Assembly (NCBI GenBank): GCA_965223905.1
Contig: CBDCXV010000010.1
Coordinates: 1,312,001-1,376,000, forward strand
Length of the DNA stretch: 64,000 nucleotides
Direction: 5' to 3'
Source of the DNA: Candidatus Latescibacterota bacterium
GTDB taxonomy: Bacteria > Latescibacterota > UBA2968 > UBA8231
Shown here: in pieces, positions 1 through 64,000 of the stretch
Numbering within the stretch: the first letter of the stretch is position 1
Layout of the letters: each line of letters begins with the position of its first letter
The notes under the pieces: generated by a model
What the model saw: the letters and a program-made list of their open reading frames with translations, nothing else
Databases searched by the model: none
What the model was told of the DNA's origin: nothing
Position numbers and translations under genes: made by a program

Positions 1-203
1 TGGCTTGGTAGTCGAAACTGGTAAAGAGCCGCACCGGCTCCTCTTCGGCGCCCTCCTCGGCTTGCGCCAGCGCCTGCTCCATCAGCGGCGCCCCGAGTTC
101 GTGCAGCTTGCAGTTGGGAGCCTGGCCCAGGATAAACGACAGGCCGTACTCTTCGCACACCTCGTGGACCTCCGGGGTGCTGAAGTGCGAGTCGCCCCGC
201 AAG
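1..203 (-). pseudogene. IS1380-family transposase internal fragment (runs off window edge)
   Basis: Minus strand reads LRGDSHFSTPEVHEVCEEYGLSFILGQAPN...VRLFTSFDYQA, resembling the RGDSxF region of IS1380 DDE transposases; no N-terminal part upstream. Confidence 0.6.
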
Positions 204-611
204 CAACTGACGCTGTTCAACGCCGGTCTGCAGCCCGGCCCTGCTCTACGACCTGGGACGGGACGCCGACTGGGCGTACTGGTTCGCCCGCCAGGGCCAG
301 TCCACGCCCGACCGGAAGACCTGCGCATGGATCCACCCGGGCGGTGGGATCGTTCTGCGCGCTTGTCCGGGCCGAGGGCATCCGCATAGCCGACCGTCGC
401 CCGCAGCCGCTTATCCTGCCTGCTATGCGCTCGCCGAAGACCACTTCGAAATCTTTCTCCTGGCTGAGCAGCAGTCCCCCCGGATGGTCTCGCCCGCGGG
501 CAATCGGTGATCGGCCGCCAGAAGGCTTCCGGAGGCTTGCTCGCGGGCAAGCTTTCAGTCCACATCCCACCGCCGGCCCGCTCCCCGCTATATTCGGTAA
601 CAGGAGAGGCC

Positions 612-3182
612 ATGACAGTCGAAACACGCGATCCGGTCTGCGGCATGACCGTGAACCCGGACAAGGCCCGGTTCACGCACGACTACGAGGGCACGACCTA
701 CCTGTTCTGCTGCGGCGGGTGCCAGGCGGCTTTCCGGAACGATCCGGAGGCCTTCCTGCGTGCGCCCGACGAGACCGCAGGGAGTGGCGCGGCCCATCAG
801 GGTCACGCGCCCGAGAGTCATGACACTCCCTGCCATGACCACGCGTCGCACGGCTCGGCAGCGGTGGCCGGCGGTCACACCGGGCACATAGCCGGAGCTT
901 CAGGGGCGTCCGCCGCCGCCTACGTCTGCCCGATGTGTCCCGACGTGCGCGAGACCGAGCCTGTGCCCTGCCCCAGCTGCGGCATGGCGCTGGAGCCGGA
1001 GTACACCGCGGCGCCGGCGGCAACGGTCGAGTACACCTGTCCGATGCACCCGGAGGTCGTGGGCGCCGGGCCGGGGGCGTGTCCGGCGTGCGGCATGGCG
1101 CTCGAGCCGCGCGCGGTGACGCAGGACGAGGCGCCCAATCCCGAGCTGGCCGACATGGCGCGCCGTTTCCGGATCGGGGCGGCGATCGGGCTGCCGGTGT
1201 TCGCCCTGGCGATGGCGGAGATGGTCGCTGGGGCGTCGGCGCTGCCGCTGAGCCGCACCGTCTCGAACTGGATCCAGCTCGCCTGCGCCGCGCCGGTCGT
1301 GCTCTGGGCGGGACGGCCGTTCTTCGAGCGGGGGTGGGCGTCGATCGTGAACCGCAGCCCGAACATGTTCACGCTGATCGCGCTCGGCGTCGGCGCGGCG
1401 TTCCTCTACAGCGCAGCGGCCACCGTGGTCCCGGGCAGCTTTCCGGCCGGATTCCGGATGGGGGGCGGCGTCGAGCCCTACTTCGACACCGCGGTGGTCA
1501 TCACCGTGCTCGTGCTGCTCGGGCAGGTGCTGGAGCTGCGCGCGCGCCAGCGGACCGGCGCCGCGCTGCGGGGGCTGCTCGGTCTCGCCCCTCCGGTCGC
1601 CCACCGGATCGGCGGCGGCGACGCGACAGGTGACGATGCGGCGGCGCTGGCCGCGGCCGCTCACGAGGATGTGCCGCTCTCCGAGGTGCGGGCCGGGGAC
1701 CGGTTGCGGGTTCTGCCCGGAGAGCGCCTGCCGGTGGACGGAATCGTGGTCGACGGGCGCAGCGCGGTCGACGAGTCGATGGTCAGCGGCGAGCCGATCC
1801 CGGTCGAGAAGGGGCCGGGCGACGCGGTGATCGGCGCCACGCTGAACGGCACGGGGAGCCTGACGATGCGCGCCGAGCGGGTCGGCGCGGAGACGCTGCT
1901 GGCGCAGATCGTCCGGATGGTGAGCGACGCCCAACGCAGCCGCGCGCCGATTCAGCGGGTGGCGGACCGCCTGGCTCGCTATCTGGTGCCGGCCGTCGTC
2001 ACCGTCGCCGCGGCGGCGTTCGCCGGGTGGGCGCTGTGGGGCCCGGAGCCGCGTCTGGCCCTCGGGCTGGTCAGCGCCGTTGCCGTGCTGATCATCGCCT
2101 GTCCGTGTGCACTCGGACTGGCGACGCCGATGGCGATCATGGTCGGCACCGGTCGCGGGGCGACGGCAGGGGTGCTGATTCGGGATGCGGCGGCGCTGGA
2201 GACGCTGGAGCGGGTCGATACGCTGATCGTCGACAAGACCGGCACCCTCACCGAGGGCAGGCCGCGCGTCCGCACAGTGGCGACCGCCCCCGGAGCCGCA
2301 CTGGACGAAGGAGAGCTCCTGCGCCTGGCGGCCGGGGTGGAGCGCGCCAGCGAGCACCCGCTGGCCGCGGCGATCATCGCGGAGGCCGACGCCCGCGGCT
2401 TGCCGCCCGTGGTCGCGGCCGACTTCACGTCGGAGACCGGGCGCGGAGTGGCGGGGCGGGTCGGCGGCCGGCAGGTCGTCGTCGGCACAGCGGCGTTCCT
2501 GGAGACGCAGGAGATCGACGCGCGCGATCTGGCGCTGCAGGCCGAGGAGGCGCGCGGGCGCGGTGAAACGGTGGTGCTCGTGGCGGTGGACGGGGCTCAC
2601 GGCGGGGTCATCGGGGTCGTCGATCCAGTCAAGGCGTCGACCCCGGAGGCGATCGGAATGCTGCGGCGCGAGGGGTTGCGAATCGTGATGGCGACCGGCG
2701 ACAGCCGCGCGACCGCCGGGGCGGTGGCCGCACAGGTCGGGATCGATCCAGCGGACGTCGTGGCCGAGGTGCTTCCGGCCGACAAGCGCCGCCTCGTGGC
2801 GGACGAGCAGGCGCGCGGGCGGATCGTGGCGATGGCGGGCGACGGCATCAACGACGCGCCGGCCCTGGCCGAGGCCGCCGTCGGCATCGCCATGGGGACC
2901 GGCACGGACGTCGCGATGGAGAGCGCCGGCGTCACCCTCGTCCGGGGCGATCTGCGGGCAATTGCGCGGGCGCGGCGGCTCAGCCGGTCGACGATGCGCA
3001 ACATCCGCCAGAACCTGGCCCTGGCGTTCGTCTACAACGCGGTCGGGGTCCCGGTGGCTGCGGGTCTGCTCTACCCCGTGATCGGCCTGCTCATCAGCCC
3101 GATCTGGGCGAGCGCGGCGATGACCCTGAGCTCGCTGTCGGTGGTCTGGAACGCCCTGCGCCTGCGGCGGATCGAGTTGTAG
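612..3182 (+). CDS. copA: Cu(I)/Ag(I)-translocating P1B-type ATPase with N-terminal YHS domain and YxCPM repeats
   Basis: DPVCGM (YHS), [37 protein letters not shown]..MxxSS; ATG 612 after AGGAG. Confidence 0.92.
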
Positions 3183-3280
3183 GGCGGCCGGCTCCGTCTC
3201 AGCCTCGGCGCGCAGGGATGGCGTCGATTCGCTTGCTGAAGACACCGTGGGTGGACGGCACCTCACCAAAGAGGAAAGCA

Positions 3281-3835
3281 ATGGAACCGAAACACCTCTC
3301 GTCACCGGAGCTGAACGAGCTCGCGCACATTCGCCAATCGCCTGCCGATGAGGGAAGGCTGCTGCTGATCTCGCGACGGCCACAGATCGGTGAGCGCGAA
3401 CTTCTGCGGGAAGGGAAGCTCGACGTTGACGAGGGATTGGTGGGGGACAACTGGCGGACCCGGGGCGAACTGGCGACACCTCCGCGCGACGCCAACCCGG
3501 ATGCGCAGGTGACCGTCATGAACGCTCGCGTCGCCGATCTGGTCGCCGGCAGCCGGGAGCGCTGGCCGCTGGCGGGCGATCAGCTGTTCATCGACCTCGA
3601 CCTCAGTCTCGACAACCTGCCGGCGGGGACGCGGCTCGCCATCGGCTCGGCGGTTCTGGAGGTCACGCCCGTTCCGCACACGGGCTGCAAGAAATTCGTC
3701 GAGCGTTTCGGCCTGGATGCGATGCTTTTCGTCAACTCCGACGAAGGCAGGCAGATGTGCCTGCGCGGCATCAACACGCGGGTCGTCGAGAGCGGAGCGA
3801 TCCGTGTCGGAGACCGGGTCACCAGGCAGCGGTGA
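3281..3835 (+). CDS. MOSC domain-containing protein
   Basis: GLVGD, GSAVLEVT, PHTGCKKF, RGINTRVVESGAIRVGD. Confidence 0.85.
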   Translation: MEPKHLSSPELNELAHIRQSPADEGRLLLISRRPQIGERELLREGKLDVDEGLVGDNWRTRGELATPPRDANPDAQVTVMNARVADLVAGSRERWPLAGDQLFIDLDLSLDNLPAGTRLAIGSAVLEVTPVPHTGCKKFVERFGLDAMLFVNSDEGRQMCLRGINTRVVESGAIRVGDRVTRQR

Positions 3836-3926
3836 TCCGCCCCTCGTGCGGGCGCCGTAGGGCGCGGCTCCCGCTGTTTGTTCAGGACGCTGTCATCATC
3901 GCCCGAACAGATGACGCGAGGTTACC

Positions 3927-5531
3927 ATGCGATCCCGACCCCGGCCCAACATTCTCTGGATTTCGTTTGAAGACACCGGTCCGTTCTACGGGTGCTACGG
4001 CGATCCGGTAGCGCGTACCCCGAACATGGACCGCTTCGCCGCCCAAGGGTGGCGGTGGACGAACTGTTTCTCCACGGCGGGGGTATGCGCGCCGGCCCGT
4101 TCGGCGATCATCACCGGGATGTATTCCATCTCCATCGGCACCCACCACATGCGGACCACGCACGTCCATCCCGCCGCCCCCGAAATGCCCACGCCCTATT
4201 CCGCGGTGGTTCCCCACTACGTCAAGTGCTTCACCGAATACCTGCGCGCCGCCGGCTACTACTGCACGAACAACGCAAAGACCGACTACCAGTTCGAGCC
4301 GCCGTTGACGGCCTGGGACGAGCTCGGAGCGCACGCCCACTGGCGCAACCGCCCCGATCCGGAACAACCGTTCTTCGCGGTGTTCAACCTCGTGCGCAGC
4401 CACGAGAGCGGGGCCTGGCCGGAAAGGTGTCCTTCACCGGAGTTCGATCCCGGCGACATCCGACCGCCGCCCTATCTCCCGGACACGCCGGCAGTGCGGG
4501 AAGCCATGGCGCGCATGTACAAGCACATCGCCCACAACGACCGGGAATTCGCATCGCTCCTTGGCCAGCTGGAAGAGGACGGGCTCGCGGAAAACACCTG
4601 GGTATTCAACTGGAGCGACCACGGCCCCCTGCCCCGCGGCAAACGCTGGCCCTACGACGCGGGCATCCACGTGCCGCTGATCGTTCGGGGACCGGGCCTG
4701 GAACCGGGCCAGGTACGGGATGAGCTGGTAAGCACCGTAGATCTCGGGCCCACCGTGCTCTCCCTGGCCGGCGTCGAGATCCCCCGCCACGTCCAGGGCC
4801 GCGCGTTCCTGGGAGATCAGGCCTGCCCCCCGCGCGATTACGTCCATGCCAGCAGGGACCGCCACGACGAGTCCTACGACATGGTCCGCGCCGTTCGCGA
4901 CCGCCGCTTCAAGTACATCCGGAACTACCGGCCGGACCTTCCCTACCTTGGCTGGATTCCCTACCGCAACCGCCATCCCATCGTCCAGGAGCTGTGGCGG
5001 CTGCACCTGGAGGAAGCGCTGGACGAGGCGCAGTCGGCCCTGTTCCGGTATCCGAGACCGGTCGAAGAGCTGTACGACACCGCCGCCGATCCCCACGAGA
5101 TCCGCAACCTGGCGGCCGATCCCCGGTGGCGGGACGAACTGCAGCGCATGCGTCGCGCGCTCGATGGCTGGCTGGACGAAGTGGGCGATATGGGCCGCAT
5201 ACCGGAGAGCGAAATGGTCCGGAACTGGTATGCGGGCGGCCGGCAGCCCGAAACCGCCCCCGTGGTATGCGTGCCGGTAAGCCCCGAAAGCCCGGGGATC
5301 GAACCGGCCCCGGAGGGGGGCACCTTCGCCGGCCCCATGCTGGTTCAGCTTCACTGTGCCACACAGGGCGCCTCCATCGCCTATACCCGCGACACGGAGG
5401 ACGGTCCGCGATGGCGGCTCTACACCGAACCGATCCGTCTGTCCTCAGGCAACCACCAGGTGCGGGCGCGCGCCATCCGCATCGGGTACGGGGAGAGCCG
5501 GGAGATCCGGGCGCGCTTTGTCGTGAGGTAA
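3927..5531 (+). CDS. Sulfatase with C-terminal Fn3-associated/chitobiase-like domain
   Basis: RPNILWI, CAPARSA (CxPxR) motif, SDHG, ELYD..DPHE; C-terminal GASIAYT..YTEPI. Confidence 0.9.
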   Translation: MRSRPRPNILWISFEDTGPFYGCYGDPVARTPNMDRFAAQGWRWTNCFSTAGVCAPARSAIITGMYSISIGTHHMRTTHVHPAAPEMPTPYSAVVPHYVKCFTEYLRAAGYYCTNNAKTDYQFEPPLTAWDELGAHAHWRNRPDPEQPFFAVFNLVRSHESGAWPERCPSPEFDPGDIRPPPYLPDTPAVREAMARMYKHIAHNDREFASLLGQLEEDGLAENTWVFNWSDHGPLPRGKRWPYDAGIHVPLIVRGPGLEPGQVRDELVSTVDLGPTVLSLAGVEIPRHVQGRAFLGDQACPPRDYVHASRDRHDESYDMVRAVRDRRFKYIRNYRPDLPYLGWIPYRNRHPIVQELWRLHLEEALDEAQSALFRYPRPVEELYDTAADPHEIRNLAADPRWRDELQRMRRALDGWLDEVGDMGRIPESEMVRNWYAGGRQPETAPVVCVPVSPESPGIEPAPEGGTFAGPMLVQLHCATQGASIAYTRDTEDGPRWRLYTEPIRLSSGNHQVRARAIRIGYGESREIRARFVVR

Positions 5532-5765
5532 TGCAGGGAAGAGCCGGTGAGCCTGGTATCGCACTCGGGCGTCGGCGAGACCGCGGCGCTGCGCATTCGG
5601 ATGTTCCAGGCCAAGTTATTCGCCTACCGGGTATGAGGAAGGGACCTGCGGATGGAGAGATGGCATTGAAATTTGGGGAGCGCTTTGCTATTGTGATGAG
5701 AACAGAGATATGACACAGCAACGATCCACATCTGCGGCATATATCGGTAGACCGGGGGACAATTC

Positions 5766-7355
5766 ATGAATTCTGAAAGGTGCCGGCCTCGTTTCTTTAG
5801 ATACAGGATTGTCAGTGCGAAGATCCGGTATAGCGCGACAGTTTTAACCGCGTTGACATTTCTATGCGGCTGCAGCGGCCATACGCTACAACGAAGCCTT
5901 GTAAAACCGGAGCAGATTCAGTCACTCGATGGCAATTCGCCCTTCTTGAAAGTGCACATGCGGGATGGACGGGTATATATTTTATCGTCGTGGACGGTCG
6001 ATCAAGAAACCCCAACAGTGACCGGAAGTGGAGATGTTCTCAGTGTAAACCGGGATGTTGTGGAGACGGGTCAATTCAGGATCTCGATCGATTCAGTGGC
6101 CATTTTCGAGACCAACGTTGTGCAGAGCTCGCCTGGTGTGGCGGCTTTGGCGGTCATCACCGGGGTATCGGTGGCTCTAACGACACACTGCCTTGCAAAT
6201 CCAAAGTCGTGTTTCGGCTCATGTCCGACGTTTTATGTTTCGGACGGTGATCAGCGCATTCTCGCGGCAGAAGGTTTCTCGGCGAGTGTTGCGCCATCCC
6301 TCGAAGCAGTGGACATCGATGCTTTGCATAGTGCGGAGCCTGCGGGTAGCCGTTTCGAAATCCGAATGAAAAATGAGGCACTTGAAACCCATGTAGTGCG
6401 CTACGCCCATCTGCTGGCGGTTGAACGGTTGTCCGGAGGGGGAGTCTTCGCAACGGCTGAGGGTGCTTTTTGGGGAACTGGGACCAGCGTGGCTCCAAGT
6501 GCGGCTTTTGGTCCGGAAGGAGATTGTCTGGCGGCACTTCAGGCCATCGACGGGCATGAGCGATTCAGTGAAGCGGATTCCGGGAATCTCGCCCAGCGGG
6601 AGACGCTTGAAATCGCATTCGACACCGTGCCCGACGGCGGAACTGGAGTGGTAATCGCCGCCCGGCAGACCTTGTTGAGCACCTTCCTTTTCTATCAGGC
6701 TTTAGCTTATATGGGTCGCTCGGCTGGGGAATGGACTGCGGCTCTTGAGAAGGGGGATAATGGCCTGCAAAGGCAGATGACTTTCGATCATCTACTTGGA
6801 GGGATTGAAGTGTTTTTACAGGAGGACAGGGGTAAGTGGGTTTCCATCGGTGAAATCAATGAGAGTGGGCCCCTAGCCACTGATATTCACCTCGTTAAAT
6901 TGCCGCATGTCGAGCGTAAACGACTGAAGATGCGGCTGCGTCTGACACGTGGGCATTGGCGTCTCGACGCGGTTGGGTTGGTTGAATTAGGCCGACAACT
7001 CAGCCCGATGCGACTGCGTCCAGACGAAGTGCATCGCAACGGAATCGATGACCCTCGGGCAAAGCAGTTGTTGGCTGGGACAGACGCGGTTCTGACAGCG
7101 TTTCCGGGTGATGTGTACACCCTCGTTTACCATCTCCCGGAAGATTTTGAGAGGTATGAACTTTTCCTCGAGAGCCGCGGTTACTATCTCGAATGGATTC
7201 GCGAAGAATGGCTAGCGGATGAAAATCCTGCGCTCGCCGCGATGATGTTGTTCAACCCCGGATCTGCTCTCCGTTTGCTGGCCCCGGAGTTCAAGAAAGT
7301 CGAAGCCACCATGGAAGAACTGTTTTGGAACAGTCGCTATGAGCTGTCTCAATAG
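5766..7355 (+). CDS. Hypothetical lipoprotein
   Basis: 529-aa ORF, lipobox-like LCGC, CFGSCP motif; lower GC than flanks; start uncertain. Confidence 0.7.
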   Translation: MNSERCRPRFFRYRIVSAKIRYSATVLTALTFLCGCSGHTLQRSLVKPEQIQSLDGNSPFLKVHMRDGRVYILSSWTVDQETPTVTGSGDVLSVNRDVVETGQFRISIDSVAIFETNVVQSSPGVAALAVITGVSVALTTHCLANPKSCFGSCPTFYVSDGDQRILAAEGFSASVAPSLEAVDIDALHSAEPAGSRFEIRMKNEALETHVVRYAHLLAVERLSGGGVFATAEGAFWGTGTSVAPSAAFGPEGDCLAALQAIDGHERFSEADSGNLAQRETLEIAFDTVPDGGTGVVIAARQTLLSTFLFYQALAYMGRSAGEWTAALEKGDNGLQRQMTFDHLLGGIEVFLQEDRGKWVSIGEINESGPLATDIHLVKLPHVERKRLKMRLRLTRGHWRLDAVGLVELGRQLSPMRLRPDEVHRNGIDDPRAKQLLAGTDAVLTAFPGDVYTLVYHLPEDFERYELFLESRGYYLEWIREEWLADENPALAAMMLFNPGSALRLLAPEFKKVEATMEELFWNSRYELSQ

Positions 7356-8391
7356 GTACACGATTCTCCCGATCTCTGTTCTGACGCTTCATGTAGGGGG
7401 ATGTGCGACCACGACCGCTCCGCCAGGATGGCTTCCGTCCCCGCCTGTCGCACAATCCGACGGTTTCGGGGGTTGGATATCCGTCAAGTACGACACAGAA
7501 AATTCGAAAGCAGAGGAGCACGGAGAGTTGATTGCAGTGGGCTCCAACCAAATTTATGTTTTAACAGCGGAGGAGTTGCTTTCAATTTCGACCAGCAAGA
7601 TTTCTCATTTTAAACTAACGGCTTATGATTCAAACTCGCGTAGGCTCTCAGGTTGGACGCTTCTGGGTACACTGTCGGCCTATTCTCATGGGTGGGGGGC
7701 GATTTTGTCCTGGCCAGTTTGGATTATCGGGGGCAGCCTCTCGACGAGAGCTCAATCCCTCGCACCGGTCAGGTATTATACACCTTCGTTGGACGAGTTA
7801 CGCGCCTATGCGCGTTTTCCACAAGGTTTGTATGAAGAGAAGAGCTTGCGATCGCTGAAACCCAAGCCCGGGCCTTATCCGCTAGCTCAGCGGTCTTTTT
7901 CCCAGGTTCCCGGTCACCACGATGGGTTCCATTTCCGGCTTTCATCGGGAATCGGGCCCGCATCCGGAATAGGTGGCCACATCAGTAGTATGAAGATTGA
8001 GGCAGGATATGCGGTCGTCGACAATCTCATTTTCAATGTGCAGCTATTTGCGAGTGGTGGCCAGCAGATACGGGTTCCTGTCAGCGGGATCGGGCTTGGA
8101 ACAACTTACTACATCCTGCCGGCCAATTTTTATTTTTCCGGAACAATTGCCCTAGCACAAGGGACTACAGATGACTGGCTGGAACAAAGCGGTACCGCTT
8201 ATGCCGTAAACGTCGCGGTAGGCCGCGAATGGTGGGTGACCAAAAATTGGGCGCTTGGGACAGGGGGGCAGTTATTGCACACCGTTGTCCCCGTCGAGTA
8301 TAGCCGGCACAACCCTGTTCAGCTTAGAGGAAAGAAATTCGATTCGAAGGCCACCAGCATCGGACTCCTCTTCACTGTTTCCTTCAACTGA
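7339..8391 (+). CDS. Hypothetical lipoprotein with C-terminal beta-barrel-like region
   Basis: VGGC lipobox-like; ends LLFTVSFN; overlaps the upstream gene. Confidence 0.65.
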   Translation: MSCLNRYTILPISVLTLHVGGCATTTAPPGWLPSPPVAQSDGFGGWISVKYDTENSKAEEHGELIAVGSNQIYVLTAEELLSISTSKISHFKLTAYDSNSRRLSGWTLLGTLSAYSHGWGAILSWPVWIIGGSLSTRAQSLAPVRYYTPSLDELRAYARFPQGLYEEKSLRSLKPKPGPYPLAQRSFSQVPGHHDGFHFRLSSGIGPASGIGGHISSMKIEAGYAVVDNLIFNVQLFASGGQQIRVPVSGIGLGTTYYILPANFYFSGTIALAQGTTDDWLEQSGTAYAVNVAVGREWWVTKNWALGTGGQLLHTVVPVEYSRHNPVQLRGKKFDSKATSIGLLFTVSFN

Positions 8392-8477
8392 TAATGTTTC
8401 GTTTCCCCTTCTGCGGGCTTATGTACCGAGCCCCCGTCAGGACGAGGCGGAGCCGGCAAGCCGACATCCCGTCCAGG

Positions 8478-9380
8478 AACGGGGCGCCCTGCAGGACACT
8501 GTTCGGGGACCGCGACGATGACCGGGAGGAGATCGAAGGAATGACAGCGAGCAAGGATGCCGCAGACCTGCGCAGCGTGGACAGCTGCGAGGTGATCAAG
8601 GGGGTGGTGGCGCTCCTGTTCACCCCGTTCAGCGACGGCGGAACCCGCTTCGACGCCGCCGGCATGCGCCGCCAGCTCGACTTCGTGCTTGGGTCGGGGG
8701 TGTCGTCGGTGGTCGCCTGCGGCAAGGCGGGGGAGTTCGAGGGGCAGACTCTCGAGGAAATCGAGGAGGTGCTAGCCACGGTGCTGGAACACGTGAGCGG
8801 CCGTGTCCCCGTGGGCATGGGCATCATCAGCGTGGAGGAGGACCGCGGCCTGCCCGCGGCGGAGCTGGCGGCCCGGTGCGGCGCCGACTTCGCCATGACC
8901 GAGAAGCTGACCAGGGCGGGTCTGCACGGCTTCTTCAGCCAGATCGCCGAACGGATCCCCGTGATGCTCTACGACCAGACCAACGAAGGCAGCCTTGACG
9001 TGGACGGCGAAGTGCTGCCGCTGGTAGCCGCCATCGAGGGGATCATGACCGTCAAGGTGAGCGGCAACGTGTACTCCTTCGACCGGCTCAAGGGCGCGGC
9101 CCCGCAAGCGGCCTACATCTGCGGCTGGGACGCCTTCTCGCTGCCCGCCTACGTCTCCGGCGCCGACGGCGTGCCGGCAGCGCGGCCGTCATGCCGGATC
9201 GCTTACCGCACCCCGGACCCCTACGCCTTCTCCGTGTGCAAGCACATCCTGCACTGAAAGGGCCTGTTTGATTCACCCTTGGTCCGGCCGCCCTACGCAA
9301 ACGCCCCGACCTGGCTGCAGCGGGAACTGCGCGAGCTGGCCTAGCAGCTCGGGCTGCTCGACGGGGCCTGAACGCGTGGC
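8478..9380 (+). repeat. Direct repeat copy 1 (~0.9 kb) of 40766-41758
   Basis: Colinear high similarity from AACGG.CGCCCTGCAG to TGAACGCG.GGCT. Confidence 0.92.
8541..9371 (+). pseudogene. Dihydrodipicolinate synthase-family pseudogene
   Basis: Compared with the intact copy at 40828: small deletion, 86-bp deletion between GATCGC microhomologies, TGG>TGA and TAG stops. Confidence 0.88.
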
Positions 9381-9429
9381 TGCTTTCGCCCCACCCGCTA
9401 AACCAGGCCCTAAAAGAGCTGTGTGTTGG

Positions 9430-9740
9430 TGCTTGGTGCTGAACCGTTCGCGAGAGTCGGCCCGGCAAGCTCGAAGCTCCCGCAAATGGAAGCCGAAATC
9501 ATTCTCGAAGCACCGGATGGGCGAATCATCATGGATGCCAAGTACAACCAGGAGGCATTAGGAGGCCGTTACGGCGGGAAGTTGCATCCGAACAATCTCT
9601 ACCAGCTCTGGCCTACCTGAGAAACCGCGAGGCCACCGCAGCCCCAGGGCCGAAGCACGAAGGGATCCTGCTGTATCCGACAGTCGTCGTTCCCGAGGCG
9701 GGGTCGACCTCTGCCTGGAAGGCTTCTCGATCCGAACTAG
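9430..9740 (+). pseudogene. McrC-like restriction subunit C-terminal fragment
   Basis: IIMDAKY..KLHPNNLYQL, then a frameshift to AYLRN..EGILLYPT. Confidence 0.7.
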
Positions 9741-9991
9741 GAGCATCGGGATTTGGTCAAGAAGAAGGTAACGGTCAGTGGCGATGTGCCAGCGGCTCTG
9801 ATGAGCGCCCCGGAGGCTGCGGCGCTGATGGAGTCGCTCGACGGTGTGGTCTATACCACGCCGTGCAGGGATTTGGTGGCAAAGCATGCGCCGAGATCTC
9901 TTGTCACACAGGAATTGATCTACGAACCCGTTCCAGACGATCTCGCTCGTCTGAAAGAGGAACTTCTCACCTAAGAACAAAGGATGTCGAC

Positions 9992-11782
9992 GTGTCTCAC
10001 TTATTCCCTTGTCTCGGCCAGGTGGCTTCCGTGCTTAATGTGGTCATCTGCCTCGCCATTCCCATTCAGGTGGGTTCTCGGCAAGAGCTCGGCGAGCATC
10101 TCAAGTCGATAGCGGTGATTGACCGCGAATACGAACTCGGAGATGAAGTCGAGCTCGTCTTTGCGCGCAACCAGGCTGCTCGGCTGAGATGCGCTGGCAA
10201 CCCCTACGGGTTGCAGGAAGTTCTCATTGGCTGGATCTCAGGGGACTACTTCAAGCAGGACGCTGACCTCGTCGACGTTCGCTTTGTGTCCGATGACGGG
10301 AAGGTCTCCGGTGGAAACTCCTCCTTCCCGGGATCCCAAGGCTGCCTGAGGCAATTCGGTCAAACCCCCTGCCTGGTGGTGGCCGAATACGGCCTGAGGG
10401 ACGGCGATCTCGCTGTGCGCTTCCGTCTCCAGACCGACCCGGTTGAGAACAGGCGCGCCTATCAGGAGTTTCGGAAGAGGGGCAGCATCAGCACGCAGCA
10501 ACGTGGCCCCTGGGAGGTCTTGACCGGTACTGATTGGATACCTGTCCCCGAACTTACCGCGGCCGAGAGAGTGGCGGCATTTACCAAGCTGTGGAGTGAG
10601 GTAAAATACAACTTTGCCTTCTTCGATCAGGTTCCCCACCTCGACTGGGACCAAGTACTAAGTGAATACATTCCGGCAGTCATGGAGGACCAGACGACTG
10701 GTGAGTTCTACCGACTGATGCAGCGATGCCTTGCCCGCCTGCAAGACGGCCATACCAAAGTGAAGTATGCCTGGCGTACCGGTCGACCAGCTCTACTGGT
10801 ACGCCCCGTGGCTGGCAGGGCCATTATCGCTGATCATGGGCTAACCGAAGAGATCACGAAGTCGGAACTGAAAAGAGGAGATGAGATTACCCATGTCGAT
10901 GGTCGTTCAGTACAGGAGATCCTGAAGCAGGACATCTATCCCTACGTTTCCGAGTCAACACCGCAGGGACGGGATTCTGAGGCCTACAGAGTACTTCTTG
11001 GGGGACCGGAAGGCACCGTGGTAGGCGTTCGCGTCCGAAGCAGCAGCGGTTCGACAAGGGATCTGTCGCTTACCCGACGCTCCGAGTGGAAACAAAGGAA
11101 ACAGATGCCATGGCTCCGGATACCGAAGTTTGAGCACAAGGAGCTAGCCGGTGGTATCACGTACGTGTCGATTCGCACCTTCGGTACAGACAAGGTCGTC
11201 GAGCAGTTTGATGAGGTCTTTGAGAAGATCCGTGCCTCCCGAGGACTCATTATCGATGTGAGGGGAAATGGGGGTGGCAGCACTATTAACGCGTATGGAA
11301 TCGTCAGCTATCTGACTGACGGGCCTCTGGAGGGGTCCCGTTGGAGAACCCGCAAGTACATGCCCGCCTTTCGAGCCTGGGGACAAGAAGAGGAATGGCA
11401 TGAAGGAGAGCACGACCGGGTTGAGCCAGGAGATAGTCCCTATCTCGGCCCACTGGTGGTGCTGATTGGCCCCGAAACTGTGAGTGCGGCAGAGGACTTC
11501 CTGATTCCCCTTCATCACAGCGGCAGGGCGACCCTAGTTGGGGAGAGAACCGCAGGGACGACAGGCCAACCTCTCATAGTGAGACTGCCTGTTGCGAAAG
11601 CGTGGATCTGCACCAAACGCGACTCGTACCCTGACGGGAGGGAATTCGTCGGGGTTGGCGTGATCCCTGATGTGGAGGTGCATGCGACTCAACAGGACAT
11701 CGCCAGCGGCCGCGATGCAGTTCTAGAGAGGGCACTTGAGGTGATTAGAGCCGGATTTGCTGGGAAAGGGGAAACCAGATAG
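9992..11782 (+). CDS. S41 family peptidase (PDZ-like plus catalytic domain)
   Basis: LQDGHT, IIDVRGNGGG, TVSAAEDF, GERTAG, GVIPDVEV; GTG 9992 after AAGGA. Confidence 0.88.
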   Translation: MSHLFPCLGQVASVLNVVICLAIPIQVGSRQELGEHLKSIAVIDREYELGDEVELVFARNQAARLRCAGNPYGLQEVLIGWISGDYFKQDADLVDVRFVSDDGKVSGGNSSFPGSQGCLRQFGQTPCLVVAEYGLRDGDLAVRFRLQTDPVENRRAYQEFRKRGSISTQQRGPWEVLTGTDWIPVPELTAAERVAAFTKLWSEVKYNFAFFDQVPHLDWDQVLSEYIPAVMEDQTTGEFYRLMQRCLARLQDGHTKVKYAWRTGRPALLVRPVAGRAIIADHGLTEEITKSELKRGDEITHVDGRSVQEILKQDIYPYVSESTPQGRDSEAYRVLLGGPEGTVVGVRVRSSSGSTRDLSLTRRSEWKQRKQMPWLRIPKFEHKELAGGITYVSIRTFGTDKVVEQFDEVFEKIRASRGLIIDVRGNGGGSTINAYGIVSYLTDGPLEGSRWRTRKYMPAFRAWGQEEEWHEGEHDRVEPGDSPYLGPLVVLIGPETVSAAEDFLIPLHHSGRATLVGERTAGTTGQPLIVRLPVAKAWICTKRDSYPDGREFVGVGVIPDVEVHATQQDIASGRDAVLERALEVIRAGFAGKGETR

Positions 11783-12032
11783 GCCGGAGGATGAATTCAG
11801 GTCAGGTGATTCCAGCCAGATGGGGCTGCTGCAGGCGATGCATTCGACTGCTCATCCGGGATTTGTAAACGCGATAACGTAGTTGCCCAGTTTGGAGCCG
11901 AGAATCGTGTGGCTTCCGGGGACGACGACGAGGTACTGCTTGCCCTGCGGCTTCAGCGCCCTCCCGGATCCGGCGAATTCTCCCGAGGAAAGGACTGCCG
12001 CTCCGTGACTGAACGAAACCAACGAGAGGCGC

Positions 12033-12560
12033 ATGGCGGTCTCCCAAATGGACTTGGATGACGCGGTATTCCACTACACCAGCGCGAAGGGTCTGTTGGG
12101 GATTCTGTCCTCGGGGCAGCTTTGGAGCACCGCGCACATTGCCACAAACGACGAGTCCGAGTTCAGGTACGGACAGGGCGTCCTGGCCTCCGTGCTCGAA
12201 GCCAGCGGCGCTGTCGGGCAGATGGATGCGCGTGTTCTTGCGGCGCTGGAGAAGCTCGGAATGAATCACGCGGAAGCCGCGGCCAGGTTTCGAGGACCAT
12301 CTCGTTTTCGTCATGGATCACTTCGTAACCGCGTACGTGACGTCGTTCTGCAGAGCGCGCTCCGAAAAGGACTATCTCGACGGCCTGCTGAGCCAGTGGC
12401 GGGGGTACGGCGGCGCGGACGGATACGCCATCGAGTTCAGTAGGACGAAGCTCCTAGACTGGATCGACCGGATTGGCCAAGAGGGGTTTGCCTACGGGTT
12501 TCACGACGTTTTCTACGAGCGCGACAACCCAGTCCGGCCAAAGTTGGCGACCCAGTATCC
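12033..12560 (+). pseudogene. DUF2971-like protein, frameshifted and truncated
   Basis: FHYTS..GILSSGQLW..NDESE, then other frame VTSFC..LLSQWRGYG..GYAIEF. Confidence 0.75.
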
Positions 12561-12786
12561 GGGTGGGCCACAACGGCGGCGGCGGAGCTAGACTCGGGAA
12601 TCTCATTGCCCGAGCTGCGCAAACCTTCGAGATGAAGGGCAAGAGCCTCCGCAGCCAGTTCCTTGGCCTCTTCAAAGGTGTGGCCGGCGGTGACACAGCC
12701 GGGTAAATCGGGGAAGCTGACCCCGTAGTCGCTCTCCCGCTCCTTGTGACCAAGCTGATGTACGTTCGCTTCACGGTGGTTTCCAA
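12560..12786 (-). pseudogene. hicB: HicB-family antitoxin, frameshifted and truncated; no hicA
   Basis: YGVSFPDLPGCVTAGHTFEEAKELAAEALALHLEG. Confidence 0.75.
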
Positions 12787-12807
12787 TAGGGAAGCGCTTA
12801 GGAAAAC

Positions 12808-13806
12808 TCACGAAGACAGATCGAGCGACCGTCGAAGGGTCGCGACAAATTTTCCGCGGAATCCCTCGTCATCATCCCTGGACCAGAGAACGGTCGTACA
12901 GTGATTCGTATCGAAGTGGGTCTTTTGCTTCTCGAATTTTCCTTTTTCGCAGATGTAGATCACAGGCTTGTCCAGACCCTCCGCGAAACCGGCCTCCCAG
13001 TACGCGCCATGGTTGTCATGGGTTAGATCGACAATGACGAACTTCGCGTCCCTGATTTGGACCCGCATGATATTATCGATGATTCCTGCCTTCCCAACAT
13101 CGTTCATATCCACAAGATCGTAGCCGATCTCATCTTTCACAGCCGGTTTCAGAACTTCCTTGACAAAGGCTTTGAGATCGGGTTCATCAAACTGCATGGC
13201 GAAGAAACCGTAGTTTCCGGCAAATCTTCCGCGTTTTTCGGCTTCATACTGCTCCCATCCCTCCAGACTGAGATCAATGTTGGTAAACAAAGAGATGGGA
13301 CGTCCTGTAGCCGGATCCATCCCGACGGCAGTACCAAGGGGGTCGGCTTTTAGTGTTTTACCCTCAACCAATTCCTTTGTCAGTCGAATGGCCGCCTCAA
13401 AGTTCGGCGCCCCAATAATCGCATGGAGATGATCTGGAGCAACAGACAAGCTTTCTCCAGTTTGGGAAACCTGATCGCCTATGTACCGGATCAAGTTTGC
13501 AGCCCGTTCATGCGGAGTGGGAAGTCGACAATTCGATAAGAATTCCCTTAGCCATTTTGTGTCTACCATAGAGGGTTGTTTGTTCTCATGTTTCGTGCGC
13601 AATACATGACTTAGACATGCGCGTTGAACTGCTGCCAGCGCATCAGCTTGTTGATCTAACTGACCGCATAATGCCGTCCTGCTTATTGCGTACTGCCCAC
13701 AGGTCGTGCATTTGAACTTGGAGCCATCGAGGCCATCCGCCGGGTAACGCCAGCACCGACCACCATCTTCCTTCTGACAGACAGGATAATTCGCCGGTTC
13801 CATCAT
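12808..13806 (-). CDS. Zn-ribbon/wHTH protein with C-terminal nucleoside 2-deoxyribosyltransferase-like domain
   Basis: CTTCGQY; FFAMQF..IVDLTHDNHGAYWEAGFAEGLDKPVIYIC. Confidence 0.72.
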   Translation of the reverse strand: MMEPANYPVCQKEDGGRCWRYPADGLDGSKFKCTTCGQYAISRTALCGQLDQQADALAAVQRACLSHVLRTKHENKQPSMVDTKWLREFLSNCRLPTPHERAANLIRYIGDQVSQTGESLSVAPDHLHAIIGAPNFEAAIRLTKELVEGKTLKADPLGTAVGMDPATGRPISLFTNIDLSLEGWEQYEAEKRGRFAGNYGFFAMQFDEPDLKAFVKEVLKPAVKDEIGYDLVDMNDVGKAGIIDNIMRVQIRDAKFVIVDLTHDNHGAYWEAGFAEGLDKPVIYICEKGKFEKQKTHFDTNHCTTVLWSRDDDEGFRGKFVATLRRSLDLSS

Positions 13807-13831
13807 TTTATCATGTAATTCCTGTGCAGCG

Positions 13832-16702
13832 TCACGCCGAGGTGGGCGGTTCCCCGCTGGCAAAGTTCATGGACAACAGTTCCCGCAGCGCCTGGTCCTC
13901 CGAAACATCTACATCCCACCCATAGGCCGCCGCCACAGATGCATCGAGAGCCGAGTGCGCGTCCTCGAGCCACTGAGGGCGGGCGTTGTAGAGGTTGGTC
14001 AGCGTGCGCTTCTTGAGCTCCTTCTCCGCTTCCTCGTCGCGGGGCACGGGGCGCCTGGGATAACCTGCAACAGGCTCCTCCACCCACTCCACCCATTCGG
14101 GCGGATTCAGCCACCGGTCTCTCAGCTCGACCAGCCGTCGGGCTGCGTCGGCAATGGCAACGGCGGGCGGATCATCCGCATAGTCCGTCGCGGGAACGTC
14201 GGGCGACAGCCCCTCCGGGAACGGGTAAGTCTCGAATGTTGTCGTCGGGGTGTAGCGCGGGCGGTCTTCCAGGCTTGTGCCCAGGCGCAGGGACCACGCC
14301 TCGTGAAAGCGGCTGTGCAGGATCCCGAAGGTGGTGTCGTCGTCGCGCGCGATGACGATCAGTTGATGATCAGGACAAACCCGCGCGTCAAGCCAGGCGA
14401 ACAGCCGGTGCTTTGCTACCGTCGGCGTAACGATGTAACGCTGCAGTCCGTCGAGTGCCTCCCACATACCCGGCCTCGGCTCGACGTGCCGCCACCAATT
14501 GGTGCGGTAGGCTTCTCGCCGGTTCCCTTGCCGCTTCGGATAGACGTGCTCCATTGCGTGTCGAAACGGGGCCTCGTAGAGCGCCGCCTCCTCCCGCACC
14601 ATGCTGGATCCGAAATCGACGATCCATTTGTCCGCCGGGCGCCGCGTGACGTCCATGCCGTTCATCCATGGTCCCAGGACATCGGAGTTGGGTCTCCCGT
14701 TCGGGTTGGCCGGCTCCCGCAGCCATTCCCGGGCCTGCTCTCCAGGGACGTCGAAGGGGCCGCCCTTCGTGTCCCCCATGAAGGCGACGCCCATGTTCCG
14801 GTGAAGCCGCCGAGCCTCCGTCAGATCGATGCCCGCCCCGCCGCGCTTCGCGGTCAGGTCGGCGTGAACCTCATCGACAAGTTGGCCGTCGAGTCTCCGT
14901 CCCGACACCGATCCGGCATCCTGCCCCGAGAAGCAGATCAGGGAAACGCGTACCGCGGCGCCGTCGATCACCCACGGCTCGTCGCTCCATGCCTCGAAGA
15001 TCGGACGGCCGTCGATCGCGGTCTGCAAGGCCCTCCGGTTCGCGCCCCCTCTAATTGAATTGGTCGAGACGAGGCCGGCTCGTTTCGCTTTGCCCGCTGC
15101 GAGGTGATCACCGGCCTTCACGAACCAGTAGCAAACGAGATCGACCTCGGCCGGCACGCGGCCTTCGTACGCAGCGAAAATTCTCCCAACGTACTCCTCC
15201 CCGAGGTGGGCGTTGAGGAGCTTGCCGCCGAGAAACGGCGGGTTGCCGATCACCACGTCGGCCTGCGGCCACTCCGGCTCGCTTCCCTCCGGCGACAGGA
15301 TCGCGTCGCGGCATTCGATGGTGTCGAGCGGCTTTAGGATCGGATCGCGCAACTCCCCGAATCCGTTGCGCCGCATCCACTGGATCTCGCCGATCCAGAC
15401 CGACACGCGGGCCAGTTCCGCGGCGTAGGGGTTGATCTCGATTCCCCTGACGTTGGCCGGGCCGACCCGGGGGAATTCGCGCTGGAGGCCCATGGCGTCG
15501 GCCTCCAGCTGCACCCGGTGCTCCAGGTCCTTGAGCGCGTGCAGCGCCAGATAGAGGAAGTTGCCGGAACCGCAGGCGGGATCGAGCACCGTGAAGCCGC
15601 GCAGGCGTTCGAGAAAGGCGCGCAGCAGCCGTTCAGCCTGTCCCCGCTGCCGTGTCCCTGCGGCCCTCGACCTGGTTCCGCCGGCGCGATCGAGAGCGGC
15701 TGCGATCTCCGCCTTCACCCTCTCCCATTCCGCCAGCAGGGGACGGACGACCACGGGCTCGACGATGCGCATGATCTTGTCCCGGTCGGTGTAGTGCGCC
15801 CCGAGCTGCGAACGCTTGTCCGGGTCGAGACCGCGCTCGAACAGGGTGCCGAGGATGGAAGGGTCGATCTCGGCCCAGTCGAGCGACGCGGCTTCGAGCG
15901 CCGTCTCGATCTCCGCCTTCTCGAGGGACAGGGCGGCATCGTCGTCGAACAGCCCGCCGTTGAACCACGCCACTGCCTCGAATCCGACGCGGCCCCCGTT
16001 GGACATCGCCGCGAACAGATCGCGGGCCATGCCGGCGAACTCCTGCGGTTGCCGGCGCGCCTGTTGCAGCATGCGCGTGAACATGTCCCCCGGCAGCAGG
16101 CCCACGTCCTCGGCGAACATGCAGAAGACGAGGCGATTGATGAAGTGCGCCACCGCCTGCGGGTCGTGGCCGCGCTCCCTCAGCGACTGCGCCAGCGCCG
16201 CGAAAGCGGTGGCCGCGCGCTCGGTGAGTGTCTGGCGCGTCTCTCCCGGACGCAGGCGCTCGGGATCGGAGAGCGCCCACTTGAGCTTGTCGCGGACCGC
16301 GGCGTCGGCGAGGTCGTCGATGGCGAACTCGAGGGTTTCGCTGACGCTGTTGGTCCAGTTGGTGCGGATGCGGAACCGCCGCATGTCGGAGACGATCAGA
16401 AGCGGCGGGTTCTCCAGGGCCAGGGCGTACTGCCTGAGCTGATCGAAGGCGGCGTCGAGGTTGGCTTGGCCGCCCTTGTACTCCCAGGCGAAGCAGTGCC
16501 GCTTCCACACGTCGGCCCAACCGCCGACGCCGGTCTCCTTGCGCGCTCCCTTCTCGAAGCAGTAGGTCTCGCCGGTCGGGTCGGCCTCGGCCGGTGTCGG
16601 TTCGCCCAGGAGCCGGCACAAGTCGATGAAGTGCTCCTGCGATGCCGAGCGTTCCTTCAGCTCCGACGCCCGCCACTTGGAGATGAATTCACCCGGGGTC
16701 AT
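13832..16702 (-). CDS. MmeI-like (type IIG/IIL) restriction enzyme-N6-adenine DNA methyltransferase fusion
   Basis: ADVW..WEYK nuclease-like motif, GAHYT, LDPACGSGNF, GNPPF, C-terminal TRD-like region. Confidence 0.9.
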   Translation of the reverse strand: MTPGEFISKWRASELKERSASQEHFIDLCRLLGEPTPAEADPTGETYCFEKGARKETGVGGWADVWKRHCFAWEYKGGQANLDAAFDQLRQYALALENPPLLIVSDMRRFRIRTNWTNSVSETLEFAIDDLADAAVRDKLKWALSDPERLRPGETRQTLTERAATAFAALAQSLRERGHDPQAVAHFINRLVFCMFAEDVGLLPGDMFTRMLQQARRQPQEFAGMARDLFAAMSNGGRVGFEAVAWFNGGLFDDDAALSLEKAEIETALEAASLDWAEIDPSILGTLFERGLDPDKRSQLGAHYTDRDKIMRIVEPVVVRPLLAEWERVKAEIAAALDRAGGTRSRAAGTRQRGQAERLLRAFLERLRGFTVLDPACGSGNFLYLALHALKDLEHRVQLEADAMGLQREFPRVGPANVRGIEINPYAAELARVSVWIGEIQWMRRNGFGELRDPILKPLDTIECRDAILSPEGSEPEWPQADVVIGNPPFLGGKLLNAHLGEEYVGRIFAAYEGRVPAEVDLVCYWFVKAGDHLAAGKAKRAGLVSTNSIRGGANRRALQTAIDGRPIFEAWSDEPWVIDGAAVRVSLICFSGQDAGSVSGRRLDGQLVDEVHADLTAKRGGAGIDLTEARRLHRNMGVAFMGDTKGGPFDVPGEQAREWLREPANPNGRPNSDVLGPWMNGMDVTRRPADKWIVDFGSSMVREEAALYEAPFRHAMEHVYPKRQGNRREAYRTNWWRHVEPRPGMWEALDGLQRYIVTPTVAKHRLFAWLDARVCPDHQLIVIARDDDTTFGILHSRFHEAWSLRLGTSLEDRPRYTPTTTFETYPFPEGLSPDVPATDYADDPPAVAIADAARRLVELRDRWLNPPEWVEWVEEPVAGYPRRPVPRDEEAEKELKKRTLTNLYNARPQWLEDAHSALDASVAAAYGWDVDVSEDQALRELLSMNFASGEPPTSA

Positions 16703-17124
16703 GGGTTCACCTGCAACCCGAGCTTTGTCCGCAAAGAAGTCACGATGCGCAAATCTCCAGCTCTCTCGAATCCTTCATATCTCAAGATGCCGCTGCCCGG
16801 TTCGGGCGGCAAACCAGTGGACTTGAAGACTGCGACGACTGCGGGGAGGGCCCGGTGGACCTTGCCTAATCACCGGTTTCGTTTCGGACTGAGCTACGCT
16901 GGTGAGCGAAAGGTTCGGGCGCCTTGCTTCACCGATTCCCGGTTCTTTGTGCCCTACTCCTCAATTTCTCCTCAGGCGGAACAACGCACACTTTCGCGAT
17001 CCCCTCGATCCTTTCCAAACCCACCCATAATCCCGTTTATCCTGCCCATGCGCTGCCCCCGCTTGGTGGACGCGCCCGTGACCCACTGCGACCCGCACGG
17101 GATTCCATAGCTGCCCAAATTGCG

Positions 17125-17390
17125 ATGAAAACCCGTCACAGAGCTTACGCCTATATCACCAACGGGAGCCGCCTGCTTCTTTTTACTCAACCCGAGGCAC
17201 CGGAAGCTGGCATTCAAGTTCCAGCTGGAACAATTGAACCAGGAGAGAATCCTCAGGATGCCGTGATGCGAGAAGCAAAGGAGGAGACGGGTATAACCGA
17301 GCTCAGATGTGAACGGTTTCTGGCCCAGGATACCCGAGACATGCGGGATTGCGGGCGCGATGAACTACAGTATCGCTGGTTCTTTCATTT
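17125..17390 (+). pseudogene. NUDIX hydrolase, C-terminally truncated
   Basis: Nudix box GTIEPGENPQDAVMREAKEETG; runs directly into a half attC-like site. Confidence 0.8.
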
Positions 17391-17440
17391 GGGCCTACGG
17401 CAACCCGCTTCCCGGGTTCGCAAACCGGGGATCGTCAGGG
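17389..17440 (+). repeat. Right half of an attC-like site
   Basis: TTGGGCCTACGGCAACCCGCTTCCCGGGTTCGCAAACCGGGGATCGTCAGGG matches the right half of site 29371-29457. Confidence 0.8.
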
Positions 17441-17490
17441 CAAAACCGGGTTCATGTTTTCGTATATTGTTGAGGGCATGGAGGTCAAGG

Positions 17491-17715
17491 ATGAATGAAC
17501 GAATCACAATCGATCCCTCGATCCGTCATGGCAAGCCGGTGGTGCGGGGGACCCGAGTGCCCGTGCACCGAATTATCGGGAACCTTGCAGGTGGGGCAAC
17601 CCCAGAAGAAGTCTGTGAGGAATATGGCATTACCGACGCGGATGTACGGGCTGCTCTTGAGTACGCTGAGGAACTCGTAGAAGCAGAAGAAGCTCATCCA
17701 CTACCTGCATCCTGA
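17491..17715 (+). CDS. DUF433 family antitoxin-like protein
   Basis: ITIDPSIRHGKPVVRGTRVPV..EEYGIT..VRAALEYA; GGAGG RBS. Confidence 0.88.
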   Translation: MNERITIDPSIRHGKPVVRGTRVPVHRIIGNLAGGATPEEVCEEYGITDADVRAALEYAEELVEAEEAHPLPAS

Positions 17716-17721
17716 ATCGGT

Positions 17722-17790
17722 TTGCAATTCATCATCGACGCTGATCTTCCACGCGCTGTAGCCCGTGTGATCGCCGATAAGTACGCATCA
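17722..17790 (+). pseudogene. DUF5615 PIN-like toxin N-terminal stub
   Basis: MQFIIDADLPRAVA directly after DUF433; truncated after about 20 codons. Confidence 0.65.
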
Positions 17791-17814
17791 ACCTCAAGGG
17801 AGGAAACTGTGAGC

Positions 17815-20433
17815 ATGAAGACGATAATACCGCGCGCACTCACCCCTGGCCGGCTCGCCATCTTCGCCGCGCTGTTGTCCCTGTCGGCCACGGCCACCGC
17901 GACGGCCCAGACAACCGGAACGATCGAGGGCACGGTCGTCGACGAGAACGGCTTCTCCTTGCCCGGCGTCCTGGTGACGGCGACCGGTTCCGGCGTGCGC
18001 GAGGAAAGCGTGACCGACGTCGCCGGCTCCTACGGGTTCGCCGGCCTTGCCGCCGGGGACTATCTCGTAACGGCGACCCTGCCTGGTTTCGATCCCGTCG
18101 AGCGTCGGGTCTCTGTCCAGGCGGGCGCCACCGAAACCGTCCCGCTCGTTCTGCAGGTCCCATTGCTTCTCGATACGCTCAGCGTCGTCGCCGACGAACC
18201 CCGGACTTTCGCGCGCAACGTCGTCCCCGTGCCGATGATCCGGCAGCAGTCGAACATCACCAGCGTCGCCGCGGTGGTGGACAACCTCCCCGGGGTATCC
18301 ATCCAGGAGGGGGACGCGTACGGGTTCGACGACTGGTCGAACAATGCCGTCGTGCGCGGCTTCCAGGTGACCATCAGCGAGGCGCAGATCGGCACCACCG
18401 TCGACGGCTTTCCCAACGGCACCTCCGACTACTTCAGCGGCGCCAAAGCGAACCGGTTCATCGACCCGATGAACCTCGGAGGGGTCGAGGTGTCGCAGGG
18501 GACGGCCGACATAGCCTCCCGGTCGGTCGAGGCGCTGGGCGGCACCTTCAACTACCGGACGGACGATCCGGCGGCGGAGCGGACCTACACCGCGTCGACC
18601 ACCCTCGGCGAGAACGACGGCAAGCGCTTCTCCATGCGGGTCGACACCGGACCGTTGTTCGGCGGTGAGACGCGCGCCTGGATCGCCGCGGTCCGGCAGG
18701 AGGCGACCGACTGGGTGCAGGGCTCGGCGAGGAACGAACGGGAGCACATCGCCGCCAAGATGGTTTCGCCGCGCGGGCGCCTCGATCTCACCGGCTACCT
18801 CTCCTACGACGATATCCACGAGGATACCTACCAGCGGATCTACGGCGAGGCCGATTTCCGGGCGAACCCGCGCTGGGACCGGCTGGTCGGCGACTGGCCC
18901 GGGGTGCCCTACCTCAACCAGTTCTACCGGCCCGGCTGGCAGACCCGGCGCACCAACACGCTCGCCTACCTCAAGGCCGACTGGCCGTTCAGCGAGCTCA
19001 GCAACCTGAGCGCCGGCGCCTACTACCATCGCAACAGGGGCCGCGGCGACTGGCTGCCCCCTTACATAGTCGACGTGGTCGACGACGGGGATGGACCCGA
19101 GTCGGAGCTGGCGGGCCTCCCACCGGTGCGGGGCGGCGATCAGCCCGGGCTCATCCGCTTCGTGGACGGCAACGGCGTTGCCGTCGCACCGGCGCCCGAC
19201 TGCGAGTCGTCCTACATCTACAACTACTACGGCTCGGGAGGCCCGGAGGTCGACCCGGCCTGCCACCCGGGGGCCACGGCAGTGCAATCGTACCGCCACA
19301 GCCACTACGGGAAGGATCGCCTCGGCGCAACCCTCGACGGGGAATGGTCCACTTCCATTGGCGGGGCCGGCAGCGCCCTGCGTGCCGGGATCTGGTACGA
19401 GGGCTCGCGGCGCGACCTCGGCCGGGACTGGCACCGGATGCTGGATCCGGCGCTCAGCTTCAAGTGGGACGAGCGGCCCTACTGGCACCAGTACGAGTGG
19501 GACTTCCCGCAGCACGTCTTCAAGTGGTACCTGGAGGAGACGCTTTACGCCGGTGCGCTGGCCCTGAGCGCCGGCATCAAGCAGTTCCGGATCGGCGTGT
19601 CGCGCGAGGACAAGTTCGATGTCGACCCGGAACTGACGGTCGATTCCGATTCGGATCTGCTCTTCTCGGGGGGTGTCACCTACGAGACGCCGGTGGCGGG
19701 CCTCGACCTGTTCGCCGGCTATGCGGAGAACTTCAAGGCGATCAGCAGCACGCTGCTCGAAGTCCCGGGCAGGAGTCTGGACCTCCTCGAACCCGAGACC
19801 GCCTCGAACATCGACGTGGGGCTGCAGTATGTCGGCGAACGGGTCGCGTTGAGCGCCGCCTGGTACTCCATCGATTTCCAGAACCGGATCTTCTACCTCG
19901 GCCCGCAGACGACCGCCGGTCCCAACTACCTCATCCCCGGGGGCGGAGCCTACTTCAACGCGGGGGGTATCGAAACGAGCGGGGTCGAGCTGTCCGCCAC
20001 GGTGCCGTTGCCGAATCGGACCTCGTTCTACACAGCGGTCACCTTCAACGACTCGAAATACATAGGGACCGGCGATCCGCTCGTCGACGACAACCAGGGC
20101 ATCGTGCCCGGCACCGACGTTGCGGGCGTACCGGGCCGGCTGTGGGTCCTCTCGCTCGACCGCAGCGGGCCGCTTGCCGGCGGCCTGTCCGCCAAGTACA
20201 CGTCGCCGCGGCGCGTCAGTCTGGCCGCGGACTGGGACACGGACGCCTACTGGCTGGTGGACGCCTACGTCAGTTTCTCGGGGGGAGCGTTGAGCGATCA
20301 GCTGCGGTCGGCGGAGTTCTCGATCGTGGCGAACAACCCGCTCGACAAGGCCTATCTGTCCGCAATCACCGAGAATGCCGCCTGGCTGGGCGCGCCGCGC
20401 ACGGTTTCAGTGACTGCGACCGTCTCCTTCTGA
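17815..20433 (+). CDS. TonB-dependent receptor
   Basis: Signal peptide, carboxypeptidase-regulatory-like domain, plug (LPGV), LEPET, ends APRTVSVTATVSF. Confidence 0.9.
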   Translation: MKTIIPRALTPGRLAIFAALLSLSATATATAQTTGTIEGTVVDENGFSLPGVLVTATGSGVREESVTDVAGSYGFAGLAAGDYLVTATLPGFDPVERRVSVQAGATETVPLVLQVPLLLDTLSVVADEPRTFARNVVPVPMIRQQSNITSVAAVVDNLPGVSIQEGDAYGFDDWSNNAVVRGFQVTISEAQIGTTVDGFPNGTSDYFSGAKANRFIDPMNLGGVEVSQGTADIASRSVEALGGTFNYRTDDPAAERTYTASTTLGENDGKRFSMRVDTGPLFGGETRAWIAAVRQEATDWVQGSARNEREHIAAKMVSPRGRLDLTGYLSYDDIHEDTYQRIYGEADFRANPRWDRLVGDWPGVPYLNQFYRPGWQTRRTNTLAYLKADWPFSELSNLSAGAYYHRNRGRGDWLPPYIVDVVDDGDGPESELAGLPPVRGGDQPGLIRFVDGNGVAVAPAPDCESSYIYNYYGSGGPEVDPACHPGATAVQSYRHSHYGKDRLGATLDGEWSTSIGGAGSALRAGIWYEGSRRDLGRDWHRMLDPALSFKWDERPYWHQYEWDFPQHVFKWYLEETLYAGALALSAGIKQFRIGVSREDKFDVDPELTVDSDSDLLFSGGVTYETPVAGLDLFAGYAENFKAISSTLLEVPGRSLDLLEPETASNIDVGLQYVGERVALSAAWYSIDFQNRIFYLGPQTTAGPNYLIPGGGAYFNAGGIETSGVELSATVPLPNRTSFYTAVTFNDSKYIGTGDPLVDDNQGIVPGTDVAGVPGRLWVLSLDRSGPLAGGLSAKYTSPRRVSLAADWDTDAYWLVDAYVSFSGGALSDQLRSAEFSIVANNPLDKAYLSAITENAAWLGAPRTVSVTATVSF

Positions 20434-20452
20434 GGGGAATGCGGGTGCAGCA

Positions 20453-21372
20453 ATGAGGGCGACGTTGCTTCCGATGTTGGTGCTGGCATTCTACCTGATT
20501 GCCGCGGGCAGCTCCGTGCAGGCGCATTGGGGGGATCGGGTGTACCCCATATACGAACTGACGGAGAGCATGCTGGCAGATATCGATGTGACGGATGGCT
20601 TGATCGATGAATGGCAGGAGATTGGGCCGCCTTCAGCGACGGGTCTGGACTTTTCAGTCTTCTCCTTGTGGGAGGAGCCGGAATACGATCCATCCGATCT
20701 GGATTTACGGCTGTGGTTGGGTTGGTCGGCGTCTCAGAGCCGGATCTACGTGGCTCTGGCATGCGTGGACAACGTGGGGGTCAATCGGACCAACTACGAC
20801 CCCGCAGACGAACACTTGCCACTCGATGGATTCGGCTTCTACGTCGATGCCGATCACAGCGGCGGCGATTTTTTTCCGACGGCCGCCCCTGACTAAGTGA
20901 AGAGTACAAGCTGCAGGACGACGCCCAAGTACAGAGTTACGGCATCTCGCCAGATGTACCACCCGGCGAGGATAATATTCTGGGCATGTCGGCTTGGGCG
21001 GACTGGCCGGAGGAGCCGCCCTTTGGCCAAGGATTCGGAATCACACACGGGGAAAACCCGTCTATTTGGGTTGTCGAGTTTTACCTGACGCCGTTTGACC
21101 TCTTTGTGTATTCGGGGGCGGAAGAGAGTGCCGTCTCGGCCCTGTCCGCCGGCAAGGTCATTGGTTTCAGATGTCTGGTTAACGATGCCGACGGCGGCGT
21201 TTTATTCACGGAGAATTTCAAGAGATACCTTCTGCCCGCGATGGGTCTGGACGCACACCTAGAGAACGAAGTCAACGCGGATTCGTTTGCTGATGGGGTT
21301 CTGATCGGAGCAGAAGGTACGGTGGTCGAAGATCTCACCTGGGGCCGGATCAAGGCGTCGTTGGACAGATGA
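20453..21372 (+). pseudogene. Secreted protein with C-terminal TWGxIK motif, split by a frameshift near 20893
   Basis: Signal peptide; DGLIDEW; coding continues in a shifted frame to VEDLTWGRIKASLDR. Confidence 0.7.
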
Positions 21373-21526
21373 TTGCGGCAGTGCCTGTCAGGGGACTTGA
21401 CCGCCGTAAGCAATACCACCGTGTGGGAGTATCTGATTACGACCGTTCAGCCAAATACGTACCATCGTTTCGGATAAGTAACCCTCGGGCGGTTGTTATC
21501 CGAACAATTGGTTCGGGTACAATCAG

Positions 21527-21865
21527 TTAGGCGAAGGCATAAGAAAAAATGGATGGATTTGGTGGAGTATAGATCATGAGAGGGTGTTGGAGAGTTCGGG
21601 CTGGCGCTTTGCAGTGGAGGAGCATTTACGGAGATGGTCGCCTCGTCGCACGTGATTTCCCAACCCCGTCCGGCGCGCTAATACCGCTTGGGCGTTGCGT
21701 TTTACCTGGTCAAGAAATGATGAAATCAATGGGCAGTTGGGGAGATCGGGACCTGCGGATTGGGAGACCGACGAAAGATGGAGGGCTGAGGAGGGGCGCC
21801 GGACGGCCTCTCCACCACCCAAGCCCGAGAGTTTCTCCCATCGTGGTCGATCCGAGCAGGCCCTC
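21527..21865. other. ORF-less cassette body, copy A (candidate structured ncRNA)
   Basis: Bounded by GTTAGGCGA/TCGCCTAAC; homologous to 22918-23255 with 1-bp indels; internal inverted repeats. Confidence 0.75.
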
Positions 21866-21949
21866 GCCTAACACCTGTTCCCCCGGCTTCGGGCCCTGCG
21901 GGCCCTCCGCCAAACCGCTGTGCGGTTCGGGGGCACTGAGACGTTAGCC
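21866..21949 (+). repeat. attC-like site 1
   Basis: GCCTAAC...CGGGGGCACTGAGAC-GTTAGCC. Confidence 0.9.
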
Positions 21950-21953
21950 GCAA

Positions 21954-22721
21954 GTGGCATTACAACTGACCCATTCCGTGACCAACATGCTGAGCGAGAT
22001 CTACCGGACGAGTTTCGAGTGGGCCAAGCTGGGTGGCCATATCATCGAACACCGTTTTGGAGTCACCGTTTACAACTTGGACCACCCTGAGTACAACGAG
22101 AATAACTGCCTTTGGTATTTCGATCCAGGATTGGCGGATGAGTTTACTTTCCAGGTGGTTGTGGCGGAATTCGAAAGCCTGGGTGTGAGCTGCTCTCAAT
22201 GGGTTCCTTCCCCTTCCGCCAATCTGGATTTATGTGACAATTACTTCCGTGTTCATGAGATGGCTGATTCACCAGGAGAAGGCTTATTGCTCGATCTTGA
22301 TAGGGAATACCACGCTGACGCGAGAATCTGCGCGAAACGCAGCAACAAGCAATCCCTTGCGCAGGTCTATTCCTTGAGTGGCCAGAGATCAACTAGCACT
22401 GTCACGAGGAACAAAGCCTTATCTCTTTTGGGGATAGCGAACTACGAATCGTATGTTTGCTACTGGGATGGGGAACTGGCGGGCAGAGCTGGACTGCTGA
22501 GGGTTCCGGGAAAAGTCGCTCGATTGAAGAGCATTTTCGTCGGCGCCACATTTCGCCGTCAGGGAGTTGCTAGCAGCCTGATAAGGGTGATCGCCACCAA
22601 AGCGAGGGAACTGGGGTACCGCTATCTAGCGTCCGAAGTAGACCCTTCCAACGAGGCGTCGTCGGAATGTCATCGAAAGGTAGGGTTCAAAACCGCAGGG
22701 CTTGTTCACGCGTACAAATGA
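21954..22721 (+). CDS. GNAT family N-acetyltransferase (cassette)
   Basis: IFVGATFRRQGVAS, NEAS..RKVGF; start may be ATG 21987. Confidence 0.8.
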   Translation: MALQLTHSVTNMLSEIYRTSFEWAKLGGHIIEHRFGVTVYNLDHPEYNENNCLWYFDPGLADEFTFQVVVAEFESLGVSCSQWVPSPSANLDLCDNYFRVHEMADSPGEGLLLDLDREYHADARICAKRSNKQSLAQVYSLSGQRSTSTVTRNKALSLLGIANYESYVCYWDGELAGRAGLLRVPGKVARLKSIFVGATFRRQGVASSLIRVIATKARELGYRYLASEVDPSNEASSECHRKVGFKTAGLVHAYK

Positions 22722-22839
22722 CTCGGAGATGGACATCACGCCTATTCCTCGGAGTGAAAGATCAAAACCAGTTGTGTACGTTGTGCCGGCTTTTTAAGGC
22801 CAACCGCGGTTTCTTCGCGTCGAAGGCCAAGCCACCAGC

Positions 22840-22923
22840 GGCTAACACGCCGGGCTGCGGCTCCGGCCATCCGGCCTTCGCCCAACCCGCTTCGCGGGTT
22901 CGCAGCCCACGAAAGCGTTAAGC
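22840..22923 (+). repeat. attC-like site 2
   Basis: GGCTAAC..GGGCTGCG/CGCAGCCC..GTTAAGC. Confidence 0.9.
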
Positions 22924-23255
22924 GAAGGCCAAGGAAAATTTGATTGATTTGGTGGAGTATAGGTCATGATAGGCTGTTGCGGAGTTCGGGGTGGTCCCTC
23001 GCGGTGAGGAAGCATTTGCAGAGATGGGCGGCTCGTCGCACGTGATTCCCCACCCCGTCCGGCGCGCTAATACCGCTTGGGCGTTGCGTTTTACCTGGTC
23101 AGGAAAAGACGAGATCAATGGGCAGTTGGAGAGGTCGGGACCTGCGGATTGGGAGACCGACGAAAGATGGAGGGCTGAGCAAGGGCGCCGGACGGCCTCT
23201 CCACCGCCCAAGCCCGAGAGTTTTCTCCCATCGTGGTCGGGCAGAGCAGGCCCTC
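22918..23255. other. ORF-less cassette body, copy B (candidate structured ncRNA)
   Basis: Bounded by GTTAAGCGA/TCGCTTAAC; diverged copy of 21527-21865. Confidence 0.75.
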
Positions 23256-23340
23256 GCTTAACACCTGTGTCCCCGGCTCCGGGCCCTGCGGGCCCCTCGC
23301 GCAACCGCTTCGCGGTTCGGGGGCACGGAAGACGATATAT
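23256..23340 (+). repeat. attC-like site 3 (ends in non-canonical GATATAT)
   Basis: GCTTAAC...CGGGGGCACGGAAGAC-GATATAT. Confidence 0.88.
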
Positions 23341-23432
23341 GACATGGGTTGTCACAGTACCAGTGAAATTCGACAGAGGCAAAGCTGGCACGGTTGAAAT
23401 CATGAGCCTGCAGGCGCTGGAGAAAAACTGAC

Positions 23433-23924
23433 GTGGATCGCGTAGCCGTATTCGCAGATGTACAGAATGTTTACTACACAGTTAAGCAGCAACATAATTG
23501 CCATTTCGACTATGGTTCTTTCCTCAGGGAGGCGACAGCCGGCCGGAAACTGGTGAAGGCAGTAGCCTATGCTATTGACAAAGGCGACAGAAAGCAGGCC
23601 CAATTTCAGAAAATTCTGAAACGGCTCGGTTTTGAGGTAAAGCTCGCGCCTTATATTCAGAGAGCTGACGGCTCAGCCAAAGGGGACTGGGACGTGGGCA
23701 TTACGGTCGATATGTTGGAGTACGCAGATCGCGTGGATGTCGCTGTCCTGGCTTCAGGTGACGGAGACTACGCGCCTGCAATTGACAAGCTAATCAAGGA
23801 ATCCAAGGTATCCGTCGAGGTGTACGGTGTCCCAGGACTAACTGCTAGTCGTCTAATCGAATCGGCGACGCGATTTGTGCCAATTCAAGGAGATCTGTTG
23901 CTGCCTATTCCCACCACGTGGTGA
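23433..23924 (+). CDS. NYN domain (LabA/DUF88) protein (cassette)
   Basis: VFADVQNVY, KGDWDVGITVD, SGDGDY. Confidence 0.9.
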   Translation: MDRVAVFADVQNVYYTVKQQHNCHFDYGSFLREATAGRKLVKAVAYAIDKGDRKQAQFQKILKRLGFEVKLAPYIQRADGSAKGDWDVGITVDMLEYADRVDVAVLASGDGDYAPAIDKLIKESKVSVEVYGVPGLTASRLIESATRFVPIQGDLLLPIPTTW

Positions 23925-24021
23925 CGTGGAAGCGACACTGTTGCAAAGCCATGCACGCTAACGCACTCTCGCGTCGCTACCTCTCTGCGTTGATCAGCCT
24001 TGGAGCAATCATACCCACGTC

Positions 24022-24111
24022 ATATATCACAGCAATTCACGCTGCCGCCATTCGGCGCTTGGCCTTCGGCAAGTCGCTTTCGCGACTTCGTGAATTGTGA
24101 GAACGTTACAT
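24022..24111 (+). repeat. attC-like site 4 (starts with non-canonical ATATATC)
   Basis: ATATATC..CAATTCACG/CGTGAATTG..GTTACAT. Confidence 0.88.
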
Positions 24112-24154
24112 GAAATGCTTGATAGATATCTGCGATAGACGCTGACAACACGAG

Positions 24155-24784
24155 ATGGACGTAAATCTTCTCTCATCGCGACTTGCCTCGGAATTGGGCT
24201 CGAATAGACTCCTCGTAGCCGCACTCGATGGTCCCGGCGGAGCTGGAAAGTCAACCATCGCCAGGAAACTAAGCGAGAGGTGTAATCTCATCTCAATCGT
24301 TCACGGGGATGACTTCTATGCTCCAATGGAGGAGCATGCGAGAATGGCTCTAACGCCTGAAAATGGTTACATGAGGTATTTTGATTGGGCGAGAATACGG
24401 AGTGAGCTTCTTGAACCCTTATCGCGTGGAGATCGAGCTCGCTACAAGCGCTATGATTGGGGGAGCAACCAGCTGGCGGAGTGGGTTGATCAACCGGCTG
24501 AGGGCATCATCCTGATCGATGGGGTCTATTCATTTCGGCCCGAATTGAGGAAATTCTATGGCTACTCCATTTTCGTCGACACTCCGAAAGCCGAATGTCT
24601 GGATAGGCTGGTCAAGCGAGGTGAAAACACAGACGAATGGATTCGGAGATGGAGGGCAGCGGAAGATTACTATCTGACGCATATAGACACTGCCAGTGCT
24701 GTTTCCGTCGTTGTTTCAGGCATAGGAAGCGCTGGAGCATCGGATCCGATATCGCGACCGAGGATATCCGCGCACTTCATGTAA
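24155..24784 (+). CDS. Uridine kinase-like P-loop protein (cassette)
   Basis: DGPGGAGKST, HGDDFY, YDW; stop codon lies inside ATGTAAC. Confidence 0.85.
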   Translation: MDVNLLSSRLASELGSNRLLVAALDGPGGAGKSTIARKLSERCNLISIVHGDDFYAPMEEHARMALTPENGYMRYFDWARIRSELLEPLSRGDRARYKRYDWGSNQLAEWVDQPAEGIILIDGVYSFRPELRKFYGYSIFVDTPKAECLDRLVKRGENTDEWIRRWRAAEDYYLTHIDTASAVSVVVSGIGSAGASDPISRPRISAHFM

Positions 24785-24859
24785 CACCGTGCCCCCGGCT
24801 TCGGGGCAAAGCCCCTTAGCCCAACCGCTACGCGGTTCGGGAGCACTGAAACGTTAGCC
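24779..24859 (+). repeat. attC-like site 5
   Basis: ATGTAAC-ACCGTGCCCCCG...CGGGAGCACTGAAAC-GTTAGCC. Confidence 0.9.
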
Positions 24860-24929
24860 GAAATGTCGGTTTGAGGCTTACATCATTGCCTCGAGTTGTG
24901 ATTCAACAGAATCAGAAGGAGATGGTCCC

Positions 24930-26642
24930 TTGATAGGTGATTTTGATGTCGATCCGATCACAGGGCGCCTCGTTCTGTGGTGCCGGAGCATTTCCGGAGA
25001 AACCTGGTTGAAAATTACGGAGCCCTCAGGTGAGATCATTGGGGAAGTACCGCCTGAATTTCTTCCCCATCATCCGCGTTGGGCTCCAGATGGACTTCGT
25101 CTTACGTTTTCTGGGAACGATGGCCGCATCGGTGTCTATGAGCTATCTCAGAATGACATAAGGGTCGTCTACGAAGATCAATCCATGCAAGCGGGGTTCA
25201 GCCAGTGGTCGCCAAACGGCACAAGCCTCGTGTTTTCTGCCTACGAAAAGCACAGTACCGAGCAATTGAATAAACGGCCACCTGACATTTTTCACCTCAC
25301 ATTGGATAGCGGCAAACTTGATAGATTGACCGCATCGAAGGACAGTGTGGACAGGTTTCCAAATTGGTCCCCATCCGGTGACCTGATTGCATTTCATCGG
25401 CAAAACCTGGAGGAGCTTAACAAGCCTAAGAAAGTGCATCTATTTGATCTTCAACGTCAAAGAATATCCTTGCTCCTGCCCGAGGCAAATGGTAACCGAT
25501 TTGGTCGATTCCCCTGGTCACGTGACGAAAGCTGGTTTGCACTTCACGTGTCCGACGAGAAGGAAGGGACCGTTCACGTTGTAGATCTTACGGGCCGAGA
25601 TTCCGGGTGGATCTATGAAGATGGGCCTGTGAAAGAAGGTGCATTTTCAAACTCGACGAACAGGCTTCTCTGCGTCAGACCCGATGAGCTTGTTTGGGTG
25701 CAGTTTCCCGTAGGCCGCGTAGATTCACGCATCAGATTGGATTCCGGGGTTAGCGTGGCGAAGAACCTGACTTGGTATCAAATCGCCTTCAGAGCCGACA
25801 GCGATACCGTCTTTTTTCTTGGAACAGACCATAAGGTTTACCGCTGGAAAGAATCTGAAGGATGCACTGTCGTAGCTGAGCATACCGAACCCGTACCGAG
25901 TTTTAGGCTTGAGGAATTTACGGTTCCTGCTTCGGATGGTTTAGCTCTTCCAGCACAGCGGTTGGTTCCGCCGTCTCCACGAGAGCTCGCTGTTCTGTAT
26001 GTGCATGGTGGGCCTGGAGGCAGCCTCGATAGAAATGACTCATGGGCTTTAGGGCTGCTTCGCCAGGGATTCGAGATTGTGCGCGTGGCTTATAGGGGCT
26101 CTACCGGCTTCGGCGAGGACCTCGATCGAGCGAACACCGGGGTCGCCGGGGTCGCAGACGTTCAGGATGTATTAGACTGTGGAATCTACTGGCAGCAACA
26201 CTTTAGTACAGGCAGGAGAATCGCTCTGTTCGGTAATAGCTATGGCGGGTTTCTAAGTCTCCTTGCCCTGGCAGATGCATCTTCACCATTCGTAGGTGGG
26301 ATCTCCACGTGCACTTGCACAAGTCTTCGAATCATGCGCCTCCATCATGATAGATTCCTTCCAAGTAGTCCAACGGAACGCGAGAAAGCATTAGTTGAGC
26401 GATCCGTATTGACACATGCTACCCATATAAAGAGGCCAATCCTGCTGGTTCATGGCGCGCTTGATACCGTCGCGACCACAAGCGAAATGCAGCACGTCGA
26501 GAAACTCATTAATGACTCTGGCGGCAACTGTACGCTAATCGTCTTTGGCGACGACACACACAGTTTGGCAAAGCACCGCGAAGAAATATACGAAAAGGCT
26601 ATCCAATTCTATGAAAAGTGTTCAACGCCTGGACAGGATTGA
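24930..26642 (+). CDS. S9 prolyl oligopeptidase-family peptidase with TolB-like beta-propeller (cassette)
   Basis: WSPxG repeats, HGGPG, GNSYGG, HGALD, DDTH. Confidence 0.88.
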   Translation: MIGDFDVDPITGRLVLWCRSISGETWLKITEPSGEIIGEVPPEFLPHHPRWAPDGLRLTFSGNDGRIGVYELSQNDIRVVYEDQSMQAGFSQWSPNGTSLVFSAYEKHSTEQLNKRPPDIFHLTLDSGKLDRLTASKDSVDRFPNWSPSGDLIAFHRQNLEELNKPKKVHLFDLQRQRISLLLPEANGNRFGRFPWSRDESWFALHVSDEKEGTVHVVDLTGRDSGWIYEDGPVKEGAFSNSTNRLLCVRPDELVWVQFPVGRVDSRIRLDSGVSVAKNLTWYQIAFRADSDTVFFLGTDHKVYRWKESEGCTVVAEHTEPVPSFRLEEFTVPASDGLALPAQRLVPPSPRELAVLYVHGGPGGSLDRNDSWALGLLRQGFEIVRVAYRGSTGFGEDLDRANTGVAGVADVQDVLDCGIYWQQHFSTGRRIALFGNSYGGFLSLLALADASSPFVGGISTCTCTSLRIMRLHHDRFLPSSPTEREKALVERSVLTHATHIKRPILLVHGALDTVATTSEMQHVEKLINDSGGNCTLIVFGDDTHSLAKHREEIYEKAIQFYEKCSTPGQD

Positions 26643-26662
26643 GCTTTACAGGTCCACACAGC

Positions 26663-26746
26663 AGCTAACACATGGGTCACGGCTTCGGGCCATACGGCCC
26701 TTCGCCCAACTCACTTCGTGAGTTCGTGACCCATCAAACGTTATAC
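26663..26746 (+). repeat. attC-like site 6
   Basis: AGCTAAC..ATGGGTCACG/CGTGACCCAT..GTTATAC. Confidence 0.9.
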
Positions 26747-26757
26747 GCCCCAACAAG

Positions 26758-27507
26758 ATGCTGGAGGAACAGGTGGCCGGAAGTAGAGATGATCTCAGAG
26801 AGGCGGTAGAGCGCGGCGACCTCTCCACTGTCAAACGGCTGTTACATACGGAGCCAGGTCTTCTCCACGAGTCCATCCCTCCATGCGATGATCGCAAACA
26901 ACGAGGCCAGATTCTCAGATACCGACCGATGACGCTCGCCGCCGTGGAGTGTCAGACAGAAATTCTCTCTTTTCTGATTGCCGAGGGGGGCGATGTGATG
27001 GAGTACAGCAATTTTCCACTCTGTCGAGCATCACTCTACGACCGTTGTATTCCAACTCTGGAGTTACTGGTTCAGCATGGCGCAGAGGTAAATCGAGTCG
27101 GTAATGACTACGGTCCGCCGTTGATATTCGCGTGCGAAGGAATGGCCCTCGATTGCATCGCATGGTTGCTGGACAACGGCGCGGCAATCACAGGGACTGG
27201 TCCGAGTTTATCTGAAACCGTGTCTTGGAATGCCCTCAAACATGCGGGCTTCTTCAACCGGAAGTGTTCGGGCATGCTTGATTTGCTCCTCGAGCATGGC
27301 GCTGACGTCAACAGTTCAGTTGTTGATGAGGTTGGCGGAGATCCTGAGACTACGGTACTGCACAATGTCGTGGAAAGCGGGGATATTGCTGGCGTGGAGC
27401 TCCTGCTTACCCATGGGGCTGACCAAGATGCCAAAAATGGCAAGGGACAGCGCCCGGTCGAGGTGGCTCGGGAACGCAAAGTCAGAGAACTACTAGAGAA
27501 CATCTGA
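26758..27507 (+). CDS. Ankyrin-repeat protein (cassette)
   Basis: LLVQHGAEVN, LLLEHGADVN, LLLTHGAD..KNGKGQRP. Confidence 0.88.
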   Translation: MLEEQVAGSRDDLREAVERGDLSTVKRLLHTEPGLLHESIPPCDDRKQRGQILRYRPMTLAAVECQTEILSFLIAEGGDVMEYSNFPLCRASLYDRCIPTLELLVQHGAEVNRVGNDYGPPLIFACEGMALDCIAWLLDNGAAITGTGPSLSETVSWNALKHAGFFNRKCSGMLDLLLEHGADVNSSVVDEVGGDPETTVLHNVVESGDIAGVELLLTHGADQDAKNGKGQRPVEVARERKVRELLENI

Positions 27508-27516
27508 GGTTGGAGC

Positions 27517-27607
27517 GCATAACCGCACGTTTGGCGATGCGGCGCTTAGCGCGCCTCGGCCTTCGGCAACCCGCTAAGCGGGTTCGCAAACCGGCAACCC
27601 GTTAGCG
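27517..27607 (+). repeat. attC-like site 7
   Basis: GCATAAC...GGCCTTCGGCAACCCGCTAAGCGGGTTCGCAAAC...GTTAGCG. Confidence 0.85.
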
Positions 27608-27662
27608 GCAATGGAGTTCAGGCCTGGCATGTTCCTCTGGCCAGTCATCAGGAGGCACCAAG

Positions 27663-28148
27663 ATGGAGAATATAATCCTTTCGTTGCAGGGTTTCTCTGT
27701 GTTCCTGCAAATCGCTTTCCTAGTCACTTTGATAGCAATCGCACAGACTCTTCGACGCTCAATTGGAATTTGGAGCCCCTCTTGGATTGTTATCTTTTTC
27801 TCTCTGAAATATTTGGGGGAGTATGCTAATCCCTTCCTGATGAAACTGCTGACTGAGGAATGGACGGCGTTAACAGTCCCAAACGCGCCGGTCACCTTAG
27901 GGCAGTTGTTTGTATTTCTCAGTTCCGCTCACCTGATATTCATACTGCTGGGTGCTTTCGGCCTCCTCGCCCTGGTCTTGTCGGACCTATCCCATTCTTT
28001 GTGGGGCGCAGACGACATACACCCCTCACGTTGGTTTCAGTGTTTCGAGTTGGTCGGCCGTCATCGACTCGGATTCGGGTTGGCTACGGTGCTGTTGGCT
28101 GTAGCGCACCCTGCCCTTCTGGTGGGCCTTCTGTTGAGTAACAATTGA
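27663..28148 (+). CDS. Hypothetical membrane protein (cassette)
   Basis: 161 aa with about 4 hydrophobic segments; AGGAGG RBS; fills the cassette. Confidence 0.75.
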   Translation: MENIILSLQGFSVFLQIAFLVTLIAIAQTLRRSIGIWSPSWIVIFFSLKYLGEYANPFLMKLLTEEWTALTVPNAPVTLGQLFVFLSSAHLIFILLGAFGLLALVLSDLSHSLWGADDIHPSRWFQCFELVGRHRLGFGLATVLLAVAHPALLVGLLLSNN

Positions 28149-28165
28149 GACTGGCAGACCACAGC

Positions 28166-28247
28166 CGATAACACCGTGCCCCTGGCTCCGGCGCCTGCGC
28201 GCCTACGCGCAACCGCTTCGCGGTTCGGGGGCACTGAGACGTTAGAA
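28166..28247 (+). repeat. attC-like site 8
   Basis: CGATAAC-ACCGTGCCCC...GGGGCACTGAGAC-GTTAGAA. Confidence 0.9.
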
Positions 28248-28344
28248 GAAATGGAAAAAAGAATCAGCGCTTAAGTAAGAAATCGCCTGAATAAAGGTAG
28301 AGGTACGATATATTCGCCGTTCAGTTTTTAGGCAGGAGTTTTTA

Positions 28345-29304
28345 ATGAATAGCAAGGCTAGTATCGTAGATGAGTTTTTGCTTAAAGGGGTCATCGGTAT
28401 GAGCAGGGCGATCGGTAAGAATCGTATGTCTGGCCATCCAGGCGCTGCGATGCTTGCTGCATATTTCTTTTGTGTTGAGAATGCCCTGTCAGACGAGGTT
28501 CAGGCCGAGGTCTATAATCTCGTGAGACGCATGGTCAACTCAGAATCAATGTGGTTCAGCAGAGATGGAGAATCTTCAACCAATGAGATCTTCTTTTCTA
28601 CCAAACCAGATCAGAGACCAAACGCGGATCTAATCCCGTCTGTTGCCACTGCACTAGAACCCAGTATCACCGAATGTCGGGATTCAGGACACAATACTAT
28701 CTTCGCGTCGTTAGTACTGAAGGCACTGCACACCGCGCCACATTATGCATTTCCTGCGATTATTGAAGGTATCATAAACTTGCTCAAAGCTTTTGAGGGA
28801 CGTGGGCCGGGATGGGCACGTGTACCAGGTAATGAGAAATTAGCAGATCCCCGTGAGTTTTCGGTACCTCAAGAACTGGATGATCCTTCCTATGAGAGCC
28901 ATATCGACATGATCGAAGCAGTATCCCGCTATGTCGTACCAGATAACTTCGCCAAAAAAGGCGTTGGTGGGCCGATCCATGTCATAGATCATGCCGTAGC
29001 TCTGTTAGATCTGCACGCGTTGGGGTATTCTTCGTTGGCGAATAGAGGACTGGCAGCTCATCAGCAACATATGAAGTTGTGGCTGGGCCTCCCTAAATTT
29101 CCGCAAGCTGAAAACAGCTACTCCGTGAAATCGAAGCACGATCCTCGCGCATTGGACTACTGGCGTGAGAAGATAACCATAAAAGATGGTGGCGGTGATG
29201 AACACCGACTGAAGATTCTCTATGGCGCGCACCGTTTTGCCGAGTGCATTACAGACGTAAACAAACGTCGAAGTTTTCTTGAAAGTGCGGCGCACCTGTT
29301 TTGA
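28345..29304 (+). CDS. Hypothetical protein with several His motifs (cassette)
   Basis: 319 aa, AGGAG RBS; SGHPGAA, SGHNTIF, IHVIDHA. Confidence 0.75.
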   Translation: MNSKASIVDEFLLKGVIGMSRAIGKNRMSGHPGAAMLAAYFFCVENALSDEVQAEVYNLVRRMVNSESMWFSRDGESSTNEIFFSTKPDQRPNADLIPSVATALEPSITECRDSGHNTIFASLVLKALHTAPHYAFPAIIEGIINLLKAFEGRGPGWARVPGNEKLADPREFSVPQELDDPSYESHIDMIEAVSRYVVPDNFAKKGVGGPIHVIDHAVALLDLHALGYSSLANRGLAAHQQHMKLWLGLPKFPQAENSYSVKSKHDPRALDYWREKITIKDGGGDEHRLKILYGAHRFAECITDVNKRRSFLESAAHLF

Positions 29305-29370
29305 AAATGCGCCTAACGGCGAGCGTTGTTGGCTCTCTTTTTCTTTTACAGAAACTAAATATGCCACTTC

Positions 29371-29457
29371 TTCTAACACATCCATTTACGCTACGGCGCT
29401 ACGCGCCTTGGCCTTCGGCAACCCGCTGCGCGGGGTCGCAAACCGGGGACGTTAGAG
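29371..29457 (+). repeat. attC-like site 9
   Basis: TTCTAAC...GGCGCTACGCGCCTTGGCCTTCGGCAACCC...GTTAGAG. Confidence 0.88.
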
Positions 29458-29991
29458 GCCATGCGGCCAGACAAGAGGACAATCGCAAATGAGGCTTGGG
29501 AGAATCTGACGATGCTGGAAGAGGGTGAATCCGTCCAAGGTTGTGTCAATCCCGTTGTGCGGATTGGAGATACCGTGCGCAGGCCTATCCATAGCTGGAC
29601 TCCAGCCGTCCATTCCTTGCTGCACTACTTGGAGGCGGTTGGCTTTTCAGGATCTCCCCGTGTCCTCGGATTCGACGAACTGGGAAGAGAGGTGCTTTCG
29701 TTCATCCCAGGGGAAGTTGCTCTGCGACCATGGCCGGAGGTGATGGGTGAGGAGAAGGGCCTCGCTGAGGTCGCCCGTTTTCTCTCCAGATATCACAATG
29801 CCGTGAAAGACTTTGAGCCACCAGAGAATGCTGAATGGTATGTTCCCATGTGACGTGGCGACCAGGAATGACCATCCGACACGGGGATCTTGGACCCTGG
29901 AATACTATCTGGGAAGGGCGAACCTTAAACTGGAGTTGACCCGATTTCGTGGACACTTCATTTCTTGGAGAAAGAAAGGAGATGTCCAACC

Positions 29992-30306
29992 ATGCCGAAA
30001 TCACATAGCCCGTATCCGCCGGAATTCCGGCAACAGATGGTTGAGCTCGTACGGGCGGGTCGTAGCCCGGAGGCGTTGGCCAAGGAATTCGAGCCGTCCG
30101 GGCAGACGATCCGCAACTGGGTGATCCAGGCCGAACGCGATGAGGGGGTGCGTCGCGACGGGCCGAGCCGCCCCGAACAGGAGGAGCTGCGGCGCCTTCG
30201 CCGTGAGAACAAGCAACTGCGTATCGAACGGGGGATCCTGGCAAAAGCCACGGCCTGGTTCGCTCGCGAGGCCGACTCGGGGTCCGGCCCGTCTACGAGT
30301 TCATGA
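29992..30306 (+). CDS. IS3 transposase OrfA
   Basis: YPPEFRQQMVELV HTH; EELRRLRRENKQL zipper. Confidence 0.9.
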   Translation: MPKSHSPYPPEFRQQMVELVRAGRSPEALAKEFEPSGQTIRNWVIQAERDEGVRRDGPSRPEQEELRRLRRENKQLRIERGILAKATAWFAREADSGSGPSTSS

Positions 30307-31187
30307 GAGCGCACCAGGCCGACTTTCCGGTGTTCACGATGTGCCGCGTGCTGAAGGTGTCCCCCAGCGGCTACTACGCCTGGTTGAAGCGCCCGCCGTC
30401 GGGTCGCACTCGGGCCGATGCGGTGCTCAAGGCGCGCGTCGAGCAGATCCACCAACGCTCCCGAGGCACTTACGGGGCGCCGAGGATCCGGGCCGAACTG
30501 GCCGAGGAGGGGCGCGGCGTCAGTCGCAAGCGCATCGCCCGATTGATGCTCGAGCTCGGGGTGCGTGGGGTATGCGGGCGGCGCCGGATCTCCACGACCC
30601 GCCGCAGCCGGCAGGGCCGGGTCGCCTCCGACCTGGTCAACCGGGTGTTTTCGGCCTCGGGCCCGAATCTGCTGTGGGTTGCCGACATCACCTACCTGCC
30701 CACCGCTTCGGGTTTTTTGTATCTGAGTGTGGTGGTCGACGCCTGGAGCCGCCGGGTGGTGGGCTGGGCTATGGCGAGCCATCTGCGTACGCAGCTGGTG
30801 CTCGACGCCCTTGACATGGCCCTGTACCGGCGTCGCCCCCACTCGGTAATCCACCACTCCGATCACGGCAGTCAGTATACGGCCCTGGCCTTCGGGCAAC
30901 GCTGTCGCCAGGCCGGGGTGCGCCCGTCGATGGGATCGGTCGGTGACTGCTACGACAATGCCCTGTGCGAAAGCTTTTTCGCCACGCTGGAAAGGGAGTT
31001 GTTGGATCGTCATCGGTTTGCTACCCATGCCGAGGCCCGGCTAGCTGTTTTCGAGTACCTGGAAGGCGGGTACAATCGCCAGCGGCGGCATTCCGCCCTG
31101 GGACAACGGTCTCCCGTCAACTACGAGAGATATCACCAATCAGAGAGTGTAGATCCAAACGCAAAACTGTCCGTGAAATCGGGGTAA
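30303..31187 (+). CDS. IS3 transposase OrfB (DDE)
   Basis: WVADITY, HHSDHGSQY, DNALCESFF; ATGA overlap with orfA. Confidence 0.93.
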   Translation: MRAHQADFPVFTMCRVLKVSPSGYYAWLKRPPSGRTRADAVLKARVEQIHQRSRGTYGAPRIRAELAEEGRGVSRKRIARLMLELGVRGVCGRRRISTTRRSRQGRVASDLVNRVFSASGPNLLWVADITYLPTASGFLYLSVVVDAWSRRVVGWAMASHLRTQLVLDALDMALYRRRPHSVIHHSDHGSQYTALAFGQRCRQAGVRPSMGSVGDCYDNALCESFFATLERELLDRHRFATHAEARLAVFEYLEGGYNRQRRHSALGQRSPVNYERYHQSESVDPNAKLSVKSG

Positions 31188-31562
31188 CCTCAAACGGGGT
31201 AATCGACTGGGACTTTGCTGAACCAGGTGATGCTCTCTGCGATGTTAGTCAGTTTGCTTGGTATGCGGTGCCTCTCCGAGGAGAAGACCACTGGAGAAAG
31301 GCTGGATTTTCTGATAAGCCTGATCTCAGGGCCAGACTAACCGTACTTTCTGACACCTATGGTACGGACTCCAAAGCAATCTTGGACACCCTATGCAATC
31401 TGCAATTGGAAGAGTATCGCAGGACCGAGACTCTGGGCAGGCAGGGACTCCTCCCCTGGTCCATCTTCTACGAACGTGGGGATCTTGCGGAACTCTCAAA
31501 AGAAAACACGTGGCTGAGAGAGAATTACGATTCGCTTGCCGTATAGAAGCGGTCCGCACGTC

Positions 31563-31658
31563 TTCTAACACGTCCACTTGCGCTGCGGCGCATATGCGCC
31601 TTGGCCTTCGGCAACCCCTCGACAAGCTCGGGGTTCGCAAGTGGCGAAAACGTTAGGT
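31563..31658 (+). repeat. attC-like site 10
   Basis: TTCTAAC..CCACTTGCG/CGCAAGTGG..GTTAGGT. Confidence 0.9.
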
Positions 31659-31689
31659 GCCATCTGAAAGATTCCACTGTGGAGGACTC

Positions 31690-32667
31690 GTGAAAGGATT
31701 CGAATTGTCAGAGAGGTTCTTCCGGGAGATTGGGCTTCCCACCATTGAGCAACGATTGCCCGGGTGTGTCCCGAGACTGGCAGTGGGCGTTAGTGGAGGC
31801 TCGCAAGCGCACAAGAACGACGATGCAGTGTCTCGCGATCACGGTTGGGGGCCGAGATTCACGGTGTGGTTTGCCAAAGACGATTTCGATGATCACAGTG
31901 AGCGTCTACAGGAAGTGCTGGACACGCTGCCCAATGAGTATGAGGGATTTCGATGGGAGGATCCACGGGCCAGGACCTGTGGTGTAATCGAAATCGGTAG
32001 CTATATAGAATCTGCAGTTGGATTCTCAGAACCACCCGAGTCGCCCATGGACTGGTTGCGAATACCCGAGTCGTACCTATTCGAGTTGACTCCGAGCAGG
32101 CTCTATCACGATGGGCCTGGCATTGTCAGTGCTCGCTTCCGAGCGTTCTCCACATACCCTGATGATGTCTGGAAGCAGCGAATGGGGGCTTGCCTTTCCT
32201 GGCTCTGGGAGTGGGGACGAAAGCATCTCTTCAGGGCGGAAACTCGAGGAGACCACGTGAGTGCGTCTTGCTATTGGGCAAGATTTGCTGAGTACGCAAT
32301 GAAGGTTGGTTTTCTGATGAGTCATCGTCATGCACCCTACCACAAATGGTTGTGGAGAGAGTTCAGGAAGTTGGGTGCCATTGCCGACCAAGTTTCTCCT
32401 TTGCTTGAGGAGGGGTTCGAGAAGGTGGAAGGCAGACGAGAACTCGTTGACCGCATAGAGATGATCTATATGGAGATGCTTCAGCAGCTTGGCTTTTCAC
32501 CAGCGGTCCAAGCAGCCACTAGAAGATTGGCCTATCCAGACAATGAACTGCTTCGATATGCCCAGAGTGTTCGTAACGCCATTGAGACTCCAGAAATCAA
32601 GAAACTGCACTTGAGAGAAGAGCTTGTCTATCCAGCAACTAAGGCCGCGTGGACATGGCTACGATAG
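31690..32667 (+). CDS. DUF4037 domain-containing nucleotidyltransferase-like protein (cassette)
   Basis: GFELSERFF, DAVSRDHGWGP, YPDDV, APYHKW; GTG after GGAGG. Confidence 0.8.
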   Translation: MKGFELSERFFREIGLPTIEQRLPGCVPRLAVGVSGGSQAHKNDDAVSRDHGWGPRFTVWFAKDDFDDHSERLQEVLDTLPNEYEGFRWEDPRARTCGVIEIGSYIESAVGFSEPPESPMDWLRIPESYLFELTPSRLYHDGPGIVSARFRAFSTYPDDVWKQRMGACLSWLWEWGRKHLFRAETRGDHVSASCYWARFAEYAMKVGFLMSHRHAPYHKWLWREFRKLGAIADQVSPLLEEGFEKVEGRRELVDRIEMIYMEMLQQLGFSPAVQAATRRLAYPDNELLRYAQSVRNAIETPEIKKLHLREELVYPATKAAWTWLR

Positions 32668-32686
32668 GGACGATCTGGTAGACAGC

Positions 32687-32768
32687 ACCTAACACCGTGC
32701 CCCCGGCTTCGGGCCGTTCGGCCCTTCGCCCAACCGCTGCGCGGTTCGGGGGCACTGAGACGTTAAGA
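32687..32768 (+). repeat. attC-like site 11
   Basis: ACCTAAC-ACC-GTGCCCCCG/CGGGGGCAC-TGAGAC-GTTAAGA. Confidence 0.92.
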
Positions 32769-32802
32769 GAAATGTTTTAAGAGACGAGTAGGAGTTTCAG
32801 GT

Positions 32803-33513
32803 TTGAGACCAGTTCTTCTGTTTGACCTTGGCGACACCCTTGTGCAGTACTATCGCAGGGAAGAGTTTCCTCCTTTGCTGCGGGCAGGAATTCACGCAGC
32901 CAAAGAGGCACTGGAGCGTTCGGGACACGATTTGCCTTCGGATTCTGAGATCGAGCGCGGTGTCGCGACTGAGAACTACGAAGCCAAAAACAGTCGCGTT
33001 CGCCCACTCCACAAGAGGCTTGGTCGTATCTTTGCGGTCGCACCTTGCGTTTCGGAGGAAGAGTGGCTGCCGATCTGTCGTGCCTTCCTCACGCCAATCA
33101 TTTCTATTGCCAAGATCTATGAAGACACTCTTCCGGCTCTAGATGCGCATCTGGCGGATGGCTGCCGCGTAGGAATCCTGTCGAACTGTCCTTGGGGTTC
33201 ACCGAGCGAGCCCTGGTTTGAAGAACTGCGGCGACATGGCCTTTCGACGCGATGCGAGGTGGCTATCTTTTGTTCGGATGTAGGGTGGCGGAAGCCCGCC
33301 CAACCTATGTTTCGCCGGGCATTGGATCATTTTGGATGCAAACCAGAGGAATGCCTGTTTGTCGGAGATAATGCAAGGTGGGACATTATGGGTGCGAGAC
33401 GAGCGAATATGATTTCCGTGCTCATCGACCGAATCGGTCACGTGGATGTGAGTTCGGGACTTGTTATCCGATCTTTGCTTGATCTAAAGCCCGTCCTCGA
33501 ACGATTGGATTGA
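32803..33513 (+). CDS. HAD family hydrolase (cassette)
   Basis: FDLGDTL, LSN, RKP, FVGD..WDIMGA. Confidence 0.88.
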   Translation: MRPVLLFDLGDTLVQYYRREEFPPLLRAGIHAAKEALERSGHDLPSDSEIERGVATENYEAKNSRVRPLHKRLGRIFAVAPCVSEEEWLPICRAFLTPIISIAKIYEDTLPALDAHLADGCRVGILSNCPWGSPSEPWFEELRRHGLSTRCEVAIFCSDVGWRKPAQPMFRRALDHFGCKPEECLFVGDNARWDIMGARRANMISVLIDRIGHVDVSSGLVIRSLLDLKPVLERLD

Positions 33514-33545
33514 ACGCACTTCAACGATTGGATTGAACGCACTTC
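33500..33545 (+). repeat. Perfect 23-bp tandem duplication
   Basis: AACGATTGGATTGAACGCACTTC x2. Confidence 0.95.
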
Positions 33546-33628
33546 TCTTAACACGACCGGGCCCGGCTACGGGCCATACGGCCCTTCGCCCGACCGCTTC
33601 GCGGTTCGAGCACGGCGAAAGGTTATAT
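33546..33628 (+). repeat. attC-like site 12
   Basis: TCTTAAC...GGGCCATACGGCCC..ACCGCTTCGCGGT...GTTATAT. Confidence 0.88.
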
Positions 33629-33653
33629 GACATGAGTAACAGGTGAGCGTGAG

Positions 33654-34730
33654 ATGAGATCGTCGATTCTTCCAATCTTACTCGTGTTTGCTCATATCAC
33701 GGCCAGCGAAGGAGGTGAGCCAATGTTTAGCGTAACCGTTGATCCGCGGATAGAGCTGCTGTCCGTTGTGGGAGTATTGGCCGACCACCAGGGCATGACG
33801 AACTACGACATCCAGTATAGGCAAGAAATCCTAAATCGCTTTTCCAATCACAGGAATCACAACGCCGTCACGTTTCTACGCCGTGTCATGGATAGGGCAC
33901 TTGCATCCGATGCATACGCGACCGTTATGATCCATTTGTCGCAGCCTCCCGCATTAAAGTTTGAGAGTCCGATCAACGACGACGCGATGGAGGACTATGT
34001 CACCCGAGCGTTTGGTGGCGACATTAATATCATTGCATTTGTCGAGACGCTCCGTGACTTCGTCAAGGATTCAGATTTCATCGAGTTTTACAGCTCCCAA
34101 TCACGTTTCTATCAATCTTTGAGATCAGATGCTTTGGACAAGCTTGGTAGCACAGATTATATGAATACGCTTGAACAATACGTTGGCGATAAGCAGGAAA
34201 ACTATCACATCATTCTCGGGCCCCTGCTCCATCACGGCGGTTTTGGACCCCGGATCGTAGGCGACAAGGGCGTGACTGATCTCTTCAGTATCATCGGCCC
34301 GGTGGGCGAGGATGAGGGGGTTCCCGACTTTGGAGACCGAGCTAGACTTCAAGACGTTCTTTGGCACGAGTTTGCACATTCATTTGTCGATCCCATAACC
34401 GCCGATCACCTGATGAGCGTTAATGAATATTCGTCCCTGTATATACCTATTGCAGAACAAATGGCGAGCGCTGGCGGCTACATGAACTGGCAAACCTGCG
34501 TCAACGAACACATAATCAGAGCCATTACATGTCGATTGTTCCACTCTGAGATGGGGACGGAGGCTGGAGAGCAGGCCCTTGCGGCCGAGAGGGAGCGAGG
34601 CTTTCGTTACATCGACGCCATCCATTCAAGGTTGTTGGAGTATGAGGGTAATAGGTCGACGTATAGCACGCTCAGGAGTTTCTATCCTGAGATCGTCGCT
34701 GCGTTTGCACAGATTGCAAGCGAGAATTGA
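33654..34730 (+). CDS. DUF4932-like protein with HExxH motif (cassette)
   Basis: VDPRIELLSVV, HEFAHSFV, NEHIIRA. Confidence 0.8.
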   Translation: MRSSILPILLVFAHITASEGGEPMFSVTVDPRIELLSVVGVLADHQGMTNYDIQYRQEILNRFSNHRNHNAVTFLRRVMDRALASDAYATVMIHLSQPPALKFESPINDDAMEDYVTRAFGGDINIIAFVETLRDFVKDSDFIEFYSSQSRFYQSLRSDALDKLGSTDYMNTLEQYVGDKQENYHIILGPLLHHGGFGPRIVGDKGVTDLFSIIGPVGEDEGVPDFGDRARLQDVLWHEFAHSFVDPITADHLMSVNEYSSLYIPIAEQMASAGGYMNWQTCVNEHIIRAITCRLFHSEMGTEAGEQALAAERERGFRYIDAIHSRLLEYEGNRSTYSTLRSFYPEIVAAFAQIASEN

Positions 34731-34760
34731 AAACGGAAGTTCCGCAAGAGGACCCACGTC

Positions 34761-34845
34761 ATATAACACGTCCGTGCCCGGCTTCGGCGCTGAGGCGCCT
34801 TCCCGCAACCGCATTCGCGGTTCGGGCACGGCGAAAACGATATCT
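34761..34845 (+). repeat. attC-like site 13 (ends in non-canonical GATATCT)
   Basis: ATATAAC..CCGTGCCCG/CGGGCACGG..GATATCT. Confidence 0.88.
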
Positions 34846-35168
34846 GAAATAGGAAAAGAAAAACAGAGCCTATTCAGTATATCTCCAGCCATTGGGAGAA
34901 TACTGCGTTTTCGCAGTACAATCACTAGTTATAGAGCCAGGAGAAGAAACCAGCGATTGTGACCAATGAAGCTGACAGGCGGCAGGACGAATAGCACCGG
35001 GAGCGGAGGAGATGCTCGCCTTGAGGTCGGATCAACTGGCAGGATCGGAAAAGCCAAACATTGGAATCAACAAGAACTGCTGATGAGCCGGCGGCAGTAA
35101 CTTCCGCATTCGCGTCACACCACAAGAGGGTCGCCTTTGCGCCTTCAGAATCGAAAAGGAGCCCACCC

Positions 35169-35876
35169 ATGGAACGGATTTTCTCAAATCTCTACCGCAT
35201 CGGAGGCGAGCCCCACGAGCGCGGGCAGTCGCATTCCTACCTCCTCGTGAGAAAGACGGGCAATCTGTTCATCTGCCACCAGAGCGTCCCGACGTCGGCG
35301 GACGTGAAGGAGATCAAGCAGCTCGGCGGGGTTGCGAGTCAATTTGTCTGCCACCATTGGGACGCGAACCGGAAGGGCGGACACGACGGGCTCTTCAAGA
35401 CGTTCGGCTGCGCGCTTCACCTTCACAGGGCGGATCGCGCCGCCGCGCGAGGCAAGACGAAGTTCACGCTCGACACGTTCGACGACGCGGGGCTGACGCT
35501 GGACAAGGATTTCGAGGCCATCTACATGCCGACGTGCACGCGCGGCCATACGGTCTTCCGGTGGCGCAACCGTGGGAAGTACCACCTGTTCTCAAGTCAC
35601 GCTATCTACCTTCTCGAGGACGGATGGCGTCTCAGCTTGAACCGCCACGAAGGCAAGCTTTGGGGGCCAGGTTGTAGGATTTGGCAGGCGCAAGCCATAC
35701 GACCGGCGCTCGCCAAGTTGAAGGGCCTCCAGGTGGATCACATATTTCCGGGTTACACGCAGGTGGGTGACGACACCTTCTACCGGTTAGACGACCGCAA
35801 GAGGCGGGCGCTGACCCGCGCCCTGAAGGCGGAGCTCATGACCGCCGATCATCTGTTGGATTCTCGGCAGCTATGA
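35169..35876 (+). CDS. Metallo-beta-lactamase-fold-like protein (cassette)
   Basis: HSYLLVRKTGNL, CHHWD, LHRAD, TRGH, IFPG. Confidence 0.65.
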   Translation: MERIFSNLYRIGGEPHERGQSHSYLLVRKTGNLFICHQSVPTSADVKEIKQLGGVASQFVCHHWDANRKGGHDGLFKTFGCALHLHRADRAAARGKTKFTLDTFDDAGLTLDKDFEAIYMPTCTRGHTVFRWRNRGKYHLFSSHAIYLLEDGWRLSLNRHEGKLWGPGCRIWQAQAIRPALAKLKGLQVDHIFPGYTQVGDDTFYRLDDRKRRALTRALKAELMTADHLLDSRQL

Positions 35877-35945
35877 GGCAGGCTTAGAGAAAGAGAACCT
35901 CACAGACAACAGATTACCAGACGACCTCTCGTTGAAGCTTAGGAA

Positions 35946-36035
35946 GTATATCACAGAAATTCCCACTGCGCGCCATTCGGCGCTTGGCCTTCGGCAACCT
36001 ACTCCGTGGGTTCGCAAACCGGCATTACGTTACCT
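35946..36035 (+). repeat. attC-like site 14 (starts GTATATC; arms poorly paired)
   Basis: Left part resembles site 4; right arm CGCAAACCGG resembles sites 7 and 9; ends GTTACCT. Confidence 0.8.
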
Positions 36036-36064
36036 GCCATGGCAGTGCCCATAAGGAGAGACAC

Positions 36065-37198
36065 ATGAAGTCCCTGACATCCATCATCGCCGCCTCAATC
36101 CTCCTCCTCTCGCCCATCCTCGCCCACCACGAACGAGCAGAACCCCCGGAGGGAGCCGTGGCCCGAACCGTCCTGCCAGACGTCAAGATGCCGATCATGA
36201 ACGAGCACTCCCGTTCCACCCTCGTCTGCGCGATGTACGCACTGCTGCCGGCTCTCGGGCAACAGGGCTGGTCGATCCCTCGACTGGAAGCGCTGACGGG
36301 ATACGCCTTCTACTTCCAGATGCGGGAGGGGGGCGAGTCGGTCTTCGACGACGATCTCGATTGGGGCCTGGCCATGCACGTCCTCGACATCTTTGGTCAG
36401 GCGAAAGTCTATGATGCGGACAAGAACTCGGACGTTGATCTCCCTGCGCTCAAGGCCGAAGCGCGAGACGCAGTCGTCGCCAGCCTGGAGAACGGACTCC
36501 CCAGCCTCGTTTGGGCGCCACGAAGCCTGGAGCAGAGGGGCAAGGTCCATTTCGCTTGCTGGGGCCTCATCGTCGGCTACAACGCGGCAGACGGAACCTA
36601 CATGATCCGCCAACCGGCCGAGAAGCTCGACTACCCGGTCCGCTTTGACGCCATCGGGTTCGCCGATCCGAGCGATTGGTTCCGCGTCGACACCTTCAAG
36701 CCGAAAGAACTTGACGACAACGCTCTGCACCTCACCTCACTCCGCAATGCCGTCGCCTTCGCGAACGGCACTCGCTACGACAACCCCCAGGTCGTCGAGG
36801 CCGCCCTCGTGCATCCCCCGAAAAACCCCTATGGATTCGCCGCCTACGAGCTCTGGCAGGAAGCGTTCGAATCTGACGTAAATCTGAACGCCACGTTCTT
36901 CCACACAGAAACCCTGAAACCGCGTAGAGAGGCCGCGGCCGCCTACCTGCGGGAGCTCACCTATGCCTATCCGGCCGCCGCCAATCCGCTGGAAGCAGCA
37001 GCTGTTCACTATGATCGAGAGGTCGAATCCATCACCGCAATCTCCGACCTGTGCGTTGCCGCCACCAAGCACGAGCCCAAGGCCTTCACCCCCGACGAGC
37101 GCGCCGAAATCCGCCCCCTCATCGCCCAAGCGTTGAAGGCCGACCGGGCCGCCGTGGCGCAGATCGAAGCCGCGCTCAAGATTCTGGAGACGCCGTGA
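36065..37198 (+). CDS. Hypothetical secreted protein (cassette)
   Basis: AAGGAG RBS, signal peptide, WGLIVGY motif. Confidence 0.75.
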   Translation: MKSLTSIIAASILLLSPILAHHERAEPPEGAVARTVLPDVKMPIMNEHSRSTLVCAMYALLPALGQQGWSIPRLEALTGYAFYFQMREGGESVFDDDLDWGLAMHVLDIFGQAKVYDADKNSDVDLPALKAEARDAVVASLENGLPSLVWAPRSLEQRGKVHFACWGLIVGYNAADGTYMIRQPAEKLDYPVRFDAIGFADPSDWFRVDTFKPKELDDNALHLTSLRNAVAFANGTRYDNPQVVEAALVHPPKNPYGFAAYELWQEAFESDVNLNATFFHTETLKPRREAAAAYLRELTYAYPAAANPLEAAAVHYDREVESITAISDLCVAATKHEPKAFTPDERAEIRPLIAQALKADRAAVAQIEAALKILETP

Positions 37199-37283
37199 GG
37201 CAGGCTCAGCGTGCTCTTGACCGGGGCCCATCGTGAGGGGGGGAGTACGCTGTTTCTTTGCCGATTCTCAAACTGCCACAGGC

Positions 37284-37367
37284 AGGTAACACGTCCGTGC
37301 CCGGCTTCGGGCTTACGCCCTTCGCGCAACCGCTTTCGCGGTTCGGGGGACGGCGAAGACGTTAAGT
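37284..37367 (+). repeat. attC-like site 15
   Basis: AGGTAAC-ACGTCCGTGCCCG...ACGGCGAAGAC-GTTAAGT. Confidence 0.9.
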
Positions 37368-37408
37368 GGCATGCGCACGATAAGTCCGACCTGGTTTAGA
37401 GGTCATGG

Positions 37409-37978
37409 ATGAATCGGCACTTTGTCGTCTCGATAAACTCGGTCTCGGGAGGAGGGAAAACCGCTTTGGCGACCGCCTTGCATCGCTCACTGCCCCAATC
37501 AGCTCTGTTTTGCTTCGACGATTTCGATGACTCCAACGTTTATCCAGAGGACTTCTATGAGTGGAGCCGCCGAGGGGCCGATATAACGGAATTTGACTGT
37601 CCTGGGATGAGAAACGCGGTCGACCAAGAAATTCAAAGGGGTACGGCGAAACAGATAATCCTTGATTTCCCGTTTGGACGCCGCCACCCTCGATTCGCTG
37701 ACATCATCGATCTCGACGTGTTCATCGATACTCCCCTTGACGTAGCTATGGCACGTCGAATCTTGAGAGACCATTCCGGCGATAGCCAGAAATCCGCAGA
37801 AGAAGCATTGAAGGATCTACTGGATGGATTGACCCACTATCTGGAAAAGGCTCGACACCCGTTTTTGGATGCCCACAAAGCCAAGGACGTGAGTGATCTC
37901 ATTCTGGACGGATGGCGCAGTCTTGACGATCTGAAGACCGAGGTTCTGGTTCGGATAGATTCGGGCCAGAAATCGTAG
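37409..37978 (+). CDS. Uridine kinase-like P-loop protein (cassette whose own att site is lost)
   Basis: SVSGGGKT, FDDF, FIDTPLDVAMARRILRD. Confidence 0.8.
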   Translation: MNRHFVVSINSVSGGGKTALATALHRSLPQSALFCFDDFDDSNVYPEDFYEWSRRGADITEFDCPGMRNAVDQEIQRGTAKQIILDFPFGRRHPRFADIIDLDVFIDTPLDVAMARRILRDHSGDSQKSAEEALKDLLDGLTHYLEKARHPFLDAHKAKDVSDLILDGWRSLDDLKTEVLVRIDSGQKS

Positions 37979-38048
37979 ATCGATTCTGTGCGCGTCAGCA
38001 CCTTCGGGCGCGAACTGCACGTGGCGCCCTGAGTTCGAGAAAACACGC

Positions 38049-38858
38049 ATGAGCGACACGAAGACAACGGGGCTGAACGGGGATCAGGTTCGACGGTTCC
38101 TGGACGATGGCTTTTTCATCGTTCGGGAGCTGCTGCCCCGCGCGGCGATTCAGCCGCTCATCGATGAACTGAAGCAAAAAGCCGACGAGGCGGTGCACGC
38201 GGCAGTCGAACAAGGGGTGCTGGATCCGGCACACACGTTCAAACTGCGAACCTGGCCATCGCTCCTGGATGTTGTCGAATCCATAATCGGTCTCGAGATA
38301 CTGGCCCACCCGCAGTTCAATATCCGCACGAAGCTTCCGGATCAGGCAGAGACCGTCCTTCCCTGGCATCAGGACCTGGCCTTTGTGGACTCGGAAGAAG
38401 CAGGGGATACCTTGCTGGTTAACTGCTGGATTCCTCTTGTCGATGCCCGGGCCGGGAACGGCTGCATGCAGATGATGCGCGGCACGCACGGACTGCCGCT
38501 GTTGCCCCACGACCTGCGGGTTCCTCTGCCCGGCGGCAAACACTGCGTGGGCATTGACGATCGGGACCTCCCCGACTGCGAGGTCGTGACGGGCGAGCTG
38601 AATGCGGGGGATGTTCTGTTGACGACCGAACGTGTCCTGCATCGATCGCTGCCGAACGTATCCGAAACCGTCCGCTGGAGCGTCGACACCCGATACACCG
38701 CTCTGGGACTGCCGACCGGTCGTGCTGACGTTCCTGGCTTTGTCGCCCGCAGCAGCAATCATCCAGACCGCGTCGCGCGATCGGCCCAAGATTGGAACGA
38801 GAGGGTAGAAGCCGGTTTGTGGCAGGAGCGGAGAGATTTGCTTGCGACAGGTAATTAA
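38049..38858 (+). CDS. Phytanoyl-CoA dioxygenase (PhyH) family protein
   Basis: WHQD, WIPL..NGCM, HRSLPN..RWS. Confidence 0.8.
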   Translation: MSDTKTTGLNGDQVRRFLDDGFFIVRELLPRAAIQPLIDELKQKADEAVHAAVEQGVLDPAHTFKLRTWPSLLDVVESIIGLEILAHPQFNIRTKLPDQAETVLPWHQDLAFVDSEEAGDTLLVNCWIPLVDARAGNGCMQMMRGTHGLPLLPHDLRVPLPGGKHCVGIDDRDLPDCEVVTGELNAGDVLLTTERVLHRSLPNVSETVRWSVDTRYTALGLPTGRADVPGFVARSSNHPDRVARSAQDWNERVEAGLWQERRDLLATGN

Positions 38859-38882
38859 TCCGCCACCCGATCCAACCATCCC

Positions 38883-39604
38883 ATGCGCATGTACACCTAC
38901 CTGCTGAAACTCCAACTGCTCAACGCACTGGCCTACCGCTTCGAGTATCTGTCTTCCATCGGGCGGAATCTGTTCTTCCTCCTCGGCTCTGCCTTCCTCT
39001 GGCGCACCGCGTATCGCGGGATCGACCAAGTCGCCGGAGTCACCGAGGCGCAGATGGTCACCTACGCCGTCGTCGCGCGGGGAGCTGGCTGGTGCCATGC
39101 TGCACGAGCCGGAAATCATGTTTCTCGACGAGCCCACGATGGGCATGGACATCGAGGTGAAAGCGGCGATCCGGACCTTCATCCGGGAAATCAACCGGCG
39201 CCGGCGCACCACCGTGCTGCACCACGCACGACCTGGACGACGTGGAGGAGCTCTGCGAGAGACTCATCGTCATCAACCAGGGACGCATCATCGAAGACGG
39301 GCCTCTGGCCGCGCTCATCGACTCGATCACCCCGCACCGCTATCTGATCGTCGAGTGCGATCCCGGAGCAGGCGAGCCGCTGGCTGGCTTCGCCCACGCC
39401 CACGCGGAGATCCTGGAACGGCGAGACAGAATCGTCCGCATCCGCTTTGCGAGGAGCCACGTGTCTGCGTCGGCGCTGATCTCGGAGCTGTCGGCCCGCT
39501 ACCCGGTGCGCGACGTGTCCGTCCAGGAGCCCGACATCGAGGACGTGATTCGCACGGTCTACGGGCGCGAGGTGGGGGTCGAGAGGCCAGGCGGTTCCAG
39601 CTGA
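38883..39604 (+). pseudogene. Fused remnants of an ABC-2 permease N-terminus and an ABC ATPase C-terminus
   Basis: ALAYRFEY..MVTY joined to LHEPEIMFLDEPT..HDLDDVEELCER..QEPDIEDVIR; frameshifts. Confidence 0.75.
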
Positions 39605-39724
39605 TCGATTCAGTCTGCCCGCTTTTATTGGTATTTTTCTACAAACACATGCCGCCGGACGCGAGCTGTCGTTCCGTTCTTCCCGAGTCTATCCGAGCTA
39701 TCCTGGAAATAGTCGGAAAGAGGT

Positions 39725-39809
39725 GGGTTCGCACTGCGGCGCTGATCGCGCCTGAGCCTGCGGCAACCCCTTGCCAAGCTCGGGGTTCGCAAACCGAAGA
39801 ACGTTTTGG
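39725..39809 (+). repeat. Degenerate attC-like site (left core lost)
   Basis: CTGCGGCGC..GCGCC..GGCAACCCCTTGCCAAGCTCGGGGTTCGCAAACC..GTTTTGG, similar to site 10. Confidence 0.78.
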
Positions 39810-39848
39810 AAATGCCGCATCGGAGTTGACACTGGCTGTGAGCAGCAC

Positions 39849-40391
39849 GTGATAGTTCGAATATCAGCGAAGCTCGGGAAGAAGATCGACCTGATCCCGG
39901 ACAGGATTCTTCCCTCCGGTCCCAATCCTTTCGCCGACTGGTCGGCGCACTTGTTTACGGCCGGCCGAATTCAGTATGTCCTGATTTCCAACACGGCATC
40001 CCTCTACTCCATGGTGATGTTTGGCAGAGGTGTGACCGATGATGGCCGCTTTTTGGATCGGATGACGAGCTGCATGGGTGAATTCCTTCGAGCAGATGAC
40101 CACGGATTCATTTGGGAGCGGTTAATCATACCATGGGTCGATCACGTGAGCTTTTCCAAGGCACTAAACCGATCCGTGACTGGTTCAATGAACGAGCTTG
40201 TCTTCCAAGCTCAACATCATCTAATCGGAGGTGCCATGTTGCCGTTGGATGTTTCGTTTCGCTTGAATGAAGTACCCCTATCGTGTTTGGAATACATCAC
40301 CCCAAGAGCCTCCTTTCAGCACCTTGTTGTCCAAGGTGGAGAAATATCACAGCTTCCCAAACCCAGCAATCCCGGGGGGCACATTCTATAA
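39849..40391 (+). CDS. Hypothetical protein, DUF6933-like (cassette)
   Basis: DWSAHLF..SNTASLYS..NRSVTGSMNE; stop codon lies inside CTATAAC. Confidence 0.65.
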   Translation: MIVRISAKLGKKIDLIPDRILPSGPNPFADWSAHLFTAGRIQYVLISNTASLYSMVMFGRGVTDDGRFLDRMTSCMGEFLRADDHGFIWERLIIPWVDHVSFSKALNRSVTGSMNELVFQAQHHLIGGAMLPLDVSFRLNEVPLSCLEYITPRASFQHLVVQGGEISQLPKPSNPGGHIL

Positions 40392-40468
40392 CACCGTGCC
40401 GCCAGCTTCGGGGCTAAAGCCCCTTTCGCCCAACCTCTGCGCGGTTCGAGGGCACTTTAATGTTAGGG
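40386..40468 (+). repeat. attC-like site 16
   Basis: CTATAAC-ACCGTGCC...GGCACTTTAAT-GTTAGGG. Confidence 0.85.
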
Positions 40469-40765
40469 GGAAACGTTATGTTGAAACCGGAAGAGAGATC
40501 CGAATTCAACTTCCTTGGGGGGGTCCCCGATTCAGTGAGTTGCCGCTTCGCCGACTCGCCTCCTGGGGGGCGGTGGCAGGTCTGGTGCTGGGCGTTCTCC
40601 CGCTTGTTTTCGGGACCCTGACTTCCAAGCACCCGCTGTGGTTTCTGGTTCTGGCGATAATCGGTTCCACCACCTTGCTGAGCGCGGCTTCAGCCGTTGA
40701 ATCCGCCTTGTTGTTTCGGTATGCTGCGCGGCAGCAACCTCCCGCGGGCGCAGGGTTGGGGCAGT

Positions 40766-41758
40766 AACGGGACGCCCTGCAGATACTTTTCGTGGACGGC
40801 GGCGATGACCGGGAAGAGATCGAAGGAATGACAGCGAACACGGATGCCCCAGAGCTGCGCACCGTCGACAGCGGCGAGGTGATCAAGGGGGTGGTTGCGC
40901 TCCTGTTCACCTCGTTCAGCGACGACGGTACCCGATTCGACGCCGCCAGCATGCGCCGCCAGATCGACTTCGTGCTGGAGCCGGGGGTGTCGGCCGTGGT
41001 TGCCTGCGGGAAGGCGGGGGAGTTCGAGGGGCAGAGTCTCGAGGAGATCGAGGAGGTCCTGACCACGGTGCTGGAGCACGTGGGCGGCCGCGTCCCCGTG
41101 GGCATGGGCATTATCAGCGTGGAGGAGGACCGCGGTCTGCCCGCCGCGGAGCTTGCGGCCCGGTGCGGCGCGGACTTCGCCATGACCAAGAAGCTGACCA
41201 AGACGGACCTGCACGGCTTCTTCAGCCGGATCGCCGAACGGATCCCGGTGATGCTCTACGACCAGACCAACGAGGGCACCCTCGACGTGGACGGTGAGGT
41301 GCTGCCGCTGGTAGACGCCATCGAGCGGATCATGACCGTCAAGGTGAGCGGCAACGTGTACTCCTTCGACCGGCTCAAGGGCGCGGCTCCGCAAGCGTCC
41401 TACATCTGCGGCTGGGACGCCTTCTCGCTGCCCGCCTACGTCTCCGGCGCGGACGGTGTGGTTGCCGGCAGCGCGGCCGTCATGCCGGATCGCGAGGTGG
41501 AACTGCACCGGCTGGTGCAGGCCGGCGCCTGGGGCGACGCCCGGCACCTGTTCTACCAGCGCATGCTGCCCATGATCGCCTACTGCACCCCGGACCCCTA
41601 CGCCTTCTCCGTGTGCAAGCACATCCTGCACTGGAAGGGCCTGTTTGATTCACCGGTGGTCCGGCCGCCCTATGAAAACGTCCCGACCTGGCTGCAGCGG
41701 GAACTGCGCGAGCTGGCGCAGCAGCTCGGGCTGCTCGAGGGGGCGTGAACGCGAGGCT
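40766..41758 (+). repeat. Direct repeat copy 2 of 8478-9380
   Basis: Colinear similarity including the gene flanks. Confidence 0.92.
40828..41748 (+). CDS. Dihydrodipicolinate synthase/N-acetylneuraminate lyase family protein
   Basis: CGKAGEF, PVMLY, catalytic-type K in TVKVS, GADGVV, VRPPY. Confidence 0.85.
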   Translation: MTANTDAPELRTVDSGEVIKGVVALLFTSFSDDGTRFDAASMRRQIDFVLEPGVSAVVACGKAGEFEGQSLEEIEEVLTTVLEHVGGRVPVGMGIISVEEDRGLPAAELAARCGADFAMTKKLTKTDLHGFFSRIAERIPVMLYDQTNEGTLDVDGEVLPLVDAIERIMTVKVSGNVYSFDRLKGAAPQASYICGWDAFSLPAYVSGADGVVAGSAAVMPDREVELHRLVQAGAWGDARHLFYQRMLPMIAYCTPDPYAFSVCKHILHWKGLFDSPVVRPPYENVPTWLQRELRELAQQLGLLEGA

Positions 41759-41948
41759 CCCGGGAAAGCCGATCGATCTGGCCTCGGCACCCACCTCTGT
41801 AAATCGACGATTACCTTACCGAGAGGGCGAGCGCGCTCACCCGCTCCGCCCACCAAGAGCGCGATAAACGAAAACGACCTGCGATGTCTGCAGGGCGTTT
41901 CAGCGAAGGGGCGCTTATCCCGTGTTACCAGACGTGTCCGTAGGTCAC

Positions 41949-42173
41949 CTACAGACTGTCAACAAACTCCTCGACTGTAATCCCGGCGTTTCGAAGGATT
42001 GCGCGAAGCGTGCCTTTCGCTACTTCGCGATGATCGGGCACAGTTACTCGCCGATTCGGAGCCGCGAGTTGCCTCAGGACGATGTGACTTCCACGCTGGC
42101 GGTCAACCTGATAGCCGAATCGCTCAAAAGCTTTGACAACCTGGCGCCCGGAAACGACCGGCAACTTGCTCAA
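41949..42173 (-). CDS. hicA: HicA-family mRNA interferase toxin
   Basis: RQRGSHI, VTVPDH..KGTLRAIL. Confidence 0.92.
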   Translation of the reverse strand: MSKLPVVSGRQVVKAFERFGYQVDRQRGSHIVLRQLAAPNRRVTVPDHREVAKGTLRAILRNAGITVEEFVDSL

Positions 42174-42379
42174 CCGACCTCGACGACCTCTTCATTGATT
42201 GGTGGCGGCACTGGCTCGCCTCGCTCCTCGAGACTTTCTATGTAAAGGGAAATGGCCTCTCGGATGTTGGTGAGGGCTTCGTTTCGTGAGGCGCCCTGAG
42301 AAACGCAACCGGGCAGGGAGGGAACCTCGGCAACGAAAACGCCATCTTCATCTACTTCAACCAAGACTCGATACTTCAT
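42170..42379 (-). CDS. hicB: HicB-family antitoxin
   Basis: VAEVPSLPGCVSQG..EALTNIREAI; 4-bp overlap with hicA. Confidence 0.92.
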   Translation of the reverse strand: MKYRVLVEVDEDGVFVAEVPSLPGCVSQGASRNEALTNIREAISLYIESLEERGEPVPPPINEEVVEVG

Positions 42380-42590
42380 TGCGCCTCCATATCATTCTGA
42401 TTCACCGGTAATGTAAACAAAACCACAAAACGGTCATGTCTGAAAACGTTCTCGCGGAATGAGAACCTGCCGAAGCGAAGCATGGCCAGGTTGGATCGGA
42501 GACCCATAGCGGGAGGCGCGCCGGCGTTTTTACAAGCCGTGCAGTTCTGGGGCCTGGTGGACGGTGTCCCCGATCCAAGGACGCCAGCGT

Positions 42591-43424
42591 TCATGGACGG
42601 ATTTCCCCAAGTGTTTCGGCGAGTAACGGGAATCCGCCTTGCCGTCCGTATGCGCCCAGCCAATCACCCTCGACAAATTCGAAGTCACCGGTCTGTGTGT
42701 CCAAGGCTCCAATACAGCCCTCATTGATGACCTGCAAAGTCGGGTCTCTGGGGTTGCTTACGACGCTGGCCAATTGAACACATCGTGTCTCGTGGACCTG
42801 GATCGGGCCTGCAGCATGGTGGAAATGGCCGAAGACGTGGAAAAGTGGCTTGGCCGACTTCAGAAACCGAATCACGGGCTCCGGACCCTCAGGGAGGTCC
42901 TCTCCTGCTCCCTCCCCAAATCCCCCCTCGTGCGACACGAGCAAGTCGAGTGGACCCGAATTGACCTGACCCAGCCTCTCGGGATCTCCACCTGCGCAGA
43001 AGCCGACCACTATGTCATCTCCTCTGACTGTGTACCCGTCCGGCACGCAGTGGAAGAGTCCATGCGGGTCGATCGGTATAAGAGACTGCTGGGTTGCTTC
43101 GCGGGTCCCGAAGAACTGCGCGAACTCATCGTGATTTCCAGGGACAACGTGGATGGGAGAAGCGATTTCCTGACCAAATTCCCGGAGGAGTTTCGCATCC
43201 TCCCCTGTGGCTTTGACGAGATCATATAGGTCGTAAACGGCTAAATCCCACTGGGAGAACCTGTCGTAGGGTCGCTCTCCAGTCGCTGGATCAGGCAGAA
43301 CACCCAAGTCCCCAACTTGGACAACGAGATCGAACTTCCTACCTCGCAATGCCTGCCACCTCGCCAGTACCGCAAGGGCATGGCAGGCTCTGCCGTGCAC
43401 ATCTCCTATACACCCGACAATCAC
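42591..43424 (-). CDS. Metallophosphoesterase
   Basis: GDVHG, VGDLG, PGNHD, SHE, GHFH. Confidence 0.88.
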   Translation of the reverse strand: MIVGCIGDVHGRACHALAVLARWQALRGRKFDLVVQVGDLGVLPDPATGERPYDRFSQWDLAVYDLYDLVKATGEDAKLLREFGQEIASPIHVVPGNHDEFAQFFGTREATQQSLIPIDPHGLFHCVPDGYTVRGDDIVVGFCAGGDPERLGQVNSGPLDLLVSHEGGFGEGAGEDLPEGPEPVIRFLKSAKPLFHVFGHFHHAAGPIQVHETRCVQLASVVSNPRDPTLQVINEGCIGALDTQTGDFEFVEGDWLGAYGRQGGFPLLAETLGEIRP

Positions 43425-43437
43425 TTCCTGTTCCCGT

Positions 43438-43524
43438 TCAGAGTATGACAGCCACCAGATCTTTTTCGGCGTCGAGCAGCGCAGCGCGGGCGCGTACGTA
43501 CAGCAGGTCAGGAGCGCCAGACAT
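43438..43524 (-). pseudogene. N-terminal stub of the putative nucleotidyltransferase toxin partnering AbiEi
   Basis: MSGAPDLLYVRARAALLDA overlaps the antitoxin end; stops after 28 aa. Confidence 0.5.
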
Positions 43525-44295
43525 GCTCGTTCTTCTCCATCCACTTCAGTAAGTGCTCACCCTGCGACGGTTCCCGGCCCGGCCCGGTCAGGAGGTCCGC
43601 AGCGAGCTGGCTGGGAGCGACGCAACGAAGGCCGTCACGGTCGACCGCCCGATCGAAGACGACGGGGTCGAAAGGCTCCAGAATCACCACGTTGGCGCCG
43701 GCTTCGGTCTCGCGGAGGTCCAGATGGTCGAGGAACTCGATCGCGTCGGTAACGTAGATGGCCGCCTGTCTTGCGGGCGCGATGGGATCGAATCGCTGGG
43801 CGGCGAAAGCGCCGGTGGCGACGTACTCGAGCTTCGTCGCGCGGAGCTTTTTCTCGAAAGCCGGCAGCCCCCGTGGCTCGAGCGTCATCGTGGGCGTGTT
43901 CGAGTCCGTTTGATCGTAATCCTCAATCCACCGGCGAATCGCGCCCTGCCAATCGACCGCCGATACGGCTCCGCGCATACGGGTCACGATGGCTTCCCGT
44001 TCGAGCAAATCCAACACGCGCGACAAGGTCGGAGCCGACACCCTGGTCGACTGGGCCAGCTCTCGGACACCGTACGGGGGGAATGTGTCGATGATGGCCC
44101 TCACGGCACGTGCCGCACCCCGGCCCCGCAGGGACTGGAGCTTGTGATCCCTTGGCCAGGGATCGCGATCGACCCCGTCCGCAGAAATGAACAGCCCCGG
44201 CGTGGAAGCTTCGATACGGACGTTGCCCGTGGTGTCGACGTAGCCGACGCCGCGGTCACGAAGGAGGGAACGGGCGCGGGGGGAGAGGTAGGAGG
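43508..44295 (-). pseudogene. Type IV TA AbiEi-like antitoxin, N-terminally truncated
   Basis: YLSPRAR..GYVDTTGN, HTH GVRELA..TLSRVL, GANVVI, APSQLAADLL..GR. Confidence 0.75.
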
Positions 44296-44301
44296 CTCGT
44301 C

Positions 44302-44574
44302 GTGGTGCGTGTCGAAGTCACTCCCGAACGGCCGCATGGGCTCAGCTACTCGCTGACGCTGCACGCCCCGGACGGCGCCAGGCTGGCCGGTTTCGACAAC
44401 GCGCACCCGGTTCGAAAGCGGCGGGGTCCGGGAACGCGCAGGCGTCGCGGGAGGGACCATCGGCACCGGCTGCATACAGTCGGACCATACTGCTACAAGG
44501 ATGCCGCGACGTTGTTGGAAGATTTCTGGAACGCGGTGGACGCGGTGCTGAAAGAAAGGGGATCGATCCCATGA
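44302..44574 (+). pseudogene. DUF6516-family protein, probably N-terminally truncated
   Basis: RPHGLSYSLTLH..GFDNAH..DHRH..LLEDFW. Confidence 0.7.
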
Positions 44575-44951
44575 CGACGCTGAGAATCGGCATTGCCGGC
44601 TACGACCGGATGAAGGCGCGCACGATGGCGATCGCCCGCGGGGAACACAAGCCCGCCAGGGGCGAGCCGACGGTCTGGTTCACGTCCATCGAGAGCTTCG
44701 CGAAGGTGCTCTCCGGGCGCAATCGCGAGCTGCTCGCTCTGATCGCCCGTGAGAAACCGGGCTCGCTTACCGAACTTGCGGAGCTCGCAGGGCGCAACAA
44801 GTCAAACCTCTCGCGGACGCTCAAGACGATGTCGCAGTACGGTCTCGTGGAGTTGAAGAAGGGAGAGCGCGGAACGGTGATCCCGCGGGTACCTTACGAC
44901 CGGGTGAGCCTGGATGTTTCTTTGACTGCGACGCCGCGACAGGTCGCGTGA
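44571..44951 (+). CDS. HTH transcriptional regulator/antitoxin partner of DUF6516
   Basis: WFTSIESFAKVLS..SLTELAELAGRNKSNLSRTL; ATGA coupling. Confidence 0.85.
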   Translation: MTTLRIGIAGYDRMKARTMAIARGEHKPARGEPTVWFTSIESFAKVLSGRNRELLALIAREKPGSLTELAELAGRNKSNLSRTLKTMSQYGLVELKKGERGTVIPRVPYDRVSLDVSLTATPRQVA

Positions 44952-45698
44952 AGCCTTCTTCAATCATCGGTGTGCGGGGTACATCGATTTGAATACGCAT
45001 TGCCGATCCGAAGTTGGTTTCGTCGCCGCATGATGCGGACGAGGACTCCACGCGTGATCGCACCATGACCGTTGAAGTCCAACAGATGGATGCCGTGCAG
45101 AACGCGCTGGCAGGGATCGTCGACGATGTGTGGAGCGATTTTGACAGGGAGCGGGAGGTGGACGCGGTGTAATCGACCTCAGGTCGATGTATCTGTAGAC
45201 GCCCGAAGAGGTGGCCGACTGGATTCGGATACCTGATTCCTTACTGCGTTTTGCGGCTTCCTGACCCAGACTGACTTGGCTAAGCTGAACGACCCTTGTT
45301 GCTGGGGCCAAAATTGTGTGCAAGGGGTTCCATGCCAGTTAACCGCATCGGAGGGCGCCTGGCTAAAATCGCAGACACTTGGATATGATAGTATTGACAC
45401 GCTACAACGCCAGTGATGCTGGCGTGGGACGGTCTTCGGAAAAACCCGTGACGTAATTCGATTGGACAACACTTCGATGGGACGAGACTTAGCGCTATAC
45501 CCGAATCAAGCATCGAAACGAGATCTGAAGCTGTATTTGGAAGGACTTGGATTCCAAAAGTGCAAGCATTTGTGGAATTGGCCCGCAGGGACACTGAACT
45601 TCTCTTGGTTTGATGAAGAAGACTTCCGATCGATTGACGGGGTATCTGCAGATGTCTACCCAGTTTCCGGAGATGAGTTGCAGGTAACCGGAAACAAA

Positions 45699-47162
45699 GG
45701 GTCTATCCGGGTTTTTCAACGCCGAAACGTAAGTACGGAAAGTACCTGAGCCCTTGCTGTCCATCTGAGTACATGACAAGGCCATAGGTCGTTCCCTATG
45801 CTTGGTGTATCCCCATCAAGCACTCCCCAAGAAAGGGAAGGGAAGGCGACCTATGACCGCTATGAAGTTCGTCTCCAAGCTGTTCCAATTCAAGGGATTT
45901 CGCGCGGTGGGCGTGTGGTTCGAAGGACACGGGGAAGAAGCGGCCGTCGTGGTCGCGGTGAAGCCCCAAAGGAACGGGTGCCGGTGTCCCGAGTGTGGGC
46001 GCCGCGGCAAGATCGTACAGGTCATGGAGTTCCGCCGCTGGCGCGACGTCCGCGTTTGCGGCCGTACCCTCTGGTTGCACCACGCCCCTCGGGAGATCCG
46101 CTGCCCGACCCACGGCCGTCGCGTCGAGGAGGTGCCCTGGGCGGCGCCCTCGGCCCAGGTCAGCTACCGCTTCGAATACCTGCTGCTGAGGTACTGCCAG
46201 TGGATGACGCAGGCCGCCGCCGCGCGCCTGCTGGGTCTGGCCCCGTCGACCCTGTCCGACCAGCTGCACCGGCTCATCGAGCGCCGGCGTACGGGGCACC
46301 GCATCCGCCGGCTGAAGACCCTCGGCATCGACGAGATCTCCTACGCCAAGGGCCATAAATACGCTACCCTGGTCTACGACCTGGAACGCTCCCGTGTCGT
46401 CTGGGTCGGCAAGGGCAAGGCACGGAAGACCATCGACGCGTTTTTCCGGGACCATCTCAGCGCCTTCCAGAAGGACCGCATCCGCTGGGCCTGCTGCGAC
46501 CTGAGCGAGACCTTCATCGGCGCCATCCGGCAGCATGGTCCCAACGCCGAGTTGGTCCTGGACCGATTCCACGTCGTCAAGGCCCTCAACGAAGCCGTCG
46601 ACGAGGTGCGCAAGGAGCAGTGGCGGCAAGCCTGTGGCGAGGACCGCAAGCTGCTCAAGGGCCTGCGCTGGGTGCTGCTGCATCACTCCGCCCAGCGCTC
46701 GCGAAAGGATCGGCGCACGCTCCAAACCCTGGAGAAGGCCAACCGCCGCATCTACCGCGCCTGGCGCCTGAAGGACGAGTTCGAGCACTTCTGGCGCTAC
46801 AAGGCGCGCTGGGCCGCCGAACGCTTCCTCAAGAAGTGGACGACGGCGGCCCTGCGCAGCCGCCTGCAGCCCCTGCGCAAGTTCGTCAACACGGTGCGCA
46901 AGCAGGCGGCCGGCATCACCGCCTTCGTCGACACGCACCTGACCAACGCCGCCGCCGAAGGGCTCAATCGCATTATCCGCATGGTCAAGAATCGAGCCAG
47001 TGGATTTAAAACTCTGGATGCCTTTGCCGACCTGATTTACCTGTGCGTCGGAGACCTCGATATCCCTGCGCAGATTCCGGCCCGATTCCGTACAGTATGA
47101 AACCCTAAAAATCTCATTGGGGAAACGCTATAAATACCACGTTGAAAAACCCGGATATAGCC
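45699..47162 (+). mobile_element. ISL3-family insertion sequence (1464 bp)
   Basis: 23-bp IRs GGGTCTATCCGGGTTTTTCAACG / CGTTGAAAAACCCGGATATAGCC; 8-bp target duplication GAAACAAA. Confidence 0.95.
45853..47100 (+). CDS. ISL3 transposase
   Basis: CPECG, LGIDE, DRFHVV, TNAAAEGLN. Confidence 0.93.
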   Translation: MTAMKFVSKLFQFKGFRAVGVWFEGHGEEAAVVVAVKPQRNGCRCPECGRRGKIVQVMEFRRWRDVRVCGRTLWLHHAPREIRCPTHGRRVEEVPWAAPSAQVSYRFEYLLLRYCQWMTQAAAARLLGLAPSTLSDQLHRLIERRRTGHRIRRLKTLGIDEISYAKGHKYATLVYDLERSRVVWVGKGKARKTIDAFFRDHLSAFQKDRIRWACCDLSETFIGAIRQHGPNAELVLDRFHVVKALNEAVDEVRKEQWRQACGEDRKLLKGLRWVLLHHSAQRSRKDRRTLQTLEKANRRIYRAWRLKDEFEHFWRYKARWAAERFLKKWTTAALRSRLQPLRKFVNTVRKQAAGITAFVDTHLTNAAAEGLNRIIRMVKNRASGFKTLDAFADLIYLCVGDLDIPAQIPARFRTV

Positions 47163-48039
47163 GAAACAAATGGGCGTTGCACGTGCGAAATCTCTACAGT
47201 GCCAGCTGGTACGACGTAAGGATGCTAAACAACGTCCTCCGAGGAGCTAGAAAGCTCTTCGGCGGGACAATCAAGGGAGATTACGGGACAAACCGATATG
47301 CACCACTATGGAATGACGAAAGCACGCCGATCAGTCGCGGAGTCGCAGCCATCTACCAGCGTGTAGACCAAGAACTTTCTTCGGTAAAATTCGCCCTGCC
47401 TGAGCCGTCAATCCAAATGCAAACGCCACTAGATATGGAAAAAAAGATGCGCGATTTCGTGGAGCATACGAATAGCCTTGATCCCAGTAGAGTGATTTAC
47501 AATGGTCTAGTACCGTTCGCGGTTTCGATGTTCGAGTATTTCTTCTCGCGTGTATTTCAAGTGTTGATAACTTACGATGAATTTGCCTGTAAAAAAAAGG
47601 AATCACACAATTTACGTGTCGATTTTTCTACCCTCCTCCAAGTGAGTAACAGAGTACGAACCCTTGAAGATGTAATTGCGAAGACGTACACGTTCCAGAA
47701 CTTGAACCAATTAAACAAGGCTTATAAAGAATGGCTCAATATTGACATTAGGAAGATTCTGTTCAAAAAGAAGCGGATTGGGCGCTCAATATTGTTTTTG
47801 GAGAACCGTATAAATGAAATAATCCAATACAGGCATGGTGTCGTTCACGATTTTGAAATAGATCGCTCCCTTACACGAGATGAATACCTAGCTATCCTCA
47901 GCGCCATTGAGGCTGCCATCAAGGAGTTCCTAGCGTTCCTGGAAAGGAAGTACACCATAACTATCTCCGATTCCCCTTAGCACCGGGAAAAGACCCTCCC
48001 GTCGGGGAGAAGTACGAAGTCGTTGGTAACCGCCCCTCC

Positions 48040-49347
48040 TCACCCCTTCCACCTCCATACCGGCGGGGCGTCGTAGTTGAACGAGACCGCGTCCCCAGGC
48101 TCCAGCAGGATCGTCTGCCCCGCGTACAGCGGACCGGCAATCGTCTGTGACCCCGCCTCCCGCTCCGGCCCCGCTTTGCTTGGCCGCGGCCCGTGGCTGT
48201 CCGCCAGGCTAAGGTTGAACGGAGCCAGCGGCGCCGTGCTGCCGCAGTCGGCGATCGTCCAGGACCGCACCTCACCCGGCTCGACGATGAGGACCTGCAC
48301 CGGAAGCGAACTCCTGTTGACAACGGGACGGCCCGAAGGCGGAACCTCCGGCGTCTCGACGGAGAACCCGGCCGGCCAGTTGCAGAGGATCCGGTTCGAG
48401 GGGACCTCCGCCCTGTTGGTGACCCCGTTGGGAAGACTGAGGGCGACGACGGTGTTGTCCCGCGCCCCCATCTCGAAGACGACGTCGCACCCTGGCCGGC
48501 GGGGGCCGAAGCAGGAGAGGGTCAGCAGGTTGCGTTGGGCGCTGATCACCGCGCCGAAGGCGTCGTCGGCGACGAAGTCCTCCACGGTTACATAGCGGCG
48601 CGTCTCCTCGTCGAAGTACGCCGCCCGCGGCGCGTGGAAGGAGAGCGCGAGTCTGTTGTGCCGGATCTTGTCCGACTCCGGGTCGCCGAGGCGCAGGCCG
48701 GCGCAGTCCCCGGTCGCGTGGTATTGGTTTCCGTAGAGGATCTCGATGGTGTTGTTGCCGAGGTTGTGGCCGCTGCCGGTGCCGTCGCTGAGGTGAAGGC
48801 CGGTGCCGCGGGTGTTCGTCTCCTCGGCGAAGAGCTTGCTGTTGACGATCGGCCCGTGCGACGAGTCGAGGAGGATCCCCGTCCCCTGCGGGTGGTTGGA
48901 GACGGCGCAGGCGAAGTCGAAGACCGAGGCGGTGACGCAGGTGAAGTCGTCGGGGCCGGGGGTCTCGGGCCGGATCGCCACCACGGCGTCGGGCGAGCCG
49001 GAGCTGACGAGGCCGAACTTGTAGCGGCAGTTCATCTGGCTGTCGAAATGGATGGCGTTGCCGCTTTCCCCGGTGTAGGACAGCAGGTAGTTGCCGCCGT
49101 CGAGGCGGAAGTCCTGGCTCCAGGGGACGCGCAGCGTCTCCTGGAGGGTGTAGATGTTGTGGGGGGATCCCACGCCGTCGTGGACGCCGCCGCGGCCGCC
49201 CCAGATCCAGACGTCCCGCGAGTGGGCGTGGGCGTAGTCGAGGGCTTCCTGGATGCCGCCCGTCCTCGTGCCGGGGGTGTTGCGGCCGAAGTCGCCGCCG
49301 TCATCCGGGCCTTCGAGGGTGACGCTGACATACGGTTTCGGTTTCAT
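48040..49347 (-). CDS. Hypothetical protein, possibly pectin-lyase-like beta-helix
   Basis: ATG after GGAGG; TGGIQEALDYA; Asn-rich repeats. Confidence 0.7.
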   Translation of the reverse strand: MKPKPYVSVTLEGPDDGGDFGRNTPGTRTGGIQEALDYAHAHSRDVWIWGGRGGVHDGVGSPHNIYTLQETLRVPWSQDFRLDGGNYLLSYTGESGNAIHFDSQMNCRYKFGLVSSGSPDAVVAIRPETPGPDDFTCVTASVFDFACAVSNHPQGTGILLDSSHGPIVNSKLFAEETNTRGTGLHLSDGTGSGHNLGNNTIEILYGNQYHATGDCAGLRLGDPESDKIRHNRLALSFHAPRAAYFDEETRRYVTVEDFVADDAFGAVISAQRNLLTLSCFGPRRPGCDVVFEMGARDNTVVALSLPNGVTNRAEVPSNRILCNWPAGFSVETPEVPPSGRPVVNRSSLPVQVLIVEPGEVRSWTIADCGSTAPLAPFNLSLADSHGPRPSKAGPEREAGSQTIAGPLYAGQTILLEPGDAVSFNYDAPPVWRWKG

Positions 49348-49483
49348 GCTGCCGCCTCCTGTTTTCGCTTCACCGGGTTGCGCGCCACCGGGCCCTGAGG
49401 TCCGCCAGGAGACCCGGCCTTCCTTGACCCCGCCCCCGGGGGAACCCTTAGTACCCGCCACCCCCCAGGAGGTCGGCGCGAAA

Positions 49484-50643
49484 ATGAAAATCACCGATGT
49501 CAGGCTGCTCGTTCTCGAACAACCCGGAGAGCCCAAACCCGCGGGCATTCCCCGGCTGGGGCAGGTGCCCAACCTGCGCCGCATCCAGTGGTCGTCCGGA
49601 CCGGTGCCCAACAAGAAACCGCCCACGGTCCCCCGTCGAGGCCGCGCCACAGTTTCCTCGAGGTCCATACGGACGAAGGGCTCAGCGGCCGCTGCACCTC
49701 GACCATGCGCCCGGACCAGATGGACCTGCTGCGCCCCCACGTTGTCGGCGAGGATCCGATGCACCGCGAGCACATCTGGCAGATGCTGTTCAAGGGGACG
49801 CGCTGGCTGCGCCAGAGACAGGGCTGGCACGGCGACCTCGACACCTGCCTGTGGGACCTGGCCGGCAAGGCCGCGGGCCTTCCCGTGCACGCCCTGATCG
49901 GCAAGGTGCGCGAGCGCTTCCCCGTCTACCTGACGAGCTCCGGCCCCACCCTGGAGGACTACCTCGGCACCATCGAGCACGGCAAAGAGTTCGGCGTCAA
50001 CGCCTACAAGTTCCACACCTACAAGGGGGGCCGGGCCGACATGCCGATCCTCGAGAAGACCCGCGAGGCGGTCGGGCCGGACTACGACCTCATCAACGAT
50101 CCGGTCTGCTCCTACGACCTGCGCGAGGCCATCGAGGTCGGCCGCTTGATGGAGCGGCTCGACTTCATCTGGCTCGAGGAGCCGATGCACGAGGCGAAGA
50201 TGAGCTCCTACCAGAAGCTGTGCGACGCCCTCGAGATGCCGGTGATGTCGACCGAGAACCTCATGCACGACCTCGGCATCACCGCCGAGTGGCTCAAGCA
50301 GGGGGCGACCGACTACGTGCGCGCCGACGCCATCGCCGCGGGGGTCACCTCGGTGCTAAAGCTTGCCCACCTCGCCGAGATGCACGGCGCCCAGGTCGAG
50401 ATCGCCGGGCCCGGCGGGCTCTTCGGTCACGTCCACGCCCACCTCGGCTGCTGCATCGACAACAACGACTACTACGAGTACTTCCATCAGGGCGGCGACG
50501 GCCTGCGCCGGTGGGGAGAGGAATGGGGGGTGACCAACGCTCCCCTCATCGTCGACGGCCACATCGCCCCCAACGACCTGCCGGGGTGGGGCGCCGAGTA
50601 CGACGAGGAGAAATTCCAGTCGCTAATCGCGGAAGTGCACTGA
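49484..50643 (+). CDS. Mandelate racemase/muconate lactonizing enzyme family protein (frameshift near N-terminus)
   Basis: MKITDV start in another frame; LWDLAGK..PVHALIG, KxH, WLEEP, PGWG. Confidence 0.8.
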
Positions 50644-50678
50644 CGCAGGAACAGCATCCACCAGAAAGGAAGATCCTC

Positions 50679-51092
50679 ATGCCGCTGGGTAATCCGGTTC
50701 TGAGCAGCACCTTGAATCAGGTCAATCTCGACGAGCTGAAACAGGAGTTCGGCCCGCCTCCGTGGTCGCGCAGGGTCGTGGTGTCCGACCACCTCGCCGC
50801 CAACGTCATCTGCCAGCCCCCCGGATTCGAACAGAACGACTGGCACTGTCACAACTACGACGAGTGGTGGGTCGTGCTCGAAGGGGAGATCGACTGGATC
50901 ATCGAGGGCCGCGAAGACGACCCCGTTCACGCCAGGGAAGGGGACTTCATCTACGTCCCGGCCATGACCTACCACCACATCTTCCCGAAGGCAGGGGAGA
51001 CGACGATCCGCCTGGGAGTGTCCCTGCCCGGCACGGGCGGGCATCTCCACGAGCGCCCCGCGCGCAAGGCGAAAGTCACCATTGAGAACTGA
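50679..51092 (+). CDS. Cupin domain protein
   Basis: WHCHNYDEWWVVLEG..GDFIYVP..HHI; AAGGA RBS. Confidence 0.85.
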   Translation: MPLGNPVLSSTLNQVNLDELKQEFGPPPWSRRVVVSDHLAANVICQPPGFEQNDWHCHNYDEWWVVLEGEIDWIIEGREDDPVHAREGDFIYVPAMTYHHIFPKAGETTIRLGVSLPGTGGHLHERPARKAKVTIEN

Positions 51093-51140
51093 CCTCAGCG
51101 CGGTCCTGGCGGCCAGGGGACTCGACTCCGGAGCGGGCGC

Positions 51141-51946
51141 GTGAAACTTGAAGACAAGGCAGGGGTCGTCACCGGCGCCGCCACAGGCCTCGGCCGCGCC
51201 ACCGCCATCGGCGCCGCCCGCGAGGGGGCGCGGCTCGTCCTGGCCGACATCGACGAGGCCGGCGGGGAAGCGACGGCCCGGCAGATCTGCGAAGAAGGGG
51301 GCACGGCCCACTTCGTGCACACCGATCTCGGCCGGTCCGCGGACGTCCGCCAGTTGATGGAGACCGCGGGCGAGCGTTTCGGCCGCCTCGACATCCTGAT
51401 AAACCCCGCGGCCATCCTCCTCGATCCGGCGACCCGCGTCGACCAGTACTCCGAGGAATCCTGGCGGCGCGTCATCGACGTCAACCTCACCGGCAGCTTC
51501 CTGCTGCTGAAGTACGCCGTTCCCCTGATGGAGAAGGCGGGGGGTGGGGTTGTGCTGTTCGTCATTTCCGGCGCGGGCGTGATAGGGGGCAGCTCCTCCC
51601 TTCCGTACGGATCGAGCAAGGGGGGGTCCGGGGGCTGGTCCTGGTCGCCCGCGAGCAGCTTCGCCCCCTCAACATTCGCATCCACGCCGTGGCCCCGGGG
51701 GAGATGGCGACGAACATGAAGGTCGGCGCCATCCGCGAGATGGCGGAAAAGGCGGGCCGCTCCGCCGACGAAGCGGAGCGGGAGTTGCTCCCGGTCCTGT
51801 CGCCGCCCGAGGACTCGGCCGTCAGGATCATCGATCTCGCTTCCGACGCGGGGGCGGCCGCCGGCGACGCCGTGACCATCTTCCGAGGCGACTGGGACAT
51901 CGAGACCCACTCTCTGAGAACCCCACCCGGCCGCAGGCTGGAGTAG
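51141..51946 (+). pseudogene. SDR oxidoreductase, frameshifted at a G-run near 51620-51635
   Basis: TGAATGLG, YGSSK, then NIRIHAVAPG in another frame. Confidence 0.8.
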
Positions 51947-52068
51947 GGCCGCACCGGGGCGCTGCGGCCTCCATTGGAGGCATCGCCATGCGCGGCGGCC
52001 CGGCCTTGAACCTTGGTGAGTAGGGAGCGCCGGGGGCGATCCCGTCCCAAAGACCTGAACCAGTTTCC

Positions 52069-52836
52069 TCAGATACAGCCCGGAATCGACCGGCCCCGCA
52101 CCGGCATGGCGTCGTTCTCGCCTTCGGGACCCGTGTAGCGGCAATGGGCGCTCACGTAGTGCGTGGCGTAGCCGCGCCGGCGCCGGCCGCTGACGTTGGC
52201 CCGGCTCGAGTGGAGGACATGCCCGTGGTGGAAGCTGCAGTCCCCCGGTTTCAGCTCGACCGGGCGCTCCCGGGGCAACCCGCCTGCCAGGGACAGCGCT
52301 TCGATTTCGGCGCGCTCCCCGTCGTCGAGCACACCCCGGTTGTGGGTGCCCGGCACGAACCAGAGACATCCGTTGTCGACGGTGGAGTCGTCGAGGGCGG
52401 CCCAGCAGGCGACCAGCTCGGAAGCCGGCTCGATGTTGAACCCGAGCGGCTGGTCCTGGTGGTAGGGCTGCCTCGATCCGATCCGGGCCGGCTTCATGAA
52501 CAGCTGGTCCTGGTACAGCTTGACGTCGGGGCCGAGCAACCCCTCGATGCAGTCGAGAATCCCGGGGTTGCGCGCGTGCGCCTCGAAGACCTCGTCGACG
52601 AAGGCGAGGTGCATGAGCTTGCGCAGCGACCCGGCGCGGCTGTCCCCCTCTGCTTCCCCCGCCGCTACCGCCGGCTCGACCTGCATGTGCTGATCCCGGA
52701 TGTGGGACGCCTCGCCCCGCGCCACCCATTCGGCGCGTTCCCGCAGGACGCCTACCTCCTCCTCATCGAGCAGACCCTCGACGACGAGAACGCCATCCTC
52801 CCGGAACTGCTCTATCTGTGCCTGTGATAGTCCCAT
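52069..52836 (-). CDS. Phytanoyl-CoA dioxygenase (PhyH) family protein
   Basis: YHQD, WAALDD..NGCL, HSSRAN..RR. Confidence 0.88.
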   Translation of the reverse strand: MGLSQAQIEQFREDGVLVVEGLLDEEEVGVLRERAEWVARGEASHIRDQHMQVEPAVAAGEAEGDSRAGSLRKLMHLAFVDEVFEAHARNPGILDCIEGLLGPDVKLYQDQLFMKPARIGSRQPYHQDQPLGFNIEPASELVACWAALDDSTVDNGCLWFVPGTHNRGVLDDGERAEIEALSLAGGLPRERPVELKPGDCSFHHGHVLHSSRANVSGRRRRGYATHYVSAHCRYTGPEGENDAMPVRGRSIPGCI

Positions 52837-52977
52837 GGGGCGATTACCTGCAAATGCCTCTCTCTGGTCGAGGTGGACGGTTAGTGCTCAATGTGTCGGT
52901 TGCCTTTGTTGTTGCGAAGGACAGGAAAAAAAATAGGCTTACCAACCCAATCCTTGAAACCGAAAAGGAGCCTGGAA

Positions 52978-53961
52978 TTGAGACTGGCGATTTCCGGCAC
53001 GACCGACGAGGACTTCGAGCTCGCCCATCAGGTGGGGGCGACCGACGTGGTCGGCGGCGGCACCCTGCCAGCGGACAAGGGCTACTACACCCTGGAAGAC
53101 CTGACGCGTCTTCGCGAAAGGGCCGAGGAGGCGGGCCCGAAACTGTCGGTCATAAGCGGGCTGCCCGAGGAGCTGACCTTCAAGATCAAGCTGGGGCTGC
53201 CGGGACGGGACGAGCAGATCGACAACTGGTGCAGGACGATCCGCAACATGGGGGAGGCGGGCATTCCCAACCTGATCTACTTCTTCTCCCTGCGCAGCTG
53301 GTACGGCAACTACGGACTGCGGACCGACAGGGCCACGCCGGGCAAGGGGGGATCCGAGCTGACCGGCTTCGACTACGACGCCGTCAAACACGAGACCTGG
53401 GAGTACTGGTACCCTCCCGTCCCGGAGTCGGTGGCGGCCGGGGACGAACAGATCTGGGACAACGTGACCTGCTTCCTCGAGGCGGTAATCCCCGTCGCCG
53501 AAGAAGCGGGGGTGCGGATGGCGCTGCACCCGGACGACCCTCCCATCTCGCCCATCGCCGGGATCGCCCGGGTCTTCCGCAGCCACGCGGCGTTGCGGCG
53601 GTTCATCGAGATCGTGCCCAGCGACTGCAACGGCCTGACCTTCTGCACCGGGACGATCGGAGCCATGCCGGAGAACGTGCTCGACGCCATCCGCTACTTC
53701 GGCAGCCGCGGCAAGATCTTCCACATCCATTTCAGAAGCGTGACCGGGCCGGTCCCGAAGTTCTCGGAAACCTTCATCGGCGAGGGCAACCTCGACATGA
53801 TGGAAGCCATGAAGGCGTTCCACGAGGCCGGCGTCGACGCCCCGATCGTCGAAGACCACGTGCCCCGCCTGAAAGAAGACGGCACCCGCCAGTTCCGCAC
53901 CCGCTCCTACGCCATGGGCTACATACGGGCGCTCCTGGACGCGGTGAAGCGAGGACATTGA
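52978..53961 (+). CDS. Mannonate dehydratase (UxuA) family protein
   Basis: IKLGLPGRDEQI, ALHPDDPP, FCTG, HFR, EDHVP; TTG after AAGGAG. Confidence 0.85.
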   Translation: MRLAISGTTDEDFELAHQVGATDVVGGGTLPADKGYYTLEDLTRLRERAEEAGPKLSVISGLPEELTFKIKLGLPGRDEQIDNWCRTIRNMGEAGIPNLIYFFSLRSWYGNYGLRTDRATPGKGGSELTGFDYDAVKHETWEYWYPPVPESVAAGDEQIWDNVTCFLEAVIPVAEEAGVRMALHPDDPPISPIAGIARVFRSHAALRRFIEIVPSDCNGLTFCTGTIGAMPENVLDAIRYFGSRGKIFHIHFRSVTGPVPKFSETFIGEGNLDMMEAMKAFHEAGVDAPIVEDHVPRLKEDGTRQFRTRSYAMGYIRALLDAVKRGH

Positions 53962-54137
53962 GGCCACGTCCATCACTGCTCTGGGGCTTCTGCCTGCGTG
54001 GGTCAGAGGAGGCCTACATCATTAAATGATTTTCTACTGGATCTGGTATTTTCAAGGTACACATGGTACTTTGTTCCTCATGGTTGACTTGCGCCGAAAA
54101 CTGCAATAATCGAGGCCAGGAACCATGCAAGTCAATC

Positions 54138-55712
54138 GGGTGTCTTAGCTGATTGTTACGGTTTCGGTGGTTGTTTTTAGGTTTTCTCGGTACTGCTGAA
54201 AGACCCGGTCAAGCGTTCCATTGTACAAGGCGCAGCGCAGGGCCAGAATGGCGTTGCTGTTTTCCTTATACCACCAAGCGCCCGACCGTTTCAGACGAAC
54301 GTGGCCGATGAAGCGATGCGCCGATTCGATCGCCCCCGACCCGATCGGGTATCCGCCCTTGCGATGGCTGCCGAAATCGACCTGGTGCAGTCGCTTTTGC
54401 AGGTAGGTCAAGGCCGTGCCGATGGCCTCTCCGGCCTCTTCCGAGAGCGGCTGCATGCGCTGCAGACCCCAGACCACGCCGCTGCCCTCGCCGCAGAACA
54501 GGCGCGCCAGGGTCGCTTCCAGCCAATGGGCAGCACGCGCCGCATCGGCGCCGTATTGGGCCTCGGCCACCGCGTGCAGGTAGCTGCTGCAATGGTAGTA
54601 GTCGAGGATCTGACGGGCGCTCGGGAACAGCTCTTCCACCCACTTCCAGATCCACGGAGCGCCATCTCCGATGGCACACAAGCGCACCTGATCCTCCGGG
54701 ATCAGCCCCGCCTCCTTGACCTGGCGCAAGGCCGCGCCGAAGGCCTGTTCGTTGCCCATCTGGTGCCAGGAGATCAGCTGCTCGATGCGCTCATCGTCTA
54801 TCAGGTAGAAGCGAAAGCCCTTGGCTTCGTGGTATTCCCCCTGCCAACGCCTTCGCCGAGCCCGGCTCTTCTTGCGTCCGGGACGGGTGCCTTTGGCGGT
54901 CTGGGGACGACTGGGCACGTCGGCCGCGTCGATGGCCAACACCACGATCGGCCGCCACTTGCGACCGGCGGCGGCTTGCGCAATGCGATCCTGGATATCG
55001 GCCGCGTCCGGACACACCTGCAGCACGTCCAACGACCCGGTCTGTTGCAGCACCTCGTGAATCACACAATCGCTCATCGACGCGTCGGTGAGCTCGTCCA
55101 ACAGTTCGGCGGCGCGCCGGTGGGGCATCTCCAGCCCCAGCTTGACCCCGGCCTGCTGCACGTCCCACTGCTTGCGCTGCGCCGACAGGCCCAGGGCCTC
55201 GTCCAGCGGATAGAACCCGTGGTGACAGCCAACGCAGTAGAAATAGGGACGCTCCAAGGTCACCGGCCCGAGCAGCGTCTCCACCGTGCGCGAGCGAGAC
55301 GGGCGCGCTCGCAGCAGGCCTTTGCACTTGGGGCAGGCCGCCTCTTCCTGGGCCAGGAAATGGCCGTGGCGGCGTTCGACGAAGGCTTCCACCAAGGCCG
55401 CGGTGAGCCCGGAGCGCTCTTGAGACATCGCCGCGGTGATCTCCATCAACGTCGGCGCACAAGATCCGCGCTCGCTCATTTGCGTCTCCACCCGATCCAG
55501 CCATTGGTCCAAGGCTTCATGCGCCCGGCTTCGAAAGCGGTCCTGACTCTGCCGCTCCTGAAAAACTTCCAGAGAGAGAATCGCACTCATCGCTCCCCTT
55601 CTTTCTGAAATCAGGGGAGCGCGCCGCAGGGGATGCGGAAAAAGAAAGCAACTTACTGTAAAATATACACATACGCACCTGAATTGCGCTATAACAATTA
55701 CTTAAGACGCCC
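54138..55712 (-). mobile_element. ISKra4-like insertion sequence
   Basis: IRs GGGTGTCTTAGCTGATTGTTA / TAACAATTACTTAAGACGCCC; no target duplication. Confidence 0.85.
54145..55590 (-). CDS. ISKra4/ISLre2-like transposase
   Basis: CPKC, YFYC..C, GDGAPWIW, LDYYH, PIGSGAIES. Confidence 0.88.
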   Translation of the reverse strand: MSAILSLEVFQERQSQDRFRSRAHEALDQWLDRVETQMSERGSCAPTLMEITAAMSQERSGLTAALVEAFVERRHGHFLAQEEAACPKCKGLLRARPSRSRTVETLLGPVTLERPYFYCVGCHHGFYPLDEALGLSAQRKQWDVQQAGVKLGLEMPHRRAAELLDELTDASMSDCVIHEVLQQTGSLDVLQVCPDAADIQDRIAQAAAGRKWRPIVVLAIDAADVPSRPQTAKGTRPGRKKSRARRRRWQGEYHEAKGFRFYLIDDERIEQLISWHQMGNEQAFGAALRQVKEAGLIPEDQVRLCAIGDGAPWIWKWVEELFPSARQILDYYHCSSYLHAVAEAQYGADAARAAHWLEATLARLFCGEGSGVVWGLQRMQPLSEEAGEAIGTALTYLQKRLHQVDFGSHRKGGYPIGSGAIESAHRFIGHVRLKRSGAWWYKENSNAILALRCALYNGTLDRVFQQYRENLKTTTETVTIS

Positions 55713-56167
55713 CCTTCGAACCAGCGCATGAAATAGACGCGGTCCTCGTCGTCGGAAATGGCTTCCCCGGCGGCCTTCGCCTGCTCCCTGGTCCGACACG
55801 CTGCATCGACCTCTCCGCCGGCCGCGTGGGCCCTCGCCAGGGCGTCATATGCGAAGGCCAGGTCCCAGTCCGCCATCTCCTCGGGGTGGGCTTCCACCAG
55901 CTCCAGGTAGCGCCGGGCGTGGCGCAGGGCGGCCTCTCCCAGCCCCGTCGCCGCATAAACGCTCGCCACGGCGAACTCCCCCCGCCCATGATTGGCAACG
56001 GTGCCGACCTGCATCCAGTGATGACAGCTGGCATGAGCGGCGTGGATGAATGACTCGCCGGTCTCCGGTGTCACCCGTCCGGCCTCCAAGGCGTCCATGA
56101 TGTGATTGTTCAGCTCGATACCGAACCAGCGGTGAGCGCTGTCCAGATCGAAGGGTGGTTCAGCCAT
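55713..56167 (-). CDS. Hypothetical protein with 3' end cut by the IS
   Basis: AHRWFG..NN, AAHASCHHW, AYDALARA; reading frame enters the IR. Confidence 0.65.
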
Positions 56168-56589
56168 GGCTCATCGCTCCGGCCAATAGATTGCGAGTAT
56201 CTCCCGTGCCGCCTCCACCCGGATGCCCCGGGCGCGGAAGGCCCTGACCACTTCTTCGGCTCGTCCGCCATCCAACAGATCCATGCCCATCCTGGCGCCG
56301 ACGGAGCTGACGACCTCGCCGTAAGTGCTTTTCAGAATGCCGCAGTAGATCCGAAAGACCGTCTCCCTCTGGACCTCGGTGACAGCTTCGTCCTTCAGGG
56401 CCCGGTGGCAGTGGGCGAAAGGTATAGGAATAATCAGGCACCGATAACGGGTACCATGCAGTTCGCTGAAAAACGTACGCAAGGGTCCAACAGGGTCCCT
56501 GATGAATCGCTTGTCCTCGCACCGAATCGTTCGGGACTGCTCTCAATACCTTTGTAAAGGATTTCGGCGCCTTTCAGGGGTCAACCCGG

Positions 56590-56945
56590 TACTTGAGGGC
56601 GCACTCCTCCGTACGGCTCACCGGCGCCGGCAGTCCTACCCCCTCCAGACAGGTCCGGATCGAGGCGGGATCGGTCAGGGCGGCCACGATCCGCAGGCGA
56701 CCGCCACAGGCCGGGCAGCCGCTGAGGTCGGCGGCAAACACCCGCGCCAGCAGGGCCGCCCACCCCAGGCGATGGCCGCAGGGCGGAGCGCTCGAAACGC
56801 GGTCGCCACCGTCGATGCCTCAACCGGCTTGGCGGGCACGATGCGGTCCCGGGCACGGGGGGCCAGGACCCCGTGGTAGCGCAGTAGATGGAACCGGGGC
56901 GGTGGGACCAGAGCTGCCAGCTTCTCCGGCAGTTCCATCGGAGAG
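56590..56945 (-). pseudogene. IS91-family (HUH) transposase C-terminal fragment
   Basis: KLAALVPPPRFHLLRYHGVLAP; WAALLARVF..CPACGGRLRIVA. Confidence 0.8.
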
Positions 56946-57483
56946 AGAGCAGGAGATGGCTGGTCCCATCCGACCACGGCGTTGTGAGCGCGAAGCAAAG
57001 CCGCGCGGCACTGTGACCGCGACCGGCGTCGGCCGGGCCTGCCCAGGGACGTGGCCGCCCTCGTGCAGGAGCTCTCGGCGGAACGCACGGCCCTGACCCT
57101 GGTCAACCTGAGCCCCTTCGAGGAACGCCGGCTCACGGTGCGTGCCGGGGCCTTCGGCGAGCACCGCTTCGGCCGCGCCGCCTGGGACCGGGACGACACC
57201 CACCTATAGGTCCCGATGTGACCTGTTCCACCGATAACGACAACGCGCCTATGGGTCTTCCGTCCTTGTGCGATACAGCGTCCCGGTGCAGTATCGATCA
57301 TCGGCCATCGACGGTCGGCCACCGAATCCGGGTGTACGGCGGTCTTGGATCGTCGAGGAGGAGAGGTAAGACCGGCGCCCGGAGCGACCGTTTCCACCGG
57401 GCAGGCGTGGAGCCGGCGAGAGACGACCTGCCCCGGTCCTGTACGTCACACACTGAAACCTGCCAGCTGACAGAGGAGACGAC

Positions 57484-58383
57484 ATGACACCAGCCATTCC
57501 AACCGCGAAGCTGGGGCGCACCGGCCTGGAAGTCACCCGCCTCGGGTTCGGCACCGCACTGCGCAGCGGCCTCGACGACGATCGCTGGGACGCGTTGCTG
57601 AACTCGGTCCTGGACTCGGGGATCAATTTCGTGGATACCGCCAACGACTACGGCCTGCACTGGGCGAGCCCGGCGGAAGAGCAGATCGGCAGGCATCTCT
57701 CGGGACGCCGCTCCGAATTCTACCTGGCCACCAAGTGCGGATGCCCTCCCGGCGGCGGCGACCACGTCTGGACGCGGGAAAACGCTTTCAGGGGACTGCA
57801 CGAAAGCCTGGGACGGCTGCAGACGGATTACGTGGACCTGATGCAGTACCACAATCCCTCGGTGGAGGAGTGCGAGGCCGGCGATCTGGTGACGGTGCTG
57901 GAGGATATGCGCGAGCAGGGCAAGGTGCGCTGGATTGGCGTGTCGACGACCCTGCCGCACCTGCCGACCTTCCTCGAGTGGGGAGTGTTCGACGTGTTCC
58001 AGATCCCTTACTCGGCCCTGGAGCGGCAACACGAAGAGTGGATCACCAGGGCTGCGCAGGCGGGGACCGGCATCGTCATCCGCGGCGGGGTGGCCCAGGG
58101 TGAGCCGGATGCTGCCTCGGGAGACAAGCGAGCGGACAGGTGGAAGGTGTTCGAGACGGCCCATCTCGACGAGCTGGTTGAGGGGGAGAGCCGCACCACG
58201 TTCATGCTGCGCTACACCCTCACCCACCCTCACTCCAACACCAACATCGTGGGAACGACCCGCGTCGATCACCTCGAAGAGAACATCGCAGGTATCTCGA
58301 AGGGACCTCTCTCTCCCGAGACGTATGCCGAGGCCAAGCGCCGCCTGGACGCCGCCGGACAGAAGCCCGAGGCTGCGGGGTGA
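57484..58383 (+). CDS. Aldo/keto reductase
   Basis: LGRTGLEVTRLGFG, DTANDY, ATKCG, SLGRLQTDYVDL, GKVRWIGVS. Confidence 0.92.
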   Translation: MTPAIPTAKLGRTGLEVTRLGFGTALRSGLDDDRWDALLNSVLDSGINFVDTANDYGLHWASPAEEQIGRHLSGRRSEFYLATKCGCPPGGGDHVWTRENAFRGLHESLGRLQTDYVDLMQYHNPSVEECEAGDLVTVLEDMREQGKVRWIGVSTTLPHLPTFLEWGVFDVFQIPYSALERQHEEWITRAAQAGTGIVIRGGVAQGEPDAASGDKRADRWKVFETAHLDELVEGESRTTFMLRYTLTHPHSNTNIVGTTRVDHLEENIAGISKGPLSPETYAEAKRRLDAAGQKPEAAG

Positions 58384-58484
58384 CGTCTGCCGGGGACAGG
58401 ACACGGCGCCTCGACACACCGCTTCACGGTACCTGCAGATCTACCTTCATCTCAGGTCAACCCGAACTACAAGGAGAAAGACCG

Positions 58485-60131
58485 ATGGGCGACAACAGGA
58501 TCACCGTCCTCAACCCGATGGGGCACCCGCCGAAGACGGAGCAGTTGGGCATGGCCCCCCGTCCCGATTCGCTCGAAGGCGGTACCGTCTACCTCGTCGA
58601 CTGCCGTTTCGACGACGGCGATATCCTCATGCGCCAAATGGGGGACTGGTTCACCGAGCACTGCCCGGGGATCAACGTGGAAGTGCGCCGCAAGTCGAAC
58701 GTCTACACCCAGCGCGACGACGCGCTCTACGAGGAGATCAGACAACAGGGAGATGCGGCCGTCATCGGCGTCGGCCACTGAAGCACGTGCGCGCCGGCGG
58801 TCGCCGACCAGTGCATCACTGTTGAAACCGAATACGGAGTGCCGACTGCCTCCGTCCAAACCGACATCTTCGAACCCCTGGCGCGGGCGCAGGCGCTGGC
58901 GCGGGGCATGCCGAAGCAGCGGTTCGTCTTCGTCCCCCAGCCGGTGATGGGCAAGTCGCCGGCGGAGCTGCGGGCTTACGTCGACGGCGCCGATCCCGTC
59001 ACCGGACGTCCGTTCATGACGGAAGTGATGGAGGCCCTGACCCGCCCGGTCAGCGCCGGGGAGACGGAGGTCGTCAGCTTCGATCGATCCACGCCGCGAC
59101 GGTGCGAGCCCGATTCGGAAGACCACCTCCACGAGCTCTTCCTGCGCGAAAACTGGACCGACAAGCTGCCGATCGTGCTGCCCACCGAGGCCCGTGTCGA
59201 GGCGATGCTCAGAGGCACGAGCCGGGATCCCGATCAAGTAGTCGGGCAGATGCGGCCCACGGGCCCGCGCGAGGCCTGGGAGTACACGGTAGAGAAGGTC
59301 GCCGTCAACGCCGTCATGGCCGGTGCACGGCCGGAATACTTTCCGGCCATTCTCGCGCTGGCGTCGACGCAGGTCACCGCGCGCCCGAGCACGACCAGCT
59401 CGGCGGCGGCCATGGCCGTCGTCAACGGGCCCATCCGCGAAGAGATCGGCATGAACCGGGGCGTCGGCGCCATGGGACCCTACAACCACGCAAACGCCAC
59501 CATCGGGCGCGCCTACGGCCTGCTGTCCCAGAACGGCCAGGGCGGTTCGCTGCCGCTGCACACCTACCTCGGGTCGCAGGGCAACGGCTACGCCTACAGC
59601 AGTATCTGCTACGCCGAGAACGAAGAGGGCAGTCCGTGGGATCCCTTCCACGTCCGCCAGGGCTTCGACAAGGGCGACAGCACCGCCAGTGTATTCTCGG
59701 GCTGTCGATCCACCGCCTTCACCCTCGGGCTGCGCAAAAAGCACTGGCAGACTCACGTCATCCAGATGCTGCGCGGCATGGACCCGCACGAAGCGCCCAC
59801 CTTCGTCCTCGACCCGATCACCGCCCGTCAGTTCGTCGACCGCGGCGGTTTCCACAGCGTCGACGAGCTCGTCGATTGGGTCCACGAGAACGGCACGATG
59901 CGAGCCGGCGTCTACTGGGATTACCAGCTGATCGAGAACTACGTCGAGCCGAGGGCGCTCGTCGGCCAGGAGCCCTACGCCACGATGCTGGAAGCAGAAG
60001 AGGAGGAGCTCATCCGCATCTGGCCGAAGAACAAGATCCAGGTCGTCGTCGTCGGAGGCGAAACGAACGGCTACTGGCGCATCTTCGGCGCCCACCACGC
60101 GGCCACCGTGTCCGTCGACGAATGGCGGTGA
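58485..60131 (+). CDS. Predicted UGSC-type selenoprotein (548 aa, Sec at codon 99, TGA 58779-58781)
   Basis: ORFs 58380-58781 and 58839-60131 are in frame across one TGA: VIGVGH-U-STC; hairpin immediately 3' of the TGA. Confidence 0.82.
58779..58818 (+). promoter_or_regulatory. Putative bacterial SECIS element
   Basis: TGAAGCAC..CGGC-GGTC-GCCG..GTGCATCA; G-led apical loop 17 nt after UGA. Confidence 0.6.
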
Positions 60132-60193
60132 CTCTCTCCGCCGCCGTCGCTCCCCCAATCTGCCCGAGGCGTTCCGTACCATGGGAGAATCCG

Positions 60194-62008
60194 ATGAGCA
60201 CTGATGTGATTGTTTCAGATCTGGGTCAGTGTCAACCAGCCCACCGTCTCGACCGGGACTACCGGCATGGCACCTGGCGGCTGATCGACTACGAGACCGA
60301 AGAATTCGCCGGCACGATGATTTATTCCGGCCCGGGCATGGATTCAGGACCGTTGACATTGCCCTTGAACCGCGAGGGTTACCACGCAATTCATGTGGGT
60401 GTCCATTACCCCGGCCAGTTCGGGGACGTTCATGTGCGCCTCCGTTTGACCGGTGACCCGGCGTACACCCTTGTGAGAGCAGAGACGCAGAACGGGAAGG
60501 ACCTCAACGGCATCCCGCCGGAATTTGGGTGGAGCCACACGACAAAGGCGTTCTCGGATTACCAGGTGTCCGAGGCTTTCTGGAAGGTTGCCGACCTCAC
60601 CGGGGTTGATCTCGTCATCAGTCGTTTCAACGAAGGGGGCCGCGACAGCAGTTACGGCGAGATGTACAGCAGCCTGGTCCATGTACGTTTAGTACCCCTT
60701 TCAAAGGCGGAATTGGAGGAATACCGCCGGGAACTGCCCCGGAAGGATACCAAACGCCTCATCGCGATGAACGATGCCGGTATTTTCTCCGATCTTCGCA
60801 CAAAGGAGGATATCCGGGCGCAGCTCGAGCCGTATCGGGACAGCGATGTGGACATCATGCTGTGGGCGACCTTCAAGGGGGAAAACTGTACCTATCGCAG
60901 CCGTATCGGCCGCACACTGAATGACAGCAACAATCCCTTTGACCGCTTTGCCGCTTACGAACGCTGGGACACGACGCTTGCAAAGTTGGAGGAACAGGGC
61001 ATCGACTTCATGACCGAGGTTGTACAAGCGGCTCATGCCCTTGGCATACGCATCTTCCCAAGTCTCCGATTCAACGGGCCAAAAGCGTTGCCGCTGGAAA
61101 TGGAGAAAGGGAGTTTCCATGAACGGCACCCCGAATTTCGTTGCAAGGACAAGCAAGGTAGAGAGATAGCGCATCTCAGCCTGGCTTTTCCCGAAATCCG
61201 GCATCTGTGGATTTCTCTCCTGTGCGAGGCGCTGGAATACGGCTTTGACGGGGTTCATGTGATTTTCTGCCGCTCCCAGCCCTTTGTGTTGTACGAGGAA
61301 CCGGTTATCCAGAGGTTTCGTGAGGAATATGGAGAGGACCCGCGCGAGTGTCCGGACGACGACCCGCGTTTCTGGAGGGTGTTGTCCACCTTTGTCACCC
61401 AGTTTGCCCGCGAGCTCAAGGCGGCTGTCGATGCCGTCGGCCGGAAAAGGGGAGTGAAACTTGAAATCGCCTATAACGTCACCTCGACGATGGAAAGCCG
61501 GCTTCGGGCACCGGGGATCGATCCGGCTTCCAGAGCCGAGGTCTCGGGGGGCACCGGGAAATACAATCTCAGCGAGGTCATGCAGAGCAACATGGTATGG
61601 GGAGTCGATGTCGAGACTCTGGTCAGGGAGGGCCTGGTGGACTACCTGATGCCCCACCCGACTTTTGCGATGAACGCTGCAGAATGGATTCAACCGATGG
61701 TGGAACTGGTCAAGGACACACCGGTTAAATTGTACCCTGATCTCTATCCACGCCGCCAGCCCCCGGCCGCCTCCCTGTACTCCGCGCAGACTTTATATGA
61801 ATTGGGTTGTGACGGTCTCACCTTGTGGGATACTTATGCCCGGGTGTTCCGGATCTCCGAGTGGGCGATGATGAAACGGCTTGGACATCGAGAAGCACTG
61901 AACGATTGGCGGGAAGGCGGCAAGGGCGACGACTACTTCCGCGTCCTGAACTTCAAATGGGTCGGCGATCGGAGCGGCGATCCACGCTATTACCAGACCA
62001 ACGGGTAG
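60194..62008 (+). CDS. Glycosyl hydrolase-like 10 (DUF187-type TIM barrel) protein
   Basis: AMND, AHALGIRIFPSLR, HPEF, LAFPEIR, YGFDGV..F.R. Confidence 0.65.
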   Translation: MSTDVIVSDLGQCQPAHRLDRDYRHGTWRLIDYETEEFAGTMIYSGPGMDSGPLTLPLNREGYHAIHVGVHYPGQFGDVHVRLRLTGDPAYTLVRAETQNGKDLNGIPPEFGWSHTTKAFSDYQVSEAFWKVADLTGVDLVISRFNEGGRDSSYGEMYSSLVHVRLVPLSKAELEEYRRELPRKDTKRLIAMNDAGIFSDLRTKEDIRAQLEPYRDSDVDIMLWATFKGENCTYRSRIGRTLNDSNNPFDRFAAYERWDTTLAKLEEQGIDFMTEVVQAAHALGIRIFPSLRFNGPKALPLEMEKGSFHERHPEFRCKDKQGREIAHLSLAFPEIRHLWISLLCEALEYGFDGVHVIFCRSQPFVLYEEPVIQRFREEYGEDPRECPDDDPRFWRVLSTFVTQFARELKAAVDAVGRKRGVKLEIAYNVTSTMESRLRAPGIDPASRAEVSGGTGKYNLSEVMQSNMVWGVDVETLVREGLVDYLMPHPTFAMNAAEWIQPMVELVKDTPVKLYPDLYPRRQPPAASLYSAQTLYELGCDGLTLWDTYARVFRISEWAMMKRLGHREALNDWREGGKGDDYFRVLNFKWVGDRSGDPRYYQTNG

Positions 62009-62017
62009 ACAATCGGT

Positions 62018-63600
62018 TTGACCGGCGCCGGGGCCCTCCGCGACTGCTACGACGCCTGCGCCGCCCTGCGGGCGGAGATGAACCACTGGCTCGAACAGAG
62101 CCGGCGGCTCGATCCTCCCGGCCCCAACCAGGGAGGCGAGGACGAGGCCAACTACGCCCTCGCCTGGTTCCCCCATTTTCTGATCACCGGCGACCCGGCG
62201 GTCCTGCGCCACTTCGAGGCGCTGAAGGCGGCCCTGAAGGGCTGGGTGGAGCGCGAATGCCTCCACGGGTACGAGCCGGAGGCCGAGGCCCATCACGGGC
62301 CGGAGCCCTTTCTGCTCTTCCTGCCGCGCTACATCGGGTTGCAACCGCAGGATTCGGAGGCCGTCGCGCTGCTGACGGATGCGGCCGAGCACATCGGCAA
62401 CTGGGTGCCCGGGATCCCTCCGTGGTACGACTACTCGCGGGACACCTTCGTCGGGTACCGCATCGGCACCCGCTGCGTGAGCAACGGCGAGGCGGACGCC
62501 CATGAGCTGGCCGAGCACTTCCGCTTCCTTCACATCGCCCTCGCCGCCCACCGGGTGACGGGGGAAGAGCGCTACCTGGAGTGGGCCCTGCGCCATGGCC
62601 GCAAGCGGGCCGGGCGCCTGCTTTCGGCGCCGGATCCGATGCCCCTGCTCTGGACCCTCGACGGGACGGGGCTCGACGAAGCCGAAGTCAACGCCCGGGG
62701 CCTGCAGCTCCTTGCCGCCAGTTCCCACCACCTTCCCGGAGACCGGCTCGCCGGCATCGAGAACCTGATGGCCTCGGGCGCGGTCTACGCCCTGGGCGAT
62801 CTCTGGCTGCTGTCCGGGGAGGAGGTCTTCCGCGAGGCGGCCAGGCGGATCGTGGAGCCCCTGGCGACCTGCCTGGACGATCCCTGCAACGATCCTGCGT
62901 CAGCCGCCCTGAGCTACTACCGCTGGACCTTCGCGGACACCGGCCTCGATCCGGAGATCCGTTCGGGGGTGGAAGCTCTCTGCCCGAAAGCCCGCCTGAG
63001 CGGCTGGCCCTGGTCTTTCCCGAGGAGCAGCGGATGCGGGCGCCGGGCGTCGGCAAGCGGGCGGACATGGCGTACTGGGGAGAATGGTCGGAGGACGGAT
63101 CGGTGAAGCCGATCCGCGAGCCGTCCACGGCCACCCTGACCCTGGCCTGGCAGGTGACGGGGAGGATCGAGTACGCCCTGCGCGCCCTGCGGAACGCCGC
63201 GACGCGTCTGCAGATGGCCAGGCGCGTCTTGCGCGGCGGACGGGAACACGCGGACATGGGAGGGGCGGTCTGCTCAATTGCAGCGGGACACGGACGGAAC
63301 TGGGGACAGGGGGCGGTCACGGCGTGCTACGGCCCCCTGCTGCTGGGCACGCGCGAAATCCGGGGCGAGGTCAGGCCGATGCTCGAGGTCCGGCAGGAGG
63401 ACGGAAGGAGCCATCCGCCCTGGACCCTGCTCTCCCTGGTGCGCCCTCTTCCCGGCGAGGCGGGAGCCGCGGAGGTCGCGTTCCACAACGGGGGGCGGAC
63501 GCCGCTGGCCTTCTCCTGGCGGATCCGCGGCGACGTCGCGGAGAGCCCATGGCGCCAGGAGCGACTCGCGCCGGGAAGCAACCGCAAGCGAGGCGGATGA
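62018..63600 (+). pseudogene. Hypothetical protein split by a frameshift near 62980
   Basis: Coding-like frame switches from ORF 62018-63106 to the 3' part of 62581-63600. Confidence 0.6.
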
Positions 63601-63678
63601 AATCATGCTCCCTCAGACGCCTTGCGAGCCGGTGCCTCGGCGCCCTCGTTCGTACGCCTGGTGACGCGCGCAGGGGCA

Positions 63679-64000
63679 CTAGTCGCGCAGACCAGTCAGT
63701 TCTTCCATAAGGTCCGGTGGATTCCACCAGCGCCTGACTCCGAGGTCCGCGGCGATCACCGAGGCGGCGTTGTAGCCGCACAGTCCGGTCACGTTTCCCC
63801 CCGGATGCGTGGAGCCGCCGCACAGGTACAGACCCTCCAGCGGTGTGCGATAGCAGCCGGCTCCCGGAAACGGACGGTTGTAGCCCACCTGGTCGTTGGC
63901 GAACGAGCCGACCAGCAGGTCGCCCTGAGACATGTTCGGCAGCCGGTCGACGGTGTCCAGCGGACTGAGCGCAAACCGGTCGAGGATCGCGTCGTCACGG
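63679..64000 (-). CDS. Phytoene desaturase-like NAD(P)/FAD oxidoreductase, C-terminal part (partial)
   Basis: YRTPLEGLYLCGGSTHPGGNVTGLCGYNAA. Confidence 0.85.
   Translation of the reverse strand, partial: RDDAILDRFALSPLDTVDRLPNMSQGDLLVGSFANDQVGYNRPFPGAGCYRTPLEGLYLCGGSTHPGGNVTGLCGYNAASVIAADLGVRRWWNPPDLMEELTGLRD

What the first reader, a model, noticed from the sequence alone, without database searches (positions are those of the whole stretch)
21526..40468. Integron-like cassette array (about 17 cassettes) with no integrase in 64 kb
Seen: 16 complete 81-96 bp palindromic sites separate unrelated, co-oriented, mostly lower-GC genes: GNAT, NYN, two kinases, S9 peptidase, ankyrin, APH-like, DUF4037, HAD, DUF4932-like, MBL-like and unknowns. 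Each GTT-end complements the AAC-end of the NEXT site rather than its own, for example GTTAGCC 21943/GGCTAAC 22840, GTTACAT 24105/ATGTAAC 24779, GTTAGGT 31652/ACCTAAC 32687 and GTTACCT 36029/AGGTAAC 37284. Established: this is the signature of circular cassettes inserted by crossover after the G. Inference: the recombinase acts in trans or was lost.
Basis: partly seen in the sequence, partly recalled or inferred. Interest (0 to 1): 0.88.

Follow-up and report, generated by a model that had tools for sequence, protein, structure and literature searches.

The report
Integron cassette array, unusual integrase elsewhere
This is a real integron-type array of 17 mobile gene cassettes with its own insertion site but no integrase nearby, and the enzyme that appears to serve it, found on another contig and in relatives, lacks the extra domain thought to define integron integrases.

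Summary
Window 21437-40468 carries an attI-like site, 16 complete attC-like sites (81-96 nt) and one degenerate site. These bound 17 co-oriented cassettes of low GC. The variable end of each R' box complements the R'' box of the next site (mean 3.47 of 4 nt, against 1.8 for other pairings). The L stem covaries. One cassette recurs at about 99% identity in a second array of the same genome, with breakpoints exactly at G|TT.

No tyrosine recombinase lies in the window, so by the usual definition this is a CALIN.

The same genome (contig C1) and 9 related genomes carry same-type attC arrays directly beside an IntI-like tyrosine recombinase. That recombinase lacks the roughly 41-residue IntI-specific domain, and a conserved attI lies between gene and array. 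The window's attI-like site aligns with that attI. This genome's copy of the recombinase is broken.

Canonical IntI genes occur in 7 of 41 genomes searched. None of the 6 canonical loci examined has this attC type nearby.

Similar recombinase-plus-array loci occur in Bacillota, Spirochaetota and Latescibacterota records. The array itself is ordinary. The domain-less integrase lineage looks like a new variant and has not been tested biochemically.

The parts
21437..21532 (+). attI-like site; the crossover point lies between G21526 and T21527 of GTTAGGC
   Evidence: This stretch aligns with the stretch between the recombinase start codon and the first cassette in G000-C1, G002, G004, G012, G016 and G020. 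All sequences diverge right after CAG|TTA. The variable part of GTTAGGC is the reverse complement of R'' GCCTAAC of the first attC.
21527..21943 (+). cassette 1: ORF 21576-21947 (123 aa, no Pfam hit); attC 21866-21949
   Evidence: It is 88% identical to cassette 3 over 21526-21943 against 22917-23334.
21944..22917 (+). cassette 2: GNAT acetyltransferase 21954-22721; attC 22840-22923
   Evidence: PF00583, 6e-15; attC 68.6 bits.
22918..23334 (+). cassette 3: paralogue of cassette 1; attC 23256-23340, whose R' reads GATATAT
23335..24105 (+). cassette 4: NYN-domain gene 23433-23924; attC 24022-24111 with a non-canonical ATC/GAT core
   Evidence: PF01936, 1e-37. About 99% identical to the first cassette beside the C1 recombinase, with boundaries at G|ATATAT and ACG|TTA.
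24106..24853 (+). cassette 5: P-loop kinase (AAA_18) 24155-24784; attC 24779-24859
   Evidence: 91% identical to G001 C3:4117260-4118009, inside the array beside that genome's recombinase remnant.
24854..26740 (+). cassette 6: S9 peptidase 24930-26642; attC 26663-26746
   Evidence: PF00326, 3.5e-25
26741..27601 (+). cassette 7: ankyrin-repeat protein 26758-27507; attC 27517-27607
27602..28241 (+). cassette 8: ORF 27663-28148 (161 aa, no Pfam hit); attC 28166-28247
28242..29451 (+). cassette 9: ORF 28345-29304 (319 aa, no Pfam hit); attC 29371-29457
29452..31652 (+). cassette 10: two ORFs with weak APH-family matches (29461-29853 and 30965-31546) either side of an IS3-family insertion, read as one APH-like gene split by it; attC 31563-31658
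   Evidence: The PF01636 matches are weak and below Pfam's cut-off of 23.2 bits (16.3 bits, E 0.0083, profile 38-119; 20.6 bits, E 0.00043, profile 189-226). They cover different parts of the profile, which fits one gene in two pieces.
29930..31192 (+). IS3-family insertion sequence inside cassette 10 (transposase 30303-31187)
   Evidence: rve, HTH_21 and rve_3 domains. GC 0.67. At least 10 copies at about 90% identity in G001, and several in G002.
31653..32762 (+). cassette 11: DUF4037 gene 31657-32667; attC 32687-32768
   Evidence: 98% identical to G002 C1:2571-3696 (-), a different locus.
32763..33622 (+). cassette 12: HAD hydrolase 32803-33513; attC 33546-33628
33623..34839 (+). cassette 13: DUF4932 gene 33654-34730; attC 34761-34845, whose R' reads GATATCT
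   Evidence: PF16286, 1e-55
34840..36029 (+). cassette 14: ORF 35061-35876 (271 aa, no Pfam hit); attC 35946-36035 with an ATC core
36030..37361 (+). cassette 15: + strand ORF ending at 37198 (no Pfam hit); attC 37284-37367
   Evidence: GC by codon position 0.67/0.44/0.78 favours the + frame. 97% identical to G002 C1:4486153-4487496, inside that genome's recombinase-adjacent array.
37362..39803 (+). cassette 16 (probably fused cassettes): PRK-like ORF 37409-37978, PhyH dioxygenase 38049-38858, further ORFs; degenerate attC 39714-39809
   Evidence: 19.7 bits; no R'' box found
39804..40468 (+). cassette 17: DUF6933 gene (ORF 39771-40391, true start probably later); attC 40386-40468. This is the end of the array.
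   Evidence: G002's orthologous array ends at the equivalent of window 40518.

Best explanation
Window 21437-40468 is a chromosomal integron cassette array. It consists of an attI-like insertion site followed by 17 cassettes. Each cassette carries its own attC site at its 3' end and is joined to the next by a crossover between G and TT of the R' box.

The attC sites are recognised by shape rather than sequence. Each has a TAAC/GTTA R box, an asymmetric unpaired spacer, a covarying L stem, and a branched tip of two or three small hairpins. From this I infer that they recombine as folded single strands, as canonical attC sites do.

No recombinase is encoded beside the array. The enzyme that most likely built it is an IntI-like tyrosine recombinase of about 293 aa that lacks the IntI-specific (I2) domain. 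In this genome its only copy lies on contig C1. That copy sits divergently beside the same attI and same-type cassettes, and it is inactivated.

Shown here:
- the anatomy of the array;
- cassette units with exact boundaries;
- different cassette content at the same locus in sister species, and the same cassettes in other arrays;
- the conserved adjacency of this recombinase clade, attI and attC arrays.

Inferred:
- that this recombinase catalyses the reaction;
- that the substrate is single-stranded;
- that the array in this strain is now frozen unless another enzyme substitutes.
For: Array and crossover:
- The chain rule scores 3.47 of 4, against 1.8 for other pairings.
- The L stem covaries.
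- The model scores the 16 sites at 53-84 bits.
- The bottom strand folds more stably than the top in 14 of 16 sites.
- Cassettes 1 and 3 are similar from G to G.
- The NYN cassette is about 99% identical in two arrays of this genome, with unrelated flanks.

Turnover:
- G002 shares the left flank up to window 21529 and the right end (window 37359-37997 and 39384-40518). It holds only about 6.2 kb between them, against 19 kb here.
- Cassettes 3+4, 11 and 15 lie at other G002 loci at 89-98% identity. Cassettes 5 and 15 lie in G001's recombinase-side array.

Recombinase:
- The best TIGR02249 match in the genome is C1:1175160-1175970, 0.9 kb from the attC sites at C1:1176935, 1177969, about 1179145 and 1180031.
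- All 10 loci examined with a recombinase of this clade (G000-C1, G001, G002, G004, G010, G012, G016, G020, G023, G040) hold model-type attC sites on the expected strand. The counts are 4, 14, 5, 18, 1, 12, 4, 6, 10 and 5.
- The attI is conserved in the 6 recombinase-adjacent loci aligned, and the window's attI-like site aligns with them.
- 12 of the 13 genomes with 10 or more such sites carry a clade member. The 5 genomes that carry only canonical IntI have 0 such sites.
- None of the 6 canonical IntI loci has such a site within about 10 kb.

Missing domain:
- The TIGR02249 match skips model positions 182-253.
- Intact homologue P0002 aligns to VchIntIA (2a3v) with 19 residues where the structure has 61.
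- The spacing from GKGxKxR to HxLRH is 59 aa in 31 of 31 clade members where both motifs were found. It is 100 aa in the 2 canonical IntI where both were found.
Against: - No biochemical or read-level evidence of activity was obtained. The runs available are contigs only, and their joints lie inside attC repeats with short sides.
- The G000 copy is frameshifted near codon 226 and has D where intact homologues have the first H of HxxR. Of the 8 close homologues examined, 5 are disrupted. Some of these lesions could be long-read assembly errors.
- Published work holds that the extra domain is essential for attC recombination (passages of PMC9668308, PMC9024848, PMC8138268; abstract of PMC7790495).
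- Cury et al. 2016 concluded that recombinases near attC sites that lack this domain are not IntI (passage of PMC4889954).
- Canonical IntI does exist in 7 of the 41 genomes searched, including G010 and G023, which also carry these arrays.
- The assembly is 93.6% complete, so an unassembled integrase cannot be excluded.
- Related genomes are not independent samples.
Confidence: 0.75

Rival explanations
1. This is an ordinary CALIN of the canonical integron system. The cassettes were inserted by a canonical IntI with the extra domain, which has since been lost, is unassembled, or acted from another cell lineage. The domain-less recombinase next to the other arrays plays no part in cassette recombination.
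For: Canonical IntI above the TIGR02249 cut-off (284-469 bits) occurs in 7 of the 41 genomes searched, 2 of which also carry these arrays. CALINs are common and half occur in genomes without IntI (passages of PMC4889954). The extra domain is reported as essential (passages of PMC9668308 and PMC8138268). The assembly is 93.6% complete.
Against: None of the 6 canonical IntI loci has model-type attC sites within about 10 kb. The G021 canonical locus shows repeats of another type. Genomes with only canonical IntI have 0 model-type sites, in 5 of 5 cases. G004 (76 sites), G020 (82) and G012 (43) have no canonical IntI above the cut-off. All 10 domain-less recombinase loci examined adjoin such arrays, and a conserved attI lies in the 6 aligned.
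Confidence: 0.15
2. The repeats are REP- or terminator-like intergenic palindromes that spread between fixed genes. They are not recombination sites.
For: They are GC-rich hairpins lying after co-oriented genes. Folding z-scores for single sites are only -2.1 to -5.2.
Against: The chain rule holds. Cassette paralogues and a 99% identical copy are bounded exactly at the G of GTT. Cassette content varies at a fixed locus among sister species. The sites cluster in arrays beside one recombinase clade. The model found no convincing match among the window's other genes; the best is 25 bits at 17334-17440.
Confidence: 0.02
3. The system is Xer/dif-like, in the manner of pdif modules or IMEX elements. 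Modules bounded by double-stranded binding sites would be moved by a housekeeping Xer recombinase.
For: The recombinase is a simple, Xer-sized enzyme. It scores 207-223 bits on NF040815 (XerA) and 171-186 bits on XerC/XerD models. Its structural neighbours include XerA.
Against: It is not housekeeping. It was not found at 46% identity or more in 28 of the 41 genomes searched, and it is often broken. The sites are 81-96 nt long and conserved in pairing rather than sequence, unlike a short fixed dif site (the dif comparison is recalled, not tested here). IntI is its best family and best solved-structure match.
Confidence: 0.06

Closest known systems
Classical integrons (IntI, attI and attC cassette arrays; sedentary chromosomal integrons)
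   Same: - On contig C1 and in relatives the recombinase gene is divergent from attI and the array.
- Cassettes are co-oriented, mostly single-gene, and carry a 3' attC.
- The R'' and R' boxes read ..TAAC and GTTA...
- The crossover is at G|TT, which gives the R'(i)/R''(i+1) complementarity.
- The sites have an unpaired spacer, a covarying L stem and a variable terminal structure.
- Cassette content turns over between species.
- The integrase gene is often decayed.
   Different: - The recombinase lacks the roughly 41-residue IntI-specific domain. Intact homologues score 228-240 bits on TIGR02249, below the 265 cut-off.
- The attC tip is branched into 2-3 small hairpins.
- The unmatched bases sit in the L'-R' spacer, which is 2-4 nt longer than the R''-L'' spacer in 13 of 16 sites. 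Canonical extrahelical bases are defined on the R''-L'' arm (passage of PMC2727003).
- Two cassettes use a GAT/ATC core.
[quoted passage not shown] 2016)
   Same: The window array has 16 or more attC sites and no integrase within 64 kb.
   Different: It keeps a conserved attI-like site at its head. Its apparent cognate recombinase would not be scored as IntI by a domain-based test, so recombinase-adjacent arrays of this type would also be filed as CALINs. This last point is an inference; IntegronFinder was not run.
'Integron-like' subgroup of simple tyrosine recombinases (Smyshlyaev et al. 2021), and the four recombinases placed between IntI and Xer by Cury et al. 2016
   Same: These are IntI-related enzymes in which the insertion is 'not fully conserved' (passage of PMC8138268). 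Cury et al. describe recombinases lacking intI_Cterm near attC sites (passage of PMC4889954).
   Different: Those four co-localised with fewer than three attC sites and were judged not to be IntI. Here up to 18 sites lie in a 20-kb stretch beside the gene (L114), with a conserved attI.
Archaeal XerA and bacterial XerC/XerD
   Same: Size, two-domain fold and catalytic motifs. P0014 and P0029 reach the NF040815 cut-off.
   Different: The gene is not universal among relatives, is often broken, and lies beside cassette arrays.

Membership tests
Integron (classical definition) | An integrase with the IntI-specific additional domain near patch III | tested here: not met
   The TIGR02249 match skips model positions 182-253. 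There are 19 residues against 61 in the alignment to 2a3v. Motif spacing is 59 aa against 100 aa. Intact homologues score 228-240 bits, below the 265 cut-off.
Integron (classical definition) | attC sites with inverse core sites (RYYYAAC ... GTTRRRY) and an imperfect internal palindrome | tested here: met
   Fourteen of the 16 complete sites have R'' ending AAC and 14 of 16 have R' starting GTT. The exceptions are ATC in R'' of sites 4 and 14 and GAT in R' of sites 3 and 13, so 12 of 16 carry both canonical boxes. The stems covary.
Integron (classical definition) | Crossover between G and TT of R', so that each cassette carries the last 6 nt of the preceding site's R' | tested here: met
   Chain rule. 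Cassette copies bounded at the G.
Integron (classical definition) | An attI site at the head of the array, next to the integrase gene | tested here: inconclusive
   A conserved attI-like site is present at 21437-21532, but there is no integrase gene beside it in the window. On contig C1 and in 5 relatives the same site adjoins the recombinase gene.
Integron (classical definition) | Extrahelical bases on the R''-L'' arm of the folded bottom strand | tested here: not met
   The extra bases lie in the L'-R' spacer (2-4 nt longer in 13 of 16 sites). L stems are contiguous for 7-10 bp in 7 of 16 sites. The definition is taken from passages of PMC2727003.
Integron (classical definition) | Detection by IntegronFinder's attC covariance model | not testable with these tools
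   The program and its model are not on hand. Rfam has no match at gathering scores.
CALIN | Two or more attC sites with no integron integrase nearby | tested here: met
   There are 16 complete sites. None of the 19 PF00589 matches in the genome lies in the window.
NCBIfam TIGR02249 integron integrase | Whole-protein score at or above 265 bits | tested here: not met
   The two pieces of the G000 copy score 128 and 88 bits. Intact homologues score 228-240 bits. Canonical IntI of relatives score 284-469 bits.
Housekeeping Xer recombinase | One conserved intact copy per genome, independent of mobile arrays | tested here: not met
   Clade members at 46% identity or more were found in 13 of 41 genomes. 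Five of the 8 close copies are disrupted. All 10 loci examined adjoin arrays.
REP/BIME-type repeats | Dispersed between unrelated core genes, with no unit mobility | tested here: not met
   The sites are clustered in arrays and cassette units move.

The most novel reading that the evidence does not exclude
A separate, phylum-spanning lineage of integrons exists whose integrase never had, or has lost, the I2/additional domain. That domain is held to be the innovation enabling recombination of folded attC.

This lineage uses branched attC sites whose unmatched bases lie on the opposite arm from canonical extrahelical bases. It coexists with canonical integrons in the same bacterial family without sharing sites.

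If this is right, many arrays now filed as CALINs, including those in Bacillota where integrons are thought nearly absent, are complete integrons of this second type. Single-strand attC recombination would not then depend on the I2 helix.
Probability: 0.55. Interest if true: 0.9.

Novelty: new variant of a known kind. Interest (0 to 1): 0.74.

Why it matters
Integron detection and the current account of integron origins both rest on the IntI-specific domain.

Here a clade without that domain sits next to a conserved attI and to arrays of up to 18 sites within the 20 kb fetched, in at least 8 genera of one family. Arrays that obey the chain rule also lie beside related recombinases in Saccharibacillus, Desulfitobacterium, Halanaerobacter, Spirochaetia and Latescibacterota records.

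If these enzymes are active, three things follow:
- integron surveys undercount complete integrons and overcount CALINs;
- the apparent rarity of integrons in Gram-positive bacteria needs re-examination;
- the step from double-strand to folded single-strand recombination becomes testable with a natural enzyme that lacks the domain.

The window array on its own is an ordinary example of an integrase-less cassette array.

Tried and rejected
**Searches that gave nothing**
- Rfam at gathering thresholds found nothing in the window.
- A sigma-70 promoter and terminator scan of 21200-22000 found none. This does not cover other promoter types.

**Read evidence**
- Only Logan contigs were available.
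- Laid on 21000-40900, the contigs break at attC sites. The joints (for example 24045>34818, 31657>22882, 32669>33582) lie within attC repeats with sides of 21-60 nt.
- These joints cannot be assigned to this organism, and they show neither circles nor their absence. Depth differences between cassettes were not used, as the tool advises.

**Protein-level work of limited use**
- The protein atlas gave only generic 'tyrosine recombinase' clusters.
- The AlphaFold model of P0002 is of moderate confidence (mean pLDDT 67.6). I used it only for the ranking of neighbours, 2a3v first and XerA next, not for structural detail.
- The quick tree (36 rows, SH-aLRT only, no XerC/XerD/XerA references) leaves canonical IntI and two domain-less groups unresolved. 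It cannot say whether the domain was lost or never gained.
- I left out of that tree the frameshifted proteins P0001, P0004, P0005, P0010, P0015 and P0025, and most of P0030-P0120.

**Array detection in other phyla**
- The generic attC detector is crude. It finds 8 sites in the window, 7 of which are among the 16 model-called sites, against 0.8 per shuffled window. Its figure of 14 of 80 loci is a rough lower bound.
- Model R1 matched 9 of those 80 loci.
- Many of the 80 loci, such as the multi-copy Roseovarius and short Rhodobacteraceae contigs, show no array and may be other mobile elements.

**Organism**
- It was not named. The nearest named EF-Tu proteins, at 86-87% identity, are Latescibacterota and Gemmatimonadaceae/Gemmatimonadetes MAGs.

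**Literature**
- Six full-text searches found no paper describing attC arrays served by a domain-less integrase.
- I read passages only, not whole papers, of PMC4889954, PMC9024848, PMC9668308, PMC8138268, PMC2727003, PMC8618304 and PMC13674405. For PMC7790495 I saw only the abstract in the search listing.
- Supplements were closed. Supplementary Figures S1 and S5 of PMC4889954, which I could not see, may show members of this clade.

Full report
**Setting.** The window is C10:1312001-1376000 of a 7.92-Mb assembly in 11 contigs. The assembly has 64% GC and is 93.6% complete. The nearest named EF-Tu proteins, at 86-87% identity, come from Latescibacterota and Gemmatimonadaceae/Gemmatimonadetes MAGs. 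The phylum is therefore only inferred.

- Repeat finding and direct reading show 16 complete sites of 81-96 nt on the + strand between 21866 and 40468. Each starts ..TAAC (ATC in two sites) and ends GTTA.. (GAT in two sites). A degenerate 17th site lies at 39714-39809.
- Over the four variable bases, the reverse complement of each R' box matches the R'' box of the next site with a mean of 3.47 of 4. Nine of 15 pairs are perfect. The match to the site's own R'' is 1.81, and to all other sites 1.77.
- A covariance model of the 16 sites scores them at 53-84 bits. Nothing else in the window scores above 25 bits.
- On the structure used, 86.9% of cells pair, against 71.6% in column shuffles (0 of 500 as high) and 32-49% with slid partners. 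Seven of 8 L-stem pairs show changes on both sides.
- Single sites fold into an R box, an asymmetric internal loop, an L stem, and a tip branched into two or three small hairpins.
- The bottom strand is the more stable in 14 of 16 sites.

**Cassette content.** Pfam finds the following:
- GNAT;
- NYN;
- an AAA_18 kinase;
- an S9 peptidase;
- ankyrin repeats;
- two ORFs with weak APH-family matches, below Pfam's cut-off, either side of an IS3-family element and read as one split APH-like gene;
- DUF4037;
- HAD;
- DUF4932;
- a weak PRK-like match;
- PhyH;
- DUF6933.

Five cassettes have no hit. The 'MBL-like' label was not reproduced. GC in the array is mostly 0.50-0.62, against 0.64 genome-wide.

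**The units are cassettes with exact ends.**
- Cassette 1 (21526-21943) and cassette 3 (22917-23334) are 88% identical from the G of one R' box to the G of the next.
- The NYN cassette (23335-24105) is about 99% identical to the first cassette of a second array on contig C1.
  - Identity begins immediately after the G of the preceding site. That site is an attC here and attI there.
  - Identity ends at ACG|TTA.
  - The attC body downstream of the gene therefore travels with the gene, and the crossover lies in R', as in classical integrons.
  - The near-identity shows that a copy moved between the two arrays recently.

**Head of the array.**
- Window 21437-21532 aligns with the stretch between the recombinase start codon and the first cassette in G000-C1, G002, G004, G012, G016 and G020.
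- All seven sequences part company right after CAG|TTA.
- The variable part of the window's GTTAGGC complements R'' of the first attC.
- This is an attI-like site. To its left lie two small ORFs without Pfam hits and a TonB-dependent receptor gene.
- No PF00589 match lies in the window.

**Relatives and turnover.**
- In the same-genus genome G002 the left flank matches up to window 21529, and the right end matches window 37359-37997 and 39384-40518.
  - Only about 6.2 kb lies between them, against 19 kb here.
  - Cassettes 3+4 and 15 sit in G002's recombinase-side array (89% and 97%). Cassette 11 sits at a third locus (98%).
- In G001, cassettes 5 and 15 lie in the array beside its recombinase remnant.

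**The recombinase.**
- The best integron-integrase match in the genome is a 296-aa ORF at C1:1175132-1176021 (-). It lies 0.9 kb from four same-type attC sites on the + strand.
- It is frameshifted near codon 226. The catalytic C-terminus continues in another frame. D stands where intact homologues have the first H of HxxR.
- tblastn finds no other copy.
- Intact homologues of 293-309 aa (71-94% identity) score 228-240 bits on TIGR02249 (cut-off 265) and 207-223 bits on NF040815 (cut-off 220).
- Their best solved relative is VchIntIA. They align to it in two blocks, with 19 residues where VchIntIA has 61. Foldseek on a moderate model gives the same order of neighbours.
- The distance from GKGxKxR to HxLRH is 59 aa in all 31 clade sequences where both motifs were found. 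It is 100 aa in the 2 canonical IntI where both were found.
- The IntI-specific domain is therefore absent.

**Association with arrays.**
- All 10 loci examined with a clade member adjoin model-type attC sites on the expected strand.
  - The arrangement is divergent for the 76-94% identity group (G000-C1, G001, G002, G004, G012, G016, G020).
  - It is co-directional and downstream for the roughly 50% identity group (G010, G023, G040).
  - Site counts are 4, 14, 5, 18, 12, 4, 6, 1, 10 and 5 in that order.
- Across the 41 genomes, 13 have 10 or more such sites, and 12 of these carry a clade member.
  - The exceptions are G037 (10 sites, no member found) and G013 (a member, 0 sites, 84% complete).
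  - These counts are lower bounds from filtered scans. The genomes are kin, so the counts are not independent.
- Canonical IntI above the cut-off occurs in 7 of the 41.
  - The 5 genomes with canonical IntI alone have 0 model-type sites.
  - None of the 6 canonical loci has one within about 10 kb.
  - The G021 canonical locus shows repeats of a different type.
- Two systems thus coexist in this family, and the window array belongs to the domain-less one.
- Of the 8 close copies, 3 are intact (G002, G016, G020). Five are disrupted in different ways (G000, G001, G004, G012, G013).

**Beyond this family.**
- A genome-collection scan returned 80 loci encoding relatives at 38-56% identity.
- The model matched 9 of them. 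A crude generic detector found 3 or more sites in 14 of them.
- Perfect 4-of-4 chain matches, out of consecutive site pairs, were:
  - L012, Desulfitobacterium: 9 of 11;
  - L009, Bacillota MAG: 3 of 4;
  - L013, Halanaerobacter: 3 of 4;
  - L026, Latescibacterota: 3 of 3;
  - L030, Spirochaetia: 3 of 5;
  - L016 and L022, Saccharibacillus: 2 of 2 each.
- In Saccharibacillus sacchari at least 8 sites of 98 nt, each with three small hairpins, follow the recombinase gene. Their ends obey the chain rule when read directly.
- Many other loci show no array.
- A quick tree groups canonical IntI with the domain-less sequences, apart from the Xer-like outgroup. It does not resolve their order.

**How the sites differ from canonical attC.**
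- The spacer between L' and R' is longer than that between R'' and L'' by 3 nt in 9 of 16 sites, and by 2-4 nt in 13 of 16.
- L stems are contiguous for 7-10 bp in 7 of 16 sites.
- Canonical extrahelical bases are defined as lying on the R''-L'' arm (passage of PMC2727003), so the asymmetry here is on the other arm.
- I infer, without a test, that this goes with the missing domain. In VchIntIA that domain contacts the extrahelical bases; this last point is recalled, with the related passage in PMC2727003.

**Comparison with print.**
- The extra domain is treated as the defining mark of IntI and as essential (passages of PMC9668308, PMC9024848, PMC8138268; abstract of PMC7790495).
- Cury et al. 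2016 found 50 recombinases without it near attC sites. Four of them lay between IntI and Xer and had fewer than three sites. The authors concluded that such enzymes are not IntI (passage of PMC4889954).
- Smyshlyaev et al. 2021 note that the insertion is 'not fully conserved' in their integron-like subgroup (passage of PMC8138268).
- Six searches found no description of large arrays served by such enzymes. Supplements were closed.

**Verdict.** The window feature is a genuine integron cassette array without an integrase of its own. As such it is a known kind of object, a CALIN, and here it retains an attI-like site. What is unusual is the system it belongs to: attI and attC arrays consistently paired with an IntI-like recombinase that lacks the defining domain. 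That pairing is shown by genomic association only. Catalysis, strand choice and present-day activity remain to be tested.

Noticed in passing
window 29930-31192: An IS3-family insertion sequence (rve transposase 30303-31187, GC 0.67) lies between the two weak APH-like ORFs of cassette 10. It is present in many copies in G001 and G002.
   Followed up: partly
window 16924-17715, with 17334-17440: A NUDIX-DUF433 ORF contains a weak attC-like match (25 bits). Its DUF433 end is 91% identical to G001 C3:5716401-5716666, next to an attC there. It is possibly two fused stray cassettes upstream of the array.
   Followed up: partly
window 23334-24111 and 34839-36035: Two cassettes (4 and 14) use a GAT...ATC core in place of GTT...AAC. 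Cassette 4 keeps R'/R'' complementarity in full, cassette 14 only in part (2 of 4 variable bases). Their attC bodies resemble each other.
   Followed up: partly
window 8474-9381 and 40762-41758: Direct repeats of about 0.9 kb (91-93% identity), carrying DHDPS-family gene segments, flank a 31-kb stretch that includes the array. Both map to a single G002 locus near 7046500-7047700.
   Followed up: no
window 13832-16702 (-): An MmeI-like type IIL restriction-modification gene (MmeI_N, helicase spacer, methyltransferase, TRD and C-terminal domains).
   Followed up: no
window 45802-47980 and 54145-55590: An ISL3-family transposase (45802-47100) is followed by a 45%-GC HEPN (RiboL-PSP) gene (47117-47980). 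A second multi-copy element with a UPF0236-type transposase lies at 54145-55590. Both have many copies in G002.
   Followed up: no
G000 C10:1667054-1667925 (-), C11:2026266-2028496 (-), C10:1618834-1618931, C10:373829-373919: Further small clusters or single attC-type sites lie elsewhere in the same genome, away from any recombinase of the clade.
   Followed up: partly
L123 (G021 C7:34001-54000), sites near 4638-4770 and 6552-6680: A canonical IntI (350 bits on TIGR02249) in a relative has its own attC-like repeats of a different, longer type that model R1 does not match.
   Followed up: partly
L022 11342-20627 (Saccharibacillus sacchari DSM 19268); L012 12422-20731 (Desulfitobacterium sp. Sab5): Cassette arrays that obey the chain rule lie downstream of domain-less IntI-like recombinases in Bacillota, a phylum in which complete integrons are reported as nearly absent.
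   Followed up: partly
L113, L114, L117, L095, L006 (recombinase genes of G001, G004, G012, G013, G000): Five of the 8 close recombinase copies are disrupted at different places: an internal deletion, an in-frame TAA at codon 55, and frameshifts. This is either recurrent decay or, in part, long-read assembly error.
   Followed up: partly

Follow-up and report, generated by a model that had tools for sequence, protein, structure and literature searches.

Gene-less cassettes are common in integrons and, to our knowledge, promoter activity is the only role shown for them so far, and only in Vibrio and Treponema. Promoter cassettes have reportedly been described in integrons from oral metagenomes. 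A study of Vibrio gene-less cassettes states that in silico methods failed to predict their promoter activity (PMC11014356). A conserved structure recurring in integrase-less cassette-like arrays is the DUF1874 motif (Weinberg et al. 2017, PMC5737381), which that report places in consecutive intergenic regions, with the remark that it may itself be an unusual attC.

We analysed a 64,000-nt stretch of a Latescibacterota genome (hereafter the window), in which two related elements, copy 1 and copy 2, had been predicted to be mobile ORF-less cassettes folding through two interleaved helices, A and B. Both lie in an attC array that lacks an integrase.

Two attC-bounded cassettes without a conserved reading frame

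An attC profile search of the window returned 13 matches between 21864 and 40472, all on the + strand. Two of them close the elements under study (copy 1, 21864-21953, E 3.7e-23; copy 2, 23253-23345, E 2.8e-22), copy 1 being the first attC-bounded cassette found by the profile. None of the 19 matches to PF00589 in the genome falls within contig C10:1312001-1376000; the window thus contains no tyrosine recombinase gene, and the array is not adjoined by an integrase gene as a complete integron would be. The best integron-integrase-like match of the genome lies on another contig, in two pieces, with a score under the family cut-off.

Each cassette is 417 bp long and consists of a body of 338-339 bp plus its own attC, an imperfect inverted repeat of R'' and R' boxes at the 3′ end, oriented on the same strand as the rest of the array. 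The boundaries fall at GTTRRRY-type crossover points, the cassettes starting after G21526 and G22917 and ending at G21943 and G23334, respectively. Both elements are therefore true integron cassettes. Their cores had been read as covarying, and the complementary pairs exist (GTTAGGC at 21526-32 with GCCTAAC at 21866-72; GTTAAGC at 22917-23 with GCTTAAC at 23256-62), but they are merely the R' and R'' boxes of each cassette's attC. Such covariation is expected in any cassette, since the first six bases of a cassette derive from its own R' box, and extended complementarity of this kind is also present in the neighbouring GNAT cassette. In addition, the outermost 12 nt at the two ends of the body pair with each other and extend the boxes.

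Mobility was supported by comparison with a congeneric genome, G002, which carries two further copies side by side, G002_a and G002_b (gb). Copy 2 matches what is left of this pair when G002_b is taken out of it precisely at the crossover, namely G002_a, and its attC is the attC of G002_a joined to the sequence 3′ of G002_b, which is exactly the product of one-cassette excision or insertion at that point. The elements are bounded exactly at attC crossover points, and one copy is present in one genome and absent from the other with the junction precisely between the G and the TT. Downstream neighbours vary, with at least five different ones across copies.

The cassettes have no conserved reading frame, as predicted: the conserved blocks sit in different frames among the four copies, and neither a common frame, nor a codon periodicity, nor a protein family could be found. 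No periodicity in the differences between copies was significant (at best, 6 of 10 differences shared a phase, P = 0.23 after correction), and no codon-type conservation of a small ORF was detected among the four DNA copies. No Pfam family matched the three ORFs overlapping the elements. A collection of 5.8 billion proteins yielded no clean homologous protein, only 10 distinct metagenomic ORFs of the same element, which occur on both strands and switch frames. Two candidate coding frames raised by the phase bias, F* on the + strand and M* on the − strand, were discarded because that bias lacks significance and the frames are kept neither in gb nor in other variants. Translational coupling through an invariant GGAG-ATG was likewise rejected because the ORF has just 13 and 17 codons in two of the copies.

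Table 1. Features of the two cassettes (window coordinates; a dot marks features without an assigned strand)
Feature	Copy	Position	Strand	Remarks
Cassette body (c-type), no conserved ORF	1	21527..21865	+	First base is T after G21526 of GTTAGGC
attC	1	21866..21949	+	R'' GCCTAAC 21866-72, R' GTTAGCC 21943-49; crossover between G21943 and T21944
Cassette body (c-type)	2	22918..23255	+	Positional orthologue of G002_a; sequence comparison
attC	2	23256..23340	+	R'' GCTTAAC 23256-62, R' GATATAT 23334-40; crossover between G23334 and A23335
5′ invariant block	1	21562..21579	+	GTGGAGTATAGATCATGA; GGAG, 8 nt, ATG; includes 8-bp palindrome ATCATGAT
5′ invariant block	2	22952..22969	+	Invariant in four-copy alignment
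Helix A, 5′ arm	1	21666..21676	.	CCGTCCGGCGC; inverted-repeat search, pair table
Helix A, 3′ arm (A')	1	21796..21806	.	GCGCCGGACGG; inverted-repeat search, pair table
Helix A, 5′ arm	2	23055..23065	.	Inverted-repeat search
Helix A, 3′ arm (A')	2	23185..23195	.	Inverted-repeat search
Proposed helix B, 5′ arm	1	21686..21694	.	GCTTGGGCG; pairing not conserved in family
Proposed helix B, 3′ arm (B')	1	21816..21824	.	CACCCAAGC; one C.A mismatch on +
Proposed helix B, 5′ arm	2	23075..23083	.	Stem search
Proposed helix B, 3′ arm (B')	2	23205..23213	.	Perfect 9 bp
3′ conserved block	1	21794..21825	.	A' plus CCTCTCCACC.CCCAAGCC; invariant A4 columns 271-277, 279-293, 295-302
3′ conserved block	2	23183..23214	.	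Block conservation in alignment A4
GAGAG-TTT-CTCCC	1	21827..21839	.	Minus-strand GGGAG-AAA-CUCUC hairpin; copy 2: 23216-23229, TTTT

A small cassette family with two subfamilies

The bodies of copies 1 and 2 are homologous, as had been noticed, with 88% identity by BLAST, and differ by three 1-bp indels, located near 21540, in a T-run (21656-58 compared to 23046-47) and in a second T-run (21832-34 compared to 23221-24). The third indel falls, as predicted, within the loop of a minus-strand GGGAG-AAA(A)-CUCUC hairpin. The 10 metagenomic ORF calls (P0001-P0010) imply further copies, which together with the four DNA copies separate into two subfamilies, c-type and gb-type, the latter with four members (gb, P0008, P0009 and P0010). 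Copies often occur in tandem and differ by indels of 1, 2 and 5 nt, and larger deletions are found in variants.

Full-length matches were restricted to 2 of 168 genomes of the phylum; within the genomes covered by the searches, this tiny family does not extend beyond one genus. A covariance model (R1) run over 76 family genomes recovered the four known copies in two genomes; a further hit in genome G012 (19.9 bits) was rejected as it lies inside a 570-aa ORF. Searching the whole source genome with nhmmer returned the two copies and nothing else, and G002 was the sole match in a scan of genome contigs with the 5′ block. No further copy was found in the viral contigs scanned, and BLAST against plasmids and phages gave no match to the cassette. 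The two loci found in a metagenome scan with the A' block are both glutamine synthetase genes; 23-nt BLAST matches in genus g18 involve the same query stretch and probably have the same cause. A run labelled 'sponge metagenome' contains a near-identical half-element.

About 13 short invariant blocks hold most of the conservation. Between subfamilies, invariant islands of 6-15 nt stand within an overall identity of ~64%. When the identity of gb to the remaining copies was taken in windows, its variance exceeded that of all column permutations (0 of 5000 reached the observed value), in favour of selection on the blocks. The 5′ variable part of a copy resembles that of the other copy of the same genome, which suggests gene conversion; DGR-type hypermutation of this segment was rejected by eye, the differences not being limited to one base. 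Finally, the translation of P0001 implies deletions and the first element of P0004 (c-type) an uncompensated change inside helix A, indicating that some copies are decaying.

Helix A and the proposed pseudoknot

The four arms lie in the order A-B-A'-B' with 9 nt between neighbours, exactly as predicted. In each of the four copies, no perfect inverted repeat exceeds the 11 bp of helix A (13 bp when a 2-bp extension beyond a G.G mismatch is counted), which encloses a more variable domain of 112-119 nt. Such a length goes beyond chance expectation: among 1000 dinucleotide shuffles of copy 2, nine reached an 11-bp stem and two reached such a stem plus a second 9-bp stem. All 44 helix A cells of the four copies are paired; ten of the eleven pairs are invariant and one is changed on both sides, from C:G to T:A in the divergent subfamily. 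T:A is implied in all four gb-type copies and C:G in every c-type copy readable at that pair. When the five block substitutions were placed at random, 2.9% of 20000 trials produced a stem of at least 6 bp with a compensated Watson-Crick pair; the covariation shuffle control was without power, 134 of 500 shuffles reaching the observed score. With four DNA copies from two congeneric genomes, this amounts to effectively one covariation event.

Helix B behaved differently. Both helices had been described as conserved, and this holds among the three close copies; in G002_b, however, helix A is kept through the compensated pair whereas four of the nine pairs of helix B are unpaired. Across the four copies, 6 of 36 helix B cells are unpaired, and five of nine pairs depart by unpaired cells alone, with no compensated change. 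The metagenomic translations imply a change in B' without a change in its partner (P0005) and the loss of B' (P0001). Covariation among the collected homologues thus amounts to one compensated pair in helix A and none in helix B, and the interleaved pseudoknot of the original prediction is unsupported, since helix B is broken in the divergent subfamily and all its changes are uncompensated. Helix B would be at most a feature of one subfamily, outside the conserved design. What stands of the predicted structure is helix A, which its length, its retention in all four copies and its compensated pair support as a well-kept long-range helix. No interior helix common to both subfamilies and showing covariation was found. 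Template switching could also produce a compensated inverted repeat, and on double-stranded DNA A/A' could serve as a symmetric site bound by a protein.

The element had further been proposed to be antisense to the array, on account of the substitution in helix B of copy 1, which indeed gives C.A on the + strand and G.U on the − strand. This is offset by two changes that fit the + strand alone, U-A to U.G in copy 1 (A4 columns 154/270) and A-U to G.U in copy 2 (A4 columns 47/325); as wobble-type changes point both ways, they do not decide the strand. Whole-body folding z-scores were ordinary (+1.29, +0.25, −0.91 and −1.82 for copy 1 and gb, both strands). A search of the whole window against Rfam 15 returned no family at gathering score, and no ribozyme family was matched even at E up to 10; two matches at E~7 within 21300-23500 (mir-770 on the attC and a trypanosome snoRNA) are at chance level. 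A consensus scan, a weak test for this phylum, detected no sigma-70-like promoter in the four elements, the sole site of each scan falling in the next cassette, and no terminator was found in the elements. In a metatranscriptome RNA library (run X22), a 238-nt contig with a depth of 2.5 covers 23138-23334 with three differences, its match ending exactly at 23334. This contig represents half an element; it does not tell the strand, and carried-over DNA could account for it. Contigs of runs X21 and X22 covered neither copy 1, nor the GNAT cassette, nor the 5′ half of copy 2, at a depth too low for this to be evidence of silence.

Possible roles and comparison with known systems

We favour, tentatively and at a little under an even chance, the view that these elements form a small family of mobile non-coding integron cassettes acting as folded RNA or single-stranded DNA. 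The cassette would work as a folded single strand and not via a protein, most likely as an RNA made along with the cassette array or, alternatively, as the single-stranded DNA through which cassettes recombine. In either form, helix A would bring the conserved flanking blocks together, and the fold might regulate neighbouring cassettes or aid its own recombination.

An unlikely but serious contender is a cassette with a promoter or regulatory role exerted as double-stranded DNA, in which the blocks would be a promoter or operator acting on downstream cassettes of an array without an integrase-linked Pc promoter, and A/A' an operator or transcript-level attenuator. According to the Vibrio study, the tested gene-less superintegron cassettes mostly show sense-strand promoter activity (PMC11014356). 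With a tyrosine recombinase gene lacking from the window, internal promoters would be useful to the array. Copy 1 leads the attC-bounded cassettes detected by the profile, and an 8-bp palindrome lies within the invariant 5′ block. However, the promoter scan of the four elements was negative, within the limits stated above, conservation spans ~300 bp where ~40 bp would be needed, and a compensated inverted repeat with arms 130 bp apart is left unexplained.

Also improbable, though again worth weighing, is a selfish or decaying cassette without host function, maintained by recent duplication, shuffling and gene conversion between copies and structured only incidentally. The narrow distribution of the family, its frequent tandem copies, the indels and larger deletions, the likeness of the 5′ variable parts within a genome and the ordinary folding z-scores all agree with this, but conservation between subfamilies is far more uneven than under column permutation, long conversion tracts would not leave islands as short as those observed, and helix A is compensated, not merely retained.

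Less probable still is a switch-like strand, read antisense to the array or exposed as single-stranded DNA during recombination, in which A' would alternate between A and a local partner. Such a partner exists on the minus strand only, 6 bp long and 19 nt away (UCGGGC/GUCCGG in c-type, UCAGGC/GUCUGG in gb), and gb keeps both pairings of A' through three coordinated substitutions among just five differences in the conserved blocks. If true, the switch would make the cassette a mobile riboregulator; it could instead be a 'selfish' cassette whose fold draws its two attC sites together, promoting its own excision and tandem spread.

We consider very improbable a small protein gene, on either strand, frameshifted in most copies. 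It would account for the 10 differences between two indels of copies 1 and 2, six of which share one codon phase and are all synonymous in one minus-strand frame, for the −2/+2 indel pair of G002_a that restores this frame, and for the GGAG-8 nt-ATG invariant in all four copies. Yet the bias is not significant after three-phase correction and is absent from every other comparison, the ATG opens ORFs of 123, 13, 17 and 122 codons in differing frames, stops interrupt the candidate frames in gb, and P0002, P0003 and P0006 carry the −2 deletion without the +2 insertion, to which the lack of any Pfam match or clean homologue adds. An inverton is hardly credible: the Bacteroidota-related superphylum is rich in invertible promoter switches, and A/A' form an 11-13-bp inverted repeat, changed together on both arms, around a 112-119-bp segment that a recombinase could flip, but the gb interior aligns with the c-type interior forward only (76-79, against 36-39 for the reverse complement and a shuffled mean of ~38), and the three joints seen in four sequencing runs are all skips with no strand change.

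By keeping a long-range helix through a compensated change, such a family would offer a concrete candidate for a second role of gene-less cassettes, which could be that of a structured RNA or single-stranded DNA fold travelling as a cassette. The claim is modest, drawing as it does on one covariation event in four DNA copies. In this uncultured lineage, with its integron integrase-like gene apparently split and on another contig, the family further documents that cassettes are gained and lost exactly at the crossover.

The A-B-A'-B' segment order of c-type copies recalls H-type pseudoknots and HDV-like double-pseudoknot ribozymes, but here helix B is neither conserved nor covarying and the second loop measures 101 nt. 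Like the gene-less cassettes of Vibrionaceae and oral metagenomes, the present elements are attC-bounded, carry their own attC, have no credible gene and sit among gene cassettes; unlike them, they belong to a G+C-rich uncultured Latescibacterota and form a multi-copy family of two subfamilies, often in tandem. They differ from promoter cassettes in their conserved compensated long-range helix, a promoter being neither demonstrated nor predicted. Helix A shares with attC sites, the single-stranded DNA hairpins recombined by integron integrases, the form of an imperfect inverted repeat that would work as a folded single strand, but it is set inside the cassette body, with ~140 nt to each end, has no R- or L-box sequence and comes in addition to a normal attC. 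As the DUF1874 report says of that motif (PMC5737381), RNA and single-stranded DNA roles are indistinguishable from sequence alone; unlike the DUF1874 motif, the motif described here fills a whole cassette that has a standard attC too.

Two related cassettes in an attC array

Sites resembling attC are arrayed over approximately 21.5-40.5 kb of the window (contig C10 of the 7.9-Mb source genome, G000), with the + strand carrying every one; a profile made from five sites detects 13 in the window. Pfam analyses revealed that the proteins of the array cassettes include a GNAT acetyltransferase, an NYN-domain protein, a kinase-like P-loop protein, an S9 peptidase and an ankyrin-repeat protein, among others. 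No tyrosine-recombinase match was found in the window, all 19 matches of the genome lying elsewhere, and the only integron-integrase-like gene is located outside the array's contig, at C1:1175160-1175970 (-), where it is split into two parts (model positions 2-181 and 254-315) scoring 127 and 84 bits, below the family cut-off of 265. The array thus qualifies as an integrase-less attC cluster. An attC-like match (C1:1177967-1178059, +) lies about 2 kb from the split gene.

As originally predicted, the bodies of copies 1 and 2 are homologous (88% identity by BLAST), and three single-base indels separate them. Since DNA contigs of sequencing run X1 read both TTT (copy 1) and TTTT (copy 2) gap-free, this indel, at least, is not an assembly error. 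The first base of each body is the one following the G in a GTTRRRY core. The covarying cores GTTAGGC/GCCTAAC and GTTAAGC/GCTTAAC of the original prediction are present, but they correspond to the R' and R'' boxes of the attC belonging to each cassette, as expected in any cassette; box pairing reaches 12 nt here. The stretch upstream of the first element (21440-21533) did not match the attC profile. Within it, a short palindrome, CCGAACAATTGGTTCGG, stands immediately 5' of GTTAGGC.

Downstream of copy 2, a 30-codon ORF terminates a single base short of the GTG codon that opens the NYN-domain gene. The 160 nt spanning this ORF have the same reading, by eye, in the congeneric genome G002, in which its ATG overlaps (ATGA) the stop of a long ORF running through one of the two copies found there, G002_b. 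The ORF matched no Pfam family at E up to 0.1; it may encode a small protein that partners the NYN nuclease-like cassette.

Coordinates of features in and around the two cassettes (window positions)
Feature	Position	Strand	Remark
MmeI-type restriction-modification fusion gene	13832-16702	-	upstream of array
ORF upstream of first element	20986-21372		no Pfam match
ORF upstream of first element	21369-21530		no Pfam match
Copy 1, body	21527-21865		
Copy 1, 5' variable segment	21584-21660		alignment columns 58-135
Copy 1, helix A	21666-76 with 21796-806		
Copy 1, proposed helix B	21686-94 with 21816-24		
Copy 1, attC	21866-21949		
Copy 2, body	22918-23255		
Copy 2, 5' variable segment	22974-23049		alignment columns 58-135
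Copy 2, helix A	23055-65 with 23185-95		
Copy 2, proposed helix B	23075-83 with 23205-13		
Copy 2, attC	23256-23340		
30-codon ORF	23339-23431	+	ATG 23339, stop TGA 23429-31
NYN-domain gene	23433-23924		
Ankyrin-repeat protein gene	26758-27507	+	in one cassette

Relatives, coding capacity and mobility

BLAST and profile searches detected no copies in G000 beyond these two. Among 41 relatives, only G002, of the same genus, carries the element, as two adjacent cassettes: G002_a (83% identity), grouped with copies 1 and 2 as c-type, and G002_b (69%; gb below), of a divergent subfamily. With each subfamily as query, full-length matches in 168 genomes of the phylum were confined to G000 and G002. 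A covariance model run on 76 family genomes added one match, a false one inside a 570-aa ORF; among 185,579 species genomes scanned for one exact pattern, G002 alone matched, and viral, plasmid and phage collections gave no match. A scan of JGI metagenomes gave only two matches, both glutamine synthetase genes (contigs L006 and L007, the latter confirmed by Pfam). Their 22-24 bases identical to the A' block (21788-21810) probably have a counterpart in five genomes of genus g18 (loci L008-L010, L013 and L014). This likeness is most likely a coincidence, since no similarity extends past the shared stretch.

Three protein searches, queried with the ORFs overlapping the elements, yielded 10 different ORF calls from metagenomes, which fall on both strands and change frame; some traverse attC into the next cassette, and one is fused to a downstream GNAT. 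Call P0004 covers two elements, and P0005, P0007 and P0010 all lie on one 7701-nt contig. Together the calls imply additional copies of both subfamilies, several in tandem.

The prediction that the cassettes are ORF-less was upheld. Conserved blocks lie in differing frames across the four DNA copies, and the ORFs that start at an invariant GGAG-8 nt-ATG are 123, 13, 17 and 122 codons long. Between the indels, 6 of the 10 sites differing between copies 1 and 2 fall in one phase (P = 0.077; 0.23 corrected for three phases), and codon periodicity was absent from all other copy comparisons. These six changes are synonymous in one minus-strand frame, and G002_a balances a -2 indel with a +2. That frame is interrupted by stops in gb, however, and the -2 deletion occurs without the +2 in other variants. 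Three ORFs overlapping the elements matched no Pfam family. We conclude that the cassettes do not code for protein, although a decayed gene retains a small probability.

The predicted mobility also found support. The elements have at least five different downstream neighbours (a GNAT cassette, the NYN cassette, another element, a second kind of GNAT and unrelated sequence in run X22, where the contig's match to the window ends exactly at 23334). Moreover, the attC of copy 2 equals that of G002_a up to the crossover G and then continues as the sequence found 3' of G002_b, the composition expected had the G002_b cassette been lost or gained at G|TT. Mosaicism marks the 5' variable segment, where 30 of 72 columns differ between copy 2 and G002_a, its positional orthologue; downstream the two are nearly identical. 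Because in this segment each resembles the other copy of its own genome, despite the near-identity downstream, the pattern suggests gene conversion between paralogous cassettes. The elements constitute a small but real family of mobile, non-coding integron cassettes.

Long-range pairing and strand

The original prediction proposed two interleaved helices forming an A-B-A'-B' pseudoknot. The arms lie where predicted and the motifs recur in copy 2, but in this family one long-range helix, A, is supported and the pseudoknot is not. In each of the four copies helix A is the longest inverted repeat, with 44 of 44 cells paired; ten of its 11 pairs are invariant and one, C:G in three copies, is changed on both sides to U:A in gb. 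All four gb-type copies imply T:A at this pair, and c-type copies C:G wherever translation allows reading. The helix is extended by 2 bp past a G.G mismatch. Among 1000 dinucleotide shuffles of copy 2, an 11-bp perfect stem arose in 9, a second stem of at least 9 bp in 15, and both in 2. Helix B shows no compensated change: five of its nine pairs depart only via unpaired cells, and gb is unpaired at four. A change confined to B' is implied by call P0005, and the B' stretch is missing from P0001. Given these departures, the pseudoknot is not a conserved feature.

Inter-subfamily identity is strongly uneven (the observed window variance was reached by 0 of 5000 permutations), with 13 invariant blocks of 6-15 nt; folding energies of whole bodies are ordinary. 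In the conserved blocks, copy 2 and gb show five differences only, two of them making up the compensated helix A pair. Another, at column 303, pairs with the A' site in a local 6-bp stem that exists on the minus strand only (21827-21806 region; columns 300-305 with 275-280), UCGGGC/GUCCGG; the stem shares bases with the A' arm, and in gb a second coordinated substitution preserves it (UCAGGC/GUCUGG). Random placement (20,000 trials) gave at least three such counts in 0.2% (stems of at least 6 bp) or 0.8% (at least 5 bp), figures that are post hoc and concern a low-complexity region; most of the signal comes from helix A alone (2.9% and 5.4%). The stem might be an alternative pairing of A' or a by-product of low-complexity CUCUC/GGGAG sequence; a possible second partner for A' is a lead and not a finding.

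Two single changes fit the + strand only (columns 154/270 and 47/325) and two the minus strand only (the helix B substitution of copy 1, as predicted, and a 3'-hairpin pair going from G.U to A-U), so that these changes favour neither strand. An invertible switch was not supported, because all three joints found in four runs are skips and the segment between A and A' aligns across subfamilies in forward orientation only.

Expression and candidate roles

Two of the 23 runs listed are RNA libraries, labelled 'sponge metagenome'. In X22, a 238-nt contig at a depth of 2.5 matches 23138-23334 apart from three differences, unrelated sequence lying beyond, and a 178-nt contig of X21 covers 23332-23500. 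As RNA-library contigs carry no strand, ends or level and may reflect DNA carry-over, they hint at most weakly that transcription crosses the attC of copy 2.

A folded RNA or single-stranded DNA element, to which the compensated pair of helix A points, is our leading, if tentative, reading. That the elements are promoter cassettes, one of the two main rival readings, seems less likely. No sigma-70-type promoter pattern or intrinsic terminator pattern occurs in any of them. Most of 29 gene-less Vibrio cassettes tested had sense-strand promoter activity unpredictable by software (PMC11014356). A decaying or selfish cassette, compatible with the ordinary folding energies and less so with the invariant blocks, is the other main rival and about as likely as a promoter cassette.

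Among the papers listed in searches on ORF-less or noncoding integron cassettes and Latescibacter integrons, none deals with such a family in its title or abstract opening. Earlier proposals hold that gene-less cassettes carry protein-binding sites, small RNAs or promoters. Weinberg et al. hold RNA and single-stranded DNA motifs to be bioinformatically indistinguishable and describe a structured motif that recurs in cassette-like arrays (PMC5737381).

What the first reader, a model, noticed from the sequence alone, without database searches (positions are those of the whole stretch)
21866..37367. The att sites have a non-canonical fold, suggesting a different class of cassette recombinase
Seen: the main stem is a perfect 8-10 bp duplex whose sequence covaries between sites (GTGCCCCCG/CGGGGGCAC, ATGGGTCACG/CGTGACCCAT, CAATTCACG/CGTGAATTG, GGGCTGCG/CGCAGCCC, CCGTGCCCG/CGGGCACGG). 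In these five sites the core-to-stem linker is 3 nt longer on the right (3/6, 2/5, 4/7, 5/8, 4/7). Any bulged base sits 4 nt from AAC (acgTcc). The centre branches into 2-3 small hairpins ending in a conserved AACC..GGTT-CG. Established: canonical attC has roughly symmetric 5-6 nt spacers and extrahelical bases in the L'' arm that IntI reads. Inference: the substrate is folded ssDNA recognised by a divergent or undescribed tyrosine recombinase.
Basis: partly seen in the sequence, partly recalled or inferred. Interest (0 to 1): 0.85.

Follow-up and report, generated by a model that had tools for sequence, protein, structure and literature searches.

The report
Cassette array with atypical attC sites
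A 19-kb array of mobile gene cassettes uses hairpin recombination sites of an unusual shape, and sites of this shape travel with a stripped-down relative of the integron integrase, which points to a widespread branch of integrons that has not been described.

Summary
Window 21440-40468 is an integron-type array on the + strand: an attI-like site followed by 17 attC-type sites, one ORF per unit. The sites fold into a Y shape. An AAC/GTT R box is followed by a covarying 8-12 bp stem, and the right spacer is 2-4 nt longer than the left in 69 of 72 sites (window plus relatives). Most sites have no bulged bases in the stem, although some may have one near the R box.

These are real recombination sites. 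The outer bases of each R'' pair with the R' of the preceding site (56/68, against 31/68 for the site's own R'), as expected for crossover at G|TT.

The window has no recombinase gene. A second array in the same genome, and arrays in relatives, lie next to an IntI-like tyrosine recombinase that lacks the ~40-aa IntI-specific insertion (I2). All 12 relatives rich in these sites carry this recombinase. The 5 relatives with only a canonical IntI have no such sites.

The same pairing of recombinase and asymmetric-site array occurs in named records of other phyla, including Bacillota such as Desulfitobacterium and Cohnella. Nine literature searches found no description of it.

The branched centre of the sites is not new. 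The spacer geometry and the I2-less enzyme are.

The parts
21440..21533 (+). attI-like site. The conserved block ends at caG|TTAGGC (G at 21526), and cassette 1 starts at 21527.
   Evidence: It aligns with the stretch between the recombinase start and the first cassette in 6 recombinase-linked loci. Similarity stops at G|TTA. Its GTTAGGC pairs 4/4 with the R'' of site 1.
21866..21949 (+). attC-type site 1 (R' G at 21943)
   Evidence: R1 70.3 bits; Y-shaped fold
22840..22923 (+). attC-type site 2 (G 22917)
   Evidence: R1 69.8 bits; spacers 5/8
23256..23340 (+). attC-type site 3 (G 23334). Its R' reads GAT rather than GTT.
   Evidence: R1 67.9 bits; its R' pairs 4/4 with the R'' of site 4
24022..24111 (+). 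attC-type site 4 (G 24105). Its R'' reads ATATATC.
   Evidence: R1 49.2 bits; 8/8 stem pairs
24779..24859 (+). attC-type site 5 (G 24853)
   Evidence: R1 69.9 bits
26663..26746 (+). attC-type site 6 (G 26740)
   Evidence: R1 79.1 bits; spacers 2/5
27517..27607 (+). attC-type site 7 (G 27601), with a weak main stem
   Evidence: R1 61.7 bits; 5/8 stem pairs
28166..28247 (+). attC-type site 8 (G 28241)
   Evidence: R1 72.7 bits; spacers 3/6
29371..29457 (+). attC-type site 9 (G 29451). The two arms do not match.
   Evidence: R1 63.5 bits; 3/8 stem pairs
31563..31658 (+). attC-type site 10 (G 31652)
   Evidence: R1 63.2 bits; spacers 4/7
32687..32768 (+). attC-type site 11 (G 32762)
   Evidence: R1 80.4 bits, the best hit; spacers 3/6
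33546..33628 (+). attC-type site 12 (G 33622)
   Evidence: R1 69.4 bits; 6/8 stem pairs
34761..34845 (+). attC-type site 13 (G 34839). Its R' reads GAT.
   Evidence: R1 72.4 bits; spacers 4/7
35946..36035 (+). attC-type site 14 (G 36029). The two arms do not match.
   Evidence: R1 39.0 bits; 3/8 stem pairs
37284..37367 (+). attC-type site 15 (G 37361)
   Evidence: R1 66.6 bits
39714..39809 (+). attC-type site 16 (G 39803), degenerate; its R'' is lost
   Evidence: R1 30.8 bits, E 0.00046; 0/4 outer pairs with the preceding R'
40386..40468 (+). attC-type site 17 (G 40462), the last site of the array
   Evidence: R1 58.8 bits
21527..21943 (+). Cassette 1, with no conserved ORF. It is a copy of cassette 3 (22918-23334).
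   Evidence: 87.9% identity over 423 nt, bounded at G|TT at both ends. No Rfam match and no stable RNA fold.
21954..22721 (+). Cassette ORF: GNAT acetyltransferase
   Evidence: PF00583, 6.1e-15
23433..23924 (+). Cassette ORF: NYN domain. The cassette 23335-24105 is also the first cassette of the array on contig C1.
   Evidence: PF01936, 1.1e-37. Window 23334-24118 matches C1:1176245-1177031 at 98.7%.
24155..24784 (+). Cassette ORF: P-loop kinase-like
   Evidence: PF13238, 2.5e-10
24930..26642 (+). Cassette ORF: S9 peptidase with a beta-propeller
   Evidence: PF00326, 3.5e-25
26758..27507 (+). Cassette ORF: ankyrin repeats
   Evidence: PF12796, 1.4e-18
27663..29304 (+). Two cassette ORFs with no family match (27663-28148 and 28345-29304)
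   Evidence: No Pfam hit
29927..31191 (+). IS3-type insertion sequence inside cassette 10
   Evidence: Copies at 3 other places in the genome, 84-99% identity. Contigs of 3 runs join 29926 to 31192 without it.
31657..32667 (+). Cassette ORF: DUF4037
   Evidence: PF13228, 5.7e-20
32803..33513 (+). Cassette ORF: HAD hydrolase
   Evidence: PF00702, 1.6e-14
33654..34730 (+). Cassette ORF: DUF4932
   Evidence: PF16286, 1.3e-55
35061..37198 (+). Two cassette ORFs with no family match (35061-35876 and 35984-37198)
   Evidence: No Pfam hit
37409..38858 (+). Unit 16 ORFs: kinase-like (37409-37978) and PhyH dioxygenase (38049-38858)
   Evidence: PF05721, 1e-21
39771..40391 (+). Cassette ORF: DUF6933
   Evidence: PF22016, 2.8e-27

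Best explanation
Window 21440-40468 is the cassette array of an integron-like system. Its sites are a distinct structural variant of attC. Its recombinase is an IntI relative without the IntI-specific insertion (the I2 region that reads extrahelical bases in classical integrons).

Site anatomy. Each site carries the inverse cores xxTAAC ... GTTAxx. When one strand folds, the cores form the R box. Next comes a lopsided internal loop: 2-4 nt on the R'' side and 5-7 nt on the R' side. Then comes an uninterrupted 8-12 bp L stem whose sequence is free to vary as long as it pairs, and finally a branched tip.

Proposed reaction. Two recombinase monomers bind the R and L duplexes of the folded strand. 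One strand is cut and exchanged at G|TT of R' (AA|C on the bottom strand), with another attC or with the double-stranded attI-like site. The junction is then resolved by replication, as in classical integrons. The lopsided loop would take over the role of the extrahelical bases in marking the productive strand and arm.

Shown here: the site anatomy and covariation; cassette limits at G|TT; an R'' that matches the R' left at the start of the same cassette, so cassettes pass through a circular form with a fully paired R box; a conserved attI-like site; and co-occurrence with the I2-less recombinase.

Inferred: folding as single-stranded DNA in the cell, which strand reacts, the exact cut position, replicative resolution, and that this enzyme does the reaction.

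In this window the recombinase gene has been lost. The array is either inert or served in trans.
For: 1. Array anatomy: 17 sites, all on the + strand, each directly after a + strand ORF.

2. Crossover signature. The outer 4 nt of each R'' pair with the R' of the preceding site in 56 of 68 positions (11 of 17 sites are perfect, and attI to site 1 is 4/4). With the site's own R' the figure is 31 of 68, and other combinations give 28.9 expected. No shuffle out of 10000 reaches the observed value.

3. Cassette copies end exactly at G|TT. The NYN cassette 23334-24118 matches C1:1176245-1177031, where it directly follows the attI-like site. Cassette 1 matches cassette 3.

4. Geometry and covariation are as given.

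5. Recombinase link within the family. Twelve loci holding a homologue were fetched.
- 6 have the gene divergent from an array of the same site type, with a conserved attI-like site between them (G000:C1, G002, G020, G012:C2, G004, G016).
- 3 have the gene co-directional with the sites and upstream of them (G010, G040, G012:C1).
- 1 has two sites in another arrangement.
- 2 have no sites.

6. Genome-level co-occurrence across 41 genomes. The 12 genomes with at least 7 R1 hits all have a short homologue of at least 44% identity, although in G001 it is only a fragment. The 5 genomes whose only IntI-family hit is a canonical IntI have 0 R1 hits. No hit of the site HMM lies within +/-10 kb of any of the 7 canonical IntI genes. 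Two of those loci instead carry classical-looking attC sites with bulged bases on the R''-L'' arm.

7. Enzyme features.
- Its best family is TIGR02249 at 224-240 bits, below the cut-off of 265, with profile positions 182-253 unmatched.
- Its best solved relative is VchIntIA (2a3v), matched in two stretches; 18 residues of the query stand in place of 60 residues of the chain.
- The distance between the GKGxKDR box and the HxLRHS box is 59-62 aa in 70 of 70 short proteins measured, against 99-100 aa in 5 of 5 canonical IntI.
- The catalytic R, K, H, R, H and Y columns are invariant.

8. Outside the family. Of 80 named loci holding homologues, 36 have at least 3 kb downstream. Of these, 21 carry at least 2 co-directional sites with right minus left of 2-4; the mirrored control finds 6 (totals 115 against 24). 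The crossover signature recurs in Desulfitobacterium (42/44 against 31/44 for the site's own R') and in Cohnella (46/48 against 28/48), with 0 of 10000 shuffles reaching either value.
Against: - No recombinase gene or remnant lies in the window.
- The only copy in this genome is frameshifted. Of the 12 homologues looked at in the family, 6 look broken: G000, G012:C2, G004, G013, the second G020 copy and G030.
- In G030 no site lies within 10 kb of the gene.
- G010 and G023 hold a canonical IntI as well, so action in trans by a classical enzyme is not excluded there.
- The genomes are kin and are not independent observations.
- The site scanner and the model R1 are my own, and alignment A3 is fitted to the model.
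- 15 of the 36 loci from other phyla did not show at least 2 sites with the strict scanner.
- Some sites may carry one bulged base on the classical arm (acgTcc).
- Deleting the extra domain destroys IntI1 activity according to PMC7790495 (passage). An I2-less enzyme working on hairpins therefore goes against current expectation and has not been shown biochemically.
Confidence: 0.7

Rival explanations
1. This is an ordinary integron remnant (a CALIN). The sites are a lineage-specific flavour of classical attC, made and moved by a canonical IntI that has been lost or that acts in trans. The short recombinase next to other arrays is an unrelated Xer-like or mobile-element integrase.
For: The window has no recombinase. 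Canonical IntI genes exist in 7 of the 41 relatives, and two of them (G010, G023) also hold these sites. Many short recombinase genes are broken. Lineage-specific attC types and branched tips are known (PMC5027507; PMC8352920, listing and passages).
Against: 10 of the 12 site-rich genomes have no canonical IntI above the cut-off. The canonical-only genomes have 0 sites, and none lies within 10 kb of a canonical intI. A conserved attI-like site joins the short recombinase gene to the first cassette in 6 genomes. The same pairing recurs in other phyla.
Confidence: 0.15
2. The short recombinase does move the cassettes, but it acts as a classical Xer-type enzyme on double-stranded core sites (L' arm, 6-nt overlap, R' arm) with two strand exchanges. 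The hairpin potential serves some other purpose, for example as a terminator.
For: The enzyme has the Xer-like layout without I2. The right spacer of 5-7 nt is the size of a normal overlap region. PMC7790495 says I2 is what recognises single-stranded hairpins and prevents the second exchange.
Against: The L''/L' and R''/R' arms covary to keep intrastrand pairing. R'' matches the R' remainder that belongs to the same cassette, which only matters if the site folds. The L' arm is not an inverted copy of R' and is not conserved in sequence.
Confidence: 0.1
3. The repeats are not recombination sites at all, but REP-like palindromes or terminators that happen to follow genes.
For: They are GC-rich palindromes placed after ORFs.
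Against: The crossover signature, the cassette copies bounded at G|TT in different contexts, the conserved AAC/GTT cores, and the attI-like site.
Confidence: 0.02

Closest known systems
Classical integrons (IntI, attI, attC cassettes)
   Same: A tyrosine recombinase gene lies next to an attI and an array of promoterless single-ORF cassettes. The inverse cores are RYYYAAC/GTTRRRY, with crossover at G|TT. L''/L' pairing is kept by structure rather than by sequence, and the tip is variable and may be branched. The recombinase's best family and best solved relative are IntI.
   Different: The recombinase lacks the ~40-aa IntI-specific insertion and scores below the family cut-off. The site spacers are 2-4 / 5-7 nt rather than about 5-6 on each arm. 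The extra bases lie on the R'-L' arm next to the R box, not as extrahelical bases near L''. Outside the window's own family, the recombinase is mostly co-directional with the array.
XerC/XerD with dif, and elements that exploit Xer such as the CTX phage hairpin
   Same: These are I2-less tyrosine recombinases, and the CTX phage case shows that such enzymes can use a folded single strand (PMC7790495 passage).
   Different: The window-type enzyme scores 175 bits on XerC/XerD models with cut-offs of 330-335. The genome has its own Xer-like genes elsewhere. In the tree the short enzymes group with IntI against those Xer genes (support 99). Xer systems have no cassette arrays.
Reverse integrons of Spirochaetes (intI co-directional with the cassettes)
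   Same: The recombinase gene and the cassettes point the same way, as in most arrays of other phyla seen here. A 'reverse integron' is named in the abstract listed.
   Different: Those elements have a canonical IntI as far as I recall. I did not test this here.
CALIN (clusters of attC sites lacking an integron integrase)
   Same: The window array would be called this by the usual definition, because it has no nearby IntI (PMC4889954 passages).
   Different: Here an attI-like site is kept, and sister arrays have a specific recombinase that the usual screen excludes by design. That screen requires the additional domain (PMC4889954; PMC8352920).

Membership tests
Integron integrase IntI (TIGR02249) | Score over the curated family cut-off (265 bits) | tested here: not met
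   P0003 scores 223.6 bits and P0004 239.6 bits. Canonical IntI of relatives score 284-469 bits.
Integron integrase IntI (TIGR02249) | IntI-specific additional domain around patch III (I2) | tested here: not met
   Profile positions 182-253 are unmatched. 18 aa stand in place of 60 aa of 2a3v. The box-to-box distance is 59-62 aa against 99-100 aa.
Integron integrase IntI (TIGR02249) | Tyrosine recombinase catalytic residues and an N-terminal SAM-like domain | tested here: met
   PF13495 and PF00589 both match. The R, K, H, R, H and Y columns are invariant in A1.
Integron integrase IntI (TIGR02249) | Gene adjacent to an attI and a cassette array | tested here: met
   Met in 9 of the 12 family loci, but not in the window itself.
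Classical attC site | Inverse cores RYYYAAC ... GTTRRRY that pair as an R box | tested here: met
   The TAAC/GTTA columns are paired in 62-71 of 72 sites. Two window sites use GAT/ATC instead.
Classical attC site | Crossover at G|TT, so that the rest of R' belongs to the next cassette | tested here: met
   56/68 against 31/68, with 0 of 10000 shuffles reaching the observed value; cassette copies.
Classical attC site | Unpaired central spacer of about 5-6 nt on each arm | tested here: not met
   Left spacer 2-4 nt and right spacer 5-7 nt in 70 of 72 sites. The definition comes from PMC5027507.
Classical attC site | Two or three extrahelical bases on the arm near L'' | tested here: not met
   The main stems are unbroken duplexes of 8-13 bp in the parsed sites. 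At most one possible bulge lies beside the R box. Classical-looking sites with two bulges occur beside the canonical IntI of G022.
Classical attC site | Detection by the IntegronFinder attC covariance model | not testable with these tools
   The model is not available here, and Rfam holds no attC family.
XerC/XerD | Score over the curated cut-offs (330-335 bits) | tested here: not met
   175 bits.

The most novel reading that the evidence does not exclude
I2-less IntI-like recombinases with lopsided, bulge-free attC hairpins form a second, ancient and widespread branch of integrons. This branch occurs in many bacterial phyla, including Gram-positive Bacillota, and probably in Archaea. It has been missed because every integron screen demands the I2 domain. 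Canonical IntI would then be one long branch that arose among these enzymes by gaining I2, which makes them the natural 'intermediates' that the field says are lacking.
Probability: 0.45. Interest if true: 0.92.

Novelty: new variant of a known kind. Interest (0 to 1): 0.85.

Why it matters
Current work holds that integron integrases moved from double-stranded to single-stranded DNA recombination by acquiring the I2 helix. It also holds that deleting I2 kills IntI1, and that no intermediates are known (PMC7790495, passages read). Integrons are reported as nearly absent from Firmicutes (PMC9024848, passages read).

Here, arrays carrying the full sequence signature of integron cassette exchange sit beside relatives of IntI that never had I2 or have lost it, and their sites have a matching change of shape. 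The arrays occur in Desulfitobacterium, Cohnella, Paenibacillus and several candidate phyla.

If the enzyme is active on these sites, three things follow:
- The origin of integrons becomes directly testable with natural proteins.
- The known range of cassette-based gene capture widens.
- A second structure-specific recombination system becomes available for engineering.

Tried and rejected
- RNAalifold on the plain MAFFT alignment recovered only the inner hairpin, because the main-stem register differs between site subtypes. I therefore set the structure by hand.
- My first two site parsers often took the inner GTTCG for R'. Of 52 full-length hits only 39 parsed, and 5 of those parsed wrongly. 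The model-based count replaces them.
- Rfam gave nothing for the window at gathering score, nor for 21400-23400 at E up to 1.
- The non-coding cassette has no stable RNA fold (z +1.49).
- The AlphaFold model of P0003, built from a 6-row alignment, was poor (mean pLDDT 65.2, residues 231-293 under 50). I used it only for residues 180-230, which are confident and show no extra helix, and I did not send it to a fold search.
- Sequencing runs were held only as contigs. The only joint I accept is the IS-less form (29926 to 31192, in 3 runs). The many joints between different attC sites have short sides within repeats and may come from other organisms or from the assembly graph, so I draw nothing from them. 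Parts without cover mean nothing.
- A generic AAC...GTT hairpin search around canonical IntI genes gave mostly chance hits in this GC-rich DNA. Only three sites looked like real classical attC.
- I suspected from memory that this recombinase family is often linked to IS91-type transposases. I did not test this and make no claim about it.
- I did not run the search for homologous proteins, the search of protein representatives, complex prediction or the protein atlas.
- Supplementary files of the papers were not seen. Taxon lists in the supplements of PMC4889954, PMC9024848 and PMC8352920 could mention these arrays as CALIN.
- Papers: for PMC5027507, PMC9668308, PMC4889954, PMC9024848, PMC7790495 and PMC8352920 I read passages found by term search. 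For all other papers I saw only search listings and abstract starts.
- Not in print, as far as these searches go:.

Full report
**What is there**

The window is G000:C10:1312001-1376000, from a 7.9-Mb genome in 11 contigs. From 21440 to 40468 the + strand carries an attI-like site followed by 17 repeats of 81-96 nt, each placed directly after a + strand ORF.

The ORFs are unrelated to each other: GNAT, NYN, a P-loop kinase-like protein, an S9 peptidase, ankyrin repeats, DUF4037, HAD, DUF4932, PhyH, DUF6933, and several with no family match. One cassette is split by an IS3-type element at 29927-31191. That element has copies elsewhere in the genome, and contigs of three public runs lack it.

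**Checking the observation**

DNA folds of either strand give a Y shape in most sites: a main stem, a long imperfect hairpin (two hairpins in one subtype), and a short hairpin AAC-C..G-GTT followed by CG.

I built a covariance model from 39 sites with 20 pairs set by hand. It finds 72 sites in the window and 13 related loci. On that alignment:
- 80.0% of cells pair, against 65.3 +/- 0.8 in shuffles (0 of 500 reach the observed value).
- The covariation score is 0.410 against 0.166.
- Structures slid by 1-3 columns give 29-47% paired.
- All 8 main-stem pairs show double changes.

The alignment is fitted to the model, which favours the structure. The slid controls and the many distinct stem sequences argue that the pairing is real all the same.

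The right spacer exceeds the left by 3 nt in 36 sites, by 4 in 21 and by 2 in 12. The remaining three sites differ by 0, 5 and 7.

Four of the 17 window sites have poorly matching arms. These look like hybrids of two subtypes.

**They are integron-type recombination sites**

In an integron the crossover lies between G and TT of R'. The rest of R' therefore belongs to the next cassette and should match that cassette's own R''. This is what I find.
- The four variable outer bases of each R'' pair with the R' of the preceding site in 56 of 68 positions. Eleven of 17 sites are perfect, and the attI-like site pairs 4/4 with site 1.
- With the site's own R' the figure is 31 of 68, which is the level of random combinations (28.9). 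No shuffle out of 10000 reaches 56.
- Two sites whose R' reads GAT are followed by cassettes whose R'' reads ATC.

Cassette copies also end at these points. The NYN cassette (23334-24118) recurs at 98.7% identity as the first cassette after the attI-like site of a second array on contig C1. Cassettes 1 and 3 are 88% identical copies bounded by G|TT.

The attI-like block is conserved between the window and six recombinase-linked loci, and similarity stops at caG|TTA.

**Which recombinase**

No family hit in the genome passes the IntI cut-off, and the window holds no recombinase remnant. On contig C1, however, a tyrosine recombinase gene lies divergent from the second array, about 225 nt from its attI-like site. 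In G000 this gene is frameshifted. Its orthologues are intact in G002, G016 and G020.

I fetched twelve loci holding a homologue.
- Six show the divergent layout with arrays of the same site type.
- Three more distant homologues (44-52% identity) lie upstream of such sites and are co-directional with them.
- One has two sites in a different arrangement.
- Two have no sites, one of these being at a contig end.

Across 41 genomes of the family and class:
- The 12 genomes with at least 7 model hits are all among the 13 that have a short homologue.
- The other 28 genomes have at most 6 hits.
- Seven genomes have a canonical IntI. The five of those without a short homologue have 0 hits.
- No site-HMM hit lies within 10 kb of any canonical intI.
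- My stem scanner shows no +/-3 peak at the canonical loci, whereas the short-recombinase loci do show one.
- Beside the canonical IntI of G022 and G021 I found classical-looking attC sites, with bulged bases on the R''-L' ' arm and spacers of 2/3.

These genomes are kin, so the counts overstate independence.

**The enzyme**

P0003 (293 aa) has PF13495 plus PF00589. Its best family is the integron integrase model at 224 bits, below the cut-off of 265, with profile positions 182-253 skipped. Next come archaeal XerA (212 bits) and XerC/D (175 bits).

Its best solved relative is VchIntIA (2a3v). The match runs through the C-terminal SPLD motif, but 18 residues of P0003 replace 60 residues of the chain.

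The distance between the two conserved boxes that flank this region is 59-62 aa in 70 of 70 short proteins measured (6 of the 76 short rows lacked the motif pair). It is 99-100 aa in 5 of 5 canonical IntI measured. The missing stretch is the IntI-specific additional domain.

That is a coherent pair of changes.

**Beyond this family**

A scan of one genome per species returned 572 relatives. The best 80 are about 50% identical and come from Bacillota, Nitrospirota, Gemmatimonadota, Latescibacterota, Ignavibacteriota, several archaeal groups and others.

A geometry scan requiring an AAC/GTT R box and a perfect stem of at least 8 bp peaks at right minus left = +3 (73 sites) and +4 (44 sites) on the recombinase strand. 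Of the 36 loci with at least 3 kb downstream, 21 have at least 2 such sites downstream and co-directional, and 13 have at least 3. The mirrored geometry finds 6 loci with at least 2. Totals are 115 against 24. Sites in the divergent position upstream are not enriched (18 against 22).

In Desulfitobacterium sp. Sab5 (NZ_CP172056.1), 12 units of one ORF plus one site follow the gene. Cohnella lupini has 13.

The crossover signature is present there too:
- Desulfitobacterium: 42/44 against 31/44 for the site's own R'.
- Cohnella: 46/48 against 28/48.
- In both, 0 of 10000 shuffles reach the observed value.
- The signal is weaker in a Krumholzibacteria record (291 of 10000 shuffles) and in an Ignavibacterium record (527 of 10000).

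**Tree**

I built a tree of 84 rows with a quick search, using the genome's own Xer-like genes as outgroup. The short enzymes and canonical IntI together are separated from Xer (support 99). The six canonical IntI form one long-stemmed clade (support 100) placed among the short enzymes. The backbone forks have support of only 80-92, so the tree cannot decide between gain and loss of I2.

**Mechanism and what is known**

The mechanism I propose is given under Best explanation. The steps shown and the steps inferred are marked there.

The literature sets the context as follows.
- The classical attC description, including branched tips in chromosomal integrons, is in PMC5027507.
- Integron screens require the additional domain (PMC4889954; PMC8352920).
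- Firmicutes are reported to hold one complete integron and a few CALIN (PMC9024848).
- I2 acquisition is regarded as the step to single-stranded DNA recombination, and intermediates are said to be lacking (PMC7790495).

Nine full-text searches found no description of cassette arrays served by an I2-less recombinase. I could not see supplementary files.

**Verdict**

Noticed in passing
window 21527-21943 and 22918-23334: Two 88% identical cassettes of about 418 nt have no conserved ORF. A similar unit precedes the NYN cassette in G002 (L027, about 12050-12459). There is no Rfam match and no stable RNA fold.
   Followed up: partly
window 29371-29457, 35946-36035, 39714-39809; also L029:4146-4229 and L030:8086-8188: These are hybrid sites. 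The left arm belongs to one stem subtype and the right arm to another, so the main stem cannot form. They may be scars of deletions between neighbouring sites through the conserved central block.
   Followed up: partly
L028:8245-8332 (G020): This is the one site with equal 7/7 spacers. The spacers are fully complementary, giving a continuous 17-bp stem next to the R box. It is the only one of the 72 sites with no asymmetry.
   Followed up: no
window 33500-33545: A perfect tandem duplication of 23 nt lies directly before site 12, at the end of the HAD-hydrolase ORF.
   Followed up: no
window 29927-31191: An IS3-type element splits cassette 10. Contigs of three public runs carry the uninterrupted form, with 4 shared bases at the joint.
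   Followed up: partly
window 38880-39700: Between site 15 and site 16 lie fragments that read like ABC-transporter pieces in shifting frames. Contigs of all four runs have loose ends at 39105 and 39138. This could be a rearrangement or an assembly join.
   Followed up: no
G000:C10:1667838-1670804 (outside the window): A third copy of the NYN cassette lies on the - strand. About 2.1 kb separates its body from its attC.
   Followed up: no
window 20453-21372: Two adjacent + strand ORFs with no family match end right where similarity to the recombinase-side flank of the attI-like site is lost (about 21373-21440). This is the likely breakpoint of the recombinase loss.
   Followed up: partly
loci (for example L056, L059, L062, L065, L078, L093): Many metagenome contigs end within 300 nt downstream of the short recombinase gene. 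This would be expected if a repeat-rich array breaks the assemblies there.
   Followed up: no
L035 (G040) and L070: The short recombinase of G040 is nearly identical to that of a record titled Candidatus Latescibacterota (OZ250150.1) in the tree. This is a hint to the taxon of the window's class.
   Followed up: no

What the first reader, a model, noticed from the sequence alone, without database searches (positions are those of the whole stretch)
21943..37373. Cassette ends are 13-18 bp inverted repeats with a conserved A/C mismatch at position 11
Seen: complementarity continues well beyond the 7-bp core, for example GATATATGACATGGGT / ACCCACGTCATATATC and GTTAGAAGAAATGG / CCACTTCTTCTAAC. Ten of 18 cassette starts have ATG at positions 11-13, usually not the gene start. 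Eight cassettes pair this ATG with CAC at the mirror position. Two more covary while keeping the mismatch (ATC/GAC at 31652/32687; AGT/ACC at 21943/22840). A top-strand A/C mismatch is a T-G wobble on the bottom strand. Inference: an extra strand-selecting or binding determinant that forms fully only in the excised circle and is outside the standard attC description.
Basis: partly seen in the sequence, partly recalled or inferred. Interest (0 to 1): 0.8.

Follow-up and report, generated by a model that had tools for sequence, protein, structure and literature searches.

The report
Long paired ends on integron-like cassettes
The gene cassettes in this array carry 14-16 base complementary ends with one conserved mispair, a feature absent from the ordinary integrons compared here and found beside an unusual integrase that lacks the hallmark integron domain.

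Summary
In 15 window cassettes the start pairs with the cassette's own end well past the 7-bp core (0 of 100000 shuffles reach it). Position 11 is A against C on the top strand, so T.G on the bottom strand, in 10 of 15. In 145 further cassettes from 10 related genomes and other G000 arrays it is so in 116. Positions 12-16 covary there (472 of 725 cells against 243 shuffled).

The comparison arrays differ. In 44 cassettes from five canonical-IntI arrays and 7 class 1 cassettes, pairing stops at 10-12 and none has the mispair. That matches the 9-11 consecutive nt already in print (Bouvier 2009).

The ATG is rarely a gene start. The mispair does not explain the bottom strand's greater stability.

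New context: this attC family sits beside an IntI-like recombinase that lacks the roughly 40-residue IntI-specific (I2) domain, next to a conserved 100-nt attI-like site. That site also opens the window's array (21426-21526).

Best reading: a longer recombinase-binding R arm, complete only in the excised single-stranded circle, carrying fixed marks (G-C at 8, T.G at 11) that co-evolved with this recombinase. Its function is inferred, not shown.

The parts
21426..21526 (+). attI-like site of about 100 nt. It ends at the G that precedes the first cassette and contains a CCGAAC-N4-GTTCGG palindrome.
   Evidence: Profile search (94.7 bits). The same site lies between the short recombinase gene and the first cassette in 8 of 8 'short' recombinase loci. 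No recombinase gene lies next to it in the window.
21526..21942 (+). Cassette 1, no long ORF, paralogue of cassette 3. Arms at 21526-21539 and 21859-21872, with the mispair at position 10.
   Evidence: No Rfam match.
21943..22916 (+). Cassette 2 (GNAT acetyltransferase). 16-bp arms with mismatches at positions 10 and 11.
22917..23333 (+). Cassette 3, ORF-less paralogue of cassette 1. Position 5 has changed on both arms relative to cassette 1, keeping the pair.
23334..24104 (+). Cassette 4 (NYN domain). The core is GAT/ATC instead of GTT/AAC, changed on both arms. 16-bp arms with A/C at position 11.
   Evidence: The same cassette is the first one behind the attI-like site in G000:C1.
24105..24852 (+). 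Cassette 5 (AAA_18 kinase-like). 14-bp arms with A/C at position 11.
24853..26739 (+). Cassette 6 (Peptidase_S9). Weaker arms, with A/C at position 11.
26740..27600 (+). Cassette 7 (ankyrin repeats). 15-bp arms with transition mispairs at positions 6 and 10.
27601..28240 (+). Cassette 8 (ORF 27663-28148). Arms reach position 14 with mismatches at 5, 10 and 11.
28241..29450 (+). Cassette 9 (ORF 28345-29304, no Pfam family). 14-bp arms with A/C at position 11.
29451..31651 (+). Cassette 10. Its ORF starts at the position-11 ATG and is interrupted by an insertion element at about 29927-31191. 16-bp arms with A/C at position 11.
   Evidence: HTH_Tnp_1 and rve domains; contigs of three runs join 29926 to 31192.
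31652..32761 (+). Cassette 11 (DUF4037). 14-bp arms with mispairs at positions 10 and 11.
32762..33621 (+). Cassette 12 (HAD hydrolase). 13-bp arms with A/C at position 11.
33622..34838 (+). Cassette 13 (DUF4932). 16-bp arms with A/C at positions 11 and 14.
34839..36028 (+). Cassette 14 (ORF 35061-35876). GAT/ATC core. The arms are essentially unpaired beyond position 5, so this is a counter-example.
36029..37360 (+). Cassette 15. 10 bp, then a one-base bulge at position 11, then 6 bp.
37361..39802 (+). Unit 16. It has a start arm with ATG at 11-13 but no matching R'' end. It contains PhyH and ABC-transporter-like fragments and ends in a degenerate attC at 39714-39809.
   Evidence: (24.9 bits).
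39803..40461 (+). Cassette 17 (DUF6933), closed by the attC at 40386-40468. The arms have a bulge plus A/C before a 4-bp helix.
   Evidence: (42.1 bits).
17358..17440 (+). Isolated attC remnant upstream of the array.
   Evidence: 25.5 bits, E 0.00088.

Best explanation
The array is an integron-type cassette array whose attC family has a long R arm.

Each cassette carries the two halves of that arm at its opposite ends. The R' half, from T2 to about position 16, lies at the cassette start. The R'' half lies just before the attC core at the cassette end. After excision by crossover at G|TT the two halves become neighbours. In the folded bottom strand they form a helix of about 16 bp:
- positions 1-9 are paired;
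- position 10 is often mispaired;
- position 11 is a conserved T.G;
- positions 12-16 are paired again.

In the array, each R'' half faces the start of the next cassette. There only the conserved positions pair (1-4, 8 and the T.G at 11).

I take the invariant G-C at 8 and the T.G at 11 to be recognition marks for the recombinase monomer that binds the R arm. I take the distal helix to be a clamp that stabilises the hairpin substrate used for integration.

The recombinase is most likely the IntI-like enzyme found beside these arrays and their attI-like site. It lacks the IntI-specific I2 domain, which in canonical integrases reads the extrahelical bases (recalled from the literature on the solved IntI-attC complex). 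A different structural mark on the recombined strand would therefore make sense.

Shown: the pairing, its covariation, the conserved mispair, its absence from the canonical arrays examined, and the genomic association with the recombinase. Inferred: binding, which strand is used, and any effect on recombination.
For: 1. Own-end covariation. In the window, 0 of 100000 shuffles reach the observed sum. In 145 external cassettes, positions 12-16 match in 472 of 725 cells, against a shuffled mean of 243 and a maximum of 291 (0 of 20000). Positions 9-10 match in 182 of 290 against 110. The signal fades at 17-20 and is gone at 21-24. The profile used to find the sites covers only R'' to R', so positions 8-16 played no part in choosing them.

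2. Fixed marks. G-C at position 8 in 139 of 145. Position 11 is A at the start in 133 of 145, G in the reverse complement of the end in 126, and the A/G combination in 116. The combination is seen in 10 of the 11 genomes sampled.

3. Folding. In 154 reconstituted circle junctions the mean bottom-strand MFE is -30.8 kcal/mol, against -25.0 for the same site in the array. Terminal-arm pairs number 11.9 against 5.1. The T.G is paired in 84 of 122 bottom-strand folds and 0 of 122 top-strand folds.

4. Specificity. In five canonical-IntI arrays (44 cassettes), pairing falls to background from position 13, and position 11 is matched in 26 of 44 with no A/G. In 7 class 1 cassettes position 11 is matched in 6 with no A/G.

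5. The recombinase.
- It is about 312 aa. Its best NCBIfam match is TIGR02249, at 230.7 bits in two stretches that skip model positions 180-234.
- Its best solved relative is IntI4 (2A3V), where query 191-207 stands against chain 179-237.
- The attI-like site lies beside it in 8 of 8 loci, and an attC of this family in 7 of 8.
- There is no canonical IntI in G000 or G010-G015.
- The 8 canonical-IntI neighbourhoods examined in the same bacterial family hold 0 attC and 0 attI-like hits.

6. Cassette mobility at the predicted point. The NYN cassette has the same ends behind an attC in the window and behind the attI-like site in G000:C1. In one contig of run X4, the G at 23334 is followed by a different cassette start (table 5c).
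Against: - No experiment exists. Which strand is used and which protein binds are both inferred.
- The recombinase is broken or truncated in 6 of the 8 'short' loci listed, including G000's own copy, which is frameshifted. It reads intact only in G015 and G013.
- Many genomes with these attC sites, mostly genus g12, have neither this recombinase nor a canonical IntI at the thresholds used.
- G006 and G007 hold a canonical IntI elsewhere in the genome, so action in trans is not excluded there.
- About a fifth of cassettes lack the A/G mispair. 16 of 145 are matched at 11. G011 has 0 of 3. Window cassette 14 has no arm at all.
- The canonical comparison is small: 5 arrays parsed out of 80 loci, chosen because their attC sites are similar to each other, plus 7 class 1 cassettes. 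No Vibrio array was available. The orientation of L162 is uncertain (3 of 5 ORFs).
- Cassettes and genomes are related, so the counts are not independent.
- The close recombinase clade is small, about 15 clusters at 76% identity or more, inside a very large Xer-like family. The tree is a quick one with only two outgroups.
Confidence: 0.55

Rival explanations
1. Strand selection through stability. The mispair exists to make the bottom-strand hairpin (T.G) more stable than the top-strand hairpin (A.C), so that only the bottom strand folds and recombines.
For: The bottom strand is more stable than the top in 143 of 154 circle junctions, by a mean of 2.9 kcal/mol. The position-11 bases pair in 84 of 122 bottom-strand folds and 0 of 122 top-strand folds.
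Against: The energy gap is no larger with the mispair (-3.02, n=122) than with a Watson-Crick pair at 11 (-3.31, n=16). Other transition mispairs in the arm show no strand bias (68 against 60). A purely thermodynamic role would not fix one position and one base identity.
Confidence: 0.12
2. Long-range pairing within the array. In single-stranded array DNA, the start and end of one cassette pair across the gene. This brings the two flanking attC sites together, or competes with their local R boxes, and so tunes excision rather than integration.
For: Covariation shows only that the two ends pair at some stage. In the array the local R arm is weak, with 5.1 terminal pairs, while the own-end partner lies a median of 870 nt away.
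Against: The entropic cost of closing a loop of about 900 nt. Canonical integrons show the same own-end rule for positions 4-11, which is explained by the circle (recalled from the integron literature). No feature seen here needs the long-range form.
Confidence: 0.15
3. An expression signal. The conserved A(TG) at 11-13 is a start codon or translation signal for cassette genes, and the mirror CAC is incidental.
For: ATG at 11-13 in 10 of 18 window starts and 67 of 160 cassettes overall. It is the ORF start in window cassette 10.
Against: An ORF from that ATG covers half the cassette or more in only 5 of 67, and most stop within 25 codons. A11 is conserved in 133 of 145 but T12 only in 95 and G13 only in 68. 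This reading does not explain the conserved C on the other arm, or the covariation.
Confidence: 0.03
4. A neutral relic. All sites descend from one template that happened to carry the mispair, and it has simply not yet been repaired.
For: All sites belong to one sequence family found with a single profile. Related cassettes recur in several arrays.
Against: Neighbouring positions 9 and 12-16 vary freely and are compensated, so turnover is high. Even so, only 16 of 145 cassettes have become matched at position 11. The pattern holds in five genera of the family, g1, g5, g8, g9 and g10.
Confidence: 0.1

Closest known systems
Integron attC sites (59-base elements) and the rule that a cassette's first bases complement its own R'' box
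   Same: R''/R' cores of the RYYYAAC / GTTRRRY type. An imperfect palindrome with a branched central part. Crossover at G|TT. Own-end complementarity that is complete only in the circle. Promoterless, co-oriented, functionally diverse cassettes.
   Different: The literature gives 9-11 consecutive complementary nt (Bouvier 2009, passage read), and the canonical and class 1 cassettes examined here stop at 10-12. In this family there is a second helix at 12-16, an invariant G-C at 8 and a conserved T.G at 11.
Integron integrases (IntI; TIGR02249; solved as VchIntIA/IntI4, PDB 2A3V)
   Same: Best family match and best solved relative of the array-adjacent recombinase. It shares the PF13495 + PF00589 architecture, divergent orientation and an adjacent att site.
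   Different: It lacks about 40 residues at the IntI-specific I2 domain, scores below the family cut-off (230.7 against 265 bits) and branches outside the canonical IntI clade.
CALIN (clusters of attC sites lacking an integrase), as defined by IntegronFinder (Cury et al. 2016, PMC4889954; passages read)
   Same: The window's array has many attC sites and no integrase gene nearby. This is how such software would most likely file it, though I did not run it.
   Different: The array opens with a conserved attI-like site, and a cognate-looking recombinase is encoded elsewhere in the genome on contig C1. [quoted passage not shown] Their cases had fewer than three attC sites; here the arrays have tens.
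Xer recombinases acting on folded single-stranded phage sites (CTX-phi), as discussed by Escudero et al. 2016 (PMC4792948; Discussion passages read)
   Same: A recombinase without an I2-like domain acting on a hairpin that mimics duplex DNA over a long arm.
   Different: This system has cassette arrays, an attI-like site and attC-type sites with unpaired bases. It is not a phage attachment site.

Membership tests
Integron (complete: IntI + attI + attC cassettes) | Integrase with the IntI-specific additional (I2) domain near patch III | tested here: not met
   No TIGR02249 match over the cut-off in G000. The array-adjacent recombinase skips model positions 180-234 and residues 179-237 of 2A3V.
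Integron (complete: IntI + attI + attC cassettes) | attC sites: imperfect palindromes bounded by R'' (..AAC) and R' (GTT..) cores | tested here: met
   15 sites of 81-96 nt score 53-84 bits with model R1, plus two weaker ones. Two of the 15 cores read ATC/GAT.
Integron (complete: IntI + attI + attC cassettes) | Cassette boundary at G|TT, with own-end complementarity of the core | tested here: met
   Positions 4-7: 481 of 580 own matches against 283 shuffled. The same cassette appears in two contexts with identical ends.
Integron (complete: IntI + attI + attC cassettes) | Extrahelical bases and an unpaired central spacer in the folded bottom strand | tested here: inconclusive
   The consensus fold leaves unpaired columns between the R and L helices and one unpaired column (82) on the '' side. 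It was not analysed further.
Integron (complete: IntI + attI + attC cassettes) | attI site between the integrase gene and the first cassette | tested here: met
   A conserved site of about 100 nt at that place in 8 of 8 short-recombinase loci, and at the head of the window's array. That it functions as attI is not testable here.
Integron (complete: IntI + attI + attC cassettes) | Recombination of the folded bottom strand with replicative resolution | not testable with these tools
   Only indirect evidence: the bottom strand is more stable in 143 of 154 junctions.
CALIN | Two or more attC sites with no integron integrase nearby | tested here: met
   There are 17 attC hits on the array strand and no recombinase ORF in 13.8-21.5 kb or downstream. 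The array does, however, carry an attI-like site.
XerC/XerD chromosome-dimer resolvases | Equivalog-level match to TIGR02224 or TIGR02225 | tested here: not met
   178 and 180 bits against cut-offs of 335 and 330. G000 has other Xer-like genes elsewhere.

The most novel reading that the evidence does not exclude
These arrays belong to a separate lineage of integron-like systems. Its IntI-like recombinase never had, or has lost, the I2 domain. It recognises its single-stranded attC substrate through a long duplex R arm with a fixed T.G wobble and a fixed G-C pair, instead of reading extrahelical bases with I2. This would be a living intermediate between Xer-type recombination of folded DNA and canonical integrons.
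Probability: 0.3. Interest if true: 0.85.

Novelty: new variant of a known kind. Interest (0 to 1): 0.7.

Why it matters
The integron model says that attC sites are recognised by structure, through extrahelical bases read by the I2 domain, and that the R box is a 7-bp core.

This family has about 160 sampled cassettes in 11 genomes. In it the arm is twice as long and carries a position-specific wobble, and the neighbouring recombinase has no I2 domain. If the link is functional, three things follow:
- It offers a second solution to strand and site recognition in single-strand recombination.
- It bears on how integron integrases arose from Xer-like ancestors.
- Software that requires the I2 profile would file whole platforms as integrase-less clusters.

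The covariation is also direct sequence evidence for selection acting on the excised circular intermediate.

Tried and rejected
- **Generic attC finder.** A finder based on core motifs plus a constrained fold recovered only 18 of 54 known sites. It called as many sites on the wrong strand. Dropped.
- **Chain finder.** A finder based on own-end 7-mers plus a hairpin produced long false chains on both strands. Dropped.
- **Model R1 on the canonical loci.** It found nothing in the 80 canonical-IntI loci, so it could not be used to parse them. I instead parsed only arrays whose attC sites resemble each other. 20 of the 80 loci had 4 or more repeated short segments, and 5 gave 3 or more cassettes. 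That is a selected sample.
- **Rfam.** No match in the window, and none in 21400-23400 at E up to 1.
- **Papers not held.** Rowe-Magnus 2003 (PMC430272) and Sundstrom 1991 (PMC207888) are the sources cited for the 9-11 nt statement. I know them only from Bouvier's reference list.
- **Searches for earlier mention.** I looked for any earlier report of a wobble or mispair in an extended R arm, or of large arrays beside I2-less recombinases (passages). I found none. Subscription journals and supplementary files were not searchable. The supplementary figures S1 and S5 of Cury 2016 and table S1 of Nivina 2020 could bear on this.
- **Sequencing runs.** Only short contigs were available, and they break at the repeated attC sites. 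Most joints lie inside conserved attC sequence and cannot be read as cassette events. I use only two: the insertion-element empty site, and one contig that changes cassette after the G at 23334. Parts of the window without cover in some runs are not evidence of anything.
- **Careful tree.** It did not finish in the time allowed, so the quick tree is reported.

Full report
**What is there**

The window lies at G000:C10:1312001-1376000. From 21526 to about 40468 the + strand carries an array of promoterless, co-oriented cassettes separated by attC-type sites 81-96 nt long.

A covariance model built from the 15 clear sites finds those 15 at 53-84 bits. It also finds weaker sites at 40386-40468, 39714-39809 and 17358-17440.

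The cassette genes are varied:
- GNAT acetyltransferase, NYN domain, AAA_18 kinase-like, S9 peptidase, ankyrin repeats, DUF4037, HAD hydrolase, DUF4932 and DUF6933;
- several with no family;
- two paralogous cassettes with no long ORF.

G+C is 51-61% inside the array, against 64-71% in the window's first 6 kb and in most of its last 16 kb.

**The observation**

Thirteen of the 15 cassettes pair to positions 13-16.

The pairing is cassette-specific:
- Own pairs give 5.93 of 9 matches at positions 8-16. The 225 non-own pairs give 3.35, and the array neighbour gives 3.47.
- No permutation in 100000 reaches the observed sum.
- The non-conserved positions alone give 44 of 75 matches against 22.5 expected.

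Position 11 is A at the start against C at the end in 10 of 15. That is an A.C mismatch on the top strand and a T.G wobble on the bottom strand.

Cassettes 1 and 3 are paralogues that differ at position 5 on both arms, which keeps the pair. Cassette 4 has GAT/ATC in place of GTT/AAC on both arms. Cassette 14 is a clear exception, with no arm.

**A larger set**

A profile of the window's sites was run over the window, other G000 arrays and 20 array stretches from ten related genomes. The profile covers R'' to R' only, so positions 8 and beyond played no part in selecting sites.

The search gave 209 hits and 160 unique cassettes: 15 from the window and 145 others. A cassette was kept only if both ends were mapped and lay 120-6000 nt apart. 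Three duplicates arising from overlapping stretches were removed.

In the 145 external cassettes:
- Position 11 is A/G in 116 and matched in only 16.
- Position 8 is G-C in 139.
- Position 10 is matched in only 72 (A against T in 42).
- Positions 12-16 match in 472 of 725 cells, against a shuffled mean of 243 and a maximum of 291 (0 of 20000).
- The signal weakens at 17-20 (196 of 580 against 142) and is absent at 21-24 (145 against 140).
- Other transition mispairs in the arm show no strand bias (68 against 60), so the asymmetry is specific to position 11.

The A/G state is found in 10 of the 11 genomes sampled. G011 is the exception, with 0 of 3.

In the array context, the R'' half faces the next cassette's start. 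There only the conserved positions pair: position 8 in 130 of 138, and the mispair at 11 in 109 of 138.

**Not a coding signal**

ATG at 11-13 occurs in 67 of 160 cassettes. An ORF from that ATG covers at least half of the cassette in only 5 of those 67. A11 is far better conserved than T12 or G13 (133, 95 and 68 of 145).

**Folding**

I reconstituted 154 circle junctions inside a script and folded them with DNA parameters.

| Form | Mean MFE (kcal/mol) | Pairs between the two terminal arms |
|---|---|---|
| Circle, bottom strand | -30.8 | 11.9 |
| Circle, top strand | -27.9 | 10.1 |
| Array, bottom strand | -25.0 | 5.1 |

The bottom strand is the more stable in 143 of 154 junctions. The T.G forms in 84 of 122 bottom-strand folds. 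The A.C never forms in top-strand folds.

However, the bottom-minus-top gap is the same whether position 11 is the mispair (-3.02, n=122) or a Watson-Crick pair (-3.31, n=16). The mispair is therefore not what makes the bottom strand more stable.

**Comparison with ordinary integrons**

The Introduction of Bouvier et al. 2009 states that for most cassettes self-pairing extends beyond the 7-nt boxes to 9-11 consecutive nt. The two papers it cites for this are not held.

To test this directly I fetched 80 loci with canonical IntI genes from named genomes. I parsed the five arrays whose attC sites are similar enough to be found by self-comparison:
- Verrucomicrobiae (1 array);
- Thermoanaerobaculia (2 arrays);
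- Calditrichia (1 array);
- Acidobacteriota (1 array).

In their 44 unique cassettes, own-end pairing is strong to positions 10-12 and at background from 13. Position 11 is matched in 26, is a transversion in 17, and is never A/G.

Seven class 1 cassettes read from four plasmids were also compared: aadA1, aadB, blaVIM-1, blaVIM-11, aac(6')-Ib', dfrA12 and gcuF. They pair to 11-12. Position 11 is matched in 6 and is never A/G.

The comparison set is nonetheless small and selected, and it lacks Vibrio arrays.

**The platform**

G000 has no integron integrase above the family cut-off. The best candidate, on contig C1, is frameshifted and lies directly beside another array of the same attC family.

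The same recombinase lies beside arrays in G010, G011, G012, G013, G014 and G015, at 83-100% identity to the G015 query (G015 itself is the query's own gene). Its properties:
- It is about 312 aa with PF13495 + PF00589 domains.
- Its best NCBIfam match is the integron integrase family, but in two stretches that skip model positions 180-234.
- It scores 230.7 bits, below the cut-off of 265.
- Its best solved relative by sequence is the Vibrio integron integrase 2A3V. There, 17 query residues stand against 59 chain residues at the place of the IntI-specific domain.
- In a quick tree the canonical IntI are one clade (support 100), and this recombinase is their sister (98). A second short group at 51-55% identity lies below that. 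The outgroups are two Xer-like genes from G000. The careful search did not finish.

Between the recombinase gene and the first cassette lies a conserved site of about 100 nt, which ends at the G of the first cassette. It is present in 8 of 8 loci of the close recombinase group. It also heads further arrays that have no recombinase gene, including the window's array at 21426-21526.

Canonical IntI genes exist in 9 of the 76 genomes of this bacterial family. The 8 neighbourhoods I fetched around them hold no attC of this family and no attI-like site.

Cury et al. 2016 reported that recombinases lacking the IntI domain near attC sites co-localised with fewer than three sites, and concluded that they are not IntI (passage read). 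The arrays here have tens of sites.

**Weak points of that link**

- The recombinase is broken or truncated in 6 of the 8 close loci.
- Many genomes of genus g12 have these attC sites with neither kind of recombinase at my thresholds.
- G006 and G007 also carry a canonical IntI elsewhere in the genome.
- The close recombinase clade is small, and it sits within a very large Xer-like family.
- Genomes and cassettes are related, so the counts are not independent.

**Evidence that cassettes move at the predicted point**

The NYN cassette (window 23334-24104) recurs as the first cassette behind the attI-like site in G000:C1. Similarity starts at the G/AT junction and ends in the next core.

In contigs of another organism's run, the G at 23334 is followed by the start of a different cassette (table 5c). 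Contigs from three runs also join 29926 to 31192. These are copies of cassette 10 without the insertion element.

**Interpretation**

The covariation shows selection for pairing between the two ends of one cassette. Those ends are adjacent only in the excised circle.

I read the arm as the full binding site of the recombinase monomer on the R side:
- Its proximal 10 bp is as long as in canonical sites.
- It carries two fixed marks, at positions 8 and 11.
- A distal 5-bp helix stabilises the hairpin.

The coincidence with an I2-less recombinase suggests that the marks replace or supplement the reading of extrahelical bases. This is inference.

The rivals are given with odds in the report sections:
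- strand selection through stability (disfavoured);
- long-range pairing within the single-stranded array;
- a translation signal (disfavoured);
- a neutral relic (disfavoured by the high turnover of neighbouring pairs).

**Verdict**

Noticed in passing
window 21526-21942 and 22917-23333: Two paralogous cassettes of about 417 nt with no long ORF. Neither has an Rfam match. A contig of run X4 shows a further copy in another position. They may encode an RNA or a regulatory element.
   Followed up: partly
window 23334, 24022-24028, 34839, 35946-35952: Cassettes whose core reads GAT/ATC instead of the near-universal GTT/AAC. 8 of 160 starts read GAT, and 4 cassettes have the change on both arms. 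This is notable because the AAC triplet is regarded as essential in canonical sites.
   Followed up: partly
window 29927-31191: A two-ORF insertion element (HTH_Tnp_1 and rve domains) interrupts the gene of cassette 10. Contigs from three runs carry the uninterrupted form.
   Followed up: partly
window about 33497-33542: A 23-bp tandem duplication that includes the distal part of the R'' arm of cassette 12 (seen).
   Followed up: no
window 37361-39809: The array is disturbed here. Unit 16 has a normal start arm but no R'' end. It holds a PhyH gene and G+C-rich ABC-transporter-like fragments, and it ends in an attC whose R''/L'' half is replaced.
   Followed up: no
window 17358-17440: An attC remnant sits inside or behind a NUDIX-like ORF and is followed by a DUF433 gene. 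It lies 4 kb upstream of the array, beyond a TonB-dependent receptor gene.
   Followed up: no
window 13832-16702 (-): An MmeI-family restriction-modification gene (956 aa) lies upstream of the array.
   Followed up: no
L179, L180, L183, L187 (G007, G019, G018, G010:C1): A second group of I2-less recombinases, 51-55% identical to the first, also has an attC of this family within 1.5 kb in 4 of 7 loci. There the attC lies downstream and in the same orientation, and there is no match to the attI-like profile.
   Followed up: partly
G000 C11:2026266-2028495 and C10:1667054-1667925: Further small arrays of the same attC family in the same genome. Each has an attI-like site nearby (L032 19133-19233; L034 12809-12905) and no recombinase gene was noted beside them.
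   Followed up: partly
L197 (class 1 integron plasmid), top-strand coordinate about 8260-8275: The blaOXA-10 gene is followed directly by an attI1-type junction and the aadA1 cassette start, with no attC of its own.
   Followed up: no
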